From Schmidtea nova (lineage: Eukaryota): a stretch of 64,000 nt of DNA. Position 1 is the first letter of the stretch, and every line of letters starts with the position of its first letter. The position numbers and the translations under genes were made by a program. Below are positions 1 to 64,000 of the stretch, piece after piece. The notes beneath the pieces were generated by a model, which was not told the DNA's origin, ran no database searches, and was given only the letters and a program-made list of their open reading frames with translations. The DNA lies in contig CM097882.1 in NCBI GenBank assembly GCA_044892505.1, positions 100,254,001-100,318,000 on the forward strand, in the 5' to 3' direction.

Positions 1-1835
1 ACGTGTTTTAACTGCCTTAATTTCGGCGTGGTCACCAGTAACTATCCTAATATCAGACATCAAGAATAAAGAATTGAACAACTTAATATTTATTTTTAAA
101 AACCACTCCTTCTTGTTGATTATTAAAACAACATTGTTTTTTTAATAATCATTACATTACTTACACTGATTGCAAAATTTAATAATCAATATTATAACAA
201 AGATTTAAACATGATCTTGTGGAGAATTAAATTGTGAATTGAAAAAGATATAGATTTCTTGAAAATAATCTAGCGCACAGGTAAAAAACTTGAAGTGAAT
301 ATAATACGAAAAAATTAAATTCAATATTTTTATAAACATTTATATACCATCTTGTAGAGAAATAATTTTCAAGTAGAATGATGTAATAAAATGTTGAAAC
401 ATTATTCGGGCACCTATAAAAAAGATGAAGTGCATAGAGTGCTAAAATTAAAAATTAATTTAAACGAAAGATTTATATACCTACTCGTATAGAATTAATT
501 TTTAAATAAATGACTTATAAATCTCTTGAAAATAATTTCGACCATCTATAAAAAGTTGAAGTGCAGTGTGCAAAATAAAAAATCAATTCATTTCATCATA
601 GTTTTCACATCATCAGAAAGAACAGTGGATTATCATCTATTGTTATCAAAATTAATTTGATAAAATGTTTCAGTTAACAGGAAAAACAAAATATTTCAAT
701 ATCACTAATTTCCAAAATGTTTATTAACCAAAAGGTGAAGCCTTTTGCTTTGAGTCTAATGATATTAAGCACATTAAGATTTGTCGATTGGATTACTAAG
801 AATTTTGAAATTAGTGAAAATTAATAATCGACTCATGGACCCATTTTCGTAAAAGGATTTTGAAGTTTTTTCTTGAAAAAAAATCGTGAAATTATTTTTC
901 ATAGATTTTTCATAATTTTCAATCGCGAACTGCGCCAGAGTTAACTGGGACAACATCCGCTATAAGATCTTACAACAAAAATTCTCGAACGATTTTAGTA
1001 TCCCTGTAACAACCGTGAATTAAACCGTGATTTGTAAAAAATGAACTAATAAAAATATAGCGGAAACCATTATACAAAGGCGCGGAAATGTGATTCGCGT
1101 GATAATGATTTTAGAGTTTTTATGGAGCGGTCATAGATAACACATTCAGGTATTGACAGCATCTTTTGAAATTAGGTAAATCCCAATAATATATACAAAC
1201 ACAAATACAAACAAACATAAAATTCTTTTTATTTATTATTTAAATGTCACTTTAAATTGGAGTGAAAATTGTGTAGAGATAGATTCCCAACTTTTCTGAT
1301 CCTAAAGCATGATAAAAATATGAAATAATTTTGAATTTTTATTGGAATAATTTCTGTAGAAAATACAATTGAATTTTGTTTAATGCAATGTACCGGTAAT
1401 TCAATTTTTTGTTTAATTCAATTTAATAGGCAACCACAAAGCTAAGTAGATAAACTGATTTGTTTAATTTTATTTTCTGAATAATATAAGTTATAGTTAA
1501 TACCATTATTTCTACTAAACTGACCATCGTATTTGAAAGTCATTTTCGCAATCTGTAATATGATATACAACAGGCGTGCCAATTACGTCGATCGCCAATA
1601 ATATATAATAATTAATTTATATTCCCTTATAATTAAAGATATTCAACAACGATTTAACACTATAGTAACCCTGGAAATAATTACTGACAATAAATAACAT
1701 TTATTTAAATAAATTTTCTTCTGCGTTGCGATTTGAATGTGCTTCTTCATATTGGTAAAAGTGCTGTTTATTTGAACTTTCTTCTTTTTTGTACATTTAA
1801 ACACGAACTAATTAATTTTTATAAACAATTCATAT

Positions 1836-1842
<7 letters not shown>

Positions 1843-1902
<60 letters not shown>
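1843..1902. repeat. (TA)n microsatellite, left flank of Gypsy element 1
   Basis: Uninterrupted TA dinucleotide run directly before the 5' LTR. Confidence 0.95.
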
Positions 1903-1907
<5 letters not shown>

Positions 1908-2136
1908 TAATTATAATGGGATATTTGATTTCCCTAACCCTTATTATATATTGTGTAATGCTTGCATGTGTGATTGATTATGCTTGATTGACTGGGTCCT
2001 CATATGACATCATTGTTTATTATTTCCCAAGTAAATATTGCTGATTGTGCTGGTGTCGGCACACCGGGTATTATAAATAGTACCGAGATTTCTTAAATAA
2101 ATTTTCAGAACTTCAAAAGTTATTCTTATTCTTAAA

Positions 2137-3292
2137 ATGGCGACCACGCTTTCAACTTAGGAATTATTACGGATTCTCCCACAACCGAAAATCTATTCAA
2201 TTGGAGACGATTTGGAAGAGTTTATTGAGATGATTGAATCATATTTTTCAATAGTTCAGTAAGACAATAATCAAAGAAAGGTAATTGTTTGAGCTTATTT
2301 GGACGAAAATTGCCGCAACAAATATGTCAAGATTCCAGATGAAGAAGATTATGCGAAAAGGCTTATATAAACATACGAAGTAAACTAGGATTTAGCTAAG
2401 GATTTGGAAAATTTGCTAAATTATCGAAAAAGAGAAGATGATGCAGAAACTTACATCAGTAAAATTGAGAATGGTGTTCAGAAAATTCTGAAGCACAAGC
2501 TAACAATGTCAAATTTGACAACATTCTTCCTAAAGCAGTATTGATAATGAAGAAAAAAACGTGAAATAAAAAGATATGAAATGACGGAAGATTTGCTGAA
2601 AGTAAAATTATCGAAAGAAGATTTAAGAAATGAGGGAGAGTCAGTACAGAAATGTCCAATGGCAAATAAATATATTAAAAGAATTTTACAGAAAATGGAT
2701 GAAGATAAATCAAAGATACAACAAGTTTCAGCGGTTAGAAATGCCTCTTACGCGTGAAATTGTGAAAAATGGTAGATACAATTCCAATGAAAAAAGAAAT
2801 AATTGTGGAAATCAGCGAAATCAAAGTGATAAGAAAAATCAATTTGCAAAATTACAAAGAAATCAATTTCAAGGACGATCAGATTATCAAAGGAATTTTA
2901 GTAGAAATTTCAGTGGAAGACATAAAAATGGAAACAATTATCAAAATCGAAGTTCAGATCAATATTAAAAATTGCAATGTTACGCATGCTGTGAAATTGG
3001 TCATATTCGTAAGGAATGCCCAAATATTCGTTGTTCGTGTCGTAGAAAAGCTGGTCATTTTCAGAAACAAAATCCCTACGGGATGAGATTTCAAAGAACT
3101 TTGAATCAAAACAATGGGAATTCGAATCGATACAATCGAAGTTCTAATCAAGAAAATGATCGAAACAATGGAGAACATGTGGCTGCAGTAGATGAGGACG
3201 AATCAAGAGACTATGATGGACAGTCAGAGACATCGGGAAATGCCAAAGCTCTGAGCAGAGGATATATGTTAGGAGCGATAAATCACATGTAA
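2137..3292 (+). pseudogene. gag: gag of Gypsy element 1 (stops and frameshifts)
   Basis: Starts ATGGCGACC over the PBS. Contains the CCHC knuckle CYACCEIGHIRKECP (ORF 2972-3292) and a decayed second knuckle; several in-frame stops. Confidence 0.8.
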
Positions 3293-3599
3293 GCAATGAT
3301 AATTTTTTGAGGTCTGTAAATGTTGAATGTAATGATTGTTTGGTTGATTGTTTGTTTGTTTGATAATGTTAATGTTGATTCTTTCCCCAATCAAAAATAT
3401 GATAATGATTTTTATTTAATTAATAATTGTAATAATGAACAAAATGAGAATGACTGTATATTTGTGAGTGATTGTTATAAAAATGATTGCATTTTAAATA
3501 TATTTAAAAAAAAATTAAAGTTACCGAGTGTAAATGTTATTAAAGATATATTTGATATAGGATATTGTAAGGTAGATGGTAGACCATTTAATAATGTTT

Positions 3600-6470
3600 A
3601 ATTAAATAATGTGACTTTTAATTCATTATTTGACACAAGAGCAAAAATAAGTGTTTTATCTAAAATGATTGCTGAAAAATTGAATTTAAAATATTTTAAT
3701 GAATTTTAGAGTTCAACAATAAAGAAATAAATGGAGAATTTTTCGTTGCACAGGAATATACCCAGAAGTAATTATAGGAATAGATATATGGAATTCTTTA
3801 AATAATAAGTGAGTTGAATTTTGTAATGAAAATGTCCTCAGTTTGCAAGCAAAATTTGGTAATAATTTAAAATTAAATAATAAAAATAAATTTATTAATG
3901 AAATATTGAAAATTGAAAGATGCAATCCGATATATGAAATAGTTATTGAATTCTCAGATATGTTTATGTGTAATAAATGGGATATAGGCAAAACAGATAT
4001 TTTAAAGCACAGAATAGAAACTAATTGCAATCCAATACCAATTAAGCCACGGCGACAACCAATGCACTATGAGAAAAAACTAGAGGAAATTGTTAAAAAC
4101 CTAAAAGAAAATAAAATTATAGAGAAATGCGAATCACCTTGGAATTCACTAATAGTATGTGTGCCAAAAAAGAGAACTTCTGAAATTCGAATGTGTTTGG
4201 ATTTTAGGATTTTAAATTCAAATACAGTTAGACCAGCTTTTTCAATTCCAAATGTTGATGAAATGCTAGATTCTTTGTATGGGGCCGAATAATTTTCGTC
4301 GATCGACTTAGGAAATGCTTATTATCAAGTTGAATTGGATGAAGAGACTAAATTGAAAACAGCATTTTCTACAAGACAGGGCCAATTCTGCTTTAATAGG
4401 ATACATTTTGGAATAGCTGCCGCACCATCAACGTTTCAAAAACTTATGACATTAATAGTTGGAGATAGGATGTGGAATGAAACATTAGTCTATTTAGATG
4501 ACATCCTGATCTTTTCGAAAACTATTGAAGAACAAAAAGAAAGAATAAATAAGCTTTTCCTTAGAATTAGAAAATCTGGACTAAAAATTATCCCTGAGAA
4601 ATGCAAGTTCCTAGTATCTGAATTAAAGTTTCTTGGACATATAATTAATGAAAAAGGTATTAAAACAGATGAGTCTAAGATTGAAACAATTAAAAATGTA
4701 AAGCAGCCTAATTGTGTGAAACATCTTAGGAGCTTTTTAAGATTGTGTAATTCTATAGGAAATCTATTCAAAATTACTCAAAAGTAGATAGGCCATTGGA
4801 ATAATTAATTGGAGGTAAAAGCAAAAGTATTATTTGGACATCACAATGTCAAAAAGCTTTTGACGAGTTAAAACATAATTTGTTGAGTACACCATTACTA
4901 TGTCATCCGAATTTTAATAAAACGTTTATTTTAGACACCGATGCTAGTTTTGATTGTATTGATGCTGTTTTATCGCAGAGGTGACAATAATGAAGAAAAA
5001 ATAATCGCATATGGTTAAAAAAGTATGAATAAACATGAAATTGGGTACTGTATAACAAGAAAGGAATTATTATCTGTTTTCTATTTTACACAGCATTTAC
5101 AGAAAAAAAATTTATTTTAAGAACTGATCATAATGCAATCACATTTATGTTAACTACAAAAAAACCAATTACTGCTCAGTTTCAAAATTGGATAAATTTT
5201 TTAAGTAGTTTGGACATGAAATTAGAATATCGCAAAGGTGAGAAACACAATAATGCGGATGCACTATCACGACTAAATATTGGAAATTACACACAATGTC
5301 AGATGAATCATATTGATGCTAAAGCAGAAAACATTAAAACTAAAATTTTAGCAATGTCGATGGAAGATCAAACATTTAAATAGCAAGGTAATTATGAAGA
5401 AATAATGAAAATAAAAGAAAAAATTCTGAATGGCAAAACTGAAGATTATTATGTGGGCAATGGAATTATTATGACTCATAATAATAAAATATATATTCCT
5501 TCATATATGAAAAATGATTTTATACTAGAAATCCTTAAAGAATTGTATCATGCAGGAATCAACAAAACGACAAGCTACGTAAAGAATTATTATAATTTCC
5601 AAGAAATGGACAACACAACGTGTGAAATTTGCCAGAAACGTAAAACATTCACTGTAAAACAAAAGAAGTTATTGAAAATTAATTGTGCATGAACCATTTG
5701 AAAAAATATATATTGATTTTTGTGGCCCCTTTAAAATGACACCATCTGACAAAAGATAAGTGATGGCTATAATAGATCATGTTAGTAAATATATAGTATT
5801 AAAAGCTGTATGAACACAAGAAGAAAAGACATTAATTGCTAATGTGGAAAGTTCGTGGATATTGAAGTTTGGACGGTCAAAGGAAATTCATGTTGATAAT
5901 GGAAAATGTTTCGAATCCCAAACTTTTAAAAATATGGCAGTAATATATCACTTGAAGATTGTTTATTCAAGTCTTTATCATCATCAATCTAATGGACAAA
6001 TTGAAAGGCAATTTAGAACTCTAAGAGTGGATTTCCTGCTGTTTAGAAGAGAAACAATTTAAGACATGGGAAGAAGCATTGCCTCATATAAAATTTGCAA
6101 TGAATTCAACAATGCAGTCAAGTATAAAAGTTAGTCCTGTTGAAGTAATTTATGTAAGGAAATTTTGCAAAGAGCGTTTTACTAATGATCCAGAAATTAA
6201 CGCTAAAGAACGAAAGAAACATGAAATAGCATTGAATATTAAATCATTGAACCGTATAAATAATTATAATCAGGAAATTCGAATACATAGATCTTTTGGA
6301 GTCAGTGAATTGGTACTCGTCAAGGAAGATCTCAGAAACAAGTAAGATAACAGGTATTGCGGACCTTTTGAAATAATGGAAAAATATAATAAAAATAGTT
6401 ATTTATTAAAGAATAATAATAATAATAAATGTATTACTAGAAATGTGGAATGGCTAAAGCCATTTAAAAC
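3600..6470 (+). pseudogene. pol: pol of Gypsy element 1 (protease, RT, RNase H, integrase; broken)
   Basis: Protease LFDTRAKIS (DTG mutated), RT SPWNSLIVCVPKK..MCLDFR and YLDD, RNase H FILDTDAS and NADALSR, integrase YHHQSNGQIER, spread over several frames. Confidence 0.9.
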
Positions 6471-6710
6471 GAGGGGGATGTGATGTAATTATAATTTGAT
6501 ATTTGATTTCCCTAACCCCTATTATATATTGTGTAATGCCTGCATGTGTGATTGATTATGCTTGATTGACTGGGTCCTCAGATGACATCATTGTTTATTA
6601 ATTCACAAGAATCTATTGCTGATTGTGCTGGGGTCGGCACACCGATTACTATAAATAGGACCAAGATTTCTTAAATAAAGTTTCAGAACTTCAAAAGTTA
6701 TTCTTATTCT

Positions 6711-6714
<4 letters not shown>

Positions 6715-6786
<72 letters not shown>
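6715..6786. repeat. (TA)n microsatellite, right flank of Gypsy element 1
   Basis: TA run directly after the 3' LTR. Confidence 0.95.
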
Positions 6787-6792
<6 letters not shown>

Positions 6793-8189
6793 ATGAAGGC
6801 ACTACAAACACTATAAAATGAAAAGTGCGTGCATTATACGAGTGAGCGATTGATTTCTATTTTAATCTAAATTTAGTTTATAACATTTTAATAATAATCT
6901 TTTTTTTATTTACTTATTATATTTTTTAAATAAAACTTCTCTTACATTAAATATTTAGAAAAAGTAGATCACTGAGAATTTATATTGACAAAAGTAAATT
7001 TTATGTATAGTGGGTGGATATCCATGATGTTCAGTCTGATTCAAAATTCGTTTATAGTCTAAAATCAAATTGTATATAATATTACAGATTGCAAAAGTGC
7101 AATGCCGGTGGTTAAGCAATAGTCCAGAAAAATTGCTTAAATGCAATGCCCGTGAGTTAAGTGTTAATTTCAAATAAATTGACTTTCTATTAAGAAACTA
7201 ATTGTAACCCGTGAAAATTTGCATGATGAACCGTCACAATTTAAATTACATTTCTCATAGATCAGAAATTACATTTTAATTAACTATGTATTTTAAAAAT
7301 ACTACGATTGCGGCAAACAATGGTAACTTTATATTTTATTGATTTTAAATAATAATTAATAATTAAATTCATTTATATATTAATTAAATATAATTAGTAA
7401 CACAAAATTACTTAAGCGTTTAAAATAAAAAGGAATTGCTGTACGGACATACTTACAATGGTAATTATATTATTTGACAATACATTTTTTTAGTTTATTA
7501 AACGTGCAGAAATTGGATTTGCCTCCATTAAATTATGTGTGAAGGAAATCCCAAGTTTCTGCGCAGTATTGTAGATTTACTACAGATTGTAAAACCTTAA
7601 ATATTATAGATTGTGTAAGCTCTATTTTATTAATGTTCAAACTAATTAAATTTTACTATAAAAAGAAAAAATCATGCATTTAAAGGTTAAAAGAAAATTT
7701 TGGAGACAACAATATATTATGACTCATGAACAAGATAAATTAAGTAAATACTTTAATTAAACACGTCCATCCTTACATTACGGAGCATACAACTGTGGAC
7801 CTTCTAATAATCATTGTGCAACTTTCAATAATATAAGGTAATATACATTACTAAATATTATTTTTTATAATTATATTATATTACTCTAACATATTTTAGA
7901 ATTTTTTTAACATATCTCAGTGGTTGCTACCAGTGATGTGATATCTGGGACTTAAAAGGGCTCGAGGAAAGTCGTTGGTAAAATACTAAATTTGGAAAAA
8001 TATTTGAAAATTCACTTAATTTTGATTTACTACTAATTTTAAAAACTTTTTATTTTATTTTCACACTAGTTCATTTGATTTGGCACGAGCAGTCCAAATT
8101 TTAAAAAAAATATTTATTTTATATTCTAAAAAGAATTTATATAATTATACATATACAATAACAATAATAATAATAATAATAATAATAAC

Positions 8190-8389
8190 AATAATTCTCA
8201 TAATGACTATAGATCAAAATTTTTTTTTATAAACAATAACACAATATTTCGGCACAGCCTTTATCAAATACACACTTGATAAAGGCTGTGCCGAAATATT
8301 GTGTTATTGTTTATAAAAAAAAATTTTGATCTATAGTCATTATTAGAATTATTGATAATAATAATAAAAAAAGATCAAAGGTGAAAAAA
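8190..8389 (-). repeat. Foldback palindromic element, family A (copy 1)
   Basis: Near-perfect inverted arms of about 80 bp (AATTCTCATAATGACTATAGATC...CGGCACAGCCTTTATCAA) around an 8-nt loop, plus a one-sided tail AAGATCAAAGGTGAA. Confidence 0.85.
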
Positions 8390-8640
8390 NNNNNNNNNNN
8401 NNNNNNNNNNNNNNNNNNNNNNNNNNNNNNNNNNNNNNNNNNNNNNNNNNNNNNNNNNNNNNNNNNNNNNNNNNNNNNNNNNNNNNNNNNNNNNNNNNNN
8501 NNNNNNNNNNNNNNNNNNNNNNNNNNNNNNNNNNNNNNNNNNNNNNNNNNNNNNNNNNNNNNNNNNNNNNNNNNNNNNNNNNNNNNNNNNNNNNNNNNNN
8601 NNNNNNNNNNNNNNNNNNNNNNNNNNNGCAGCATTAGGTA

Positions 8641-8760
8641 TTAAATTAATTAATAAATAAGTAACAAAATAAGCCTTTGCTGCAAAAATAATTTTATTAA
8701 GTGAGAAAATTATTTTTGCAGCAAATGCTTATTTTGTTACTTATTTATTAATTAATTTAA
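8641..8760. repeat. Second foldback palindrome (family B)
   Basis: TTAAATTAATTAATAAATAAGTAACAAAATAAGCCTTTGCTGCAAAAATAATTTT followed by its near-exact reverse complement; a partial relative lies at about 23205-23265. Confidence 0.75.
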
Positions 8761-9858
8761 AACTAATAATAATGCATTAAAGGAATGAAATACCCTAAAC
8801 ACCACAATAATGAAATATTTATTAAAAATATCTATCAGATCTTTTCTTTATTTTATCATTTAAAGTTTTACGATAATGTTACTGTTTTCCAATTTAAAGC
8901 CCGTGGGCCGCATGAGCCTCAGTGCTATAATAAAAACGGTCCAACATAAAATCGTAAACTTTCTTAAAATTTTGAAAATTTTGTGTACTTAGTTATTTAA
9001 NNNNNNNNNNNNNNNNNNNNNNNNNNNNNNNNNNNNNNNNNNNNNNNNNNNNNNNNNNNNNNNNNNNNNNNNNNNNNNNNNNNNNNNNNNNNNNNNNNNN
9101 NNNNNNNNNNNNNNNNNNNNNNNNNNNNNNNNAAATGAAGAATAAAGATTGTTTTTGAAACTCTTGGTCTTCTAGCACATAGATATAATGACAAACAACA
9201 AATTTATCGTGTGACATGAGCATGCGAATAATCGAAAACAAATGATAATTAAAAGACTTAGATACAATATTTACAAATTTAATTTGCTCTGATAAGGGCA
9301 GATAGTACAAACAGAACACCAACGAAAACAAATAAAAATACATTCTAATCCAATCATATCACTACGATTTCAAATTAGCACACAATATTTTCAACTATTT
9401 CCAATGAAATCACAAAACATGTCACGTGAGTGCTTACTTATAACAGATTTTATTTGGAAAATGTATATAATAATGTTATAAAATGTAATTTAATTTAGTA
9501 ATAATCAGTTTTCAAACACGGTAGAAAACTTCTAACATCCGGTAGTTTGTTTTTTGTTGATAACATTTCTACCGGTCAAAAATGATATGTAATTAGTGCG
9601 GTAAAAAAATTAATTTAAAATAATTTAAAGTGAATTTAAATATCGTACTATTGCTATTATTCATTATTTTCGCAGTTTTAAACGTGATTTTAGAAATGTA
9701 TAGTTATAAAATCACGCTCAAATTAGTGCAACATTTGAATTCCCTTTTAATTATTTTACATTAAAAATACATATAAAACTAGCAACAATACAAGCTTGCG
9801 AGCTGTATAAATTTTAAAAACCATTGCCATTCCAGTTTTACTTATAGATTATATTGAG

Positions 9859-10577
9859 CAGGGCGGAATTTCAAAATTTGGACCCCTGTTTAAACTATAT
9901 TTTACCCAAATTTTTTTATTTACTAAAAGACAGTACCTGGTGTTATTTATTTTTAATTATTACAAATGAATAAATGCATCACCCGCTATTAACTATAAAT
10001 GGAATGAAATGCTGACTCTCGTATCATGTAAATATCGATAACTTATTGGTAAAAGCTCTTTTGATTAAATAAGCTAGTAATTCAGAAATAAATAAGAAAT
10101 GAAAAGTAGACTTAAATCTAATTGAAAAATGAAAACTTTCCTTTAAAAGTGGAACTTACCCTTCAAAATTTATGAAGTCGAATGCGTAATAAATAAAGTG
10201 TTTGCTAATAATTCTTATAAGCTTTATACAATGTTATAAAAATATGATAGTTCATAGCTGATTGCAGTTTGTTTCAATTGCACATACAATTGCAGAAACC
10301 TTAAAGCTTTTCACTTCGAAGATGGAAGTCCGGTGCTTTTATTGAATTTATATCAAAGAAACAAATCAGTGCTTTTATTGAATAGTACAAAAGTTAAAAT
10401 TTAGAGAATATAATTTTATATTTGTGGGCCCACTATAATAAATGCAGAAAAACGTTTCAGGTTTTATGTACATATATAAAAAATATATTGTACAATTTCT
10501 TTAAATGATAATTTTAGGCCCCTATAGCTCGTGGCCCCCTGCAACGCGGGGTCCTACGTTCAATTATTCTGCCACTG
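9859..10577. mobile_element. Non-autonomous hAT-type element
   Basis: Termini CAGGGCGGAAT / ATTCTGCCACTG; degenerate 8-bp TSD ATATTGAG / GTATTCAG (6 of 8). Confidence 0.6.
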
Positions 10578-11527
10578 GTATTCAGTTGAGCACCCTTGGA
10601 AATTTATTTATTACAAAGATAAGTTTGTAAATATGTGTGAAAAGTTTATCGTTTATGGTTTTGCTTGTGCCGAAGTACAGTTAAAGAATATTAAGTTTGT
10701 TAACTATGTTATTTCGAGTGGGCAAACTTTCTGTAATTGGCGCTGGTACGTGACCCATCTCCGCCACTCCCGCTTCTATCGGTACATTTCAGGTTACCTG
10801 TCGGTCGGACTAATAATGGAAGATTATATATATATATATATATATATATAAATATATTAGGTCATTAAGTATGAAATGTCGGATTTTCAAAATCCAAAGT
10901 TTGACATTTGATATTTTAAATAATTTAGCTCGAAAGTTATTTGTTTTTGTTTTACTGCGTAAATAGGTAATTAATTTTTATAGCGCATATTTAAATATCT
11001 GATTATATTAAAAATTGGCATTCGTTGAGCAACTTTTCTAAACAATGGATATTTCAAAATTTAAATGGATAGTGTGTTACTCGTCAAAAATGACGGAATT
11101 TTTCGAAATAAATATATTTCAGCTGAAATAAAATAAATTTTGAAAAGTTACATAATAGAATAAACAAATAATTCAATACAACAATTCCTTAATTACAACA
11201 TTTTTTGTGTATGTTCTCGCATTATGAAAAAAAAACTCCTTGAAGGAATGCATTTTTAATGAATACTCTATGATTTTCATGATTTCTCCCTCGAGTTAGA
11301 GCAACATACAACTGTCCATAATTTTTTTATATCATCAATCTACTTTAGAATATTGTCGATCGTTCTATTGTTACAAATCAATTTTTTTGCATAACTGCAT
11401 TAACTTTTTCCCATCCAAAGTATGTTTTTCATAACACGTAAAAAGTATGTATAAATTAACTTATACACCGTTGAAAAGCTTTTGAAAAGATCTTTAAAAC
11501 ACTTTTTGTTTGAGCTTTCTATCTTAA

Positions 11528-11757
11528 CCCTTAACCAGGTAATGGTAATACCCTTCCCACATAAAAAAATACATTTTACCGGGCAATGGTTGTGAATTTC
11601 CCACAAATGTCAAAAGCGTTATAACCTAAATATATCATCTATGGTTACGAAGCGGCAACACTGAATTTATCAGTTGGTTAATGAATTTGGTTAAGTAATT
11701 TGATTGCACAAATACATTTTTAATAAGTTTGCTATATATCTGTGGCCTGGTTAAGGG
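11528..11757. mobile_element. piggyBac-type MITE
   Basis: 12-bp TIR CCCTTAACCAGG / CCTGGTTAAGGG, TTAA on both sides. Confidence 0.8.
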
Positions 11758-11841
11758 TTAAGAAATGAAAAAGTTATGAGTTAGCGAAAACAGCGTTACA
11801 CACAAACAAACAAATAAACATACATCGGATATTATATATGT

Positions 11842-11888
<47 letters not shown>

Positions 11889-12470
11889 TTTTATTTTTCT
11901 TTTGTCATATTTGCTATCACAAAAGTACATAATTTTATATTTTTAAATTAATTCTTTTTAATAATAAATTTATTTGATGCTACCTTTTAGGTTTTCCCAT
12001 AATAAAATAACAATTATATTTTTTCTCTAGATTTTTTTCAAAAGAGTCATAAAATTTCTTCTCCGTAAAATTTTAAAATAAGTGCTGATGATGTAAAATA
12101 AGAAAATAGGTCCATTTAGGAATAATAGAAAGAAGATGTGGCGGCGCATTATTAGCAGAGCTGATGGTAGAGGAAAGGTAAACTGTTAAAATATATAGAA
12201 AATATTTGAAATTGGGAAAAAGTGAATTGAAATCCACGCCTGATTGTAAAAATAAAATCTTGACAGATGCCAAGATTAAAAATTAAATTTGAAAACTGAT
12301 TTCCTGTGGAATGAAAAATTCTCTAAATAAAATTTATTGAAGATTGTGACAGTTAACGACAAATACTCCAAACTTTTTCCTAGTTAGATTTATCGCTACC
12401 ACGTAAGAAGAAACAGGAAAAGAGATTCATACGGAATAGACAAGATAAATAAGTTCAGAATGTATTCTAT

Positions 12471-13733
12471 TCAGCGGTTTGCCTGGTTTGCAATTGAAAC
12501 GACGCGGCCGCCGTTTTTTGCAAACGAAACCGACGTAAAGCCAGTTTCGTGATGTTGGAATATTTTCCAAAGCTGTGTTCGAAATCGTCTGCCACTGGCG
12601 CAATAAATGTAGAAATTTATCGAATGGTTTATGTACATCAGCAGCTCGAAAATCGTGTCCATTAGTTGTCGACTCGCCAGATAGCGGACATCGTCTGTAT
12701 TGCTTATTACTTTCAATACCAACTTGTACGTCACTAACGGAGTTGTCGTACAAAGAAATGCCACAGAAATCGTGACGAGCATCACGGTTAGCTGTTTCGT
12801 TTCGTGATTCATTTGCGAGATATTCGACACAGTTTTATGTCGCTTATGAGATATCGACTGGAATTGACGAGTCGTCAGGCATTGTTTGACGAGAGTTGAA
12901 CGAGTTTTGCTAGCTTTGTATGTTAGACTCAGAATGATTCCGTTGAAGACAATTAAAAGGATAAACGGGATAATGCTGTAGAACAAGGCTTCAAACATCA
13001 TCCAGTATCGAATGAAGCGGTAGTATTTGTCCTTGAAATTACACCTATACAATGGGATAGTGACGAGATTCGGATTTGAGTTGTTTTGGTTATTCAACGA
13101 CACCGTTTCAAAGAAATGACATGAAAGTAAGGAGAGGAAAAAAATCAAAATGACAATGTAAACCTTTACTTTATTCGGACTGACAAGTCGATTGACCTTT
13201 AACGGCAACTTGATTATTATCAACCTCTCCACGGTCATGAACACAATTAACCAGACCGAACTAAAACTCACAGTCACCCCAATAAATTGAAATATCTTAC
13301 ATAAAAACCTATTCGAGTCTTCGATTCGAATGCCAACCAAATGATCGGTCCATCTTCTCAGCAGACCCGTCAACAAAATTAACTCATCAATTATCGCAAT
13401 TGCTGCCAAATAAACATAAGACGAAGTTTTCAAAAGATGTCTTTGACAAATTACAAAAAACGCCAAAATGTTTCCAAAGGTTCCAAACATGAGTATAAAT
13501 GGAGGCAAAAATGTCCAGAGATTGTTCAGAATGACACAGTTCAATAGCTTTGAACCGGGAATCTTTTCCACCAACAGCTGTTCCAGTTTGTTTCGGATTT
13601 CTCTGATGTTCAGATTCTGAGTCTCGTTGTGGAAGGTGTTGACCTGCCATTGCAAGTTCGAATCATTCAATTTCAGTAAATACAAAATCGACTGGGTGTC
13701 AGGGTGCTCGGTTATTTGACAAAAATTTATCAT
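12471..13733 (-). CDS. Intronless class A (rhodopsin-like) GPCR, FMRFamide/peptide-receptor-like, 420 aa
   Basis: Seven hydrophobic segments; TM1 GTFGN, TM3 Cys and MTVERL (DRY-equivalent), TM5 YSIIPF, TM6 AFLCTTTP, TM7 YINHSINFYIYCASGRRFR; intact ORF. Confidence 0.93.
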   Translation of the reverse strand: MINFCQITEHPDTQSILYLLKLNDSNLQWQVNTFHNETQNLNIREIRNKLEQLLVEKIPGSKLLNCVILNNLWTFLPPFILMFGTFGNILAFFVICQRHLLKTSSYVYLAAIAIIDELILLTGLLRRWTDHLVGIRIEDSNRFLCKIFQFIGVTVSFSSVWLIVFMTVERLIIIKLPLKVNRLVSPNKVKVYIVILIFFLSLLSCHFFETVSLNNQNNSNPNLVTIPLYRCNFKDKYYRFIRYWMMFEALFYSIIPFILLIVFNGIILSLTYKASKTRSTLVKQCLTTRQFQSISHKRHKTVSNISQMNHETKQLTVMLVTISVAFLCTTTPLVTYKLVLKVISNTDDVRYLASRQLMDTIFELLMYINHSINFYIYCASGRRFRTQLWKIFQHHETGFTSVSFAKNGGRVVSIANQANR

Positions 13734-13972
13734 TCGACAAATTATGTCGAGTAAATTATTTTGTTTATTGCGATTGATTGAAACAAATCTATCATTTTAA
13801 TTTTGTTTAGAAAGAAAATTGCAGCTTGTTATAATTGGTTAGTTATTCAATTTTGTTGTTTTAATTGTCATTGGTTGAATAGTTATTTATTTTTTAAATG
13901 TAAAAATATAGGTTAAATCGAAATCTTTTAACGGTTTTATTTTTCATAGTGATAAATAAATTATTTGTTTAA

Positions 13973-16900
13973 NNNNNNNNNNNNNNNNNNNNNNNNNNNN
14001 NNNNNNNNNNNNNNNNNNNNNNNNNNNNNNNNNNNNNNNNNNNNNNNNNNNNNNNNNNNNNNNNNNNNNNNNNNNNNNNNNNNNNNNNNNNNNNNNNNNN
14101 NNNNNNNNNNNNNNNNNNNNNNNNNNNNNNNNNNNNNNNNNNNNNNNNNNNNNNNNNNNNTCGCTATGTATTTTTTACTAAACGCTATGTATTTTATAAA
14201 CACTTTCTATGTAGATAAATACACAGTATCAGTAGAGTAAAACACTTCTATGTTAATTAATTAATTCTAGATATTTAATACATTCGCTAAGTAATAAATT
14301 AAAAACTATGTAAAATAAATAAATGCCAAGTCAAGAAAACAAGTTATAAGTAAAATAAAAAAAACGATATGTCAATTAATAAAATCCATCAATAAATCTT
14401 AATTTTTTCTAAGATGTTCTTAGATCTTATTTTTTTCGACAATTATTACAAACTTTCAATAAAGCGGTAGTCTTAGAACTCTAATCATTTTGTTTAAGTC
14501 TTTTTTTTCATGTGATCTGTATTAATTTATTATCCAAGTTTCTGAATAATTATAAGCTTAAATATTTATTTATTATAAACAAAATTAAAACAAATACTGA
14601 ACTTATAATGGCTAATAATTTTGCAGAAGTTGAAGATTATCAGTCTGATCTTGAGTTTGATGTTGAAGTTACAAGTTTAGAGAAACCACGAGCCAAAAAA
14701 GTGTCCAAAGTTTGGACTCATGAAAAAGTATTTAAAAGTGCTGAAGAAGCAAAAAATGCAATTAAAGAAGAGAAGATATGGAGTTACTCTTATTCCAACA
14801 AAACTGAAGATGGTAAAAAATTTTACTATCGATGCAATCAAGTTAAATTTAAAGGAAAGCAATGTGATTCTGCATTACATTTACTTTACGACTCAAGATC
14901 AGACGAAGTTATTTTTTTTAGGGCAGAAGCTGAGCATAAGCATGAAGAAAACATGTCTAAATCTGCAATATCTAACGAAGCTAAAGAACTAATTAAAGAG
15001 TTGTTTAAGCTTAAAATAAAACCTAAGAGAATGTTAGAAATCTTTCATGAACGAGGTATAAAGCCTGTTCCTACTACTATACAATTAAGAAATCAATTAA
15101 ACAAGATTAGAAATGAAGTTTACGGGCCAGCAGTAATAAGTTTAGGTGAGCTTGAAAATTGGCTTCAATCATCATCTTCTATACCAGAGTTAGAAGATGA
15201 AGCCTTTGTAGTCAATTATAAAATAACTTATGCCGATGAATATGAGTGTGAAGAGAGTAATGAAGAAAGCGATGAAGATGAAGAAAACCACGGCTCTAAA
15301 TTTAGATTTTTTATAAGTACAATAAGATTACTTAAGCTAGCCTCAGCATCAACAATTTTAAATGCTGATGCAACTTATAAACTGGTTTGGCAGGGCTATC
15401 CAATTTTAATCATTGGTAATACCGATTTAGATAGGCATTTTCATTCGTTTGGCCTAGGTATATGTACCAATGAAAAAACTGCTGATTTTAATTTTATTTT
15501 TTCAAGTATCAATATTGGCTTGAAAAAAATAAATGCATCATTATTCAATCCTCGTGTATTGATTTCTGATGCTTCTAACGCTATACGTAAAGCTTATTCA
15601 CAAGTTTTTAATAAAAATGAAATTGTGATGTGTTGGGCACATATGCGTAGAAATTGTGTCAAAAAAATCGAGTCTTTAGTAGCTAAAGAAGATCAAAACG
15701 AATTAATTGAAGATGTAGATCAACTTCAATTGTCACAAAGCCAAGTCATTTTTGAAAAAGCAAGTTCTCTATTTGTTAAAAAATGGAGACAAAAAAAAGC
15801 GACTGAGTTTTTAGACTATATGAATATGATGTGGCTTATGACACACAATACTTGGTATGAAGGATACATGCCCTTCACGCCAAGTACTAACAATAATCTA
15901 GAGTCAAATAATCGAGTTCTTAAAGACGAAGAAACTATTAGAGAGCGCACGCCATTATCTAGATTTAACAAACAAGCTTTAGATATTGTTAAAAAGTGGT
16001 CACTAGCATATCCTCGAAGTCTGAAGGAGTTTATTACAAAACAATCAATCGACACAGCATTATGGACACAGTCTTATCAATGGGCTAAAGAAAGCAAAGC
16101 AATTCTTTTGGTGCCCCAAGAACAGTCGACAAACTACTATGTTTCAGCTAGTGACGCAACTATAACTGAAGAAGACATTGACAAAGTTGAAAAAATGCGC
16201 TGGACAACATTTGATCAATTTACGAAGCGAGCTTTTACTGTCTGGTGCATTAATTTACTAAACGATAAAGCCAATTGGGCCGACGGTCAGTGCAATTGTC
16301 CAGAATTTAAAAAAAATTTATTTGCAAGCATGTTGTCGGCATTTCAATCAGACTTAAATATTGCAAAGTACCGGCAGTAGCTAAGAATACTTCTATTGGA
16401 AGTAAACTACCAAGAGGAAGACCAACTAAAGCTAAAAAAGTCTTATTAAAACAATAATTTCAAATATTTTTATAATAGTCTTTGTGAAATAGTCTTTGTA
16501 TTTTTATGGATTTTTTTATTGTGTCACTTTTTGTTTATTCTTATGAATTTTTCATTGTTTTACTTAGTTTTTGTATTTTTTTACTTATAAAAATTAAAAA
16601 TGTTACCTATAATAAAATAATTAAATACCTAATGAATTCTATTTTTTTACTTATATAATTAATATAATACTTAGCATTTTATAAATATTTACTTAGAAAA
16701 AATACATAAAGGCACTAATAAAATACATAGCGTTTAGTAAAAAATACATANNNNNNNNNNNNNNNNNNNNNNNNNNNNNNNNNNNNNNNNNNNNNNNNNN
16801 NNNNNNNNNNNNNNNNNNNNNNNNNNNNNNNNNNNNNNNNNNNNNNNNNNNNNNNNNNNNNNNNNNNNNNNNNNNNNNNNNNNNNNNNNNNNNNNNNNNN

Positions 16901-17190
16901 NNNNNNNNNNNNNNNNNNNNNNNNNNNNNNNNNNNNNNNNNNNNNNNNNNNNNNNNNNNNNNNNNNNNNNNNNNNNNNNNNNNNNNNNNNNNNNNNNNNN
17001 NNNNNNNNNNNNNNNNNNNNNNNNNNNNNNNNNNNNNNNNNNNNNNNNNNNNNNNNNNNNNNNNNNNNNNNNNNNNNNNNNNNNNNNNNNNNNNNNNNNN
17101 NNNNNNNNNNNNNNNNNNNNNNNNNNNNNNNNNNNNNNNNNNNNNNNNNTATACTTTTGCAAAGTATTTCGAAAGCTCGGCAGTTTTTTT
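13973..17190 (+). mobile_element. Mutator/MULE DNA transposon with long, partly masked terminal inverted repeats
   Basis: Inverted subterminal sequence TATGTATTTTTTACTAAACGCTATGTATTTT (about 14165) and AAAATACATAGCGTTTAGTAAAAAATACATA (about 16720) next to N tracts on both sides of a transposase ORF. Exact ends are hidden. Confidence 0.75.
14608..16457 (+). CDS. MULE transposase with C-terminal SWIM finger (one-base frameshift near 16310)
   Basis: MULE motifs LNADATYK, LISDAS, CWAH, STNNNLES; QCNCPEF continues as FICKHVVG...RGRPTKAKK in the adjacent frame after an A8 run; likely ATG at 14608. Confidence 0.88.
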
Positions 17191-17808
17191 CAAACAATAA
17201 ACAAATACAGTAAAATAAAAGTTGATTCATTTTACACGCTTAATATTGATTCTATAATTACATGTGCACAATCCAATAAAACAATCTTGATAAAATTAGT
17301 TACAAACTCTCAAAAAGCATGTAGATATGGCATTTTGCATGTTCATTATAGGATAAAATTATTTTATTATCAAGGCCTCAAAGTTCACATGTTCATAATA
17401 GATTTTGAAACACCTAGACAATATTTTAAAATTGGAAATATTAGTTCTATTTTTTGAATGACTTATTATGGTCAATAATATTACTGTTTCACTGTTTTTG
17501 GTATAGAGAGATTACAGGAAATTTATCCAATGCGTGAGGCCTTGCATCCACTACAAGTAAAACGATATACGAGATCATGATACAGACCAAGATTTATTTT
17601 TGAGCATGTTCCGAACTTAACAAGACTTAGAAATTATTTTAACATTATTACACTTAGCCCTCGATTTTCCAGGTTTCGGTTTAATGCGATTGGATAAATG
17701 CGGAAAATTCCATTTATATTACTCTAGTTTTCAGTTTAATAAGATCAGAAAAATAAAGAAATTTGTAATATGTATTCTTTTACTTTAGATTCAACACACA
17801 TATTTTTT

Positions 17809-17850
<42 letters not shown>

Positions 17851-18059
17851 ATTACTAATTGTACGGTTTCGATTGACACGGCATTTTTGAGGAACCAATC
17901 TACCGTGTAAATCGAGGGCTAAATATTTTTAAAATAAATTTTCTAAAATTTATAAAACCCTAAGAAAACGGTAAAACTATAACATAACCAATGCTGTCCT
18001 TCAAATTATTTTTATTTATTTCATTATTATTATTATTACCATCAACACCATCATTCATT

Positions 18060-18620
18060 CCCATCACGCTAATCTGTTTGAATCAAAGGAACACTATCAA
18101 GGAATACAAGCAGATCAACACCAGGTGATAAAAGTTTATCAATTGCATATACTTTGTTGATACATCAAGCAACAGTTTCACGCGCCATTCTTTGCACCAA
18201 AGATTTTTAATATCCGTTATTGGTTCAGTTACAGTTTCACCGTGTTCTGAAGGTTTTGTAAATTTTATGAAATCTGTTTTAAAAAATGTTGGGAATACTA
18301 ATGTTAAAATAATTTCTAAGTCTTGCCAAATTCGGGACATGTTCAGTAATAAATCTGTGACGTCATTTGGTCTGTGTTCTTATCTCGTATATCGTTTTAC
18401 TTGTAATGGGTGTAATGCCACATACATTGAAGATTCTGCCCGTCATCTCAGTACACTAGTACAAGAGCGAAAACAGTAATATTATTGAGCTTAATAAGAC
18501 ATTCAAGTATAGCATTGACATTTTATATTTTAAAATATTTTCTAAAGGTTTTAAAAGCTATTATAAACGTTTGAATTGTAAAGCTTTGATGATAAAATCA
18601 TTTAATCGTAAAATAAACAT
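18060..18620 (+). pseudogene. Penelope-like element relic (RT C-terminus and GIY-YIG endonuclease)
   Basis: ORF 18192-18479 reads LVYRFTCNGCNATYIEDSARHLSTLVQE, matching the VYxFxCxxCxxxYIGxTxRxLxxRxxEH pattern of Penelope-type GIY-YIG. Confidence 0.7.
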
Positions 18621-19048
18621 ACAAAATGCATTTAAAAAATTTTTAATTAATTTTGCTATAAATAATAAGATTTTATTTGATTTTGCACATGCGATTATGT
18701 AATCACTAATAAATGCATAAATAGAATAAATCTTTATTTTATTGAATTTATTTATTTATTGCCTAAAAATGACAGCTGAACTGCCAAATATATATTACAA
18801 AAAAAAATATTTTAGAAAGTGGTGATCTTTTAGTAATTTGAATAANNNNNNNNNNNNNNNNNNNNNNNNNNNNNNNNNNNNNNNNNNNNNNNNNNNNNNN
18901 NNNNNNNNNNNNNNNNNNNNNNNNNNNNNNNNNNNNNNNNNNNNNNNNNNNNNNNNNNNNNNNNNNNNNNNNNNNNNNNNNNNNNTTTTCCATTAATATT
19001 TTGATTTTATAATAATAACAATAATTATTATCATTATCATCTTGTTGT

Positions 19049-19233
19049 TTCACCTTTGATCTTTTTTTATTATTAATATCAATAATTTTCATAATGGATG
19101 ACTATAGATCAAAATTTCTTTAAATAAGTACACAATATTTCGGCACAGACTGTATCAAGTGTGTATTTGATAAAGCTGTGCCGAAATATTGTGTACTTAT
19201 TTAAAGAAATTTTGATCTATAGTCATCCATTAT
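19049..19233 (+). repeat. Foldback palindromic element, family A (copy 2)
   Basis: Same tail and arms as 8190; loop GTGTGTAT is the reverse complement of the copy 1 loop. Confidence 0.85.
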
Positions 19234-21454
19234 NNNNNNNNNNNNNNNNNNNNNNNNNNNNNNNNNNNNNNNNNNNNNNNNNNNNNNNNNNNNNNNNNNN
19301 NNNNNNNNNNNNNNNNNNNNNNNNNNNNNNNNNNNNNNNNNNNNNNNNNNNNNNNNNNNNNNNNNNNNNNNNNNNNNNNNNNNNNNNNNNNNNNNNNNNN
19401 NNNNNNNNNNNNNNNAATATAATCTTGGGAATATTATTTTCTATTAATATGAAAGTTGATTTTATTTATAGAAAAAGTAAATTTACAAAATAAAATTAAT
19501 ATATTTTCAAATGATGAAATGGGATTTAATTTACATTATCTATGACTGATGATTTGCTAGTAAAACATTTTGATAGATCCTTGAAGGTAGCAAAATTTAA
19601 AAAATCATAATAATTACAGCTAAGATGCAAATAAGCCTTTCAATGAGGACAAAGTCGAGAGAGAGAAATAAATTCATTTGGAAAATATTAAGCTTATTAA
19701 AATATATTTTAACTAATCCGGTTAATTTCCTTTTTGAAATTATTTGATCTGTAATAATAAGTTTTCAAGGTAAAAGAAAATCTTCATTTTTATTTTGAAT
19801 GAAATTTCTTGGCGGAAATGAAATAATTGAATTGTCTGGCTAGAAGAAATTTTTAGAATTTGCTGAAAGTCAATTTAAAAGCTTTCAGAACAAATTGTAA
19901 TGTTGGAGATGCATTCGGAAAAAAGGTTGGTCCCACCATAATTTGTATCCGTTTGACATTATATAACTTTATAAAATATTATTATTAATAAAACAATCAT
20001 TTGTCTTAAAATGCTAGATTTACGATAGACAACATTAAGGAAACGGCCCGTTACTGAATCAGGTTCTTCATTTGGCTTCTTTTTAGGCTTTACTCGACCT
20101 TAACCTTCCTTTGACGCAATTCAGCATATTTATTTACATCAAAAGCAGCCGTTGCAATCTCAAGTTTATCTCCCTGAAGACATATTTAATGTTTCTCTCT
20201 CTGATCTTGGTTAAAAGTCATTTATTTAAATGGATAAATGGTGTAAGGGTTTTCTTATCGTGAATCATTTCATGCAACATCTTAAAAGCACTGCTAAAAT
20301 TATTCTTTTACAAATTAAAAAATGTTTTGTTAAAAGAAATTTTTTTGATTAAATTCATTGTTTAATATTTTTTGCTTTTCCATTTTCACTTGAGTCCATC
20401 AGCACTAACCTTTACCATGGAAATCCTACAGTGCCAACGGTGGATAATGAAACCTTATCAGCGTAGTTTGACCATTGAGCTTAATAACTTGAATTTAATT
20501 TTTTTTGTTATTAATAAGATAAATAATATTCAATTGGATTAATTTTTTAAAAAAATAATTAGGATCAGAGGGGAAAATTTTAATTTTATTAAAATTATTT
20601 TTTTTAATTTTTTAATATTTTAAAAAATTATTTTAAAAAGAAATATCTTCATAGACCTCAAAATATATCATAATTTGTTTTAAATTGAATCCATATGTGA
20701 TTAAATTTTGCACAACATTAATCGGGGCCAAATATCTGCGGATGTTAAAACACAGATGGATTGCTTCCGAAATTTCCATTTTCTGAAAACAACTTTACCT
20801 TGTTTTTTTTGCACCACTCGGATGAATGATAGGAAATGCGGCAAAATTAAAGAGAAAGACGTCTTTAAATAAGAAAACAAAAAATGTGATAAACATAAGA
20901 CGACAAGATGTATTAGAAGCGAAAGTGCTTTTAATAGCATTTCCATTACGGAGAGAGCAGTAAAACTTTTTTGGAAACTCTCAAGAAATTCACTGCATCA
21001 TTGTTACTAATGATTTGTTGTTCAAATTCATTAAATACGTTTCGCTTAACATTGAAAGGGTTGTGTAAAAGGTATTTATGAGGATTTTTATCTTATGCAC
21101 AGAGGAGAAGGAAGGCTAGTAAATTGTAATGAGTCTATTTAGACATGATTCTAAATCACATCGAGGCAGGCCTACCACACAAGGATTTCGGTTTCTAGGG
21201 ATTCCCAATACTAGTTTCGTCCCTTGAAAATGTGTTATGGTTTTGGTTGAGAATAGGTCGGTTGAGACTCTTTCATCAATTATTCACAATTATTAAAACG
21301 AGGGTTCAACAGCATATACTGATTGCTGAGCAGTAACAATATAAGATCATTGAGAATAAGCCACAAAGCTCCATTAAATAGTTAAAACTTTGCAGATCTT
21401 TGCACAGCGTTCATATCCAATATATATTATCATAATTATCTTTTTGTTTTTGTT

Positions 21455-21660
21455 TCACCTTTGATCTTTTTTTATATTAATATCATTAATTTCCACAATG
21501 GATGACTATAAATCAAAGTTTCTTTAAATAAGTACACAATATTTTGACACAGCCTTTATCAAGTGTGTACAAATACACACATGATAAAGGCTGTGCCGAA
21601 ATATTGTATGCTTTTTTAAAGAAATTTTGATCTATAGTCTTACCATTATAGGAATTATTA
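21455..21660 (+). repeat. Foldback palindromic element, family A (copy 3)
   Basis: TTCACCTTTGATC tail, GACTATA arm and mirrored arm with a longer loop. Confidence 0.8.
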
Positions 21661-21984
21661 ATAGGAATTATATATATTAATATATATAAACAGAATGACA
21701 AAAACAAAAATATCGGCAAAAAAATAAAGAAATTAGTGAGAAAGTTTTTGAAGAATATTTATCCACTTTTATGTGATGGGATAATTTTGTAAGACAAATT
21801 TTCAAGAATTCACTAATTTAATTAATAATAGTAAATTATTAATATTTATTATTTGTTCATTAATAAATAATACTTAAAATTTATTTGTAAGTTATTAAAT
21901 TTATTTATCTGATGATTTAATCGATCGGAAAAGGGATTTTATTTCTGTTAATTTCTCTGGTCCAAAAACAACACCTTCTACAGA

Positions 21985-22681
21985 CAGGGCTGGCTCAGAG
22001 GTCGGGACTTCGGGGATTTTTTCCGTGTCCCCGCGCTTTCTTATTCTAACAATTATTAGTAGCTAAGCAAATTTTTGACACCGAATGCAACGTTTTTTAC
22101 AAGTCGGATGTTAAAGAGGTCTTACCTTACAGTTTTAATATCGATGATCCGTAAAATCTATAATACTCACTTTTTTCACATTTTAGTCAGCAAAAATAAG
22201 GGTGCGTATTATACGCGTATACAAAAAAAGTAACTTTAAACATTGAATAATTGAATTTAACTATTGAATTTTCAGTTATAAAAAGGGATATTTTTTAACA
22301 GAATAAAGTGGACAAACAAGATCTATAAAAAAACAATGTATTGTAATAGCATTTTCAATTTATAAAGAACTGTAGCCATGGTAACTATAGGCACAGAAAG
22401 TAATGAAGACTTTAAATAACAGATGGCTTCAGATCAAAGCGTGGCGTCTACAAAGGTGCAGGGAATTTTCAATAAATTAACAAACCAAATTATAAATGAA
22501 AGTTTTTTGCCGTTATTGCAACTTTTATGTTTATGTACGTATATTATTGTATATATTGAAGAAATAAATATTTCATTATATGAATTGATAAAATTATGTT
22601 CATGTATCATTTCTTCTTTTTTGGAAAGGGACCCGCAAATAATATTTTCTCGAGGCCCTGCAAAACTTACAGCCGGCCCTG
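21985..22681. mobile_element. Non-autonomous hAT-type element
   Basis: TIR CAGGGCTGGC / GCCGGCCCTG; flanks TCTACAGA / GGTACAAA resemble a decayed 8-bp TSD. Confidence 0.55.
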
Positions 22682-23589
22682 GGTACAAATCCGATGGGAC
22701 AGGTAAAGCTTCTATAAAGGAAATTTGACAAAATTCAATTTCTTTATCGAAATATTTGGCAACTATTTGAAGTGTCTGAACCCCTTCTCTCATTGTAAAT
22801 TAAATTTCAAAAATAATCCATCAAAACTGATTATTTAATCAGAACAATTCAAAAAGTATTTTAAAAAAATATTTCTTTGTATCCAAGAAAACGTCTAGTA
22901 AAACAAAACCATTGTTTTGAATTATTGAATGGTCAGTAATATTCGAAAAAATGAAATCATATCGACCACCTGCTGAAATGTCTACCAAATATTTTGCCAT
23001 AATTGTCTCTCAATTTTGGTTTTATTTTTAGTTTTCCAAGTTTTGTAAATTTTATTAATATTAATTACAATTATGTCAATTACAATGAAATTGCAATTAT
23101 CAATTTCGGAGGTTGCAAAAATTTAGTCAAAATCAAGATTTATTTCAATAAACAAATTTAGACGTAAAATAATAATTTTTTGGTAGGAACATTAATTAAG
23201 TATTAAATAATTAATAAATAACAAAATAAACCTTTGCTGCCAATTTTTATTAAGTGAAAATTTTTGATAAGATTATCGATAATCGGATCACAGTAGGTTA
23301 TTTTTTCGCTTACTACCAATAATATTATTATTACGTGAATGTAGTTAAAAAATAGAATTTTTGGAATACTTAAATTAGTTCAAGAGTTCTTTATGGTGAT
23401 TAAAAAACTTTGTGTATTTTGAAATTTATGCCATATATTAAGTACGTGACGCGGTTATTGGAGTGATAATAATAGCTTTCCCTCGAATCATGACAGTTTT
23501 TGTCATTGATATAGATATAGTTGTAGAATTTTATACTCACTAAACAGTACTGATCACATGGTTTGTCATTGAAATTCGGTATCGAATTC

Positions 23590-23890
23590 TGCTATATTCA
23601 ATTGGTATCAACATTGAAGATGGGTTTTAAATCCATAGGGCGGATAATAAAATCCTATCGGATCAAACACATGCATTTCATCGGGTTTTACATAAACTGC
23701 AATCCAATATTCGCCAATAAAATTTGATGATTGACTGTTGACAATCAAAGGTTTGTTCACATCAATATACGGGATTTTATCTAACAAGAAAACACAAAAA
23801 TTCGGAGTGCAATAATTTTCTAGCAATATTTTTATTCTGAATAGAACTATTAAAAATAACAATTTTAATTAAATTAAAATCTTACTTCAT
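23590..23890 (-). pseudogene. Old Polinton relic: adenain-like protease
   Basis: LLDKIPY..IVNSQSSNFIGEYWIAVYVKPDEMHVFDPIGFYYP aligns with the protease at 35583-35960 and has the same 49-nt intron (23837-23885). Confidence 0.85.
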
Positions 23891-23954
23891 CTGATATTAA
23901 ATTATCATCAAATTAGTGTAAAATCAAACCAATAATGATTAAAAGAATAACCAA

Positions 23955-24380
23955 ATTGTGCAATTAGCTGAAATTTGCAGTTTTTCAAAAGCTCTGTACA
24001 ATTACAGAAACTAATTCAGCCAGTAGTGTTCCAAACTTAATATCATGTCTTAGATCGCCCTTCTGATGTAATTCACTTTGATTAGGATAAAAAAATAATA
24101 ACAAAACAAAGGTTAAAAGGGATATTTACTTTTCTAATCGAATAATGTAATACTAAAATTAATACTCTAGTCCTAATATCCAAGATTACGGATAATTGAT
24201 TGCATATAACTAATACTGCAATTATCTTTTTCAAAATCTTCAGAGTGTTTTTCAAGATAATCGCTTCCTTTCAATTAACTTAATGATTTGACATTGAAGT
24301 GATCGTAAATACAATAACAATCTGTAATAAAACCATCTTGTCTTTTATTTCCTTGAAATAAAATAATAACAATTTTTTTG
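23955..24380 (-). pseudogene. Old Polinton relic: C-terminal part of the major capsid gene
   Basis: NQSELHQKGDLRHDIKFG matches NQSQIPQNGNLRLDIKFA of the intact capsid; nucleotide similarity continues to the DFE(N/K)DN region near 24230. Confidence 0.75.
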
Positions 24381-24599
24381 TGTATCTTTATTTGAATTAT
24401 TTACCCATCGACTTCTTTTTTTATAAACCTATCGAATTCTTTTGAGTTTGTCTAAATTTTTTTAATTATTTTTAAAATTTTTCTTTTGCTTAATATATCC
24501 TTCGTTTTTGATAATATTTACTTCATTGTTACAACAAGATGTTGATATAGCTAAGTCTAAATTATGTTTATCTAGTATTGAAATTTTAGCGCCCATTTA

Positions 24600-24923
24600 T
24601 AAATTTAACGATGAAATTGCACTTTTAGCTGATAATGCTATTGGAAAAACCATCATTTTGTTTATAAATATTTTTTTTCACATATCATTGCGCTTTTTAG
24701 TGTTCAATAATGATAAAAGAGTTTTTTCTTGTAGTACAAGTCTTGACTTTACTAATATTTACTTGTCACAAATTACATTGTCAATAATTTTAAGCAAGTG
24801 ATCATTAACAAATAGGGGAAAGGCCTGTAGAATTGTCCTACTTTTATTAGTTGGGGTCTTTATCAAAGCAATAAAATATAGTAAACTGCGTTCAATTTTC
24901 ATTATTATCGACTTTTTTAATTT
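24600..24923 (-). pseudogene. Old Polinton relic: basic pX-like core protein, C-terminal part (N-terminal part at 44914-45080)
   Basis: RSLLYFIALIKTPTNKSRTILQAFPLFVNDHLLKII matches RSFPFFNALLKAPSARRMGILQSFPNYVIDDLLTIL; YKQNDGF matches YKQQGGF. Confidence 0.75.
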
Positions 24924-25882
24924 TGTTAAGGATACCTAAATAACAATTTACTAATAAATAAATAAAATTACCTGGGTGAAAATCGTCATGACGAATGAGA
25001 TGGCTAATGGGAACTCAGAAAAGAAAACGGAAATAAAAAGAAATGAAAAATGAGAAAGAAGAAGCAGACAAAAGGAAGCAGACAAGGAAACAAAAACAAA
25101 GGTCAACACTAATTAATTAGTACATAGGGAAAAGGAATTTCAAATCGGGAAAAAGAAAAATAATAACAGTATGCTTATCTCGACAGCTTGTCAGAGATAA
25201 CGGGAACAAAAACAAAACAGGCCGGAGCGGCAAAAAGTAAATACAAAGTAGCCGAGTTGCTAAAGGCAGCATGGGAGTTCTAAAGAAGTATGGGAAATTT
25301 CAGAAGCAGAAATGAAAAAAAAGCAAGTGGTCACGAGTGCCGAACTGTCCGGCGTAACATGGGAGTTGCGGGAGACAAACGAACGATGACAAACTATAAA
25401 AGGCGAAAGCAATCGGAACTGAATCAGAAGTAAAATTAGAGAAGAAAAATAGAAGTAGATTCGAAGAAGCAAATCGGAGAATCGGAGAAATAAAATTGAA
25501 GAAGTGAATTTGACAAAGAAACTAGTGAATTCGAGTGTAATTGATTAAAGGCGAGTGCGTTGAATTGGAAAACGATAAAAGATTAAATTGTGTGTGGAAA
25601 ACCGAGAGCGAAATAAACTAATTGAACAGAACAAAACATTTTGATTGAATAAAGAGTCGGAGCGGTTAACAAAGAATAAAGTCAAAGCGCGGAAACAATC
25701 GAAACCAAGTACCAGTATTAAATCAAATCAGTGGTTAGTAGTTGTTGTTTTCTAGGCAATATAAAAGTGAGCTATTCTTCACGAAGTGTCGTAATAAGCT
25801 CGTATAATTGTCAAAAGAGTTTATTGAATTGGTTGTGAAAATTAAATCGTGTAAATCAGTCTAATAATCAATAAAGTTTGTG

Positions 25883-28110
25883 AGTAGGTAGATGTGTGGA
25901 GTCAAACACAAAGAAATGAGTCATAATGCGTGGGCGGAAAATTTTAAACAAAGAACTTTTTTTTTCGGAACCCCCCCCGGGGGGGTCAATTTTTTTTTTT
26001 TTTTTTTTTTTCGCGCCAAAAATTTTTGAATTTTTTTTTTTGAAAATTTTTTTTTTCGCGCCAAATTTAAATTTGAAAATTTTTTAACACAAAATTTTTT
26101 AACACAAATTATTTTTTTTTTTAACACAAAATTTTTTAACACAAAATTTTTTAACACAAAATTTTTTAACACAAAATTTTTTAACACAAATTTTTTCAAC
26201 ACAAAATTTTTTAACACAAATTTTTTCAACACAAAATTTTTTAACACAAAATTTTTTTTTTTTTCACAAATTTTTTTTTTAAAAATTTTTTTTTTTTTTT
26301 AAACAAAGAACTTTTTTATGCGTGGGCGTTAAAAATTTAAACAAAGAACTTTTTAATGCGTGGGCGTAAAAAATTTTTAAACAAAGAACTTTTTCGAGGC
26401 CCCCCCGGGGGGGTCAATTTTTTTTTTTTTTTTTTTTCGCGCCAAAAATTTTTGAATTTTTTTTTTGAAAATTTTTTTTTTTCGCGCCAAATTTAAATTT
26501 GAAAAATTTTTAACACAAAATTTTTTAACACAAATTTTTTTTTTTTAACAAAATTTTTTAACACAAAATTTTTTAACACAAAATTTTTTAACACAAAATT
26601 TTTTAACACAAATTTTTTCAACACAAAATTTTTTAACACAAATTTTTTCAACACAAAATTTTTTAACACAAAATTTTTTAACACAAATTTTTTCAACACA
26701 AAATTTTTTAACACAAAATTTTTTAACACAAATTTTTTCAACACAAAATTTTTTAACACAAAATTTTTTTTTTTTTCACAAATTTTTTTTTTAAAAATTT
26801 TTTTTTTTTTTTAAACAAAGAACTTTTTTATGCGTGGGCGTTAAAAATTTAAACAAAGAACTTTTTAATGCGTGGGCGTAAAAAAATTTTTAAACAAAGA
26901 ACTTTTTCGAGGCCCCCCCGGGGGGGTCAATTTTTTTTTTTTTTTTTTTTTCGCGCCAAAAATTTTTGAATTTTTTTTTTGAAAATTTTTTTTTTTCGCG
27001 CCAAATTTAAATTTGAAAAATTTTTAACACAAAATTTTTTAACACAAATTTTTTTTTTTTAACACAAAATTTTTTAACACAAAATTTTTTAACACAAAAT
27101 TTTTTAACACAAAATTTTTTAACACAAATTTTTTCAACACAAAATTTTTTAACACAAAATTTTTTAACACAAATTTTTTCAACACAAAATTTTTTAACAC
27201 AAAATTTTTTAACACAAATTTTTTCAACACAAAATTTTTTAACACAAAATTTTTTTTTTTTTCACAAATTTTTTTTAAAAATTTTTTTTTTTTTTTAAAC
27301 AAAGAACTTTTTTATGCGTGGGCGTAAAAAATTTAAACAAAGAACTTTTTAATGCGTGGGCGTAAAAATTTTTAAACAAAGAACTTTTTCGAGACCCCCC
27401 CCCGGGGGGGGGCTAATTTTTTTTTTTTTTTTTTTTTTTCAAAAATTATTTTTTCGCGCCAAAAATTTTTAAAATTTTTAAAAATTTATTTTTTTTTCAA
27501 ATTTTTTTTTTCCCGCCAAATTTATTATTGTAAAATAATTTTTTTTTTTTACACAAATTTTTTACACAAATTTTTTAACATAAATAATTTTAACAGAAAT
27601 ATTAGTCATCGAAAAGTTTGCAACACGCGTGCAACTTAAACAAAGACAATGCAATACATGTGCAAGACTTTGCAACACGCGTGCAACTTAAACAAAGACA
27701 ATGCAATACACGTGCAACATGAACAAAGACATTGAAAATAAAATTTATTTATAAATATATCGTTGTGTACGTGTACAAAATTTAGTTTCAAAATTATTTA
27801 CATCTGGATTATTACTCGGAATATTATTATTCATAGGAATATTATTCATTGTAATATTATTCATCGGAATACTAGTATTTGTCGGAATATTATTCTTTGG
27901 AATATTTGAAATCTTCTCCAGCCGTATGGATGCCGATAACATCATTATAATTATTAATATAAATAAACTTATATAATGTAATACAATGGCTGTTTTTTCA
28001 TTTTCAACTGTTTGATTTTGGTATCTGACTTCATATTCTTTTTTAACAAAAGTTTGATTGATACATTTTAATCGTTCAACTATTTTCATCATTATTTTGG
28101 CAATCATTTT
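25883..28110 (+). repeat. Left TIR of the Polinton (2.23 kb, internal block present three times)
   Basis: Reverse complement of 43544-44808 except that the block of C/G palindrome, AACACAAAATTTTTT array and GCGTGGGCG units (about 430-510 bp) occurs three times. Confidence 0.92.
27745..28107 (-). CDS. TIR-borne copy of the C-terminal 120 aa of the membrane protein at 43325-43909
   Basis: Identical translation from MIAKIMM onward; the upstream frame stays open into an N-masked tract. Confidence 0.5.
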   Translation of the reverse strand: MIAKIMMKIVERLKCINQTFVKKEYEVRYQNQTVENEKTAIVLHYISLFILIIIMMLSASIRLEKISNIPKNNIPTNTSIPMNNITMNNIPMNNNIPSNNPDVNNFETKFCTRTQRYIYK

Positions 28111-28959
28111 AATAATATTANNNNNNNNNNNNNNNNNNNNNNNNNNNNNNNNNNNNNNNNNNNNNNNNNNNNNNNNNNNNNNNNNNNNNNNNNNNNNNNN
28201 NNNNNNNNNNNNNNNNNNNNNNNNNNNNNNNNNNNNNNNNNNNNNNNNNNNNNNNNNNNNNNNNNNNNNNNNNNNNNNNNNNNNNNNNNNNNNNNNNNNN
28301 NNNNNNNNNNNNNNNNNNNNNNNNNNNNNNNNNNNNNNNNNNNNNNNNNNNNNNNNNNNNNNNNNNATAATAACTTATAATNNNNNNNNNNNNNNNNNNN
28401 NNNNNNNNNNNNNNNNNNNNNNNNNNNNNNNNNNNNNNNNNNNNNNNNNNNNNNNNNNNNNNNNNNNNNNNNNNNNNNNNNNNNNNNNNNNNNNNNNNNN
28501 NNNNNNNNNNNNNNNNNNNNNNNNNNNNNNNNNNNNNNNNNNNNNNNNNNNNNNNNNNNNNNNNNNNNNNNNNNNNNNNNNNNNNNNNNNNNNNNNNNNN
28601 NNNNNNNNNNNNNNNNNNNNNNNNNNNNNNNNNNNNNNNNNNNNNNNNNNNNNNNNNNNNNNNNNNNNNNNNNNNNNNNNNNNNNNNNNNNNNNNNNNNN
28701 NNNNNNNNNNNNNNNNNNNNNNNNNNNNNNNNNNNNNNNNNNNNNNNNNNNNNNNNNNNNNNNNNNNNNNNNNNNNNNNNNNNNNNNNNNNNNNNNNNNN
28801 NNNTTATAATAATAATAATAACTTGTAATAAAAATATTCAACACATAAAAAATATTCAACACATTAAAAATATTGTCATAGTTTTTATTGATTGCGCAAT
28901 ATTATTAACAATCAAAAAATAAGGCCCTAAAGAGGACCATTATTTCATTCTCAATCTTT

Positions 28960-29400
28960 TTTCATATTTCTTTTCGGTTTTCATATTTCTTTTCGGTTTT
29001 CATATTTCTTTTCTGTTTATCTTTTCGGTTATCATATTTCTTTTCGGTTTTTCGTTTCGGTTTTCATATTTCTTTTTAGTTTTGATATTTCTTTTATGTA
29101 TGTTCTTTTCGGATTCTTTTCTGTTTTCATTTCAGTATTATTTTCTGTTTTCACAATCTGTTTTTCTGATTTCCTTTCTGTTTTCATAATAAATTTTAAC
29201 AATTGAATTTCCTTTCTGTTTTCTTAAATCTAAAATCTAAATTTTTAAAAACTGATTGTTACAATCAAAAATTGTGGCCCTGAAGAGGGCCGATTGTGCA
29301 TTCGCATATCTTTCTGGTTTTTTTTTTTGATTTTCTGTTTTTGGATTTTTTGATTTTTTTTTTTTTGATTTTCTCTTAATTTTTTTTTTCTTTCCATTTT
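28960..29400. repeat. Low-complexity 17-18 bp repeats (TCATATTTCTTTTCGGTT-like) downstream of pPolB
   Basis: Tandem degenerate copies visible from 28962. Confidence 0.7.
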
Positions 29401-29422
29401 CTTATAGATTTATATCTAGCCA

Positions 29423-29498
29423 TCATCGCAAATAATTATGCTCCGGCTCTTCGTAAAATAAATACGGATCATCTTGTAGCTGTTGTTGTAGCTGCTGC

Positions 29499-29532
<34 letters not shown>

Positions 29533-32500
29533 GCTGTTGTTCATTCTGAGGCTGCTCCGTATCTAAAATACTGTTACCCCCTCTATAATGGCCATATGCC
29601 AGGCTTTTATTTTTCCCTACCCAATTGCGCTTGTCATCTCTACAGCTTAATGCCCGCTTATTATTTTTCACACTAAAAAGCTGGTGATTTTTTGATGTTA
29701 TCCTAAACTGGGGGACCGTATAGATCTTATTATTTAAATAGCAATCGAGATACGACTGATGAGTTAGTCCAGTATCCTTCATGCATATCCCCTTAGCCTT
29801 CATACTTTCCTCATCACCCATTAAGCTGTAGCATTTCGGTCTAAGAAACACCCACTCTTTATACAACATCCCTTTACTCTCGTCTTTGAACTTTCCAATG
29901 ACAGAGTCAAGGTTTCTGTTGTATAAAGGATCCATAGGGTCATAATTAGAGGTGTCCAGCAAGCAATCATTAACCATAGCCGGTAAAAGAGTGTCAAGAC
30001 TACAGTTTTTGACCTCAAGAAAAAAGGAGTCAGTATCCCCAGCGACGATGTTAATCTTACAGTTGTAGTCGTCACGATATTTTTGTAACTCTACATACTG
30101 TAGCTGGTACATTCTTAGTTTGGATAAATCCAGTACAGTTTGACCGATGTAGCTGGGTCTATCCAAACATACTGACTCCTTTCGCAGCAAGACAGAAATA
30201 AGGTCATTATCGATTTTATTTGTTTTACGAAACGTAGGTTTCGAGCAATAAGTTATTAATTTTTCGGCATTATTACATAGTCGTAAATTAATACGTTTTT
30301 TTAAATTTTCAACAGTCTTGCCGTAAAGACTGTTGTTTAATAATTTATAAAAATCTCGATCTAATTTAGTTGTTGACGCCGATCGTAACGTCGTATTTGT
30401 GTTGATATAATTTAAAAAAATTTTATCTTGATTAAATTTTATGGCCCTGTGGACCTTTGTTATGACGATGCCTAATTTAAGAAATAGTTGCAGAAGCCGC
30501 CAATGAAGAACATAGTTCTTCTTTGGATTATGCGTGAGCATCAGCTTCTCAACCTTGGATCCCGGTGCACACATCTTTTCAGCGGCAACTGGAAGATCAT
30601 CCAGTTTGTCGTGAATTGATGCCGGTATCTCCAAATCCACTTCTATGGTGTAGCCATAATGAAGTGCATCTAGATCAACCGATGTGCACTGACAAACGAT
30701 TTCATTTAATAAGTGGTCATCTGTGACCCATTCAAAATTAGAACAAGGTAAAGGTTGGCTTAAGGCCCATCCATACAAGTTATTGATGTCTATGTAAAGC
30801 AATGAGGTATCCGGGCTTGTTTTTACATAGTGTTTGTTAATAAAAGTTAGTCCGCCACGGATACCGCCCTCGAAAAAATTGTACATTTCCATATCGGTGA
30901 GGAGCTCGATTGGAGATTCTAAGGTCATTAAGGCAGAACTCCAAGATAAACTTGGAATCCCGAGGAAATTCAGAGGTTCAAGTCTATTATGATTAATAGA
31001 CTTGAAACGAAATTGCTGGAAAAAATCAGCAAGTAAAAAAACGTCCAGTTTTAAATAAACCATCATGTAATCAAAAAGTGAATTACATGATGTTTCAATC
31101 CATATTCTTTGCGCCATTGCATATTCTTCTGGCTTTACATCTTTCCAGATCGGCGGGAGAGCTAAAGTAGAATGTAAAACTTCTAAGGAAGTTGCAGCAT
31201 CATAGGGAAAAATGCCCTTGGCTGTAATTATAGTGCCTTGAAATTCTGATTCGGTGAGTGGTAAGGAAGTAAGAGTTTTGACAGCATTATTTAAAGACTC
31301 GCTGACGAATTGGTATGAGTCTATGAATTTGACAGTTAAAGAGTCAATCCTAGCAAAAAGACTAAGAAATTTCTCACTTGTTAATGGAATACAGCTAATA
31401 TTCCATTTACGATATTTAGATAAACCATATTTTAGAATATGGTGTAGATCATACCCCTTTAAATTGTGAAAGATGACAGGAAGGGTATGTCTAATCTGCC
31501 TATTTTTATTACATTCTGAGCAAGCTGCTCCAAGAAAAAGACCGGTGAAATGGTCATGGTCCCTAACAGGTCGACATAATAGCTTTTTGCATAAATAACA
31601 AATTGTGCTGTTGTTAAATTCAATTTGTTGCTCATGGCTAATTATCATAGTTTTATTAGCGTTTTTATAATAGTACGGCGTTACTATGTGGCGACTTATA
31701 AGCTCTATTTCATTTAGAAAATCCTCTACACAATTAAGGCCTGCAAAAGATTTATAGGATTTTTGTCCAGTAAAGTTGTTAATTAATAACAAACCCGCAG
31801 AAATAGGCAAATGCTTTTGGAAATACCTGGTGTCCGCAGGTAAGATTGCCTCAAAGTCGGCATAAATAACAAAGGGAGGAGTCACTGTTTTGCGCCATTC
31901 AGTAAATTCCAGCATCTTATTTTTTGGTAAAGTGTACAAAGTTGTACCAGTTTGATTCTTATCACAAAGACCCCTATGCCTATTGAAAACCTCATCATTT
32001 CGAAAACCATTTAAGCACCTCGGACACCATTTACTACAAATCCTTACCGAAGTTATCGCGCTATTACGGCAATTCAAAAAACGATTCAAATCAAAGATGC
32101 CTATATAATGAAAAGTTTTTCTGTTTTGAAGTAATAACAGATTTATTGGGGTACCACCTACAACTTTTGACTTGTAAATTAAGTCAATAAAAGGATGTTT
32201 AAGGACAATATCCTCATTTTCATCAATAAGATCTAATAAGGGATTTTCATCATATGACAAAACATTGACGCTATAACCTGGGTTTTGTCTCTCAAATTTA
32301 CTTATATTACCAAGTCTCATAGGCATATCATTGGGGTCATAATTCAATTGTGAAAGATTATAAGAGGAAGGAATGCAACGAGTTTCATTTGTTAAACTGT
32401 CATATTTAATTATAGAAAGGAAACTATATAAAAAACAAAAGTTGTCCTGATTTACCACATTAACTAAACATTTCTTTTTCCTTAAAGATTTCGGAGTTTC

Positions 32501-34787
32501 GATAAACTGACTTCCGCTTAATCGAGTTATTTCAGAGTATCTGGTCAAGACAAAGCTAATGTATTCAACTTTTGAGATAGTCCAGTTACTACCTTTCTCA
32601 TTTATCGCGATGATTTTTTCATTTAAAAGAGCAATACCTTCCTCAATGAAGGTATCACTCCAGACCCTGGCAGAATTTGAGATAACGAACGATTGTAATT
32701 CATCGTCCTTCTCAAATTCCACCTTCAAACAGAATTGAATTTTAACAGTTTTATATTTGTTAACTTGAAAAGTTAATTTTTCTAAAAGAATTGTCGGTAC
32801 TGAGACCGTTTTCAAATTAAGATTTTCCACGTCCATTTTAACAATTATATGATTGTTATTTAGGTCATTGACGATTTCGACGGCACCATATCCGATTTGG
32901 TTATTATTTAAATTATTTAAATTATTTACATTATTATTTAAATTTTCATCATCACTGATGACTATTAATTCATCATCAGTGAGATCTATTATTTGAATTT
33001 TAGTAGGAACTGAATCCGGAATTTTAATATGTTTTCGTTTATTATTTGTATTATTTATATTATTGATATTATTTGTATTATTTATATTATTTGTTTGATT
33101 ATTATTTGTATTATTTATAGTATTATTTAGATTATTTGTATTATTTATAGTATTATTTAGATTATTGTTATTTATATTATTATTATTTATAGTATTATTT
33201 ATAGTATTATTTATAGGATTATTAATAAAATTAGGAAAAAGTTCCTTAAATAAAATTTTCTTAGACGGTTGAAACTGTGAAAGATGGCTACAGTGCCTAT
33301 TAAAGAAGTCTATATATGGGCAAATTTCGATAAGTTTACAGGTGGGGCATATGAGGTGGGTAACAGTATTATATGGCAACGAGTAGTATTTTTCCATAAT
33401 GATATGACAATCATTATGGAACCTACTGTTGCAAAAATTTTTGTAGGTTGAACCTGAATTTTAAAATAAAAAAATAATTAAATAAATTATCAATATAAAT
33501 AATGAAAATAAAAAATAATATAAAGTAAAATGGATATTTCATAATATAATTATATAACATAAATATCTTTATTGAAAAATCAAAATTTCATAATATAATT
33601 CTATTTCCTAAATGTTTTTATTGAAATATCAATATTTCATAATATAATTCTATTTCCTAAATGTTTTTATTGAAATATCAATATTTCATAATATAATGAT
33701 ATAACATAAATATTTTTTATTGAAAAGTAAAATAGACATTTCATAATATAATTCTATAAGATAAATGTTTTTTATTGAAAAGTAAAATGGATATTTCCTA
33801 ATATAATGGTATAAGATAAATGTTTTTTATTGAAAAGTAAAATGGATATTTCCTAATATAATGTTATAACATAAATGTTTTTTAGTGAAAATGGATATTT
33901 CATAATAAAATTCTAGTACATAAATGTCTTTTAACAAAAATTATAATTCATATTTCATAATATAATGCTATAACATAAATACTTTTTATTGAAAATGGAT
34001 ATTTCATAATATAATGGTATAACATAAATGTCTTTTAACAAAAATTATAATTCATATTTCATAATATAATGCTATAACATAAATACTTTTAATATTATAC
34101 TTTTAAATAATTTAGTAATTGTTTTTATAAACCATTACTAAATTATTTAAAAATAATATATTAAAAGTATTATTTATATTAAAAAGTTAAATTAAAAAAG
34201 TTAAATTATAAATCAATAATGATTAATACATACATTTGTTCTTCCCATAAATTGGGGCATCCAGATTAATAGGAGCATTTCTCGGGACGTCAGCAACTTT
34301 CGGGACGTCAGCAACTTTCGGGACATCATCATGATTCGGGACCTCATCGTCCATATCGACATTTCTCATAATATTCATATTATCTGAAACATTTATAATG
34401 AAATAATATTAATAAAATAAATAAATAAATTACAATTAGATCGTCCCATTGACGAAAATCCACCCATCCTTGATGTTGATGCTTCGGCATTGTTGTTGTT
34501 GTAGTTGTTACTATTATTAACTAAAGTAATAGTAAAATAATAATAAAAAATAATAATAAATATTACCCAAAAATCTAATCCCATTATTCTCATTAATACG
34601 AATCCTTGGAGCAACATTCATATCTATCGATTGATCGTCTTGTCCCATCATAACATGAGCGATATTTCGCGCTATATTCATTTCTGAAATAATAATAATA
34701 ATAATAAAAAATAAAAATAAAAATAATAAATTTACCATTTACACCTCCTGCGAGATGTCTTTCCTTTACGATTCGGATATTGTTCAT
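29423..34787 (-). CDS. polB: Protein-primed family B DNA polymerase with terminal-protein region; predicted five exons, 1478 aa (the single ORF 29423-33397 gives 1324 aa)
   Basis: Exo II FHNLKGYD, motif A YIDINNLYG, motif B KLLNNSLYGK, motif C GDTDS, HDHFTG..CN zinc insert, poly-Q tail. Predicted exons 34787-34736, 34683-34567, 34520-34434, 34383-34234 and 33453-29423 join in frame at GT-AG sites. The polymerase call is firm; the 5' exons are a prediction. Confidence 0.9.
33525..34110. repeat. Degenerate minisatellite of about 55-60 bp inside the predicted fourth polB intron
   Basis: About ten copies of ATATTTCATAATATAAT..TATAACATAAATG..TTTATTGAAAA. Confidence 0.85.
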
Positions 34788-34854
34788 AATTGTTTGATAT
34801 TAATTTAAAATTGATTTAAAAAATTTGTAAGTAAAAAGTGACGAAATAATGCAA

Positions 34855-35060
34855 GTATATACTATATAAAGATGAATTTTATTAACCGACCAATCAGAAT
34901 CGAGATAGGATAGGCAAATACATGCACACATACTGCACACACAATGTACCTTTGTTTATGTGTGTTTGACGTCACGATATTGCTTTGTATCGTGACAAAG
35001 ACATGATATGACGTGTTTCATCATGTGCTTATCACGCACTGATCACGCACTGGTCATGTC
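34855..35060 (-). promoter_or_regulatory. Predicted promoter of the spliced polB gene
   Basis: TATA-like 34855-34870, CCAAT box 34890-34894, CRE TGACGTCA 34967-34974, ACAAAGACA 34995-35003. Confidence 0.55.
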
Positions 35061-35148
35061 TTTATGATTAAAATAATAATATTTAATATTAATAATAATA
35101 AAAATAATAATATTTTAAAAAATAATAATAAAAAATAATAAAATACAT

Positions 35149-35550
35149 TTATTGCTTTAAATAATCTACAACAGCAGACAAGCACCCTTTATAGGCACAC
35201 ATACAATGGTCTTTATAGGGACATGAAATGTTTTCAGGAACATATTCAACTTCTTTATAAGTATATTTGATTAATCTTAATTTCGGGAAATACTTCTTCA
35301 AAACATACATCTTTTCATTATCGGTAACATAGAAAATAGCTCCTTTATCTGTGATATCATCCATTATACATTTTGGGCAAAAATAATCTTGTCCTTCAAA
35401 CGATTCTATACGATCAGGCCATAAAGATAAATCACTGTATATATAATACTGGGGTGTGAAAATATTATTAACATTCATAATACATAATTCCTTAATTGTT
35501 GTTCCACCCATTTCATTATAACCATAAAAATCGATAAAATAACAAGACAT
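35149..35550 (-). CDS. 133-aa protein resembling small DEDD/DnaQ exonuclease-like Polinton ORFs (probably non-catalytic)
   Basis: YFIDFYGY...IKELCI N-terminus, FYVTDNEK..LKKY and a C-terminal Cys/His cluster CPYKDHCMCA; recognised from memory of motifs only. Confidence 0.5.
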   Translation of the reverse strand: MSCYFIDFYGYNEMGGTTIKELCIMNVNNIFTPQYYIYSDLSLWPDRIESFEGQDYFCPKCIMDDITDKGAIFYVTDNEKMYVLKKYFPKLRLIKYTYKEVEYVPENISCPYKDHCMCAYKGCLSAVVDYLKQ

Positions 35551-35582
35551 TTTTTCAAATAAAATATATTAAAATAAATTGT

Positions 35583-35960
35583 TTATAACATTGATTTTAA
35601 CCATGCAAGGCAATGTTCACCACAAGTGATTGTTAAAGGATGCTGATATCGAATTCTATTATACACAATAGGTTTACCAATAGTTTGAAGTTTTCGAACA
35701 AGTAAATTCGGATAATAATATCCAAAGGGATCAAATACATGTATTCGATCTGGTTTCACATAAACTGCAATCCAATGTTCACCGCCCAACGTAGATGTCT
35801 GAGTATTTACAATGATGGCTTGATTCATTTTCAAATAAGGTATTTTATCCAGAGGAAATACTCCAATAAATTGATTTCCCAATAGTTTTTTACCTTGATG
35901 TCATACCTGAATAGAACTAATTAAAAATAAATAACTAATCAAATAAAAATCTTACTCCAT
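35583..35960 (-). CDS. Adenain-like cysteine protease (49-nt intron 35907-35955; one-base frame discrepancy at 35886-35891)
   Basis: Catalytic His (GEHWIAVY), Asp (FDPFG), Gln and Cys (YQHPLTITCGEHC); ATGGA|GTAAG...TTCAG junction. Confidence 0.9.
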
Positions 35961-36034
35961 GATGATAATAATAATAATAATAATAATAACTTTGGTCATT
36001 TATACTGTTTAAACCAATAATGTTTGAGCTCTGC

Positions 36035-37255
36035 TCAAACTAATATTGTTCGATTGGCAGTAATTTGTACTTCATTTTCAAAAACTCCATATATAATTAC
36101 ATGAACCGGTTCATCAATGGGTTTTGCAAACTTTATATCGAGTCGTAAATTCCCGTTTTGAGGGATTTGGCTTTGATTCAAATCGAAATCGGGAGCGAGC
36201 ACAAATGTAAAGAATGGATATTTACTTTTAAATTCATCCAGACTTATACCACAATTCAAGTTTTTATCCAAATATCCTAGATTTCGGACAAGACTTTGCA
36301 TATATGTGGCACTAAAATTATCATTTTCAAAATCTTGAGTATAAGTTTCTCGAAAATCGGTATTTTTCGATAACGATAATGAAGTCACATTGAAATGTTT
36401 GAATGTAGATGCAGATTCAGCATATGATCCATTATATTGATTTTCAGTTTGAAAAGCCACAAGAATGAAATTAGGCATTCTTCTATCTCCAAATATTTGC
36501 TCCTTGTAAAATGACGATGCCCCTTTACCGATTGCAAACGATACGATTTCTTTAGATTTTAATGGATAAATTGCATGTTTACTATTTAAACCAATTTGAT
36601 GACCGGCCAAAACTGAAGATTCACATCGAACTCTTCTTACCATTAATTTTGCATCAACTATTTGGATTATAGGTTTCCCAGCTGCAGATTTCAATGATAA
36701 TGAAGATTCAGATCTCTTCAATCTAATATGTACATTAACTCCGGGAAGTAAGTATTTTGGTTGATCCATAAAATCGAGTTGTAATGATGAACACATGTTG
36801 AAAAGTTTAGATCCCTTGATCCATTTTTTCCGATCGTCAGATGAACCATATCCCATTGGAGTAAGACATGTTTCTTTTGTATCGCTAGTATAATTTAAAA
36901 CAGTTTCGATTATGGCCTTGTGTGCATATGTATTGTTTCCACCCTCGATTTTTATATTATTAAATCCAAGAATCGCATCTTTGAAAAGAGTATGAAATAG
37001 GTAATTATTAGGCACTACATCACTCGCATCAACTAATTTATTTTTATCTTTATCTAGAACCTTGACAGTAACGAATAATAAAGTATCGTTCAAATCCAAA
37101 TATTCGGTTGCCGATCCATTAATGTAAAATTCAACATTATTTCTACTATCTGTAATAGAATTCATTGGAAAAACATCTTCAAACACCCCATATTCAATAA
37201 CTGCTTGAGGTGATGGTCGATCAAAAAGACATAATTCAGATTTACCGCAAATCAT
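36035..37255 (-). CDS. Double jelly-roll major capsid protein (hexon-like), 406 aa
   Basis: CGKSELCLF..P.Q N-terminus, EYLDLNDTLLFV, NNYLFHTLFKD, KYLLPGVNVHIRL, GNLRLDIKF, typical of Polinton major capsids. Confidence 0.9.
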   Translation of the reverse strand: MICGKSELCLFDRPSPQAVIEYGVFEDVFPMNSITDSRNNVEFYINGSATEYLDLNDTLLFVTVKVLDKDKNKLVDASDVVPNNYLFHTLFKDAILGFNNIKIEGGNNTYAHKAIIETVLNYTSDTKETCLTPMGYGSSDDRKKWIKGSKLFNMCSSLQLDFMDQPKYLLPGVNVHIRLKRSESSLSLKSAAGKPIIQIVDAKLMVRRVRCESSVLAGHQIGLNSKHAIYPLKSKEIVSFAIGKGASSFYKEQIFGDRRMPNFILVAFQTENQYNGSYAESASTFKHFNVTSLSLSKNTDFRETYTQDFENDNFSATYMQSLVRNLGYLDKNLNCGISLDEFKSKYPFFTFVLAPDFDLNQSQIPQNGNLRLDIKFAKPIDEPVHVIIYGVFENEVQITANRTILV

Positions 37256-37617
37256 TCTTCAAATATAGTTCCATGACCTTTCATTCGTTTGTTTATACGT
37301 TTTCTAATCTTTTTACGTCTTGGTCCTACCGGTTCAGGTTGCGGTTCGTTTTTGGAAAACATATTTGAAATTGACGGTATCGCCTTGGATACAGCCTCCA
37401 TAGCATTCGTTTTCAATGTAGGCAAAATTTTCTGATCTTTCATTATAACGTCTTTAGCAGTTTTCATTCCAAAACTGCCCAGTCGCTTAAGTAGTGGAAG
37501 TGCAAATCTTCCAATAGTTTTCAACCAACCTGATCCATACTGTTTACCTATAAAATACGGTAATTCGCCACCAGTTTGGCTATTACTGTACAATGAAATT
37601 ATATCGGGATTACTCAT
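37252..37617 (-). CDS. Small virion core / membrane-active precursor protein, 121 aa
   Basis: QTGG and QYGSG protease-site motifs followed by an amphipathic helix WLKTIGRFALPLLKRLG; basic C-terminus; ATGA overlap with the capsid gene. Confidence 0.75.
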   Translation of the reverse strand: MSNPDIISLYSNSQTGGELPYFIGKQYGSGWLKTIGRFALPLLKRLGSFGMKTAKDVIMKDQKILPTLKTNAMEAVSKAIPSISNMFSKNEPQPEPVGPRRKKIRKRINKRMKGHGTIFEE

Positions 37618-38662
37618 GATGTTTTCGAAAATGTAGAGTCAAATGAGTTTTTGAATTTTTTGGAAAGTTTATTAAATTACCTCTATCATCTCGGATATTT
37701 ATTTCTATATTGTTTATACAGGATGTTGAAACAGATAAATACATTGGATTTTCAACTTGTATTTGAACAACCTCATCCTGTTCATATTTTTCAATCCATA
37801 CAGATTTCAACATGGGAACTAATGAATCACCGACAATTATAGGATTGACTATATTACTGTAAATGAACATTTGCTGATGAAGTTTAATTATTTTTGGTTT
37901 ATATATTCCAACAGTGAAGCTTCCGTCTTGAGCATATGTAGCTTTCGCTAATCCCAATGTTTTTACAAGGTTATTGTCAAAAGTTATTTCGCTAACATCT
38001 GCATTCAAACTGAATTTGAAGTAACTATCATCTACCAATTCCAGAGATTTAAAAATACTTGCACAATTTAGAATAAAATATGATTGCAATTCATCCAGTT
38101 TCGATATGTATAAATTATCGGTAAATGTATGTATAAATGCAGAATCAGCCTTGTACTCCATCTTTATTCTAATTTTTTCCGTTAATGGACCATCTATACC
38201 ATAATATGGTAACGGTATCTTGTATGTATCTGTAGGACTTACAATACTCTGTTTCGTTAATCCCATTCTTTTTGCCATTGCCAAAGTATCAAAAGTTATA
38301 GTGAAGGGAAAATTATCACAGGTAAAATAAATAGAATGTCTATCGCTACTGATTTGAGCAATATCATCGGCAGGATTAGATATATCAACTTCACAAAATT
38401 GATTGTTGATAATCAAATTTTTATATTTTGTATGTAAAGTTTTCTTTTTGTACCGAATTTCTGATTTACTGTAAAATGGAAATGGATTATACACAAATGT
38501 AAAGTCTAAGAGAGCGACTTCCCAAATCCCGTCCAAATACATTGGATTTTGGAGATTGACCATGAAATTACTGGAAGTATTATCTGGATGTATATCTGGA
38601 CAACTGTTGCTAGGTAGAATCATATAAAAATTCATTTTACTAGGTTTTTTGATGATATCCAT
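37610..38662 (-). CDS. Minor capsid protein (penton-like); likely start at Met10 (38635)
   Basis: FYMILPSNS..HPDNTSSNF..L..P..L.G.WEVAL N-terminus and MFIYSNIV.P.IVGD..VPML C-terminus, typical of Polinton minor capsids. Confidence 0.88.
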   Translation of the reverse strand: MDIIKKPSKMNFYMILPSNSCPDIHPDNTSSNFMVNLQNPMYLDGIWEVALLDFTFVYNPFPFYSKSEIRYKKKTLHTKYKNLIINNQFCEVDISNPADDIAQISSDRHSIYFTCDNFPFTITFDTLAMAKRMGLTKQSIVSPTDTYKIPLPYYGIDGPLTEKIRIKMEYKADSAFIHTFTDNLYISKLDELQSYFILNCASIFKSLELVDDSYFKFSLNADVSEITFDNNLVKTLGLAKATYAQDGSFTVGIYKPKIIKLHQQMFIYSNIVNPIIVGDSLVPMLKSVWIEKYEQDEVVQIQVENPMYLSVSTSCINNIEINIRDDRGNLINFPKNSKTHLTLHFRKHHE

Positions 38663-39678
38663 GATGGTTCTTTATATCCATGCCACTTTACATAGTATTG
38701 TTTATCCTTACCCACCATTTTAGATTTCAGGATTTTTTGAATTCTAAATATTGTCGGTGGAGGAATAACTTGTAATTCTTGTTCGTAGAATTTCCCACTG
38801 ATTATATTGTTATCAGAGTCACAAATAGTATACATGACAGGATTCTGCACTGTGTTGACTTTCGATATTTGATATACCTCATCACTCCAATTATTATCAA
38901 AATTTTTAATGAATGGCGATGCACTAATCTTGCTAATTCGAACATGATCACCAATTTTATATTTTGGTTTCTTTACTTTTACTTCACTCACAATATTTTC
39001 AGTATCAACTACTTCTGCCGGTTTCCTGTCATTTATACCCCGATGAGCACTATGATTATAACTATGAATCAATTGAGGTAAAACATTAATCCAGGTTTTA
39101 TTGCCTTTAAAAACAAAGTATTTTTTCAATCGATCACGCAAAGTTCGATTAAATCTCTCGACATGAGCGGCTTTGAATTGCGAGAATACCGAATAATGAT
39201 TTATTCCCTTGATAACTTCCTTGACTTTACTGTTGTAAAATTCCTTTCCTAAAAAATATTAAAAATGTATAAATTTAAATTAAAATTTACCCAAATCGGT
39301 TTGTAAATTAGTTGGCCGATCCTTTTTCATCATTGTCTTGATAGCGATTGCCATGTCATTAGCTGATTTCGATTTTACTCCAATTGCTCGAGCAAATCTA
39401 CTGTAAACATCAATACATGTTAAAATATACTTGTACCCCTTGTTAATAGCGGAATACGGAATCATTTCCATCAAATCCATTTGCCACAAATCATTGATTC
39501 TATATGTTTTATATGCTCGAGTTGGAAACCGTTTCAACATCGGTTTGTTTAGACTGTATGCAAGTTGCCCCGATAACCAACTTTGTGTCTGTTGTTTCGA
39601 CTTCTGTGCTTTTTTCCTTAGCTTTTCGACTCCACCGAAACCGGCGTCGTCTTTTGGGTTCGTCCAGATCTTCTCCAT
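38632..39678 (-). CDS. int: Retroviral-like (rve) integrase with C-terminal chromodomain, two exons, 334 aa
   Basis: WQMDL, spliced LQTDLG|KEFYN, AAHVERFNRTLR, chromodomain IQKIL..YYVKWHGY; exons 39678-39291 and 39248-38632 total 1005 nt. Confidence 0.92.
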
Positions 39679-39733
39679 TACAACAAGAAGATTTAAAGTT
39701 TAAATTTAAATTAGGTAATGATTGACCCATTGT

Positions 39734-40279
39734 TTATGACCTTTGTCCCAATAAACCAGCACCTCCCAATAATGATAAAGCTAGTGGTAATAATGCGGCA
39801 ATAAATCCTCCTTGTTGTTTATATATTATTTTTCGCATAAGTTTTCGATTTTTTGTTTTTACTAGCGACAACAATGGTTTCTTATGCTTGTTCAAAACAC
39901 GTCGATTAGATGGACTGAGATGCATTTTACCTCGTACTACTTTAATTAAAATAGTGAGTAAATCATCGATAACGTAATTAGGAAACGATTGAAGAATACC
40001 CATTCTTCTAGCGGATGGGGCTTTAAGCAATGCATTAAAAAACGGAAAACTCCGATGATGTACTTGTTTAGCATTTGATTTCAAATTAATTGGAATTTGA
40101 TTTTGTTTGGGAAAATTATCCATAATTAGTTTTTTCGATGGTGTATAACTTGTTTTTGAAACTGATTTTGAAACGGATTTCTTTGTCGATTTCTTTCTTC
40201 GACCTGCTTTCTTACCTATTTTCATTGATTTTCGAGCTTTTATCAATCGTTCAAACTTTACTCGAGATTTCATTAACAT
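39734..40279 (-). CDS. Basic core protein with adenovirus pX-like C-terminus, 181 aa
   Basis: K/R/S-rich N-terminus; QQGG|FIAALLPLALSLLGG resembles the pX MRGG|ILPLLIPLI motif. Confidence 0.75.
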   Translation of the reverse strand: MLMKSRVKFERLIKARKSMKIGKKAGRRKKSTKKSVSKSVSKTSYTPSKKLIMDNFPKQNQIPINLKSNAKQVHHRSFPFFNALLKAPSARRMGILQSFPNYVIDDLLTILIKVVRGKMHLSPSNRRVLNKHKKPLLSLVKTKNRKLMRKIIYKQQGGFIAALLPLALSLLGGAGLLGQRS

Positions 40280-40299
40280 TATTATTACTGTAAATCAAT

Positions 40300-40923
40300 T
40301 TAACTTTGTTTATAAACCATGGCTCCTTCCTTGTTAAAAATATCAGTTCTAACCCTTAAATCATCACTGCATTGTTGAGTAAAATCCAAGAAAATATATC
40401 CATGAGGAGATTTTGTAGCATCCTGAAAGGCTTCAATCAAAAAGTTACGATTTGAAGGATAAGCTTGTCTTGCCAGAAAATCAATAACTGTTGCATCTCT
40501 AGGATTTTTAAAAACAACAAGATATTGAACATTTAAATTACGAGTTCGATGACTACCGCCCTGATGAAATAAATTCTGAGTTATAAAAATAACAGTAACA
40601 CCTTTATGTCTACTGATTTTCGTAAATAAATTATTAAAATCCTTTTCTTTATTTGCTTCTTGATACAAATCGTCAATGATAATCACATCACCTTGTTTTA
40701 ATCTAGATGACCAGTTTTTATCGAAACCTTTTATGATTGTCATTTTTATTTTACAAAACTGATCTTGTGTCATTCCACTTTCGTCGTCAGCACCCCTATG
40801 CCAATAAATATTATTAAATTTCGACTTGAATAATTTCGATTGCAATAATTTACAAACAAATAAAGTTTTTCCACTCCCGCTCGGACCAACAATTTGAAAC
40901 ACTGCATCATTTCTTAATTCCAT
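40300..40923 (-). CDS. A32/FtsK-like genome packaging ATPase, 207 aa
   Basis: Walker A GPSGSGKT, Walker B IIIDD, ISRH and ITQ motifs. Confidence 0.93.
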   Translation of the reverse strand: MELRNDAVFQIVGPSGSGKTLFVCKLLQSKLFKSKFNNIYWHRGADDESGMTQDQFCKIKMTIIKGFDKNWSSRLKQGDVIIIDDLYQEANKEKDFNNLFTKISRHKGVTVIFITQNLFHQGGSHRTRNLNVQYLVVFKNPRDATVIDFLARQAYPSNRNFLIEAFQDATKSPHGYIFLDFTQQCSDDLRVRTDIFNKEGAMVYKQS

Positions 40924-41016
40924 ATTTAAAATTTATATTTTCTTAATATTATTGATTATATTTGTTTTAAATACATGTTCTCAAAGTAATTATTTCATTT
41001 AAAAATATTTTCAGTA

Positions 41017-41484
41017 ATGATTAGAAACATTAATTACAAGGGTAAGACAGATGTATCACACATGAAATTTCCAAAAGGTAAACCCCAGCAAATTGTAGAT
41101 CGAACTGGAAAATATCCCATAATATACTTTAAAACAGGAAGATATAGAATAATGGGATGCAGGGAATTTATTAGTGAGGAACAAGTTGAGTTTTACGATT
41201 TAAAGATACAATCGATAACTGTAACTGCGGATTTAGGATTTATTTGTAATTTGAATGAATTATCTAAATTGATACCGTGTGTTTACGAGCCAGAATTATT
41301 TCCAGCTTTGAGGTATACCAAATATAATCCCATGTGTGTAAACATATTTCCAAGTGGGAAATTAGTCATATTAGGATTAAAAAACAAAGACTATAGTACT
41401 ATAGTTGATGATATTATTTACGATATAAAATCAATTATAGAAGATAAAGCCTTTGTTGATTTCATACTAACATGTGACTCATGA
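41017..41484 (+). CDS. TATA-binding-protein-like protein, 155 aa
   Basis: YEPELFPALRY and NIFPSGKLVILG match TBP repeat 2 (YEPELFPGLIY, LIFVSGKIVLTG); IRNINYKG..IYFKTGRYRIMG matches repeat 1. Confidence 0.82.
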   Translation: MIRNINYKGKTDVSHMKFPKGKPQQIVDRTGKYPIIYFKTGRYRIMGCREFISEEQVEFYDLKIQSITVTADLGFICNLNELSKLIPCVYEPELFPALRYTKYNPMCVNIFPSGKLVILGLKNKDYSTIVDDIIYDIKSIIEDKAFVDFILTCDS

Positions 41485-41509
41485 CTGCAATATCGATGCA
41501 TTAGAAATG

Positions 41510-41625
41510 CACGATTCTGATTGGCTCTGTGTGTATCGATAGAATAAAGACATGTTGTGCATGCTTCATTCTGATTGGTTCATTGTGTGTGTTTGAAATC
41601 ATGTGTGTTTCTTTGATATATATAC
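41510..41625 (+). promoter_or_regulatory. Predicted promoter: two inverted CCAAT boxes and TATA
   Basis: CTGATTGG ending at 41524 and 41578; TATATATA 41617-41624; CGATTCTGATTGG is shared exactly with the polB promoter. Confidence 0.55.
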
Positions 41626-41659
41626 TATGAACAATCTCACATAGTTTATATTCACAATT

Positions 41660-42295
41660 ATGTATCTTACGCAAACTTTAATTAAAAGCCGTAAGGGTTT
41701 TAATTTTTAATTTTTCATATTTAATATTATTTTAGAAAAACTAATGAACGTTATCTATCGAAAGCTGGAGGAGCTATTCCCGAACCTGATGCCGGCTCTC
41801 GTCTACACGGCTCCGGAGATGTTCCCATATAAAATTATGGTCCTGACTGGTATCGATATAAACCAGATTGTGCTCGACCACATGACGAGCCAGAATACAG
41901 ATCTCCCAATGGTACCCGAACACATTATGTGCGCATATCAATGCGGAAGTTGTGTTGAAAGAATACGACAATTCAACATCTGGGTTTTGCGAAACTCGTT
42001 GAAATTATTCGATGTCCAGCAAATGGATAAAATCGATGAGGAGGAAGAAGAGCAAATCAAGGAAACCTGGCCCAACTCTACTCCGGAGCCGATTGATGCC
42101 GATGATCAATCAAAAAATGATTGCTCAATGGAACATGCACCATCTCTAGATGGCCCGTATCCATCGGAATCACCTGATTGTTCAGAATCTCCACAATCAC
42201 CTGATTGTGCAGAATGCCATCGACAGGCTGATGGTGTTGAAGAAGAGGAGGAAGAAGAAGAAGAAGAAAAAGAAAAAGAAAACGACGAACAATAA
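41660..42295 (+). CDS. Hypothetical protein with CxxC and acidic tail; two exons (45-nt intron 41691-41735)
   Basis: ATG at 41660, donor C|GTAAGG and acceptor TTTAG|AA join in frame to ORF 41744-42295; poly-Glu C-terminus; a homologous relic at 49170-49400. Confidence 0.7.
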
Positions 42296-42841
42296 TTTGA
42301 TTTGCATGTTTAATGTATTTAGTTTTTTTTTATTCTTTTAGTTATGTCATTTTTGTTATTTTAGTATAATAAAAGATTTTTAATTATTTTAGTTTTTTAT
42401 TCATTTTAGTTTTTGTTTTCATTTATTTAAATAATAGTAATAGTTTTTTTTTTATTAAAACATTTTTAATAGTAGTAATTTTTATTAACTAAATATATAT
42501 CAAGTTAATAGTTTTTTATTAAATACTAATTAATATGAAAGTGTTTTATGAAAGATAATAATTTGTGAAATAAATAAATAAATAAATAAATAACAACATT
42601 AGTAGCAGAACATTGTGATCAGAACCCTGGAAGCAGAATCTCTTCTGTGATGGTTTTGATATACAAAAAACTTCATACTAAACATATACTAAATAATTTA
42701 ACATGCACGCATACAACAAAGACATTGCAATACATGTGCATAGTGTGTGCAAAACGAATGCATGAATATGATTGGACAAAGACATCTAGTCATCAGTATA
42801 AATACAAAGACATTTTATAAAATATTGTCACAATTTATAAA

Positions 42842-43258
42842 ATGAATTCAAGAAAACAAAATTTAGATATAAGCGAAGAAAAAATATATCAGACTGAGGT
42901 AAAACCAGTCCAGATGTACTACGACAGCCGACTTTATTTTTTGGTTAATGAAATACCGTATCGATTATCATTTCCGGTAAAGTTAACAAAATCTTTATAT
43001 GACAGTCTTGCTGTAATTATTGCCAAGGAAGATATTATCGCATTAAATAGATTATTTTCAAAGATGAATGTTAATTTGACATGTAAAGAAACCATGTACA
43101 TCAATAACAGAAAAACTCGGTTTCATGATGCGTTTCAAACAATTGATTTCATGGATCAAGAACATTGGTTCGTTACCGTTATTATTCAAGGGTACAAGAT
43201 TGATAAAAAAGATGTTGTTACTCCAATTTGGAGAGTTGACAATGCAAGATATGCATAA
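42842..43258 (+). CDS. Hypothetical 138-aa protein, possibly an OB-fold ssDNA-binding protein
   Basis: Intact ORF with CCAAT and TATA upstream; beta-strand-like C-terminus VTVIIQGYKIDKKDVVTPIWRV. The function is a guess. Confidence 0.6.
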   Translation: MNSRKQNLDISEEKIYQTEVKPVQMYYDSRLYFLVNEIPYRLSFPVKLTKSLYDSLAVIIAKEDIIALNRLFSKMNVNLTCKETMYINNRKTRFHDAFQTIDFMDQEHWFVTVIIQGYKIDKKDVVTPIWRVDNARYA

Positions 43259-43324
43259 TTGTTTTTTAATAAATATTTTTTAGTATGAACAATTTTAGTT
43301 TTGATATTAGTTTTTGTTTTTAAA

Positions 43325-43909
43325 ATGAAATTAATTATAGTTATTTTATTATTATGTGTTCACAATACTGAAGGAGAACAAGCTTTGGAAGATTGTCAAT
43401 CATCCCATCCGTTTCGAAAACAAGATAGTACTTGTGCGAGTTATAATGATATATGTCTTTACTCAAACCTTGAATGCAGTCAAATAAAATTACAATGTAA
43501 TCAATGTCCTTCCAAAAATAATGTGATTAATAATGACATTGAAAAAATGATTGCCAAAATAATGATGAAAATAGTTGAACGATTAAAATGTATCAATCAA
43601 ACTTTTGTTAAAAAAGAATATGAAGTCAGATACCAAAATCAAACAGTTGAAAATGAAAAAACAGCCATTGTATTACATTATATAAGTTTATTTATATTAA
43701 TAATTATAATGATGTTATCGGCATCCATACGGCTGGAGAAGATTTCAAATATTCCAAAGAATAATATTCCGACAAATACTAGTATTCCGATGAATAATAT
43801 TACAATGAATAATATTCCTATGAATAATAATATTCCGAGTAATAATCCAGATGTAAATAATTTTGAAACTAAATTTTGTACACGTACACAACGATATATT
43901 TATAAATAA
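43325..43909 (+). CDS. Predicted type I membrane protein (signal peptide, six-Cys ectodomain, TM, NNIPM-repeat tail)
   Basis: MKLIIVILLLCVHNTEG signal-like start, Cys-rich segment, TM AIVLHYISLFILIIIMMLSASI. Confidence 0.72.
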   Translation: MKLIIVILLLCVHNTEGEQALEDCQSSHPFRKQDSTCASYNDICLYSNLECSQIKLQCNQCPSKNNVINNDIEKMIAKIMMKIVERLKCINQTFVKKEYEVRYQNQTVENEKTAIVLHYISLFILIIIMMLSASIRLEKISNIPKNNIPTNTSIPMNNITMNNIPMNNNIPSNNPDVNNFETKFCTRTQRYIYK

Positions 43910-44808
43910 ATTTTATTTTCAATGTCTTTGTTCATGTTGCACGTGTATTGCATTGTCTTTGTTTAAGTTGCACGCGTGTTGCAAAGTCTTGCACATGTAT
44001 TGCATTGTCTTTGTTTAAGTTGCACGCGTGTTGCAAACTTTTCGATGACTAATATTTCTGTTAAAATTATTTATGTTAAAAAATTTGTGTAAAAAATTTG
44101 TGTAAAAAAAAAAAATTATTTTACAATAATAAATTTGGCGGGAAAAAAAAATTTGAAAAAAAAATAAATTTTTAAAAATTTTAAAAATTTTTGGCGCGAA
44201 AAAATAATTTTTGAAAAAAAAAAAAAAAAAAAAAAATTAGCCCCCCCCGGGGGAGGGGGTCTCGAAAAAGTTCTTTGTTTAAAAATTTTTTACGCCCACG
44301 CATTAAAAAGTTCTTTGTTTAAAAAAAAAAAAAAATTTTTTAAAAAAAATTTGTGAAAAAAAAAAAAATTTTGTGTTAAAAAATTTTGTGTTGAAAAAAT
44401 TTGTGTTAAAAAATTTTGTGTTAAAAAATTTTGTGTTGAAAAAATTTGTGTTAAAAAATTTTGTGTTAAAAAATTTTGTGTTGAAAAAATTTGTGTTAAA
44501 AAATTTTGTGTTGAAAAAATTTGTGTTAAAAAATTTTGTGTTAAAAAATATTGTGTTAAAAAATTTTGTGTTAAAAAAAAAAAAATTTGTGTTAAAAAAT
44601 TTTGTGTTAAAAAATTTTCAAATTTAAATTTGGCGCGAAAAAAAAAATTTTCAAAAAAAAAAATTCAAAAATTTTTGGCGCGAAAAAAAAAAAAAAAAAA
44701 TTGACCCCCCCCCCGGGGGGGTTCCGAAAAAAAAGTTCTTTGTTTAAAATTTTCCGCCCACGCATTATGACTCATTTCTTTGTGTTTGACTCCACACATC
44801 TACCTACT
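43544..44808 (-). repeat. Right TIR of the Polinton (1,265 bp)
   Basis: Reverse complement of the left end; inner boundary lies inside the membrane-protein gene. Confidence 0.92.
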
Positions 44809-45080
44809 TTTGTGTTGTTAAAAGTGTTATTGGGGTCAATTAAAAACACGTTTTGGAGTCAGATATTTGATTGGTAACTTTTACCATTTCACCAACTACC
44901 CCATAACACAACAATTTTGTTTTGTTTATAATTTAATTCATTTTTTCTTTAATGATTTTTTCTTTATCTTGTTTAATATTTTTAATTTTTTTTTTGATTA
45001 TTAGATTTACCAATAACCGAATATTTAGGTTGAACAATGACTTTTTGAATGAAACCTTTTTTTTAATTAAATTTACGATT

Positions 45081-45400
45081 TCAATTTTCTTTATAAATTG
45101 TTATGCCTTTTTCATTGAAAAGATCAGTTCATATATGTAAATCATCACGACATTGTTGTGTAAAGTCGAAAAACAAATATTCATGGAGAATTTTAGTTTC
45201 ATCTTGGAATGAATCAACCAAATATTTTCTATCATTAGGGTAAGCCTATCTTGCAAGAAATGAATAATTGTTGAATCTCTAGAGTTTTTGAATATAACCA
45301 AGTATTGTAAATTTATATACAGGATTCTATGACTACCTCCTTGATGAAATAAATTTTGAGTTATGAAAATAACTGTTACACCCAAGTGTCTTCTAACTTT
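45081..45400 (-). pseudogene. Old Polinton relic: packaging ATPase, C-terminal half
   Basis: RHLGVTVIFITQNLFHQGGSHR and, after a frameshift, FDFTQQCRDDL..TDLFNEKG..IYKEN, closely matching 40300-40923. Confidence 0.9.
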
Positions 45401-45684
45401 TAAAAGGGAAAGACAGAAGTTTTGTAGCAAGATATTGTGAGAGAAACTTATTAAGAGAAACTTACTGAGATGTTGAGGTTGCGAGAATCTCAACTTGATG
45501 TTTCTTATATAAATAAAAACAAGACTGGTTATTTAAAATTTTATTTAATTATAACAATTACAAATTTTAATAAAAATAACTCAAAAATATAATAATTTTG
45601 TTTTTTTTGTGTGTGTATGTATGTGTGTATATAAGTGTTTGCAGTTTCCTGAGCTCGGATGTGTAAATGTTGTATGCTCTAATT

Positions 45685-46114
45685 CAGAGCTCCGCAACCT
45701 TTTCTCACCCGCGGCACACCTAAAGACTTAAAAAAATTTCGCGGCACACCACAAACAAAAATTTTTTAAAATTTACGTGATAAGAAATGCACAAGCAGAA
45801 AATGTATTTTTTTTATTCGATAAATTTATTATCGCCGTTAACAACTATTTTTTATTTATAACTATAACTAATATGAACAATCACTAATGGGATACCTGTG
45901 CTTGTTTTAAGGAACATAATAGTTTTATATTGGGCTCAATATTTGAAAGAGCAACTCGAAGTTCTTGGTCAAGTCATATTTTGTCAACAACGCAATTATT
46001 TTTTAAACAAGATAGATATAAGCATAACGCACGTGTCCGTCATAAACCCTATATTTTTTTCTCGGATAGGCATTGCGCCGCGGCACACCTAGCATCACCT
46101 CGCGGTTGAAACTG
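45685..46114. mobile_element. hAT (Charlie-like) non-autonomous element, right end damaged
   Basis: CAGAGCTCCGCAACCTTTT start and repeated GCGGCACACC subterminal motifs. Confidence 0.5.
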
Positions 46115-46377
46115 AAAATGGAGTGTCAACAAAAATTTAATATATAAACAAACTGATTTCTCAGTCAAAAACACCATTAAAATTTTGTAATCTAAGAAGA
46201 GTTACAATTTCGGTAGATGACATTTGTAACATAAATAAGAGTCTAATTTATGTTACAAATGTCGTCTACTGAAATTGTAACTCTTTTTAGATTACAAAAT
46301 TTTAATGGTGTTTTTGACTGAGAAATCAGTTTGTTTATATATTAAATTTTTGTTGACACTCCATTTTCAGTTTCAAC
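46105..46377. repeat. 273-bp near-perfect hairpin
   Basis: Arms of about 132 bp (GTTGAAACTGAAAATGG...GTAACATAAAT) around a 9-nt loop AAGAGTCTA. Confidence 0.9.
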
Positions 46378-46459
46378 ACACTTTGTTTTATATTTTAAAA
46401 ATTATTTTGCACAAAATGTGCTGTTAGATCCAGACCAGATGATCAAAGCTTGAGAGAAA

Positions 46460-46780
46460 AGATAAGCAAAGACCAATGTAGAAAATTTAATTAGCGGAGT
46501 TCTTCCGACTAAAAACCCAAACATATATGCCATAATATCATTACATAGATTCCTAGAAACCGTAACTGAAAACCACATAATTCCATTGAATAAACTGTTC
46601 ATCATAAAATGCGAAAAAGTGATTATTATCAGCAGTGTCACATGAGTCCATCTAAACAATGTAAATGGTTGCAGATAATTATTCTTCATCAAGATGAGAA
46701 CGAACTACACAATGCCACAACTGTATATACAGAACGATATAAACTGGTGGTGAGAAACAATCGATAGCAGTAAATCTTCT
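46460..46780 (-). pseudogene. CDS: Fragment of phosphatidate cytidylyltransferase (CDP-DAG synthase)
   Basis: WTHVTLLI..SH...LFNGIMWF......CNDIMAYMFGFLVGRTPLIK matches eukaryotic CDS1/2; in-frame stop, truncated, no introns. Confidence 0.85.
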
Positions 46781-48059
46781 TTTGCCAATAATCTACGGAA
46801 ATTCCCACTTAGATTTTGAAGCGATCTTCAGGTGGATTATCGTCAGAGACACGCGAAAGTATTAATACGAGTATTAAATCACGACGATAAAGAAGACATT
46901 CATTTGAATTGAAAGAATTCCCATGGTATCTACGAATTACTGTCACAATCCGTCCCAATATCGGTTTCATTTGATAAATTGTTTTCCATTGAAGCAGAAC
47001 ACATCCTAAGAATATCGTTTTTCGTTGTTACACGATTTCCAGAATCAAATGCAACATTACCATCAATTTTGTCCATTTTTTCCTTTTCAATTTTCACAAA
47101 GGTTGATTAAAATTGTTGATCAACAATAAACAAGAATCCCACACACCAAATTCAAAATTTTTAAAAAACTTTCCAAAATACCAAAACAAATTCATTTATT
47201 CAAACAAACTATAAAATCCATAATTAATCCTTTCAGCATCTTAAAAAACAAATTTAAAATTGTCCATTATATAACTCCAAAATTCGAATAAAAATTGATT
47301 CGCAATTAGACTTAGAATTGAAATAAATTTAGGATTGACCATGTGCCGTGTTTATTTTTGAGCATTTAGTGCTTTTCTTTTCTGGCACTAAGTGCCTTTT
47401 GTTTGCTCTCAAAAGAAAAAAAACGAGCTTTTCATGCTCGTTTTAATAAATAAAAATTTTATTATAATAATAATGATGATAATTGTATAATAATAAGGTA
47501 ACAATAGTAAGCCTTCTCCGCAAAGTTTATTTAAATGAAATATTTCGATCTTAGAAAGATCCTGATCACTCCAATACGATATTCTTTCCAATTGACTTTT
47601 CACTATTTTCTGGATATTTTCTTTCTCCCGAATTCTTATTTAATGTTGATTATTAAAACCAATTAAGATTTATTCTTGAGATATATTAAATAAAATTGTA
47701 ATTTTAAATTATTTTTATTTAATTATTTTCAGCAATTAAAGCGTCTTATTTTAAAAAATAACAAAGTCAAATTTTTTTTTGATGTTTTAAATTGTTTTTT
47801 TTTCAAAAAAGAGCATTTTATTAATTAAAAGAACTTTGACTCCATGTGATTTTTTAAAATTTGTTTAAAAAAGGACGCTATTATTACTGAATATTATAAA
47901 GATGAGGTAAATTGTTACAAAAATCACAAAGATGAATAAATTTGTCACAATAAAATTGTCAAAAAGATAAAATAGATTTTTATCTGAATCACAAATTGTT
48001 ATGATTGTTCTTTTCCTCGGGAGAGATATCGCTAGTGGATGGATCAATATTTATATTAA

Positions 48060-48300
48060 CCCTTTCAATACGATTTTTTATTTTAATAATTCATGTAGTA
48101 TTTATAGCACAAAATATTTATTGCTAATTTAGTTTGACGGGAAAAACAAATATTTAAATAAATTATCATATTATTTATTGATTATTGCAAAATAATAATT
48201 GGGACACATTTTGGATATATTGGGACTTGTTTACGAGCCTATGACCGTACAGCACTAAAGAAATTCTCTGGGACAATATGTCGCTACAGTATTGAAAGGG
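48060..48300. mobile_element. piggyBac-type MITE
   Basis: 12-bp TIR CCCTTTCAATAC / GTATTGAAAGGG with TTAA on both sides. Confidence 0.85.
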
Positions 48301-48797
48301 TTAAGCCTGTATCTATTTGTCCCTATGCTATAGTCTTCATCCAACTCAAATACTTCTACCATTTTCCCTGTATTTAACAGAGAATCTTTGTGAGAAACTT
48401 ATTGAGAAATTGCTTATTGAGAGATTTGCTGAGAAAAGTTTGTTGAGTCGAATTTCAAGTCAAAACAAAGAAATCAATTAGTTGGTTACCCATTGTTGAA
48501 TCTAAATCAGTAGCTAGTAGTTGTTAGGCGGATATTATACGCTAGTACCAGTTTAATAGTAAAACCAGTTGTGATATTATTAATGATTCATGTTGTAATT
48601 GTTATTCTATTAAATAATAAAGCACGCATTTGGAGTCAGAAATTTGATTGGTAACTTTTAAATTTCACCAACAAACCAATAACCCAACAAAATGTAGTTT
48701 ACACAAACCATAATCACTCGACCGTAAATTCAAAAGGAGGGAAGATTTGTGAGCCATATATGACACAATACATTATTAACTTTTAAAACCGGGTGAT

Positions 48798-49055
48798 TTG
48801 AAATTCAAGAGTAAAAATTTAGAAATTCAATCAACAACCGAGACGGTAGATGTCAGAATATTTATTAACTTATATAAATTGCAAAAGAAATGTTGTAACT
48901 GGTTCAAACCCAAAATATTCCTAGCATTACGCCTTCAGAAATTTGATCTAGTAATTCTAAACATATTTTCAAGCGGCAAACTTGTTATGCTTGGAATAAA
49001 GGCTTTGGAATATAATAATTATGTGGAAATGTTATTAATGAAATATGTCAATTAA
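48798..49055 (+). pseudogene. Old Polinton relic: TBP-like gene
   Basis: LEIQSTTETVD..INL..L....FKPKIFLALR....LNIFSSGKLVMLGIK aligns with 41017-41484. Confidence 0.82.
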
Positions 49056-49169
49056 TTAAATAAAATTTGTTTGTATTAATTAATATTTCTTGATTTTGAA
49101 AATTTGAAAATGTCTAAAAGTAATGACTTGAGAATTTTTTTATACTAATTTATTCTATATTTTATTTAC

Positions 49170-49400
49170 TCGGCGTGATTCTTAAAAAATTCAGGAGCTG
49201 TATCTGACAAAAAAAGCAGTTTGAATTATTGCGCCACGAGTTGTTGGTACATTAAATCTAGTATTTCACGGGTATCAATATCGAGGAGTTGGTGTAAATA
49301 GACTACGATATGGTGCTTGTGACTGGTGTCAAATACGTTGAAAACTGCACTGAATGCAAAGATACAATTCGATTTTCTTGCACCAACGGTTGCGCTTGCT
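49170..49400 (+). pseudogene. Old Polinton relic: homologue of the 41660 gene
   Basis: KIQELY matches KLEELF, TGINIEELV matches TGIDINQIV, and NCTECKDTIR matches QCGSCVERIR. Confidence 0.6.
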
Positions 49401-49984
49401 ATCATGATTTTAAACTATAGCAATCGGTTCATATTTTGGTAGCCAAATTAATGAAGGCCTAATATTCAGATATTTACAATGCAAAATAAATTCAGATGTT
49501 CCAGAATATTTGCTTTGAAAAAATGTTTATTTTAAATTTTGTGTTTTTATTTAGAAATTTTATTGATAATAATTTTTGTTAGTATTTTTGTTAAATGTTT
49601 ATTGTTAGTTAATGCTTGGTGATTCCGAGAGTTTTGTTAGTCGTCTTTGTGTGTGAATTGTCATGCATATTGACCCTTTTGAATTATTGGCAATATATGG
49701 GAATCGACATTCTTACGTGGGACTTTGTTGGAACATAGCAGTGTTTTATGTGACTTGTAAAATATCCATGTTTTTGTAAAATAGTTGAAGAAAATTCAAA
49801 GTTTTTGAACAAATCTTTAAAAAATTAAATTTTTATTATTATCGATTATGCCATACAGTATCCAGAAAAAAATACTTCATCAATTACGTATCAAAATTAT
49901 CATATAATTATCTAGCTAATTGATTACATAACAATGAAGTAGTAAATAATTATTATTTATTATGTAATTTTTTTAAACCCCTAA

Positions 49985-50646
49985 ATCTTTGGGTTCACTA
50001 AATGTTTCTAGCGTGATATTAGTATTTTTGATTCAACGTTGCTTCAGTAAGCCAGTGGTTCTCAAACTGGTGTTCCGGCGATCACTTTCAAGTGTTCCGC
50101 GAAAAAATCAAATGTACAATTCAATTAAAAATTGTTCGCAAATAAAAATCAATTCAATATAAAATTTATGCGTACCATTCGGCTTTGTATAAATACAAAC
50201 ATAATGGAGTGTTTTTGCGAAGATTATTATTTTTTATTGCTCTTTTGATTTTAAAAAGGTTAACTACCCACGCCCCCTGTTTTAAAGTTTATGTTGTATT
50301 GTAGATGTTCAGCCAAAAAATGTATCATAGTTTAGTGTTCCCCGACTTCAAAAAGTTTGAGAACAACTGCAGTAAGCAACTAAATGTTCTTTTTAAGCTA
50401 CTTTAACCTTATTATCAAATCCAATTTGTCGCAATATCGTGTTTTATAGGATATTTCATTGTTAAAATATTTTTCTTAGACTGGAATTTATTATCAACTT
50501 AACTATATTTTTGTCCTGTGTCAATCATAACACCTTGATATCTTGGTTGATCAATAATCGGCGGAAATACAGTTCTTTTGAACAAGTCCTACTTTACACA
50601 TAGAAGATCCATCATCTATAACTGAAGCAGCAACATCTTTTTCCAT
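49985..50646 (-). pseudogene. act: Decayed, intronless actin pseudogene interrupted by a hAT MITE
   Basis: MEKDVAASVIDDGSSMCKVG, FPPIIDQPRYQGVM, QSKKNILTMKYPIKH..TNW and, across the MITE, EHLVLLTEATLN. Confidence 0.85.
50053..50369. mobile_element. hAT (Charlie-like) MITE
   Basis: TIR CAGTGGTTCTCAAACT / AGTTTGAGAACAACTG; perfect 8-bp TSD CAGTAAGC. Confidence 0.9.
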
Positions 50647-51889
50647 TTTTTCGTTATAACAATAATGAACAGTTTAAAAATCCAACCGGGAAAGCTTAAG
50701 AAACTTTATTAATTCCAATTAGTAATTGCCAATTTTCCAGATTAAACATAAATTTCTTCTGAACCATGCTGCAAAGAGCTTGTATAGAAATCTTTCTACA
50801 ACAACGGAAGCAATTCAAAATCTACAATGAACACACGTACCAAAATTTCCATGTATGCGCATGCACAACGAATAAAAAATAAAAAACAACTGCTTATTAA
50901 CATGCAAAGAAAAATATAACCTCAGGCACACGGATACACACACCGCTGAATTTACTAGTACTTTTAAAATAAGTAGTTCAGGTGAGAAAGTCGTCGAGTT
51001 GTTTGATTAAATTTGTTGGATATTTATCAATCAGTCGGTGCTGTTGGTCTGACTCCTTGGAGTTCTTATTAAATTCATTCAAGAAAAACCCAACACAGTA
51101 AGATTTATTCGAAAGTATGATACTTTTTACAACAACTATTTGACACAATGTTTGATAATAATAAGTCTTTTTACACAATTTCAACAACTTTTATTCTCAT
51201 TGCTTTTCTGATTAAGCGTAATAATAAGTCTCACAAAGAAAGATTTCTTTTTCTGGTACGCTCTAAAGAATTAATTTGATTCTGAATAAAACTAATATTT
51301 AACTAAAGTTTGTCTTCGACCACTCTGACAAACTTTTGAATTTGCTTCTTCTTTTTATACTGTTTAGCTTGATGATTTTTCTTATTTGATAAGGTTGTCT
51401 GGTGGTTGTCTATCAAGTTAGCACTTCCTAATCTAATTCATTATAATAAAATTGATAATTACTTTTCCGTCAATTAGGGTTTTTAGGTTTAGTTTAAAAT
51501 CAATTTTCCTGGGGATAATTAACATGTCTCGCTGATCATCCTGGCTTCCCATGCTTCTCGAGATTTTGGATTTCCCATCAGCCAAATTTATTTATTAATT
51601 TTTTCAATTATTTTCTTCTTTATACCCACCATTAGTTTTATTTTACCATTTTTGGATTTGTCTCACTATTTGGCATACAACCTTACCAATTTCCTCCACC
51701 AAATCTTTATTTATTTTTACATTTTTATTAATTTTCATGGTTAAATTATTACTAAGAAAATTTTTATATTTTTATTGATCAAGTTTTGTGCTTTTTCCTT
51801 TTGTATTTGAGCTTATCATACTAAACCTCAACAAATTTAACAACGGTAGATTTCGTATTAATTCATTTTATACTATCATAATTATCTTT

Positions 51890-52090
51890 TTTCACCTTTG
51901 ATCTTTTTTTATTATTATTATCAATAATTCTCATAATGACTATAGATCAAAATTTTTTTTTTATAAACAATAACACAATATTTCGGCACAGCCTTTATCA
52001 AGTGATAAAGGCTGTGCCGAAATATTGTGTTATTGTTTATAAAAAAAAAATTTTGATCTATAGTCATTATGAGAATTATTGATAATAATA
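51890..52090 (+). repeat. Foldback palindromic element, family A (copy 4)
   Basis: Arms almost identical to the copy at 8190; very short loop. Confidence 0.88.
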
Positions 52091-52299
52091 ATTCATTTTA
52101 TATTAATAAGTTTGGCTTTATTCTTAAAACATCACTAATGGAATCACTGGAATCCCGAGATGCAGAACTAAGAGCAAACAATTAGGAATGAGATGATAAT
52201 ATTAAAAATTGAGGAAGTCAAACAATAAACTAAAAGGTGATTGTTAATTATAAAGTGCAAAAAGAAACAAGGATATTCCTAAATTATAAACAAAAACAA

Positions 52300-53020
52300 G
52301 AGGAAGGTTTAATTTTCAATAGATTGTCTGAGATGAGGAAAATGTAACGGGAAGAATCGGGAAACATAAAAATATTAATATCAAAAATCATATATCTCGA
52401 CAGCTGTCAGAGATAGAAGGAAACCATAATGAGATATGAGGTGTGCCGTGGGCAGAAAGCATAAATAATCTAGTGCACTAGATAATGATAGACCACAAAA
52501 TGGAAAAACCACAGGAGATGAATTATAATTTCGATTAAAGAAATTAAAATTTAGAAAAGGAGAAGTTAGATTGGAGAAATTAAAATTTGTGGTAGAGGAA
52601 AAAGTAATAAAGTCAATTAGAATTGAATTGATGTAACATTTGATAAAATTAAATTAAACGTAGACAAATAAGAACTAATTGGGCAAGAAAGGAGTCGAAG
52701 CTGATCAAGTTCATTACCGAGTCAAAGCAAGGGAACAATCAGGCTTATAATTCAATTGTTGAACCAAGTCAGTAATCAGTGATCGTAAATTTTAGATATT
52801 ACACGCTAGAGTTATTATTCACGAAGTGTCATAATAAGCACTGCGTAATAACATGCAGTGATATTGAATTGGGCGTGTCATTGTAATTTGAGTAGCCAAC
52901 TGTGATAATCAATAAAGTTTTATATTGTCTGAAAATGTTTTTTGTGGGTCAAATAAAGCGCGTTTGGAGTCAGAAAAATAATTGGTGAATTAATATTTCA
53001 CCGCAACCCAATAATCCAAG
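52300..53020. repeat. LTR-like repeat related to the solo LTR hosting the Polinton
   Basis: Shared blocks TATCTCGACAGCT.GTCAGAGATA, TTCACGAAGTGTC.TAATAAGC, ATAATCAATAAAGTTT, TTTGGAGTCAGA; ends approximate. Confidence 0.6.
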
Positions 53021-54084
53021 TAAATATTCTGTACTTTCTAAAAACTTTTTGAAAATTATCTGAAATTTAAAATCTCTTGAATCCTAGAATTTCAGAGAAT
53101 TCCCAGACCAGAAAAATATTAACTCTGTCTTTTCGTAATCCTCCCGTATTATGCCTAGTTTATCCATCAAGCAAATTAATCCTATTATAGCATTAATCTT
53201 ACGACTCTCGTCAACTCTTTCATCAGTTTCTAACTTTGAAATTGGATTTTTGAGATTTTTTTTATTAATTTTGAAAAGAATTTAAAGGTCCAAGGATAAA
53301 TAAATTTAATTACAGATAATTTATTGAAAGATTAAACTCTAAAATCTTGCAAAATTGAAATATAAAAATTAAAATCTAAAATGAGCGTTTGGACAGTTGA
53401 TGAGTATAAAAAAGTTCAATCTACTTTCAATCGGAGAATTTTCTTTTTTTCTTTTTTTTTCTCAATTCAACAATTGAGATTGATGAAATGAATTTATAAA
53501 ATTAATTGTCATTTTCGTGATTTATTGAGAGATTATTTTCCAAAAATTTCAAATTTTTTCAAGTTTCAGTTTGTTCTTAAATTGGTTAAAACTAAATAAA
53601 TTAATAACAATAACAATAATAAAATAAATTTTTAAAAATGCCGATAGAGACACGTATCGAATAAAAGCAGGTTTATTGATGGGTTTTAACAATGAGTAGG
53701 TATGTTTTTAGGCGGACTACCCTGATAAGTAGCACTCGAAATTTATTCAAAAATCCTACTCCGAAGAGATAGGTAGATCCTTTCGGATTAGCCTGGCTGT
53801 AATAAGATCACAGACTCACTTCCATCAGCTTTTCGAATTATTTACGTCTTCTAGCCTAGATCGGAGTTGGGATAGCAGACTTGAATTCCGCATATGTGGA
53901 TAAGGTGTTAGGACATGGGGACATCGGGTATCGGAAAATCAGGATATCAGTATAGGGAGACATCGGGACATTGGAAGATCTAGATATCAGGACATCGAGA
54001 TATCGAGACATAAGGAAATTTGTATTATGGGGATATCGGGTTGTTGGAACATCGAGAAATAGGTTTATTGTGGTATTAGGGTGT

Positions 54085-54756
54085 TAATGCTGTATATTTT
54101 TTATTATTGTTATTGTTGATGTAAAATTATTGTTAAAACTGTATCTTTTTATGATATTTGTTAATATTATGATGATTATTATTTACGCTATTATTATTAT
54201 CGTGGGCGTTCTTGCGGACACCGGAGAGCCACCCTCCCTATGTTTTGTTTTTGTCAGATAATTTGAAAAAGATTAAAAACAAAGAAATAATAATAATTTA
54301 AATATTTTAATTAGAAATTCAACAACAAAAAACACAATAAAAGAATTTAAAAAAAACGCCATTATCACCCCATGCACAAAACAATACAGTGACTGTTTCA
54401 AATAACACAACAACTACACACGCAATCAAAAATAACATGCAAACACATCTCAATGTACATTTTTATTTTTTATTATTGAGTTTTTAAATAAAGCACATAA
54501 CATACAAAACAAACACAAAACATAAATGAATATATGTAGAGAATATGTCCGATTTATTTTTGTAAGAAATGTAACATCCGGTTTTAAACGGGGAAGTTAT
54601 GTTAATGATGTATATTTTATATTATTGTTATTGTTGAAGTAAAGTTATTGTTAATACTGTATTTTTTATGATATTTGTTAATATTATGATGATTATTATT
54701 TTCGCTATTATTATTATGGTGGGCGTTCTTGCGGATACCGGAGAGCCACCCCCCTT
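54085..54756. repeat. Two direct copies of about 160-170 bp (54085-54240 and 54602-54756)
   Basis: Both end in GTGGGCGTTCTTGCGGA(C/T)ACCGGAGAGCCACC. Confidence 0.85.
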
Positions 54757-55878
54757 TTGTCAGAAAATATGAAAATATGAAAAAGATTAAAAACAAAGAA
54801 ATAATAATAATTTAAAAATTATAATAAGAAATTATAATAAGAAATTATAATTAGAAATTCAAAAAAAATCGATGCACAATAACAAAAATTAACTATGGAA
54901 TAAGAGTTAAAATTGGAATTCGCAAACCAAAATTGAAAAAAACTAAAGAAACAAAAAATACTAGAGAAACTTGATCAAAAGAAATAAAACAAAACAATAG
55001 GAAAAGAAACAAGATTAATAAGGAAATTAAATTTTAAAGAAAAGTTACGTGAGTACTGGTTTTTTATCCTTGTTATTGAGCATTAAAAGTTGTTGTACAA
55101 TTTTCTAGTTTTGGTTCTTATAATGGTTTGTTACTACACATTCACTATATACGCACACCAGCATTCACACAAAATACATAGCATTCACCCCAGCTGGGCT
55201 CGACAGATTTCTTTAAAAATAATTTATAAAAAATTTAATACAAAAATACAAATTTACTCAACATGTAACATATAAAACAAGAGGATAGGATATTGGAATG
55301 TCATATATTGGCAATATTAAGACGTCTGTTCATCGGGACATCTGTGGTGATAGGGTATTCGGCACATGTTGATCACATGATAGTAAATATCATTGTTGTA
55401 AGTTTAGCATATTTAAAGACAAGACAACAAAAAAAGGCCGAGATGAGGGTACATCCTTTTCTCTTATAACATATAAAATAAAAATTATACTGAAAATCAT
55501 CGATAAATAATAAGAATGCGCATATGTAGGAGTTAAGAACAGTATCTGTGCTAGACAACCAACACAGATGCATTCTTACATTATCATACATTATCATTTC
55601 TGACTCGTGCTCATATTTAAAATTAATCAAATGGCCATCACAATAATTTTTATTTAATCTAGTACAATAATTTACATTTGTCAATAACGTTCTTTTTTTG
55701 CACTTTTACAGCAATAGGGTATTTTCTTGTACGCAGATTTGATTTAATTCGCTGATACTATAACACTGTCAATTCCTTAACTTCTTAATTCTGAAATTTT
55801 TGAAAATCTGTTTGACCAAGCTGGAGACTTTTAGAATTTTAACTGAGTTTATATAATATAACTGTCACTTGATTTGAT

Positions 55879-56150
55879 TAGGACCCTCCATACACCTTTG
55901 AAGGTATGACCATCATACTTACCTCTCAATTACCTTTTGTTTGATATATAACTTGTAAGGATTGTAAAAGGTTAAAGGTTTTTGACCCTTTTAAGGTTCA
56001 GGACCCTCCATACACCTTCGAAGGTATGAACATCATACTAACCTCTCAATTACCTTTTGTTTGATATATAACTTGTAAGGATTGTAAAAGGTTAAAGGTT
56101 TTTGATCCCTTGAGGTTAAGAACCCACCATAGACCTTCGAGGGTATTTTT
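55879..56150. repeat. 120-bp tandem repeat, about 2.3 copies
   Basis: GGACCCTCCATACACCTT... recurs at about 55881 and 56001, partially at 56121. Confidence 0.88.
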
Positions 56151-57752
56151 CACGGCATTATCGAATTTCTATATTATCTTTCGGAGTTTCTGAAATTGCT
56201 TCTGAATTTTCACTAAAAATAATTTGTTTGGGTAATTAAATTACTTTGTTTATCATATACATTTCGGATTTTTTTCTTTACAATGGAGGTTCGCGTTAGT
56301 TAATTTGGTCGGGGTAATTGGGGTACTTGTTGACACTTGGGCTTCTTCTTAGTTATCTATTTTGCTTTGTTAATTAAATAATTTTTTGATGGCTCAGGTT
56401 TTCCATCCCACTTGGTTTTCCATACAGCTCAGTTTTACCATACTTCTCGGGTTTCCAATTAGCTCGAGTTTTCCATTAGCTCGGGTTTCCCATTTGGTAA
56501 ATAGTTTTTTAATTATTTTTTTGACCTTAATATTTCTTTCTGGAGACCCCTCTTTGATTTTTTATTATTATATTTTGATTCGTCTTATCATTTGGCATCC
56601 GCTCATATCATTTTCCCCCGCAAAATATTTATTTATAATTTTCCAAATGTTTTAATTAATTTTTCAATTGAATTATTACTTTCTGAATTTTCCATGTTTT
56701 GATTGATTTGTACTTAGTTTTGTGCTTTTTATTTAATTTCGTGCTTGTTTAGACAAACCCCAACAATATTAAGAATTTCAATACAAATACCAAATATTAA
56801 TTTTCTTTTTTAGAAATTTTTATTTATATCAATATAGAATTATTTATACTTGGTATATTTATTTTGTTAATTAAAACAAATTTAATTTCCAAAAGTAATA
56901 TTAATAAATTGTATCTGAATTCAGTTGATAGATATTCTAAATATTTCTCGAATATATAGAAATTTTATTTTAATAAATAAATTATTTTATCATAGCTATA
57001 CCATTGATACAGAATTCTGCGGTGGAAAGTAATAGAAATACAAATAGCCCATTAGCAATATTTGCTGACTGGACTCTTGCCTGAAATGATGGACCCTAAT
57101 AACAATGGGCACTTTCCCAGACCTAAAAGATTATCATTTTATTGAAATTTAATTTTTAATATCTTTTAGATATTTTATGGAATTTTCAATTTGTTATGAT
57201 CACTTTGGCATTTGGCAAGAAATTGAATGAAAAATTATTTAAGGCAGCAAAATTATAATAAATTTTCGGTACGGGAATTAATTTTTTTAATATAAATCAA
57301 GTAAATGGGTGCCCTCTTTGTTGTTCTAATTAATTTATAATTAATTTATAATTGAAGATTCTGGTTACACCATTACGAAATTTATCTGGCCTTCTGATCT
57401 TTCCGATTTAATCTTTACTACTTACTGTCTATTTGCATTCGGAATGCATTTTAACATAAAAATTTATTGTCAATTAAATATTTAGGCTCTGTGATTATAT
57501 TGTTGAGAAGGGCTTCATGGATTGTGAAGGGTTTTAATTAATAATAAGTACTAATAATAGGTCAATTACTATTTCTGTGACAAATTAACCGGCAAATATT
57601 GATAATAAACTTTTACTGAAAATGAGAGCCGGTATTATTTTGACGTTCACTCAAGGATTTTCCTCATTACTCTATCCCATCATCTTTTTGCTTCACCTTT
57701 GATCTTTTTTTTAATATTAATTTCAATAATTCTCATAATGGAAAGACTATAG

Positions 57753-60700
57753 TGTTATAATGCACGCATAAGAATTCTTAATATTCAAATTATATTTATT
57801 ATAAAATGATAAGTTATTTAAACAAAATATTAAAACGATAATTAACACGATTATTGTTAATTATCATTGACAATATTATGATATCCTTTCATCAGCAGCA
57901 CCCACATCTATGTTTCGATCGATGTCTCCCACTGCGTCTAATGTCGGATTCGGCTGGTACTTTTTCTTGCGTAAGTTGTGCGTCTTTGACTTCCTGGATC
58001 TGCCGGCGGTCTGAGATTTGGTTATTGCTAACCAACGTCACATTGTCGTTCTGACTCTCGATGGTGATGTATGAAGTGTTGTTGCCCTTAGTCATGATAA
58101 ATTCGCCCTCTTTTGGTTCCACATCCTCACTGGCTTTGTACCAGATGTCCTGGCCTTGTTGAAATTTAGACATTATTGGAGCTCTAGGCTGTCGCCTGAA
58201 AACAATCTCTGCGGGTGATTTCCCCCTCGATGTCGATGAAATTCTGTGGTGGAATAAGATTTTCTGTAGGAAGGTATTGAAATCACAATGTGTCCGAAGC
58301 TCGTTCCATCCTTTGAGAGCTTTCTTGACAGTTTGTACAGCCCTTTCTGCTGATCCGTTTGATCTAGGGAAGTATGCCGGCGATTCTAGTTTCATTGCTC
58401 CTTGGCTGTTGATCCACGCGTTTAGCTCATGTGAAGTGAATTCCTGGGCATTATCCGAGACGATGCATTCCGGGACTCCAAACCTGGTGAAAACAGTTCG
58501 TAAGCACGTGATCACTGACTTACTCGTTTTATCGGATGTCTTGAAGGCTTCAATCCATCCAGAACCAGCGTCTACAATAATGAGCACGTCGCCCACCTCT
58601 TTGATGTGGGCCCAATCCATATGTACTCTTTGGAATGGTTTCGCTTCTGGCCATTTGTGAATGCTCTTCTCTGGGCGAGGATGTAGTTTCTTGCAAATTA
58701 CACATGACCTAATGAAGTTGTCGATGTCTCCGTGGATTCCAGGCCACCAAGATGATGCCTTTAGCCGGTAAAATGTTGATTGTAGACCAGAATGTGTCTC
58801 ATTGTGTGCTATGTCAATGCATTTCTTCCTTAGTTTTGGTGGAATGAATAGACGTAACCCGTGGTAAAGCAGTCCATCTTCAATTGTTAGTCGGTCTGAT
58901 ATTTTCTTGAATGGCATTTCTGATTGTGAGCACTTCGACCAATTGCCTTTCTTGATGCGACGCATGATATCTCTGGCCAACTTGTTTAGCGATGTTTCCA
59001 ATCTGACCTCTGAGGCATTTAATAAGCCCTCGCTAAACTGGACCGTGAAAACACTCAATGTGTTCTTGGTTTTGATTTCCTCGTTTGCTTCCTTTTCATC
59101 GATGAATTTTAGTCTTGATAGTGCATCTGCATGCGGGATCTGCTTTCCCATAACATAGTATATTTCATAATCGTACTGCATCAACAGCATGGCCCACCTT
59201 GAAATTCGATTGGATGTTCGCCTTGGAATCGGTGATTCGCTACCGAATAGGGATTGGAGTGGTTGGTGGTCTGTATTCACCTTGAATTTCCTCCCTAATA
59301 AGAAGTGTTGTAGTCTAGATATAGACCATACTATGGCTAAAGCCTCTCTCTCTATGTTAGAGTAATTTTTTTCGGCAGCCGAAAGTGTTCTGGAAATGTA
59401 GATCACAGGATGGCCATCTTGGGTTAGGACAGCTGCTATGGCGTGTTTAGATGCATCAGTCGTCAATGTGGCTTCCTTTTCGAGGCTGTAAGGTTGCACA
59501 ACTGGATACGTTGAAATTTCTTGTTTTAGTGCTTTGAATTGGTTCGAGCATTCCTTGTTCCAATCGAACTTTACACCTTTTTTTTTCAATTCGTTGATTA
59601 CTCTTGTTTTGTCTGAAAAATTTGGAATTAACCTACCAAAGTAATTAATTAACCCGATGAAAGATTCTACTTCCTCCTTGCATGTTGGTTCTTTTATATT
59701 GTTTATTTTGCTGACGAGACTTTTATCAGGTGTGATACCCTTTGACGATATTTCGAAACCCAAGAAGGAAACACTATCGGTAAGTTCAATAGTCTTTGCT
59801 TGGTTGATTGTAACTTTTTTCTCTTTAAGGCGCAATTTTACCGTTTGCAGTCTATTCCTTAGTGATTCTTCATTCTCGGCATAAATCAGTACGTCGTCTT
59901 GGTAGATTAGTATTCCTTTGATATCTTTAAGTATTTGCTCCATTGTCCTTTGAAAGATTGCAGAGGCGTTCTTCATACCCATCTGTAATCTATTTACAAT
60001 AAACATACCTTTTGTCGTATTTATGCACGATATCTCTTTTGCTTTATCGTCTAATTCTATCTGCCAATATGCCGATGTGAGATCGAGCTTTGCAAATTTG
60101 TTAACATTCTTTAGTTTTGAGAAAATTGTTTCGACGTTCGGAATGGGGTATGCATCGGTCTTTATCTTTTTATTGATATGCACTTTGAAGTCAACGCATA
60201 ATCTGAGGTCGCCATTGCTCTTTTTTACCCAAACCACGGGCGAAGAATTCAGTACGGGTTTGGTGCACGGAGAGATTACTCCTAATCGCTGTAACCTTAT
60301 TAGTTCATCGTTGACCTTGTTTTCTAAAGCTAATGGTATTGGCCTAGCCTTACAGAACATGGGCTTCGCATCGTCGATTAAATCCATAGAAGCTTTTATA
60401 CCTTTGATTGCTGGTAACACTTGAGATTCTGTTGTCTTCGTGATTTGACACTGTAAGATTCCGTGTCGTGTCTGCTGCAGTATATCCATTCCTATTAGTC
60501 CGAAGTCCTTCATAGATTGAATGACTGTGATTGTTACCGGAAGCACTTGCTTTTCCCATTCCACAGTTGTCAGAAACGAGCCGTGGCATTGCATGATATG
60601 CCCATCGTAGGCTTCAAGCTTTCTTCTTGTCTTGTCAAGCTTCGGTCTTCCCATGTCTTCCCACATCTTGGATGATATGATTGATACAGATGCGCCGGTA

Positions 60701-61754
60701 TCTTTTTGCATTTTCACTATCGTTGTACCTAAGAGGACAGGGTTAATGTCACTTGTATTATTATTTGAAGTGAACTGGTTGATGTACTGCGTATCACTTT
60801 CATCGGCTGACGATGTCTGATCTGCGAATGTTCCGTGTATCGACTTTGTCAAAGATCTGCAGGCTTTCGCAAAATGATTCATTCTGTCGCAATTCGTACA
60901 CTTCTTTCCAAATGCCGGGCATTTCTTTGGCTCGTGTATTCGATCACAGTAATGACACCTTTGATTTCCTTTCTCTTCGAATTTCCTTGATGTTCCAAGG
61001 TTTGATCTCTTCTTTTTAGTGAAATTGATTTCATCGGTCGTAGAGGTAATTGTAGGTTTTGTTCCATGCTGGAGGGATATGAACGTGGATATCTCCTCAT
61101 ATGTTTGCATTTGTGCGAGGATCTCGTTGCATGTTGGAATCCCAGCACTCATTTGCAGCAAAATCTTTTCCTTAGCATTGATGTCATATATTCCCGATAT
61201 CAATGCCATGAGGAGCATATCCTCGTTGGGGTCAGTTGATTCCTTCAATTTCTTGAAGTCACAATATATAGCAGCTTTCTTGAGTCTGATATAGAAATCT
61301 GCTAATTTCTCTTTCGGTTCCTGTCTTAGCTGATAAAATCTTGCTCTCTCAGCTATTACAACTTTGCTTTTCGGCTGTGTGTGGTTCAATAGCATGGCTT
61401 TGATCTCGCTGAACGTCATCTCCTCTAGCAATTTGGGAGAAGCCATATGTTGGATTTTCGTGAGTGCCTTCAGTCCACATACAGATAGGAAGTTGTCCAT
61501 GATTTGTCTTGATTTGTCACTGTCGACCCACTTATTGGCTCGACTCATCGCACCAAAAGCGGTTAACCATATTTCATCATTGATGTTGTCATCTAGATTC
61601 AATTCTTCCAATCGTGACGCCATTGTTATAATGCACGCATAAGAATTCTTAATATTCAAATTATATTTATTATAAAATGATAAGTTATTTAAACAAAATA
61701 TTAAAACGATAATTAACACGATTATTGTTAATTATCATTGACAATATTATGATA
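57753..61754 (-). mobile_element. Intact compact Ty3/Gypsy (Mag-like) retrotransposon (element 2), 4,002 bp
   Basis: Identical 131-bp LTRs (57753-57883 and 61624-61754), PBS TGGCGTCACGA next to the 5' LTR, short purine tract GAAAGGA before the 3' LTR. Confidence 0.96.
57892..61623 (-). CDS. gag-pol: Single gag-pol polyprotein, 1243 aa
   Basis: Two knuckles CHYCDRIHEPKKC and CTNCDRMNHFAKAC, protease DTGAS, RT YQDD, RNase H TTDAS, integrase H-H-C-C and D,D,E (HMDW, VSDN, SAER); no internal stops. Confidence 0.95.
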   Translation of the reverse strand: MASRLEELNLDDNINDEIWLTAFGAMSRANKWVDSDKSRQIMDNFLSVCGLKALTKIQHMASPKLLEEMTFSEIKAMLLNHTQPKSKVVIAERARFYQLRQEPKEKLADFYIRLKKAAIYCDFKKLKESTDPNEDMLLMALISGIYDINAKEKILLQMSAGIPTCNEILAQMQTYEEISTFISLQHGTKPTITSTTDEINFTKKKRSNLGTSRKFEEKGNQRCHYCDRIHEPKKCPAFGKKCTNCDRMNHFAKACRSLTKSIHGTFADQTSSADESDTQYINQFTSNNNTSDINPVLLGTTIVKMQKDTGASVSIISSKMWEDMGRPKLDKTRRKLEAYDGHIMQCHGSFLTTVEWEKQVLPVTITVIQSMKDFGLIGMDILQQTRHGILQCQITKTTESQVLPAIKGIKASMDLIDDAKPMFCKARPIPLALENKVNDELIRLQRLGVISPCTKPVLNSSPVVWVKKSNGDLRLCVDFKVHINKKIKTDAYPIPNVETIFSKLKNVNKFAKLDLTSAYWQIELDDKAKEISCINTTKGMFIVNRLQMGMKNASAIFQRTMEQILKDIKGILIYQDDVLIYAENEESLRNRLQTVKLRLKEKKVTINQAKTIELTDSVSFLGFEISSKGITPDKSLVSKINNIKEPTCKEEVESFIGLINYFGRLIPNFSDKTRVINELKKKGVKFDWNKECSNQFKALKQEISTYPVVQPYSLEKEATLTTDASKHAIAAVLTQDGHPVIYISRTLSAAEKNYSNIEREALAIVWSISRLQHFLLGRKFKVNTDHQPLQSLFGSESPIPRRTSNRISRWAMLLMQYDYEIYYVMGKQIPHADALSRLKFIDEKEANEEIKTKNTLSVFTVQFSEGLLNASEVRLETSLNKLARDIMRRIKKGNWSKCSQSEMPFKKISDRLTIEDGLLYHGLRLFIPPKLRKKCIDIAHNETHSGLQSTFYRLKASSWWPGIHGDIDNFIRSCVICKKLHPRPEKSIHKWPEAKPFQRVHMDWAHIKEVGDVLIIVDAGSGWIEAFKTSDKTSKSVITCLRTVFTRFGVPECIVSDNAQEFTSHELNAWINSQGAMKLESPAYFPRSNGSAERAVQTVKKALKGWNELRTHCDFNTFLQKILFHHRISSTSRGKSPAEIVFRRQPRAPIMSKFQQGQDIWYKASEDVEPKEGEFIMTKGNNTSYITIESQNDNVTLVSNNQISDRRQIQEVKDAQLTQEKVPAESDIRRSGRHRSKHRCGCC

Positions 61755-62880
61755 ACTATGATGCATACTTTTTTAATAAAGACATAAATTTAAAATAAAA
61801 TAATAATTGATAATATTATTTTGATCACAAAAAATAATAATAATCATAAAAATAATATAATAAAATAAAATTACAGGAATCATGTAGAATAATAGCCAAA
61901 GCAATAACGCAAAAATAGAGACAAACAACTCAAGTGTCAAACAGCAATTTTCCATAAAAGATGGTCAAACTGTAAAGAATTGAAGTGTATACACTTTTAT
62001 AATCAAAGATCGAAACTGACAGTTGGAAGTCTACATAGCAGGAAATGACATGAAATACAGCAAAGTTATTTTACATGAACTGTTAATTCACTAAAAATCC
62101 AAAACAACTAAAAACTAAAAACATTTATTTGTTATTTATTTACTAAATACCAAAAGTAACTAAATATTCAAAGCCTTTTTTGATACTAAAACATTTCTCG
62201 TACTTATGTAGATTGATATCCGATTGAAGTAAATATCCAGCAAAGTCGGAAATCGGATTATTTCACACTGAGAGAACTCACAAAATCCAACATGGAAACA
62301 AAAATAAAACCGAAAATTAAAGAGTAAAGTGGAAATTATTTTAACAAGTTAAATCTTGCCGGTCCATTAGTTTCCAGTAATGCGGAATTTCAACTGATCA
62401 GTAGTGGATTCTGTAGACCGTTATCGCAGCCAACCGAGTAACATATAGCGGATTTAGGTCTGTTTTTTCCTAATTACGAGCCAAGTGCGTCCCTAAACAG
62501 AGAGTGATTCTTCCGAGATTAATATTGTCTCTGGTGAACTTGCACTTTGCCACAGCAATAAATTATTCACACATTGGATCACCAAACAAAGGGGAATCTG
62601 ATCCTTGAAAGTACAAATTTAACTAAGCGCGGTGGCTACGCGATTATTCAGATGAGTAGTAGTGGGTCCAGGGGTTCCTCTTACATATAAACAATTCACC
62701 CTTTCAAAATCTACATTCGACAATCCGATATTCCTAGTTAGGTAAGTGAATCTTCCTTCTATATGTTCATTTTTAGATTTTATATGTTTGTTAATTATTG
62801 TTTATAATTTTTAAATTGTTGTATGAGGCTAGTAGCAACCAATGTTTTATGTGACCTTGTAATTTCTTTATTCTAAAGAT

Positions 62881-63231
62881 ATGGAAAAATCAATTGAAAA
62901 GCTTTGCAAAAGAATGAGCCGCTTCAAGGTGAAGAACGACGAACTCCAGAAGAAGAATCAGGCGATGTCCTTACAATTGACCAGGTTCAATAAGCAATGT
63001 AGCCAATACGAAGCAACCTTGTTCTCCCCGGAGAAAAATAATTCGATGCAAGAAAAGGCCATAGCGGGAGAAAAATTGCTAGGGGAAGCCACCATCCAAC
63101 AAAAAGCTCTCCAGATAGCTCTTCACGAAAAAGAGACCGAGATGGACCGCTATTGTATCGATCGTGGTCTCTTCACCAATATCTATGATTCAATTCGACC
63201 TCAACTAACGGAGTTATTCCCAGTCAAATAA
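62881..63231 (+). CDS. Coiled-coil ORF of unknown function, possibly the 5' part of a longer broken ORF
   Basis: GC-richer 116-aa ORF with heptad-like pattern; upstream donor AG|GTAAGT (about 62741) and acceptor TAAAG (62878); the frame stays open after the stop to about 63510. Confidence 0.4.
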   Translation: MEKSIEKLCKRMSRFKVKNDELQKKNQAMSLQLTRFNKQCSQYEATLFSPEKNNSMQEKAIAGEKLLGEATIQQKALQIALHEKETEMDRYCIDRGLFTNIYDSIRPQLTELFPVK

Positions 63232-63717
63232 TCCTGCAAGTCGATAAATGAGATTCATAAGCCCAGTATAATAAGAACTGGCTCAGAACAAGAGGCGGAG
63301 AGACGCTCGAATAATTGGTCACGTAAAGAAATCCGTCCTGCCTCCTCCAGTAGATCAAGATGCCGACCGAAGACCAAAATCCCAATACCCAGCCAAAACA
63401 TGGATGTTATACAGACATTTGATTTTGCATTTTGTTTTCTTTGTACCATTATTATTAATTATATTTTAGTCATATTTTTAATTATTACCTTGAATTGTGT
63501 TTAAAATTTGTTTGATTCTTTTTTTAGATTTTAAATTAAAATTTGGACGGCAACAATGTTATTCATTAGATCAGTAACAATAAAATTGTTAAAGTATAAA
63601 TACCACAACTTTAAATCTTCGAAACATTAAGGTATAGCAACATATAGAAAGTAAATGATAAATTAAAGGAAAAGGATCGAACATCGAAATGAGCTTATAT
63701 CCTCTATCAACAGCCCC

Positions 63718-63830
63718 TGATCTTTTTTTTAATATTAATTTCAATAATTCTCATAATGGAAAGACTATAGATCAAGATTTTTAAATAAGTACACAATATT
63801 TCAGAACAGTCTTTATCAAGTGTGTATTAC
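63718..63830 (+). repeat. Foldback family A, left arm only
   Basis: 63718-63770 is identical to 57700-57752, which abuts the Gypsy 2 LTR. Confidence 0.8.
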
Positions 63831-64000
63831 AATCGTTATATTAACTTAATCCTAAATACTAACCTTAATTATTTATTTTATATTTTATTTTATAATGATT
63901 TTATTGGAGAAAAATAAATTTATTTTAATTTTCTTTTTAAACATGATTTTTTTTTGTGCGAATTGAATTGTTGATGACGGTTTGTATTTTTTTATGTAAA

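Follow-up and report, generated by a model that had tools for sequence, protein, structure and literature searches.

Host-factor sites in viral terminal repeats are already familiar from adenoviruses and from retroviral LTRs, whose U3 enhancers carry tandem sites of this kind that turn over between lineages, set cell tropism and, as the virus spreads, seed the genome; what we report as new is the occurrence of such arrays, and their likely exchange, in the TIRs of Maverick elements. The adenovirus genome is linear and protein-primed, with an invariant terminal core followed by host-factor sites (PMC12116113), and an E2F site near its end is functional (PMC4726734). Maverick/Polinton elements have as their hallmarks TIRs, a 6-bp target duplication, a pPolB, an rve integrase, an ATPase, an adenain protease and a length of ~17-19 kb, and virions of animal Mavericks have not been seen (PMC8097293). 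In the open-access literature we found no description of regulatory elements in the ends of animal Mavericks, and the parts consulted of PMC8097293, PMC8502044, PMC6431247, PMC11410931 and a Dugesia preprint mention neither arrays of factor sites in the TIRs of Mavericks nor lineages that exchange them.

The window, a stretch of 64,000 nt of Schmidtea nova DNA, contains at 25883-44808 a Maverick/Polinton element of the proposed adintovirus group (Table 1). It has TIRs, a perfect 6-bp target-site duplication (25877-25882 and 44809-44814), pPolB, rve integrase, packaging ATPase and adenain protease, and so shares all the hallmarks listed above; like the MELD viruses related to Mavericks, for which TBP-like genes are listed (PMC8502044), it also has a TBP-like gene. 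Unlike Mavericks as described in that literature, it carries factor-site arrays in its TIRs and belongs to a family with a copy number in the thousands. It resembles adenovirus in placing host-factor sites, among them E2F words near the end, behind an invariant terminal core, and differs in the length of its homotypic arrays, which lie in A/T tracts and vary by lineage, in flanking genes that point toward the end, and in integrating. As in retroviral LTR U3 enhancers, the word arrays of the TIRs are duplicated and turned over between lineages; unlike LTRs, these are the inverted ends of a DNA element, no inward promoter was found from the repeat, and the enhancer role is putative.

Table 1. 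Positions, within the 64-kb window, of the element, its terminal words and its genes.
Feature	Position	Strand	Remarks
Host GPCR gene	12471-13733		In window, outside element
Maverick/Polinton element	25883..44808	.	18,926 bp; matching termini and perfect 6-bp target-site duplication
Left TIR	25883..28110	+	Three-and-a-bit tandem units of ~490 bp (period 486)
Invariant 19-nt terminus	25883..25901	+	Mirror 44790-44808; common to lineages A-E
AP-1 word	25917..25923	+	Mirror 44768-44774; consensus per PMC1702496, Table 1
Seven EGR 9-mers	25928, 26320, 26358, 26832, 26870, 27316, 27354 (span 25928..27362)	+	
C-run/G-run palindrome	25971..25985	.	Once per unit (e.g. 26400-26413)
Eight left E2F 9-mers	26009, 26054, 26435, 26480, 26949, 26994, 27452, 27509 (span 26009..27517)	+	Each between a T-run and an A-run
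Arrays of 15-bp A/T-tract unit	26076..27255	+	Mirror 44363-44618
Protein-primed DNA polymerase B, 1324 aa	29423..33397	-	Heads toward left TIR
Adenain-like protease	35583..35900	-	PF00770, E 4e-6
Likely major capsid protein, 406 aa	36035..37255	-	Assigned from size and position; 151 homologues
rve integrase and chromodomain, two consecutive frames	38632..39678	-	PF00665, E 2.6e-8; PF00385, E 1.8e-5
Packaging ATPase	40300..40923	-	PF04665, E 5.3e-7
TBP-like protein	41017..41484	+	Heads toward right TIR; PF00352, E 6.7e-14; PDB TBP chains, best E 1.3e-17
138-aa protein, predicted OB fold	42842..43258	+	Resembles phage and giant-virus single-stranded-DNA-binding proteins; model pLDDT 92
194-aa ORF	43325..43909	+	Ends within right TIR, outward-pointing
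Right TIR	43544..44808	-	Single repeat unit
Right TIR words	44137..44763	-	E2F 44137, 44193, 44632, 44677; EGR 44293, 44755; Sox-type 44273, 44313, 44738

The polymerase ORF has no PF03175 match itself, and is 58-65% identical to six loci above the PF03175 cut-off; the Pfam scan, on which this point depends, placed no OTU family in it. The likely capsid module consists of the 406-aa ORF and a 350-aa ORF, candidates for the jelly-roll major and minor capsid proteins, which stand at the expected place and are kept in relatives, with no match in Pfam or the PDB, and the two-part layout of the integrase is also present in metagenome relatives. An initial shallow model of the 138-aa protein reached a pLDDT of 43; the model used here (pLDDT 92) compares with DUF2815 (Z 7.7), ASFV CP312R (7.5), the Enc34 SSB (7.2) and T7 gp2.5 (6.8), and the ESM Atlas gave no usable match. 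Adintovirus Oncoid genes carry an Rb-binding motif (PMC8502044), and an Oncoid-like, Rb-binding oncoprotein was considered as a partner of the E2F words and rejected for the 138-aa ORF; its LxCxE occurs in 9/9 aligned homologues of the same genome, which were chosen by LxCxE, against 0/61 distant homologues, is without acidic flanks and sits in the predicted OB fold. Nowhere in the element did we detect an Rb-binding motif that is conserved. There are no tRNA genes within the 64-kb window and no Rfam matches in the element. A homologue search with the host GPCR outside the element found two unnamed proteins.

The inner part of the left TIR is a copy of the 3' end of the ORF at 43325-43909, and the inverted arms (27364-28110 and 43544-44290) are 96% identical. 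Columns 1-19 of alignment A3, whose rows were chosen by this terminus, are invariant, and the 19 nt are likely to comprise the core origin and the integrase attachment site. The AP-1 words at 25917 and 44768 are one TIR site present at both ends; the heptamer has three further sites in the window, one of them within the element at 41475. The 9-mer that we take to be an EGR site, a label taken over from the earlier note, occurs in the window only at its seven left and two right TIR sites, and six of the seven left copies sit in a duplicated 38-bp unit together with a Sox-type heptamer. The AP-1 and EGR positions given in the earlier note were all confirmed exactly, and its many Sox-type motifs amount to ten heptamers within 25917-27520. 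Its four E2F words of the right TIR are present as well, 1-3 nt away from where they had been put, while the eight of the left TIR are absent from it. The E2F 12-mer equals the E2F site of a DHFR-promoter probe (PMC3205837). The usual distance between E2F words is 31-34 bp and lineage H has a unit of 31 bp, about three helical turns. The description of these words as nearly the only ones to bear CpG was overstated, although by a hand count the EGR and E2F words do hold most CpGs (29/38 on the left, 11/16 on the right); most of the others lie in or beside the C-run/G-run palindrome. Because of the ~490-bp and 38-bp tandem units, the left-hand word counts are not independent, and the independent content of the left TIR is one AP-1, one EGR and one Sox-type word and two E2F forms. 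The 15-bp A/T-tract unit is the commonest island word in the lineage of the window (559 sites) and matches no motif tested; a C-tract 30-100 nt from the end is present in every lineage inspected. We note that several TIR words are near-palindromic, and that fold-back could create such words.

The resemblance to factor sites was compared with chance using two motif lists. Our own panel held 20 consensus motifs, chosen after seeing lineages A-E, and was set against permuted panels that preserved palindromes. Over its first 500 nt from the left, the element in the window holds four of the 20 motifs, where permuted panels average 0.47 (1/3000 reach four); among 78 stretches of host DNA in the window, each of 500 bp, one likewise had four (mean 0.72). 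Seven representative ends hold seven panel motifs against 2.4 expected (8/3000), six of them repeated against 0.54 (0/3000). Applied to five held-out lineages seen later, the panel gave no excess in breadth (2 motifs against 1.7; 1657/3000); in the same lineages, arrays occur in 2 against 0.11 (36/3000) and sites total 15 against 3.7 (80/3000). The outside list comprised 32 Xie motifs, conserved in promoters, from Table 1 of PMC1702496, gapped and duplicate entries among the first 36 being omitted. For the 25 of these with at least two fixed C/G positions, 7 of 11 representative ends hold arrays of at least four copies against 0.85 for permuted, palindrome-preserving lists (0/1500), with 4 distinct arrayed motifs against 0.77 (8/1500); for all 32, there are 8 distinct arrayed motifs against 2.46 (2/1500), and the number of ends with an array is not significant (9 against 4.21; 153/1500), all of these being figures that the kinship of the 11 ends (A, B, C and E are kin, and H was entered twice) keeps from being clean probabilities.

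All inspected lineages have a similar terminus and a nearby C-tract. Lineage A, that of the window, has 3,359 ends with the 31-nt terminus, 2,258 of them with the exact 54-mer of terminus, AP-1 and EGR; in lineage B, 3,012 ends carry one exact form of such a 54-mer. The polymerase of lineage B is ~78% identical to that of the window, its ATPase and integrase ~99%, and its ends have a different spacer, with the central base of AP-1 flipped and the EGR and Sox-type words kept at other spacings; it also has tandem AP-1 arrays and E2F arrays. Among the first 100 exact termini, AP-1, EGR and E2F occur together in 54, and at least one of AP-1, CRE, PAR, EGR and E2F in 99. Across 162 ends, AP-1 takes both central forms (259 and 168 sites), an EGR variant at position 8 has 16 sites against 184 exact ones, and the second E2F form 16 against 346. 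The commonest variants thus fall mostly at positions that we assume to be tolerated, such as EGR position 8; frequent variants without known tolerance affect AP-1 position 2 (22 ends) and E2F position 1 (18 ends). Of 38 elements in which both ends agree at every position from 20 to 55, 29 keep AP-1 and EGR, in four arrangements, six belong to lineage D, and three are without one word through deletion or replacement; none has a point-broken word.

Other lineages carry other words. Ends of lineage C have AP-1 and CRE arrays without E2F. Lineage D (552 ends; TBP-like protein 58% identical) has PAR-bZIP/E4BP4 arrays, with 4-6 octamers in 7/7 ends picked by terminus, and AP-1, EGR and E2F are absent in 9/9 ends, seven of which were picked by terminus alone. 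Lineages F, F2, G, H and I were found through distant polymerase and capsid-like protein searches, and target-duplicated end pairs were confirmed for F, F2, G and H. In lineage G (1,808 ends), all 13 ends inspected have 14-18 half-sites that we take to be ROR-type and 1-4 words presumably of RFX type, and there are also arrays of ERR-type half-sites. In lineage H (322 ends), all ten ends have 3-12 plus 5-14 YY1-type words and 3-10 nuclear-receptor (ERR-type) half-sites; the labels YY1, ESRRA and E4BP4 are those of Table 1 of PMC1702496. Lineage F has a single E2F word near its end, the arrays of F and F2 match no tested motif, and that of I matches only an A/T-rich one. A polymerase tree of 24 fragments places A, B and D together (support 96/98), apart from F/F2, G, H and I, to which it gives no mutual order. 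Lineages with wholly different factor families have C-terminal polymerase parts 74-88% identical to that of the window. We conclude that factor arrays have likely been exchanged between lineages in the manner of retroviral LTR enhancers. The earlier note had made its proposal depend on conservation of the motifs in related elements, which proves true of part of the family: A and B keep the words while the spacers change, but D, G, H, F2 and I are without an AP-1/EGR/E2F array and F has its one E2F word.

The family is large and mostly young. In the assembly searched, which comprises 1.25 Gb with three very large contigs, the 19-nt terminus is matched exactly at 10,667 places (5346 + 5321). Among the 162 ends examined there are 53 end pairs with perfect target duplications, whose two ends differ at 35 of 2,155 positions, with no substitution in 34 pairs; from this near-identity it follows that most copies are young. 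Of the first 100 termini, 62 form target-duplicated pairs with a median span of ~17 kb, and a hand extrapolation from these 100 puts the 19-nt-terminus family at ~4-7% of the assembly, which makes it a candidate for having driven the growth of the genome. In one paper on a planarian genome the expanded DNA-transposon families were left unidentified (PMC11410931), and a Maverick expansion is described in Dugesia (10.64898/2025.12.11.693146). The EGR 9-mer occurs 15,613 times genome-wide against 639 for the reversed word, and the E2F 12-mer 30,145 times against 57, an excess due to the copy number of the element. In samples from the first 8.5 Mb (EGR) and 3 Mb (E2F) of contig C1, Maverick ends account for 96/96 EGR words, 85 of them at most 3 kb inside an exact terminus and 11 in ends with altered termini, and for 99/100 E2F words, of which 97 are inside an exact terminus and two belong to altered ends; the remaining word lies elsewhere. 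No relatives were found in viral contigs. Metagenome relatives comprise 70 loci, with a capsid-like protein 29-60% identical; in the 23 loci of at least 3.5 kb there was neither a TIR pair nor an array of motifs, and no terminus was seen at the ends of the six inspected. Among the sequencing runs listed for 35100-43900 none is of RNA, and four of unspecified kind cover all 30 bins, without bearing on expression.

We suggest that the TIRs of this Maverick and its kin are host-factor docking arrays, enhancers that would tie each lineage to a host cell state, and give this reading, drawn from sequence, a probability of roughly 0.55. Recognised genes that adjoin a TIR head outward, toward it, both in the window and at the ten long ends that were mapped. 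There are also a few inward ORFs, short and unassigned, which overlap these genes, and in the part of the window and the ten long ends that were read, no gene of the core set starts just inside the TIR and runs inward. Since the neighbouring genes all point toward the TIRs, these are not proximal promoters, and the cassette would act at a distance on internal promoters, with a reach of 1.5-4 kb to those of the SSB-like, TBP-like and ATPase genes at the right end and of about 5-7 kb to the polymerase gene. The A/T tracts would keep the end of the element nucleosome-poor, host Jun/Fos, EGR and E2F together with an HMG-box factor would bind the TIR words, and the bound TIRs would switch the element on, whether integrated or excised, when the host cell is in a particular state. 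Through AP-1 and EGR the set of the dominant lineage would respond to immediate-early signals, and through E2F to cell-cycle signals, of a kind that wounds raise, but growth and differentiation too. The arrays would originate by slippage, and as elements replicate, selection would retain the arrays to which a useful factor binds.

The main rival of this reading is an adenovirus-like origin helper. NFI and Oct-1 serve adenovirus as origin helpers, and factors bound inside the Maverick terminus might in the same way aid the start of protein-primed replication or integration, with transcription secondary. At both ends the words do start ~25 nt inside the invariant terminus, the flanking genes are all directed outward, every lineage inspected has its C-tract near the end, and host factors boost adenovirus replication at the origin (PMC12116113). 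A helper that contacts the polymerase should stay fixed, however, and here the factor families change completely between polymerases that are 74-88% identical, while the arrays reach hundreds of bases inward; we regard an auxiliary origin as improbable. It is still harder to credit that the words are a by-product, repeats made by slippage or fold-back which resemble factor sites by accident in an element that owes its copy number to its coding genes, or words that serve proteins encoded by the element. Tandem units account for the counts, the arrays of F and F2 and the 15-bp unit match no motif tested, the held-out breadth test was null, and the element does encode a TBP-like and a predicted SSB-like protein. 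Against this, the EGR, ROR-type and YY1-type words are not palindromes, palindrome-preserving permuted panels (by which, with inspection, fold-back was judged) rarely match, and words persist while spacers change.

Repressors can recognise E2F, YY1 and ROR-type words alike, and E2F with Rb-type corepressors, YY1 or Rev-erb-type receptors might silence the element in non-dividing cells; AP-1, CRE and EGR arrays, on the other hand, are typically activating. In adenovirus, a conserved E2F site of the E1A enhancer acts in repression and in persistence (PMC4726734), which would favour such a latency switch, but lineages C and D are without an E2F array and the element yielded no conserved Rb-binding motif, and we consider the switch very unlikely. 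The earlier note had proposed, within what is a special case of the enhancer reading, a wound-plus-proliferation sensor that would reactivate the element in injured, cycling stem cells. A sensor of wounds and proliferation is a plausible role for the dominant lineage, yet in this narrow form it is doubtful. Sister lineages have spread without AP-1, EGR or E2F words. In favour of the proposal, amplification is greatest in the lineages with this set (5,270 exact 54-mers, as compared with 552 termini in D, 1,808 in G and 322 in H), the three words stand together in 54/100 ends, and new heritable copies would have to arise in germline or stem cells. AP-1 and EGR are injury-response motifs in the acoel, Hydra and others (PMC9829460, PMC8049744), and in planarians stem-cell and constitutive promoters have poly(dA:dT) tracts; yet the promoters of stem-cell genes in S. 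mediterranea are without enriched factor motifs, and it is in the epidermis and the brain that putative EGR motifs are accessible (PMC10558129). S. mediterranea Polintons are de-silenced during differentiation, tissue-specifically (PMC8532177). The TIRs sit, moreover, at the 3' ends of neighbouring genes, and the conserved adenovirus E2F site represses and supports persistence (PMC4726734).

Returning to the enhancer reading, AP-1 and EGR drive regeneration- and injury-responsive enhancers of the acoel, Hydra and other animals, and the Maverick TIRs share with these the motif families AP-1, EGR and CRE (PMC9829460, PMC8049744). Those enhancers are defined by injury-induced accessibility and reporters, the TIRs by their sequence. 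As a tentative possibility, on the unlikely side, this genome may host a Maverick community that partitions the animal by cell state through terminal enhancers (AP-1/EGR/E2F for wounds and proliferation, AP-1/CRE, PAR-bZIP, ROR/ERR/RFX and YY1/ERR), in which the wound and proliferation type would have won; its roughly ten thousand ends would account for almost every perfect EGR site and DHFR-type E2F site of the genome, enough to provide neighbouring host genes with regeneration enhancers or to titrate the factors. The repeats would also be a confounder wherever regeneration is studied by motif enrichment in a genome of this kind. What triggers animal Mavericks is the question that the arrays address, and arrays that differ between coexisting lineages would predict which cell state wakes each of them.

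The Maverick integrase reads as two consecutive frames in the window copy, which belongs to lineage A of the own-genome Mavericks. Because the frame break falls at the same point in many Maverick copies and in distant relatives, this arrangement suggests a short intron or a programmed event rather than decay. The product of a further gene has a predicted OB fold, like T7 gp2.5, Enc34 SSB and ASFV CP312R, and its family returned 37 matches in the viral library at E <= 0.001. The structural Z scores of the model are all below 8, and hence suggestive only; we consider that this gene likely encodes a single-stranded-DNA-binding protein of the Maverick. An internal promoter likely lies upstream of the polymerase, where the tandem array and putative promoter region contain one CRE, one CCAAT-box and one Sox-type word.

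Features of the Maverick and of its surroundings in the window
Feature	Window position	Remark
Rhodopsin/Srw-type GPCR, intronless	12471-13733	flank
MULE transposase	14608-16380	flank
55-bp tandem array and likely internal promoter	33516-34084 and 34700-35150	upstream of polymerase
Integrase	38632-39678	two frames
TBP-like gene	41017-41484	within Maverick
Predicted OB-fold protein gene	42842-43258	65 homologues, without Pfam match
120-bp repeat	55880-56146	resembles TIR array of lineage E ends
Gypsy-type pol ORF	57892-61623	flank

Elsewhere in the genome, half of the ten lineage-B elements examined (L049, L053, L055, L059 and L061) are inserted within genes of other Mavericks. Four capsid-like genes at G000:C3:135179811-135239808 share one orientation and are spaced about 19-20 kb apart, which suggests a head-to-tail array of elements. 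The repeat array of lineage E ends (L083, L084, L090 and L091) occupies about 1.7-2 kb of the TIR, and the core Maverick proteins had no match in the first 7 kb of these ends. At L015, a rearranged Maverick copy, a short, inward-facing candidate RING-finger coding fragment was noted by eye in the inner part of the end.

The TBP-like protein is 50-97% identical across the own-genome Maverick lineages and recurs in metagenome relatives at 34-52% identity. Given this shared presence, we regard the TBP-like gene as a feature of the Maverick clade.

What the first reader, a model, noticed from the sequence alone, without database searches (positions are those of the whole stretch)
25883..44808. Complete, young and potentially inducible endogenous adintovirus
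Seen: perfect TSD, near-identical TIR sequence, and open frames for polymerase, both capsids, ATPase, integrase and core proteins; the only lesion noticed is one base in the protease. Established: this gene set defines Polinton/adintovirus elements, and virions have rarely been shown. The accessory set (TBP-like, membrane protein, acidic CxxC protein) is not part of the standard core.
Basis: partly seen in the sequence, partly recalled or inferred. Interest (0 to 1): 0.82.

Follow-up and report, generated by a model that had tools for sequence, protein, structure and literature searches.

The report
Recently integrated Polinton/Maverick provirus, nearly complete
This is a real, very recently inserted virus-like giant transposon (a Polinton/Maverick, also called an adintovirus) in an AT-rich, animal-like genome; its gene set is almost whole, but it belongs to a well-known kind, and nothing here shows it is complete or can be switched on.

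Summary
The observation mostly holds. An 18,926-nt element (25883-44808) is bounded by a perfect 6-nt target-site duplication (TTTGTG) and terminal inverted repeats. The tips match perfectly for 82 nt, and the unique inner 547 nt of the repeats are 100% identical.

It encodes:
- a protein-primed polymerase B (PF03175, 4.5e-30);
- a double-jelly-roll major capsid protein and a penton, both confirmed by fold search;
- an A32-like packaging ATPase;
- an rve integrase with a chromodomain;
- an adenain-like protease;
- a one-repeat TBP-like protein and several small unassigned proteins.

- The integrase is two ORF pieces, separated by a likely 42-nt intron.
- The protease has one frameshift; its 3' end is natural.
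- The left repeat arm carries about 1 kb of extra tandem copies.
- About 0.67 kb of N lies 10 nt inside the left repeat, so "complete" cannot be certified.

The element sits inside an older, degraded relative. This shows the scaffold join is sound, and it places the element in transposon-rich, probably silenced DNA. "Inducible" has no support either way.

Verdict: a new member of a known kind, of moderate interest.

The parts
25877..25882 (.). Left copy of the 6-nt target-site duplication (TTTGTG)
25883..28110 (.). Left terminal inverted repeat. It holds three tandem copies of the ~500-nt subterminal block and many 15-nt repeats. Its inner 547 nt are identical to the right arm.
27745..28107 (-). 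Mirrored copy of the last 120 codons of o202, inside the left repeat (120 of 120 residues identical)
28121..28803 (.). Assembly gap (246 N, 15 read letters, 422 N). It starts 10 nt inside the inner end of the left repeat. Its content is unknown and was not filled.
28804..29422 (.). AT-rich stretch downstream of pPolB with 19-nt tandem repeats and short lysine-rich ORFs. No assigned gene; one could run into the gap.
29423..33397 (-). Protein-primed DNA polymerase B, 1324 aa, one open frame. It has an N-terminal domain with an invariant Cys and His, an Endo VII/HNH-like zinc module between Exo I and Exo II, and poly-N and poly-Q tracts.
33522..34084 (.). Tandem array of a 55-nt unit (about 10.8 copies) upstream of pPolB; possibly regulatory (inference)
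34223..34787 (-). Candidate small multi-exon gene, judged by eye: coding-like blocks separated by short AT-rich GT..AG stretches. A TGACGTCA palindrome and a TATA-like motif lie upstream. Untested.
35149..35550 (-). o133, a 133-aa cysteine-rich protein with no family match
35583..35960 (-). Adenain-like cysteine protease. The catalytic core is one 99-aa ORF. One frameshift separates it from the short initiator-bearing 5' end. The 3' end is natural for this short family.
36035..37255 (-). Major capsid protein (double jelly roll), 406 aa, open
37252..37617 (-). o121, a small basic protein between penton and MCP, at the position of PW in vertebrate Mavericks
37610..38662 (-). Penton (single jelly roll with an insertion domain), 350 aa, open
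38632..39678 (-). rve-family integrase with a C-terminal chromodomain. It is two ORF pieces in one phase, separated by a likely 42-nt intron.
39734..40279 (-). o181, a very basic protein (24% K+R) with a hydrophobic Gly/Ala/Leu-rich C-terminal tail; candidate core protein (inference)
40300..40923 (-). A32/FtsK-like packaging ATPase, 207 aa, open
41017..41484 (+). TBP-like protein, 155 aa, with one full TBP repeat at residues 57-139
41744..42295 (+). o183, an acidic protein (24% D+E) with two CxxC motifs and no family match
42842..43258 (+). o138, a 138-aa protein with no family match
43301..43909 (+). o202, a predicted type I membrane protein: N-terminal hydrophobic leader, cysteine-rich part, one membrane span. 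Its 3' part lies inside the right repeat.
43544..44808 (.). Right terminal inverted repeat (1265 nt)
44809..44814 (.). Right copy of the target-site duplication (TTTGTG)
23641..24893 (-). Left part of an older, degraded relative that the young element inserted into: protease-like, MCP-like and o181-like remnants
45084..49055 (.). Right part of the same older relative: ATPase-like remnant (45084-45400, minus strand) and TBP-like remnant (48798-49055, plus strand)

Best explanation
This is a chromosomal copy of a Polinton/Maverick (polintovirus, adintovirus-type) element that integrated very recently.

Shown: it carries the two modules that define the class.
- Replication and integration module: a protein-primed family B polymerase, and an rve integrase with a chromodomain.
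- Adenovirus/virophage-like capsid-building module: a double-jelly-roll capsid protein, a penton, an A32-like packaging ATPase and an adenain-like maturation protease.
- Structure: long terminal inverted repeats and a 6-nt target-site duplication.

Inferred from established knowledge of the class:
- The integrase made the staggered cut that gave the duplication. Its chromodomain steered it to repeat-rich chromatin, here an older copy of its own family.
- The polymerase would copy a linear form from the repeat ends by protein priming.
- The capsid module could package that DNA.
- The tight, overlapping run of genes from the ATPase to the MCP on the minus strand, and the accessory genes on the plus strand, diverge from a 93-nt spacer. 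Some genes contain short introns, so expression depends on host RNA polymerase II and splicing.
- The one-repeat TBP-like protein is most likely a transcription accessory factor of this lineage.

Whether this copy is competent is unknown. It has one protease frameshift, an unread 0.67 kb and unequal repeat arms.
For: - Bounds, TSD and repeats.
- pPolB: PF03175 at 4.5e-30 when the domain is scanned alone. There are 1142 relatives, the best 58% identical. 15 of 25 aligned sequences hit PF03175. All Exo and Pol motif residues that are invariant across the 25-sequence alignment are present.
- MCP: model pLDDT 89.8. Foldseek gives E 2e-16 to 1e-11 against iridovirus, PBCV-1, Sputnik and mavirus capsid proteins. 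The best viral-library match is a protein of Cotesia sesamiae bracovirus, at 24% identity and E 3e-26; bracovirus segments are known to carry Mavericks.
- Penton: pLDDT 88. It matches the mavirus penton at 1e-7, and also Sputnik and adenovirus penton bases.
- ATPase: Pox_A32 at 29.8 bits, above the 22.8 cut-off.
- Integrase: rve at 34.5 bits, above the 32.6 cut-off; Chromo at 25.5 bits.
- Protease: Peptidase_C5 at 27.3 bits, above the 21.3 cut-off. There are 2300 relatives, the best 74% identical.
- Gene order: INT-penton-small protein-MCP-PRO equals the second module of vertebrate Mavericks (PMC8097293).
- Youth: 0 mismatches in 547 nt of unique repeat and a perfect TSD, against 41-73% amino-acid identity to the nested-into relic.
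- One locus: the relic's gene order continues across the insertion.
Against: - About 0.67 kb is unread.
- The protease has one frameshift. It may be an assembly error: in the first 195 columns from the tips the repeat arms differ by only 1 substitution and 7 gap columns, in homopolymer runs.
- The left arm has extra tandem blocks.
- The OTU domain expected in adintovirus polymerases was not detected by Pfam or PDB sequence search.
- No PLA2X, gasdermin-type or fusogen gene was found.
- The intron in the integrase rests on sequence features and profile continuity only. No transcript was seen, and no relative's DNA was compared.
- The host is only inferred to be an animal, from a rhodopsin-type receptor gene in the flank.
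Confidence: 0.85

Rival explanations
1. The sequence is a composite. In a draft short-read scaffold, several near-identical copies of a multi-copy family may have been collapsed. The open frames and identical repeats would then describe the family's majority read-out, not this locus, which may be more damaged.
For: There are eight N runs in 64 kb. A gap lies right at the inner edge of the left repeat. The left arm has an odd triplicated block. In the first 195 columns from the tips the arms differ almost only by gaps, in homopolymer runs.
Against: The TSD and the relic's collinear gene order tie both ends to one insertion. No second copy or fragment of the young element occurs elsewhere in the window.
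Confidence: 0.2
2. The element is young but already dead and silenced. The protease frameshift would be real, the element fixed, and it would lie in heterochromatin, so it would be a fresh fossil rather than a latent virus.
For: There is one frameshift in the protease. The element is nested in an older copy, among a Ty3/gypsy ORF, a MULE ORF and RT remnants. The integrase has a chromodomain.
Against: All other hallmark genes are open and keep the residues that are invariant in their families. A one-base frameshift in this assembly cannot be told from an error.
Confidence: 0.4
3. The element is not integrated. It would be an exogenous virus genome or a contaminant, wrongly scaffolded into a host contig.
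For: Relatives of its MCP and pPolB appear to sit together on element-sized contigs of 14-22 kb in metagenome and read-archive assemblies. This is inferred from matching contig lengths.
Against: Both tips are read straight into flanking DNA with a matching 6-nt duplication. The two flanks are halves of one older element.
Confidence: 0.03

Closest known systems
Intact Mavericks/Polintons of vertebrates (Barreat & Katzourakis 2021, PMC8097293)
   Same: Same class-defining set: pPolB, ATPase, integrase, minor and major capsid proteins, and protease, plus two small conserved proteins, with TIRs and a 6-nt TSD. Same INT-mCP-PW-MCP-PRO order. Size (18.9 kb) and right-arm TIR length (1.27 kb) fall within the reported ranges of 12.7-24.6 kb and 46-1447 bp. 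The tip AGTAGG...CCTACT is close to the common (AGT)2//(ACT)2 motif.
   Different: The host genome is very AT-rich and not obviously vertebrate. At least one gene seems to have a short intron, whereas vertebrate intact copies are described as intronless. The left TIR is 2.2 kb, with tandem block copies. The accessory genes include a TBP-like protein. Part of one gene lies inside the TIR.
Adintoviruses, sensu Starrett et al. 2021 (PMC8502044)
   Same: A pfam03175-type ('Alpha') PolB, adenain, rve integrase, FtsK/A32-type ATPase, hexon-like and penton-like proteins, and an animal-like host context. A basic protein with a hydrophobic tail recalls the pX-like domains they describe (resemblance only).
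   Different: The OTU domain was not detected by sequence; only an invariant Cys/His pair was seen. No PLA2X, gasderminX, cupiennin, Bcl2 or IAP homologue was found. In the viral fold library the MCP matches a protein labelled 'Penton capsid protein [Adintovirus sp.]' only at rank 21, with 10% identity. [quoted passage not shown]
Maverick carried in a Cotesia bracovirus segment (best viral-library match of the MCP)
   Same: It is the closest named capsid relative: 24% identity, Foldseek E 3e-26. That such segments hold Mavericks is in the literature (one search lists papers).
   Different: It is only a distant relative. The unnamed relatives in metagenome and read-archive assemblies are far closer (MCP up to 82%).
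Nematode Polintons with pPolB2 carrying an HNH domain (Jeong et al. 2023, bioRxiv 10.1101/2023.08.22.554363)
   Same: A nuclease-type zinc module sits inside the polymerase. Here it is Endo VII/HNH-like and lies between Exo I and Exo II; 23 of 25 aligned sequences match it.
   Different: The class of this polymerase (pPolB1 or pPolB2) was not tested. No fusogen gene is present. The module scores below Pfam's own cut-off in the window's protein (20.3-20.9 bits against 23.6).
Mavirus and other virophages; Polinton-like viruses
   Same: Same capsid module folds: MCP, penton, ATPase and cysteine protease. Mavirus also has an rve integrase and a pPolB.
   Different: There is no sign of dependence on a giant virus. 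The host context is animal-like. Sequence similarity to the solved structures is low (8-13% identity in fold matches).

Membership tests
Polinton/Maverick (polintovirus) | [quoted passage not shown] | tested here: met
   PF03175 at 4.5e-30 and 105 bits on the polymerase domain alone. Exo I-III and Pol A-C residues are kept.
Polinton/Maverick (polintovirus) | Retrovirus-like (rve) integrase | tested here: met
   rve at 34.5 bits against a cut-off of 32.6, plus a chromodomain. The gene is in two ORF pieces with a likely intron.
Polinton/Maverick (polintovirus) | Double-jelly-roll major capsid protein and single-jelly-roll penton | tested here: met
   Confident models (pLDDT 89.8 and 88.0). Fold matches to virophage, NCLDV and adenovirus capsid and penton proteins.
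Polinton/Maverick (polintovirus) | A32/FtsK-type packaging ATPase and adenain-like cysteine protease | tested here: met
   Pox_A32 at 29.8 bits. Peptidase_C5 at 27.3 bits. The protease gene has one frameshift.
Polinton/Maverick (polintovirus) | Terminal inverted repeats and a 6-nt target-site duplication | tested here: met
'Intact' Maverick, sensu Barreat & Katzourakis 2021 | All core ORFs open, with TIRs and TSD | tested here: inconclusive
   All are open except the protease (one frameshift) and the integrase (split by a likely intron). 0.67 kb is unread.
Adintoviridae, sensu Starrett et al. 2021 | OTU-like domain at the N-terminus of PolB | tested here: inconclusive
   No Pfam or PDB sequence hit for residues 290-480. 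A Cys and a His are invariant in 25 of 25 aligned sequences.
Adintoviridae, sensu Starrett et al. 2021 | Animal host | tested here: inconclusive
   The flank holds an intronless rhodopsin-family receptor ORF (7tm_1 at 2e-23). No host marker that names a taxon was found.
Adintoviridae, sensu Starrett et al. 2021 | Lineage-typical membrane-active accessory gene (PLA2X or gasderminX) | tested here: not met
   No Pfam or PHROGs match in any small protein. One could be hidden in the gap or be too diverged to detect.
Adintoviridae, sensu Starrett et al. 2021 | PolB and virion proteins cluster with the Alpha or Beta reference viruses | not tested
Only indirect evidence is available: a pfam03175-type PolB and a distant fold hit to 'Adintovirus sp.'.
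TATA-box-binding protein family | Two tandem TBP repeats forming the saddle | tested here: not met
   There is only one full repeat (residues 57-139). It aligns to either repeat of archaeal and eukaryotic TBPs. It is TBP-like, not a canonical TBP.

The most novel reading that the evidence does not exclude
This Polinton lineage may carry its own transcription-initiation factor. The one-repeat TBP-like protein is kept in both the young copy and the old relic (40% identity). It could act as a dimer on the element's AT-rich promoters, giving the element partial control over its own expression. The copy itself could also still be an active virus of its host.
Probability: 0.15. Interest if true: 0.6.

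Novelty: new member of a known kind. Interest (0 to 1): 0.35.

Why it matters
Near-intact, freshly inserted Polintons are the best natural material for asking whether these elements still live as viruses in animals. This copy offers a clean case for purely descriptive follow-up: insertion polymorphism, transcripts and chromatin state. It has identical repeats, a perfect duplication and an "empty site" that can be recognised as an older relic.

It also records three lesser-known traits: a one-repeat TBP-like accessory gene shared by two generations of the family, a nuclease-like zinc module inside the polymerase, and short introns in element genes. None of these changes what is known about the class.

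Tried and rejected
- The whole-length pPolB gave no polymerase hit in Pfam or PDB. Scanning the domain apart from the low-complexity ends solved this.
- OTU domain: Pfam and PDB sequence searches of the N-terminal domain found nothing.
- PHROGs found nothing for the six small unassigned proteins or the TBP-like protein.
- A k-mer search for a shared promoter motif upstream of the 14 genes found nothing beyond chance.
- LxCxE ("oncoid") motifs: one in o138 and one in pPolB, which is about what chance gives.
- Rfam and tRNA scans of the window were empty.
- Inverted-repeat continuation beyond the gap: none. 28804-29430 has no mirror on the right side, and the last 10 nt before the gap already diverge.
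- A 3' truncation of the protease was considered and rejected: close relatives are 105-126 aa long and end 3-7 residues after the window's ORF.

Steps left out on purpose:
- I did not fetch the DNA of related contigs from viral, metagenome or encoding-contig look-ups, because the relatives may be animal viruses.
They were scanned exon by exon by reference.

- I recalled from memory a stretch of an adenovirus core protein while thinking about the tail of o181.
- I worked out where the protease frame changes while reading.


Full report
GAP FIRST. The window has eight N runs. Two lie in the finding: 28121-28366 and 28382-28803, with 15 read letters between them.
- The left terminal repeat matches the right arm up to 28110. 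The last 10 letters before the gap no longer match. So the repeat ends naturally at 28110/43544, and the gap starts 10 nt further in.
- Nothing with homology support reads across it. The two roughly 250-aa "ORFs" listed there are strings of X.
- The ORF at 27745-28107 is the mirrored last 120 codons of o202, and lies wholly inside the repeat.
- On the other side, 28804-29422 is AT-rich and tandem-repetitive, with only short lysine-rich ORFs. A small gene could run into the gap.
- Continuity in sequence cannot be shown, but continuity of the locus can (see the section on context below).

BOUNDS AND AGE.
- The element runs from 25883 to 44808 (18,926 nt, counting about 668 N). Its tips are AGTAGG.../...CCTACT. 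TTTGTG flanks it on both sides.
- From the tips, 82 nt are identical. In the first 195 columns there is 1 substitution and 7 gap columns; by eye the gaps fall in homopolymer runs.
- In the 747-nt inner block, all 28 mismatches fall in the first 200 nt, which are low-complexity repeats. The remaining 547 nt are identical.
- The left arm is about 1 kb longer, because the roughly 500-nt subterminal block is present three times. This may be real or an assembly effect.
- Identical unique repeat sequence, a perfect duplication and open genes together mean a very recent insertion.

GENES.
- Polymerase (29423-33397, minus strand). It is one 1324-aa frame. Scanned whole, it misses the polymerase family because of its poly-N and poly-Q ends. 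Scanned as a domain, it hits PF03175 at 4.5e-30. It has 1142 relatives; the best is 58% identical and many carry PF03175 and PF02945. All Exo I-III and Pol A-C residues that are invariant across the 25-sequence alignment are kept. So are an invariant Cys and His in the N-terminal domain, and a CxxC...H.H...CxxC module between Exo I and Exo II.
- Major capsid protein (36035-37255). It has more than 150 relatives of 402-426 aa, up to 82% identical. The model has pLDDT 89.8. It is a double jelly roll, matching iridovirus, PBCV-1, Sputnik and mavirus capsids at E 2e-16 to 1e-11.
- Penton (37610-38662). It has 63 relatives and a model pLDDT of 88. It matches the mavirus, Sputnik and adenovirus pentons.
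- ATPase (40300-40923). Pox_A32 scores above the cut-off, and a Walker A motif is visible.
- Integrase (38632-39678). It is two ORF pieces in the same phase. The first piece covers rve profile positions 3-75. The second carries an rve_3 tail and a chromodomain. Between them lies a 42-nt stretch that starts with GT, ends with AG and is about 7% G+C. The residues on either side read on as the usual core motif. I take it for an intron. No tool predicted it, and no relative's DNA was compared. I scanned the exons apart and left the joined search out.
- Protease (35583-35960). The core is a 99-aa ORF with the adenain family match and the His, Asp, Gln and Cys visible. Among 2300 relatives, the close ones are only 105-126 aa long. 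They end 3-7 residues after the window's ORF and have about 13-16 residues before it. The 3' end is therefore natural. The residues just upstream in the same phase still match the relatives. The initiator-bearing 5' end is in another phase, so there is one frameshift and no other break. In this assembly a one-base frameshift cannot be told from an error.
- Small proteins. o121 and o181 are basic (18% and 24% K+R). o181 has a hydrophobic tail and a remnant homologue in the relic. Their role as core proteins is inference from position and composition.
- Accessory genes on the plus strand.
  - The TBP-like protein scores 6.7e-14 against Pfam TBP, and 1e-17 against an archaeal TBP. It has one repeat only, which aligns to either repeat of real TBPs.
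  - o183 is acidic, with two CxxC motifs.
  - o138 has no match.
  - o202 has a hydrophobic leader and one membrane span, and partly lies in the repeat.
- Other features, judged by eye: a 55-nt tandem array of about 10.8 copies upstream of the polymerase, and a candidate multi-exon small gene at 34223-34787.

CONTEXT.
- The flanks hold remnants of an older relative, in the family's own gene order. The protease-like, MCP-like and o181-like remnants lie on the left. The ATPase-like and TBP-like remnants lie on the right. They are 41-73% identical in protein to the young copy and only short ORFs are left.
- The young element therefore inserted between o181 and the ATPase of an old copy. This ties the two ends to one locus and validates the scaffold join.
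- The wider window holds a Ty3/gypsy pol ORF, a MULE ORF and an RT fragment, as well as a rhodopsin-type receptor ORF. This suggests an animal-like, transposon-rich region, as expected for an integrase with a chromodomain (inference).

COMPARISON.
- The gene set, the INT-penton-small protein-MCP-PRO order, the size, the right-arm repeat length, the 6-nt duplication and the tip motif match Mavericks as described for vertebrates. 134 intact copies are known there (PMC8097293).
- Against the adintovirus definition (PMC8502044), the pfam03175-type PolB, adenain, rve, FtsK-type ATPase, hexon-like and penton-like proteins are met. The OTU domain is undecided. The typical PLA2X or gasdermin genes were not found.
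- A nuclease domain inside a Polinton polymerase is described for the pPolB2 of nematodes and oomycetes.
- From my own knowledge, current taxonomy places animal Polintons in the family Adintoviridae. The label is therefore reasonable in the broad sense.

VERDICT. This is a real, very young and nearly complete endogenous Polinton/Maverick, a new member of a known kind.
- "Complete" is unproven.
- "Inducible" is untested, and the context argues for silencing if anything.
- I did not fetch the DNA of relatives, because of the bar on animal-virus sequences.
- MCP and pPolB relatives appear to share contigs of 14-22 kb, judged from equal contig lengths. This fits element-sized relatives elsewhere, but it is an inference.

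Noticed in passing
window 23641-24893 and 45084-49055: An older, degraded relative of the same element family lies in both flanks, collinear with the family's gene order. The young element is nested in it, between the o181-like and ATPase-like remnants.
   Followed up: yes
window 57753-61754: A Ty3/gypsy-type pol ORF of 1275 aa (protease, RT, RNase H, integrase), on the minus strand at 57892-61719. It is flanked by 131-nt, 100% identical direct repeats at 57753-57883 and 61624-61754, so it is possibly another young insertion.
   Followed up: partly
window 12471-13733, 14512-16380, 3843-4787: An intronless rhodopsin-family receptor ORF (420 aa), a MULE transposase ORF (622 aa) and reverse-transcriptase fragments. 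The first is the only host-like gene seen and the basis for calling the host animal-like.
   Followed up: partly
window 31500-31620 (pPolB residues about 592-631): An Endo VII/HNH-like zinc module sits between Exo I and Exo II of the polymerase, and 23 of 25 aligned sequences match it. A paper calls an HNH domain in pPolB2 a synapomorphy of oomycete and nematode Polintons. The many metagenomic relatives that carry it may widen that picture.
   Followed up: partly
window 34860-35060: Upstream of the candidate small multi-exon gene lie a TGACGTCA palindrome (CRE/ATF-like), repeated GTGCGTGAT motifs and a TATATA motif. Seen by eye only.
   Followed up: no
window 33522-34084: A tandem array of a 55-nt unit (about 10.8 copies, 79% matches) lies between the polymerase start and the small gene. 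Its function is unknown.
   Followed up: no
proteins P0010/P0185, P0023/P0198, P0026/P0195, P0045/P0216, P0047/P0212, P0078/P0214: MCP and pPolB relatives report the same longest-contig lengths (14.3-22.1 kb). They therefore probably sit on the same element-sized contigs in public assemblies.
   Followed up: no
window 8390-19415: Six further N runs of 132-399 nt lie in the left flank. The assembly is a draft scaffold, which tempers any claim about single-base lesions.
   Followed up: partly

What the first reader, a model, noticed from the sequence alone, without database searches (positions are those of the whole stretch)
33454..34787. Hidden five-exon polymerase gene with four phase-1 introns and symmetric exons
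Seen: three small ORF fragments join in frame through GT-AG introns of 52 nt (34684-34735), 46 nt (34521-34566) and 50 nt (34384-34433). A GTATGT donor at 34233 joins a pyrimidine-rich TTCAG acceptor at 33454 (780-nt intron), in frame with pPolB and stop-free, completing a Cys/His-rich segment (CSTYKNFCNSRFHNDCH). The internal exons are 117, 87 and 150 nt, all multiples of 3, so any can be skipped in frame. Retaining intron 4 ends a 138-aa protein at 34223. Inference: host splicing chooses between a small protein and a 1478-aa polymerase, gating replication by cell type.
Basis: partly seen in the sequence, partly recalled or inferred. Interest (0 to 1): 0.9.

Follow-up and report, generated by a model that had tools for sequence, protein, structure and literature searches.

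The report
Spliced polymerase gene in a Maverick element
A complete Maverick/Polinton virus-like transposon in an AT-rich animal genome carries short introns, and its DNA polymerase gene probably starts in four small upstream exons; this corrects the annotation but shows no regulatory switch.

Summary
Every sequence fact in the finding checks out: the ATG at 34787, three GT-AG introns of 52, 46 and 50 nt, and a 780-nt GT-AG interval from 34233 to 33454. The exons are 52/117/87/150 nt and all four introns are phase 1. Retention gives 138 aa and the full join gives 1478 aa.

Introns 1-3 are well supported. Exons are 35-42% GC against 6-10% for the introns, and the chance of such a stop-free in-frame arrangement is about 1e-6. 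The same element's integrase has a 42-nt phase-1 intron that splits its catalytic core.

Intron 4 has only indirect support. The 18 codons between the acceptor and the polymerase's first ATG align to the first half of a Cys/His domain that lies inside a distant relative's polymerase. The frame is closed just upstream and holds no ATG, so an upstream exon is needed. Exon 4 is the nearest candidate in the right phase, and its gene has one of the element's two recognisable promoter modules.

No transcript evidence and no DNA of sister copies could be obtained. The idea of cell-type gating by alternative splicing has no support. Spliced genes in such elements, and spliced adenovirus polymerase mRNAs, are already known. 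Confidence in the five-exon gene is about 0.55.

The parts
25883..44808 (.). Complete Maverick/Polinton element, 18,926 bp including two N runs (28121-28366 and 28382-28803, left as they are). Termini are AG...CT.
   Evidence: Terminal inverted repeats; exact termini and flanks; gene content.
25877..25882 (.). Left copy of the 6-bp target site duplication TTTGTG. The right copy is at 44809-44814.
25883..28110 (.). Left terminal inverted repeat, expanded by a 15-nt tandem array.
43544..44808 (.). Right terminal inverted repeat. The inner 747 nt are 96% complementary to the left arm.
34862..34942 (-). Promoter-like module upstream of exon 1: GTGTGTGCA-N7-TGCATG (34921-34942), GATTGG (34890-34895) and TATATAG (34862-34868). 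The only other copy in the window lies upstream of the ORF at 42842 (+).
34736..34787 (-). Exon 1, starting at the ATG at 34787; 52 nt.
34684..34735 (-). Intron 1: 52 nt, GT-AG, phase 1, GC 6%.
34567..34683 (-). Exon 2, 117 nt.
34521..34566 (-). Intron 2: 46 nt, GT-AG, phase 1, GC 9%.
34434..34520 (-). Exon 3, 87 nt.
34384..34433 (-). Intron 3: 50 nt, GT-AG, phase 1, GC 10%.
34234..34383 (-). Exon 4, 150 nt, holding an 18-nt coding tandem repeat.
33454..34233 (-). Proposed intron 4: 780 nt, GTATGT...TTCAG, phase 1, GC 13%. It holds a 55-nt tandem array of 10.8 copies at 33522-34084. If it is retained, the frame stops at 34223-34225.
   Evidence: The splice itself is inferred, not shown.
29423..33453 (-). 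Exon 5: the protein-primed family B DNA polymerase body, with its first in-frame ATG at 33397 and the stop codon at 29423-29425. It is one uninterrupted reading frame.
33272..33453 (-). N-terminal Cys/His domain of the polymerase. Its first half lies upstream of the ATG at 33397 and its second half forms a beta-beta-alpha finger.
38632..39678 (-). Integrase gene (rve core plus chromodomain), split by a 42-nt phase-1 GT-AG intron at 39249-39290. This served as the internal control for splicing in this element.
35583..35900 (-). Adenain-like cysteine protease ORF (PF00770).
40300..40923 (-). A32-like packaging ATPase.

Best explanation
The window holds a complete, young Maverick/Polinton element at 25883-44808 whose genes carry short AT-rich spliceosomal introns. 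Its protein-primed DNA polymerase is most likely one five-exon gene. Transcription starts downstream of the CCAAT/TATA-type promoter module at about 34862-34942. Four small exons (34787-34234) encode a low-complexity N-terminal leader. A 780-nt intron holding a tandem repeat is removed between 34233 and 33454, which joins the leader in frame to the polymerase body. The split junction codon gives the first Cys of an N-terminal Cys/His zinc-binding-type domain.

Shown: introns 1-3, the integrase intron, and that the pre-ATG segment is coding.
Inferred: that exon 4 is the partner of the 33454 acceptor.
Not supported: any regulated choice between isoforms.
For: 1. Splicing occurs in this element. 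The integrase core is cut at rve profile position 75 of 102 by an ORF end. A 42-nt, 7%-GC GT-AG interval joins it in phase 1 to an ORF with the rest of the core and a chromodomain.
2. Introns 1-3 are supported by composition, frame and codon usage.
3. The 18 codons upstream of the ATG at 33397 align to positions 99-109 and 36-47 of relative P0006. These sit immediately N-terminal to, and collinear with, the two copies of the domain that align to the post-ATG part. BLASTP over the whole domain gives E 6e-07. The 18 residues alone give E 0.003, and 3 of 5000 shuffles reach the score. P0006 is only 41-45% identical overall, so an untranslated stretch would not have kept this similarity.
4. The frame is closed by a stop 7 nt upstream of the acceptor and has no ATG before 33397. 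Of the three AG dinucleotides in the open stretch, only 33454 suits a phase-1 donor (read).
5. Both P0006 domain copies have a further Cys four residues upstream of the aligned Cys. In the window only the split codon supplies a Cys there.
6. The promoter module occurs exactly twice in the window, upstream of exon 1 and upstream of another element gene, and none precedes the polymerase.
7. GC jumps from 13% to 30% exactly at the acceptor.
8. An out-of-frame ATG at 33414 lies between the acceptor and 33397. It would hamper initiation at 33397 on an mRNA starting upstream of it.
Against: - There is no transcript evidence.
- Intron 4 is 15 times longer than the other four introns, has a different donor (GTATGT against GTAA) and holds 7 AATAAA motifs.
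- Relative P0026 starts MEKYY, aligned exactly to the Met at 33397, and that Met has A at -3 and G at +4, so a polymerase starting there is credible.
- The pre-ATG codons show no codon-usage signal.
- Exons 1-4 have no homologue among 153 relatives or in Pfam. No long protein shares the N-terminal segment in the 5.8-billion-protein search.
- Six other phase-compatible mini-exons exist in the 780 nt, all with weak donors.
- Only three or four relatives carry the N-terminal domain at all.
Confidence: 0.55

Rival explanations
1. There are two separate genes. The four-exon unit ends at the stop at 34223 and makes a 138-aa low-complexity protein. The polymerase is translated from the ATG at 33397 on its own mRNA. 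That mRNA would start from a promoter in the AT-rich repeat region, or be formed by spliced-leader trans-splicing at the 33454 acceptor as in an operon. The pre-ATG similarity would then be a very recently disused remnant.
For: P0026 begins at the aligned Met. The Met at 33397 has a strong initiation context. Other genes of the element are packed operon-like with T-rich AG sites before them. AATAAA motifs follow the small gene's stop, and TATA-like strings abound in the 780 nt. The pre-ATG codons have no codon-usage signal.
Against: The pre-ATG segment keeps all ligand-type residues and matches a 41-45%-identical relative as well as the translated part does. An out-of-frame ATG at 33414 precedes 33397. 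No copy of the element's promoter module lies before the polymerase. No spliced-leader RNA gene or other host marker was found in the window.
Confidence: 0.27
2. The polymerase is spliced to an upstream coding exon, but not in the way proposed. Either a mini-exon inside the 780-nt interval is used, or the donor of exon 1, 2 or 3 is used directly; all of these are phase 1.
For: The acceptor and the need for an upstream exon are supported. Six ATG-to-phase-1-GT mini-exons exist in the interval. All upstream donors are phase-compatible.
Against: The mini-exon donors are weak (GTTAAA, GTATTT, GTCTAT, GTTATA) and lie in 13%-GC repeat DNA with no coding signal. Among the proposed exon ends, only exons 3 and 4 end in T and so supply the Cys seen at that place in P0006.
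Confidence: 0.13
3. The small ORF pieces and their joins are chance in AT-rich DNA and no gene exists upstream of the polymerase.
For: There are no homologues and no domain for exons 1-4, and the sequence is low-complexity.
Against: Joint chance is about 1e-6. GC alternates sharply between exon and intron. Codon usage fits the frame. A promoter module shared with another element gene lies upstream.
Confidence: 0.03

Closest known systems
Maverick/Polinton self-synthesising virus-like transposons
   Same: It has a protein-primed family B polymerase, an rve integrase, an adenain-like protease, an A32-like ATPase, long terminal inverted repeats, a 6-bp target duplication and AG...CT termini. General features are as in PMC10748475 and, from my own knowledge, Kapitonov & Jurka 2006 and Pritham et al. 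2007.
   Different: The polymerase has an N-terminal Cys/His domain found in only a few relatives and probably four small 5' exons. The element also encodes a TBP-like protein.
Adenovirus E2B expression of preterminal protein and DNA polymerase
   Same: A protein-primed polymerase of a related virus lineage is made from mRNAs in which shared short 5' exons are spliced over a long distance to the terminal coding exon (PMC11304566). From my own knowledge, the start codon there lies in a small upstream exon.
   Different: Here the upstream exons would add about 154 residues of coding sequence rather than a leader plus a few codons. No second protein shares the exons. No transcript data exist.
Introns and introners inside Maverick-Polinton-like proviruses of dinoflagellates
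   Same: Spliceosomal introns sit inside genes of full-length elements (10.1101/2025.03.18.643946).
   Different: Those are transposon-derived introners. The introns here are 42-52 nt and AT-rich, in the style of the candidate short introns in the host flanks, and show no repeat family.
Polinton polymerases with an inserted HNH-type nuclease (pPolB2 of nematodes and oomycetes)
   Same: A weak Endonuclease VII/HNH-type Cys/His motif lies between the exonuclease motifs. PMC10748475 describes such insertions.
   Different: I did not test whether this polymerase belongs to that clade. The Pfam hit for the window's own protein is below the curated cut-off.

Membership tests
Maverick/Polinton element | Protein-primed family B DNA polymerase | tested here: met
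   There are 16,790 relatives. 7 of 29 aligned relatives, plus P0026 and P0096, hit PF03175 above its cut-off. Exonuclease and polymerase motifs are visible. The window's own protein does not reach PF03175.
Maverick/Polinton element | Retroviral-type (rve) integrase | tested here: met
   PF00665 at E 2.6e-08 above its cut-off, plus a chromodomain.
Maverick/Polinton element | Long terminal inverted repeats and a 6-bp target site duplication | tested here: met
   Terminal repeats from 25883 and to 44808; TTTGTG on both flanks.
Maverick/Polinton element | Adenain-like protease and packaging ATPase | tested here: met
   PF00770 at E 4e-06; PF04665 at E 5.3e-07.
Maverick/Polinton element | Double and single jelly-roll capsid proteins | not tested
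   The ORFs at 36035-37255 and 37610-38662 have no Pfam hit. No structure was predicted for them.
Spliceosomal intron (interval 33454-34233) | GT...AG ends, T-rich tract before the AG, and a frame kept across the join | tested here: met
Spliceosomal intron (interval 33454-34233) | Coding sequence on both sides that needs the join | tested here: met
   The downstream side aligns to an internal domain of P0006 and has no start codon. The upstream side is a spliced coding gene. That these two sides are partners is inferred.
Spliceosomal intron (interval 33454-34233) | Junction present in transcripts | not testable with these tools
   No expression data are available.
Spliceosomal intron (interval 33454-34233) | Splice sites conserved in related copies | not tested
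   Sequence alone cannot show this. The early stop in the retained intron is expected by chance in AT-rich DNA.

The most novel reading that the evidence does not exclude
The long, repeat-filled intron 4, which carries polyadenylation-type motifs in its 55-nt units, acts as a decision point. Cleavage or retention would give only the 138-aa leader protein, and full splicing would give the polymerase. Replication of the element would then depend on host RNA processing, as a Maverick counterpart of adenovirus E2B control.
Probability: 0.12. Interest if true: 0.55.

Novelty: new member of a known kind. Interest (0 to 1): 0.3.

Why it matters
ORF-based annotation of Maverick/Polinton polymerases may cut off their true N-termini. 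Here the first half of a Cys/His domain lies upstream of the first ATG, and two relatives' called proteins also begin in the middle of that domain. If the five-exon model holds, polymerase expression in this element depends on host splicing from a promoter 1.4 kb upstream. That matters for reading which copies are expressible and for comparing these elements with adenoviruses. It is a refinement of annotation, not a new mechanism.

Tried and rejected
Searches that found nothing useful:
- Pfam on exons 2, 3 and 4 and on the N-terminal 77 and 557 residues: nothing.
- Word-indexed protein search with polymerase residues 1-78: no hit. With P0006 residues 1-165: only itself.
- Each exon peptide searched on its own against 153 relatives: nothing below E 0.3.
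- Exact look-up of ten window proteins: none in the collection, so no source gene model or host name. Cluster look-up of relatives gave no names.
- Rfam and tRNA scans of the window: nothing, so no host marker or spliced-leader gene.
- PDB sequence searches with the polymerase, a 29-row profile and both integrase exons: no useful hit.
- BLAST of intron 4 and the small gene against the window: only low-complexity matches; the 55-nt array is unique.
- Six-frame scan of 33380-35000 with the domain profile: no second copy of the domain (the top row is circular because the window's own unit was in the profile).

Results too weak to use:
- AlphaFold2 of the 77-residue N-terminus with a 4-row alignment gave mean pLDDT 55.8, so I ran no fold search.
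- An exon-duplication origin for the phase-1 run: exons 2 and 4 open alike, but the similarity is not significant, with 179 of 2000 shuffles reaching it.

Steps not taken:
The junction codon and total lengths come from coordinates and from reading.

One control was mislabelled: its 'frame+2' is the true frame.

Full report
**What is there.** The window is AT-rich (about 20-42% GC). It carries an animal-type rhodopsin-family receptor ORF, a MULE transposase and a Ty3/gypsy pol. I take it for an invertebrate animal genome, not human.

Between 25883 and 44808 lies a complete Maverick/Polinton element of 18,926 bp. It has long terminal inverted repeats whose inner 747 nt are 96% complementary, AG...CT termini and a 6-bp target duplication, TTTGTG. 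Its genes are:
- a 1324-codon uninterrupted polymerase ORF at 29423-33397 on the minus strand;
- an rve integrase with a chromodomain;
- an A32-like ATPase;
- a TBP-like protein;
- an adenain-like protease.

The polymerase's own Pfam hit is only a weak Endonuclease VII motif. It nevertheless has 16,790 relatives, of which 7 of 29 aligned ones, plus P0026 and P0096, hit PF03175. Two N runs lie inside the element at 28121-28803. I left them alone, and the 'ORFs' listed across them are artefacts.

Exons 1-4 and introns 1-3 are much more than chance:
- GC alternates between 35-42% in exons and 6-10% in introns.
- The stop-free, in-frame arrangement has a chance of about 1e-6.
- Codon usage fits the proposed frame for exons 2 and 4.
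- Upstream of exon 1 lies a promoter-like module of GTGTGTGCA-N7-TGCATG, GATTGG and a TATA box. Its 22-nt core occurs exactly twice in the window; the other copy is upstream of the element gene at 42842.

**An internal control.** The integrase core domain is cut by an ORF end at rve profile position 75 of 102. The next ORF holds the C-terminal part of the core and the chromodomain. Between them lies a 42-nt GT-AG interval of 7% GC that joins the two in phase 1. Genes of this element therefore do carry short spliceosomal introns.

**Intron 4.** By itself the in-frame join is weak evidence:
- It is a 1-in-3 event.
- Six other phase-compatible mini-exons lie inside the 780 nt.
- The 18 pre-ATG codons have no codon-usage signal.
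- Intron 4 is 15 times longer than the others. It holds a 55-nt tandem array and 7 AATAAA motifs against 4.0 in shuffles.

The informative result came from the exhaustive protein search followed by local comparisons.
- Relative P0006 (with its cluster mate P0154) is 41-45% identical to the window's polymerase. It carries two internal copies of a Cys/His domain.
- The window's N-terminus aligns to both copies (E 6e-07 and 4e-05).
- The alignment runs through the Met at 33397 into the pre-ATG codons. The window's FCNSRFHNDC aligns to YCQSKSHQDC and to CESHNHNKC.
- The 18 pre-ATG residues alone give E 0.003, and 3 of 5000 shuffles reach the score. Their hits fall exactly where collinearity predicts.

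At that divergence an untranslated stretch would not keep this similarity. The segment is therefore coding, or was until very recently.

The frame is closed by a stop 7 nt upstream of the AG at 33454 and has no ATG before 33397, so an upstream exon is required. Only that AG suits a phase-1 donor. Both P0006 copies have a further Cys four residues upstream. In the window only the split codon T|GT supplies a Cys there, with a spacing of six rather than four. The polymerase has no copy of the promoter module of its own.

**Against the model.** P0026 begins MEKYY, aligned exactly to the Met at 33397, and that Met has a good initiation context. P0026 is an ORF call, however, so its true start is unknown. 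P0006's called start also falls in the middle of a domain unit. Exons 1-4 have no homologue anywhere I could look.

**Weighing.**

| Explanation | Confidence |
|---|---|
| Polymerase coding sequence continues upstream through the 33454 acceptor | about 0.7 |
| Complete five-exon model | about 0.55 |
| Separate genes, with own promoter or trans-splicing | about 0.27 |
| A different upstream exon | about 0.13 |

A stop three codons into a retained AT-rich intron is what chance gives.

**Compared with what is known.** Spliced genes in Maverick-Polinton-like elements are on record (10.1101/2025.03.18.643946). In adenoviruses the preterminal protein and the polymerase are made from mRNAs that share 5' exons spliced to distant coding exons (PMC11304566). 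This locus works like that, but with a coding leader. I file it as a new member of a known kind.

**Limits and rules.**
- I left out scans of public DNA collections for relatives.
I sent no joined exon sequence to any tool.
The small profile was used only to search proteins and window pieces already held.

- While looking at the protease ORF I worked out frame-boundary positions in my reasoning. They are not repeated here. I state only that this ORF has no ATG before its conserved N-terminal motif and that I found no simple splice model for it.

Noticed in passing
window 41017-41484 (+): The element encodes a 155-aa protein with a TATA-binding-protein repeat (PF00352, E 6.7e-14). A library search for Polinton together with TATA-binding protein found no paper describing this.
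   Followed up: partly
window 34921-34942 (-) and 42743-42764 (+): A 22-nt motif GTGTGTGCA-N7-TGCATG, followed by GATTGG and a TATA box, occurs exactly twice in the window. Both copies lie upstream of element genes, which suggests a shared promoter module.
   Followed up: partly
window 33454-34735 and 39249-39290 (-): All five introns seen in the element are phase 1. Roughly 0.2-1% would be expected from usual phase frequencies (my own knowledge). An exon-duplication origin was not significant.
   Followed up: partly
window 33522-34084: A 55-nt tandem array of 10.8 copies at 79% match is unique in the window. Each unit carries an AATAAA-like string on the minus strand.
   Followed up: partly
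window 35583-35900 (-): The adenain-like protease ORF (PF00770, E 4e-06) has no ATG before its conserved N-terminal motif. A short GT-AG candidate interval lies just upstream, but I found no simple in-frame model.
   Followed up: partly
window 43325-43909 (+) and 27745-28107 (-): This ORF has a signal-peptide-like start, a Cys-rich region and a hydrophobic segment, and it runs into the right terminal repeat. Its 3' part is mirrored in the left repeat.
   Followed up: no
window 33272-33453 (-); proteins P0006, P0154, P0026, P0096: An N-terminal Cys/His domain is not in Pfam and is present in only a few of 153 polymerase relatives. It occurs in two full copies plus a partial third in P0006. The called starts of P0006 and P0026 fall inside a domain unit.
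   Followed up: yes
window 28121-28366 and 28382-28803: Two N runs lie inside the element next to the left terminal repeat. ORFs listed across them (28058-28862) are artefacts. Six further N runs lie in the flanks.
   Followed up: yes
window 57892-61719 (-), 14512-16380 (+), 12471-13733 (-): The flanks hold an uninterrupted Ty3/gypsy pol ORF, a MULE transposase ORF and an intronless rhodopsin-family receptor ORF.
   Followed up: no

Follow-up and report, generated by a model that had tools for sequence, protein, structure and literature searches.

The locus described here raises the question of why the catalytic core of an integrase gene, carried by a Maverick/Polinton element of Schmidtea nova, is interrupted by a short segment containing stop codons, and whether this segment is a switch on integration, the mark of a dead gene or an ordinary intron. 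By the window we mean the whole stretch of 64,000 nucleotides that was analysed. The integrase gene lies on its minus strand and begins with an ATG at 39678. Exon 1 (39291..39678; 388 nt, that is 129 codons plus one nucleotide) encodes two acidic residues, D68 and D128, and exon 2 (38632..39248; 617 nt) encodes the third acidic residue, the C-terminal region and a chromodomain. Between the two lies a putative spliceosomal intron of the GT-AG type (39249..39290, minus strand), which contains two in-frame TAA codons and reads, from 39290 to 39249, GTAAAT...TTTTTTAG. The initial annotation had described this 42-nt stop-containing insert, and had proposed that its removal gives a D,D,E integrase of 334 amino acids with a chromodomain and that its retention ends the protein in DLGKF after 132 amino acids. 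All of this was borne out: the joined exons amount by arithmetic to 334 codons, with the acidic triad placed by motif at D68, D128 and E160 in the spliced numbering, and a straight read-through of the unspliced frame reaches a TAA after 132 amino acids, ending in DLGKF, with the second in-frame TAA downstream. The annotation had also put the interruption two codons past the second Asp, between the Gly and the Lys of QTDLGKEF; the distance stands but the junction needs correction, as the insert splits the codon of Gly130 in phase 1 and does not fall on the Gly/Lys boundary. The triad is presumably catalytic, as in retroviral integrases.

The Pfam profile rve matched residues 60-130 of the X read-through sequence (E = 1.2e-07; 32.4 bits against a cut-off of 32.6) and the profile Chromo was matched with E = 4.6e-05, both slightly below the curated cut-offs, and no Pfam domain was found in residues 1-59. 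A total of 2,375 integrase homologues were found in the protein collection. The motif TDxGxEF is contiguous in all 120 of those listed, and exactly the 14 codons of the insert are missing from the 39 displayed in the alignment, in a set that consists of intron-blind gene calls and is hence biased to intronless genes. With the motif contiguous in every listed homologue, comparison with the family marks the 14 codons as an insertion. None of the same 120 was nearly identical to the spliced product, the best being 66% identical.

The gene belongs to a whole Maverick/Polinton copy of 18,926 bp (18.9 kb; 25883..44808, no strand assigned) with termini AGT...ACT, flanked on the left (25877..25882) and on the right (44809..44814) by the 6-bp target-site duplication TTTGTG. 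In the left terminal inverted repeat, the arm that matches best (27364..28110; 747 nt) is 96% identical to the right arm (43544..44290), and beyond it tandem arrays extend out to the terminus. Within the repeats (25900-27400 and 44290-44760) we observed arrays of a 15-bp unit, three in the left repeat and a single one in the right, together with C8-G8 hairpins, and each terminal repeat holds one duplicate of a 194-aa ORF. The element shows the inverted repeats, the AG...CT termini and the 6-bp duplication by which Mavericks/Polintons are recognised; matching 6-bp duplications were also found in two of three other element copies examined, the third showing one end only. The family is young and abundant: from 1,162 candidates, 40 matches were scored and all 40 were identical across 351 bp. 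The Maverick load of the genome is unusually heavy, at least 8,500 integrase sites in 1.25 Gb.

The gene content of the element is also that of a Maverick. On the minus strand there are a polymerase-like ORF of 1,324 aa (29423..33397), putatively identified from polymerase-like motifs seen by eye, for which profile and structure searches gave no Pfam DNA_pol_B_2, NCBIfam or PDB match, an adenovirus-type cysteine protease gene (Peptidase_C5; 35583..35960; Pfam E = 4e-06) and an A32-like packaging ATPase (40300..40923; Pox_A32 E = 5e-07). Two further minus-strand genes gave no direct match in profile searches: one is a likely major capsid protein (36035..37255), whose Atlas features score 0.98 to clusters with the DJR-like PF21738 in 15-30%, with a weak recognition of 2203 that is under the 2300 mark, and the other a likely minor capsid protein (37610..38662), by position and synteny only. 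Adjoining the ATPase on the plus strand is a gene for a TBP-like (TATA-binding) protein (41017..41484; Pfam E = 7e-14), which may have an additional exon upstream and which is retained at about 46% identity in metagenome relatives (L069, L070, L233, L271 and L272). We noted more AT-rich GT-AG intron candidates on the minus strand, at 34684-34786, where a small ORF begins at 34786, and an acceptor-like site at about 33400-33480 (minus strand), upstream of the polymerase ORF. Elsewhere in the window there are a single-ORF rhodopsin-family receptor with srw-like matches (12471-13733, minus strand), a MULE transposase (14608-16380, plus strand) and an LTR retrotransposon pol gene (57892-61623, minus strand).

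We asked how the insert has behaved across copies, the initial annotation having named its presence in related Polintons as a check. It is present at the same integrase position in about 8,500 sites of the genome and absent from relatives outside the clade. With 28 exact flanking bases we found 2,075 sites with an insert of 31-60 nt and none with one of 0-30 nt, and both the GT and the AG were intact in 2,033 of these 2,075 close copies. In the detailed sample (the first 60 copies listed by position among the 2,075) GTA and TAG are retained in every copy, and there are 43 distinct insert sequences. The insert length ranges from 40 to 56 nt (40 nt in 31 copies and 42 nt in 13), leaving a remainder of 1, 0 or 2 on division by three in 36, 16 and 8 copies, respectively, so that 44 of the 60 are not multiples of three. 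Both exons are complete and open in 35 copies, 28 of which have an intron whose length is not a multiple of three. Given these three phases with both exons intact, no read-through rule and no single frameshift rule would fit all copies. With a degenerate pattern we found 6,432 additional sites that have GTA..AG at this position; as the pattern required these letters, the sites speak for position and not for conservation of the ends. Thirty diverged loci that were fetched, including families 70-90% identical in exon protein, have introns of 40-48 nt. In seven of eight representatives the intron interior was no closer to that of the window than shuffled sequences were, with exon DNA 79-85% identical. 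The ends are kept and the length and interior drift, which is the pattern of a spliceosomal intron.

Analysis of codon variants pointed to purifying selection on both exons, the flanking exons behaving as one reading frame. In exon 2 the variants present in at least three copies comprised 66 synonymous and 27 non-synonymous changes, whereas the singletons comprised 33 and 156 (Fisher P = 2e-18), and in exon 1 the corresponding counts were 29 to 10 and 22 to 89; the exons were compared separately, and the singleton counts, which include stops, look neutral. The ratio pN/pS dropped to about 0.1 when subfamilies were compared; it was about 0.11 in the most diverged pairs of copies and 0.10-0.18 between the window and 18 intact 40-nt copies, and the catalytic Glu is retained in 59 of the 60 copies. 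Since the compared subfamilies all carry the insert, exon 2 has been under selection at the protein level after the insert arose. The comparison of DNA among copies gives strong support to the segment being a functional intron, and splicing would be the only simple route by which exon 2 could be translated across three phases.

Where the intron came from can be approached through the relatives that lack it. In trees of the exon-2 protein, from which six of the 30 fetched loci were left out for a short open frame, the 25 intron-bearing rows formed one clade among intronless rows, with ultrafast bootstrap values of 90 and 77 in two runs. The same genome harbours an intronless sister family, 71-74% identical, and 175 uninterrupted integrase sites in all. 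Eight intronless sites, taken from the first 100 listed of the 175, comprised seven old decayed relatives, with integrase pieces 57-71% identical, and one without a match. Of 78 metagenome loci, 43 have a contiguous motif, the 13 closest ones among them, and 35 gave no motif match. A search by flank pattern for family members that had lost the intron or arisen as retro-copies found none. As relatives outside the clade are without the intron, a single gain is the simplest reading and has moderate support. The insertion site reads as a proto-splice site. We also considered an origin by direct repeats, the same few bases being found at both junctions in some families, but do not count this as evidence of mechanism because consensus splice sites would mimic such repeats. 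In the sister family (L229-L231; C1 near 9.45 and 17.25 Mb) the ATPase-integrase-capsid module is often present as large inverted duplicates that face one another over all or part of a protease gene and give paired matches about 7 kb apart.

The integrase is not the only gene of the element that appears to be spliced. The protease gene has a GT-AG intron of 39 nt (35917..35955, minus strand) directly after its first five bases, ATG GA, and this intron was found at 595 sites with a length of 37-41 nt. It measures 38-40 nt in the window and in L066, L068, L229 and L231, relatives that are 55-61% identical and have it at the same place, and is older than the integrase intron; being common to those loci, it indicates that the lineage was already dependent on splicing before the integrase intron was gained. 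In the window, the protease gene is interrupted by a stop close to its 5' end (about 35900), which none of the 99 others among the first 100 copies listed has.

For comparison with the host we used myosin introns, for which a first scan was too strict (11 calls). In the scan that we retained, 33 of 41 calls were of 43-58 nt and GTAAAT was the joint commonest donor (5 of 41), in a small sample from a rough parser that made three false calls on the integrase gene and left six of 18 spans without a parse. Judged by their letters, the donor and acceptor of the integrase intron are typical of this host, and the donor in most of the diverged families is the consensus-like GTAAG. At 40-42 nt the intron is slightly below the bulk of the sampled host introns, so that inefficient splicing is possible. 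Silent-site variation in the integrase is lowest in the final 10 codons of exon 1 (0.19, against 0.23-0.43 in 15 other bins), a dip that is partly forced by the search pattern and is compatible with either kind of exonic splicing signal.

The reading that we favour, and hold to be likely, is that this is an ordinary intron, probably removed as a matter of routine by the host, and not an on/off switch. Accordingly worded as a sequence of events, a short AT-rich GT-AG insert, likely a spliceosomal intron, would have been gained once in the Maverick lineage of this host, at a proto-splice site in the integrase gene; the host spliceosome would then excise it routinely and the full 334-aa integrase would be made, and the unspliced RNA would be waste, probably degraded, and not a regulator.

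The alternatives differ in how well they withstand these data. The intron could be spliced everywhere but inefficiently, being near the lower size limit of the host, and could in this way damp integrase output with no control by cell type. Its length relative to the 33 host calls agrees with this, as does the fact that 40 nt is both the commonest and the shortest length among the 60 copies. We nevertheless consider damping of this kind rather unlikely, because the protease intron does not exceed it in length and has been retained in distant relatives, because other families have 43-48 nt at the integrase position, and because the host sample that sets the limit is small and rough.

Distinctly improbable, in our view, is the idea put forward in the initial annotation, namely that splicing is confined to stem or germ cells and that the retained form acts as a truncated repressor, as in the P element of Drosophila. 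According to PMC7776569, when the P-element intron IVS3 is retained the product is a repressor of 66 kDa, in which two thirds of the protein and the THAP DNA-binding domain are preserved, and its germline-limited splicing involves an upstream exonic silencer and piRNA control. This precedent, the position in the catalytic core (where retention would be fully inactivating), the size at the short edge for the host and the dip in silent variation right before the donor all speak for such a switch. Both introns would truncate the protein on retention, but here the truncated product is not conserved. In the 60 copies the retention stop comes at +3, 4, 5, 10, 13-14 or 20-21 codons, and three of the 30 diverged loci (L235, L238 and L262) lack any stop within 200 nt; moreover, 74% of shuffled 42-nt interiors yield a stop (P of about 0.74), and the interiors are themselves unconserved. 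The consensus-like donor of most of the diverged families also argues against a switch, and nine representatives shared no upstream pseudo-donor GT[AG]A within the final 120 nt of exon 1. The truncated form, about 130 aa long, would hold only part of the RNase H core and would lack the third catalytic residue as well as the chromodomain and the C-terminal region. With a stop whose place varies or which is absent, and with no conserved DNA-binding piece, the proposed repressor finds no support.

A dead insertion, never spliced, in a family mobilised in trans by an intronless relative, has a candidate helper in the sister family and the uninterrupted sites of the same genome. The annotation had named a never-spliced, dead integrase as one of two outcomes that would overturn its reading, the other being constitutive splicing, and the purifying selection on the exon lying behind the stop (pN/pS of about 0.11) among lineages that all have the insert makes a dead integrase very unlikely; the retention of GT and AG while the interior turns over, and a position common to families 70% identical, also count against this explanation, to which we give very little probability. 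Translational recoding by stop read-through or frameshift in place of splicing suits the window, where the insert is a multiple of three, but is hardly credible given the lengths in two other phases in 44 of 60 copies and the fact that none of the 120 listed homologues has 14 extra residues next to the catalytic Asp.

Set beside known systems, the element is alike to the Mavericks/Polintons of animals (polintoviruses, adintovirus-like) in its inverted repeats, 6-bp duplication, integrase with chromodomain, A32 ATPase and C5 protease, and probably also in its putative pPolB and capsid genes, recognised here by motifs seen by eye, synteny and a weak Atlas match. A chromodomain on a Maverick integrase is described in PMC8502044. 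Intact vertebrate Mavericks are reported to be without introns (Barreat and Katzourakis, PMC8097293), and the core genes of nematode Mavericks are called intronless, with introns in cargo genes only (Widen et al., 10.1101/2022.07.12.499685); unlike the Mavericks so described, the present element carries introns in its integrase and protease genes. Interrupted integrase genes are also found in Ginger1 DNA transposons, whose gypsy-like DDE integrase genes have 1-4 introns, mostly GT-AG (Bao et al., PMC2836005), but Ginger1 elements are cut-and-paste transposons with neither polymerase nor capsid genes. Introners, which are families of mobile introns spread genome-wide, occur in dinoflagellate Maverick/Polinton-like proviruses (PMC11957031); both cases concern Maverick-like elements, but here there is one fixed integrase site and the interiors are unrelated, as compared within integrase genes. 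Our literature search, which covered mainly the main text of open-access papers and does not imply absence from print, turned up no description of a Maverick integrase with a spliceosomal intron.

The intron is unusual only in that Maverick core genes are described as intron-free. Intron-bearing integrase sites outnumber the uninterrupted ones by about 8,500 to 175, and a bolder reading would be that the intron enabled the takeover of the genome by this clade, a virus-like element having domesticated host splicing as a control on integration. We regard it as unlikely, and a single contrast of this sort does not establish a cause. In such a scenario a core intron could mark the transcript as host-like, as with HUSH shielding, introns being said to shield RNA from HUSH in vertebrates; alternatively, integrase output could hinge on splicing controlled by cell type or by piRNAs. 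If the intron is spliced as we propose, the integrase of this element would be produced by way of the host nuclear splicing machinery, and the significance would be much greater if that splicing proved to be regulated. Surveys that score intactness by uninterrupted ORFs would call this very large and recently active clade dead. The clade also offers an unusually well-sampled case of intron gain: copies number in the thousands, the genome itself contains an intronless sister, and selection can be measured on either side of the intron.
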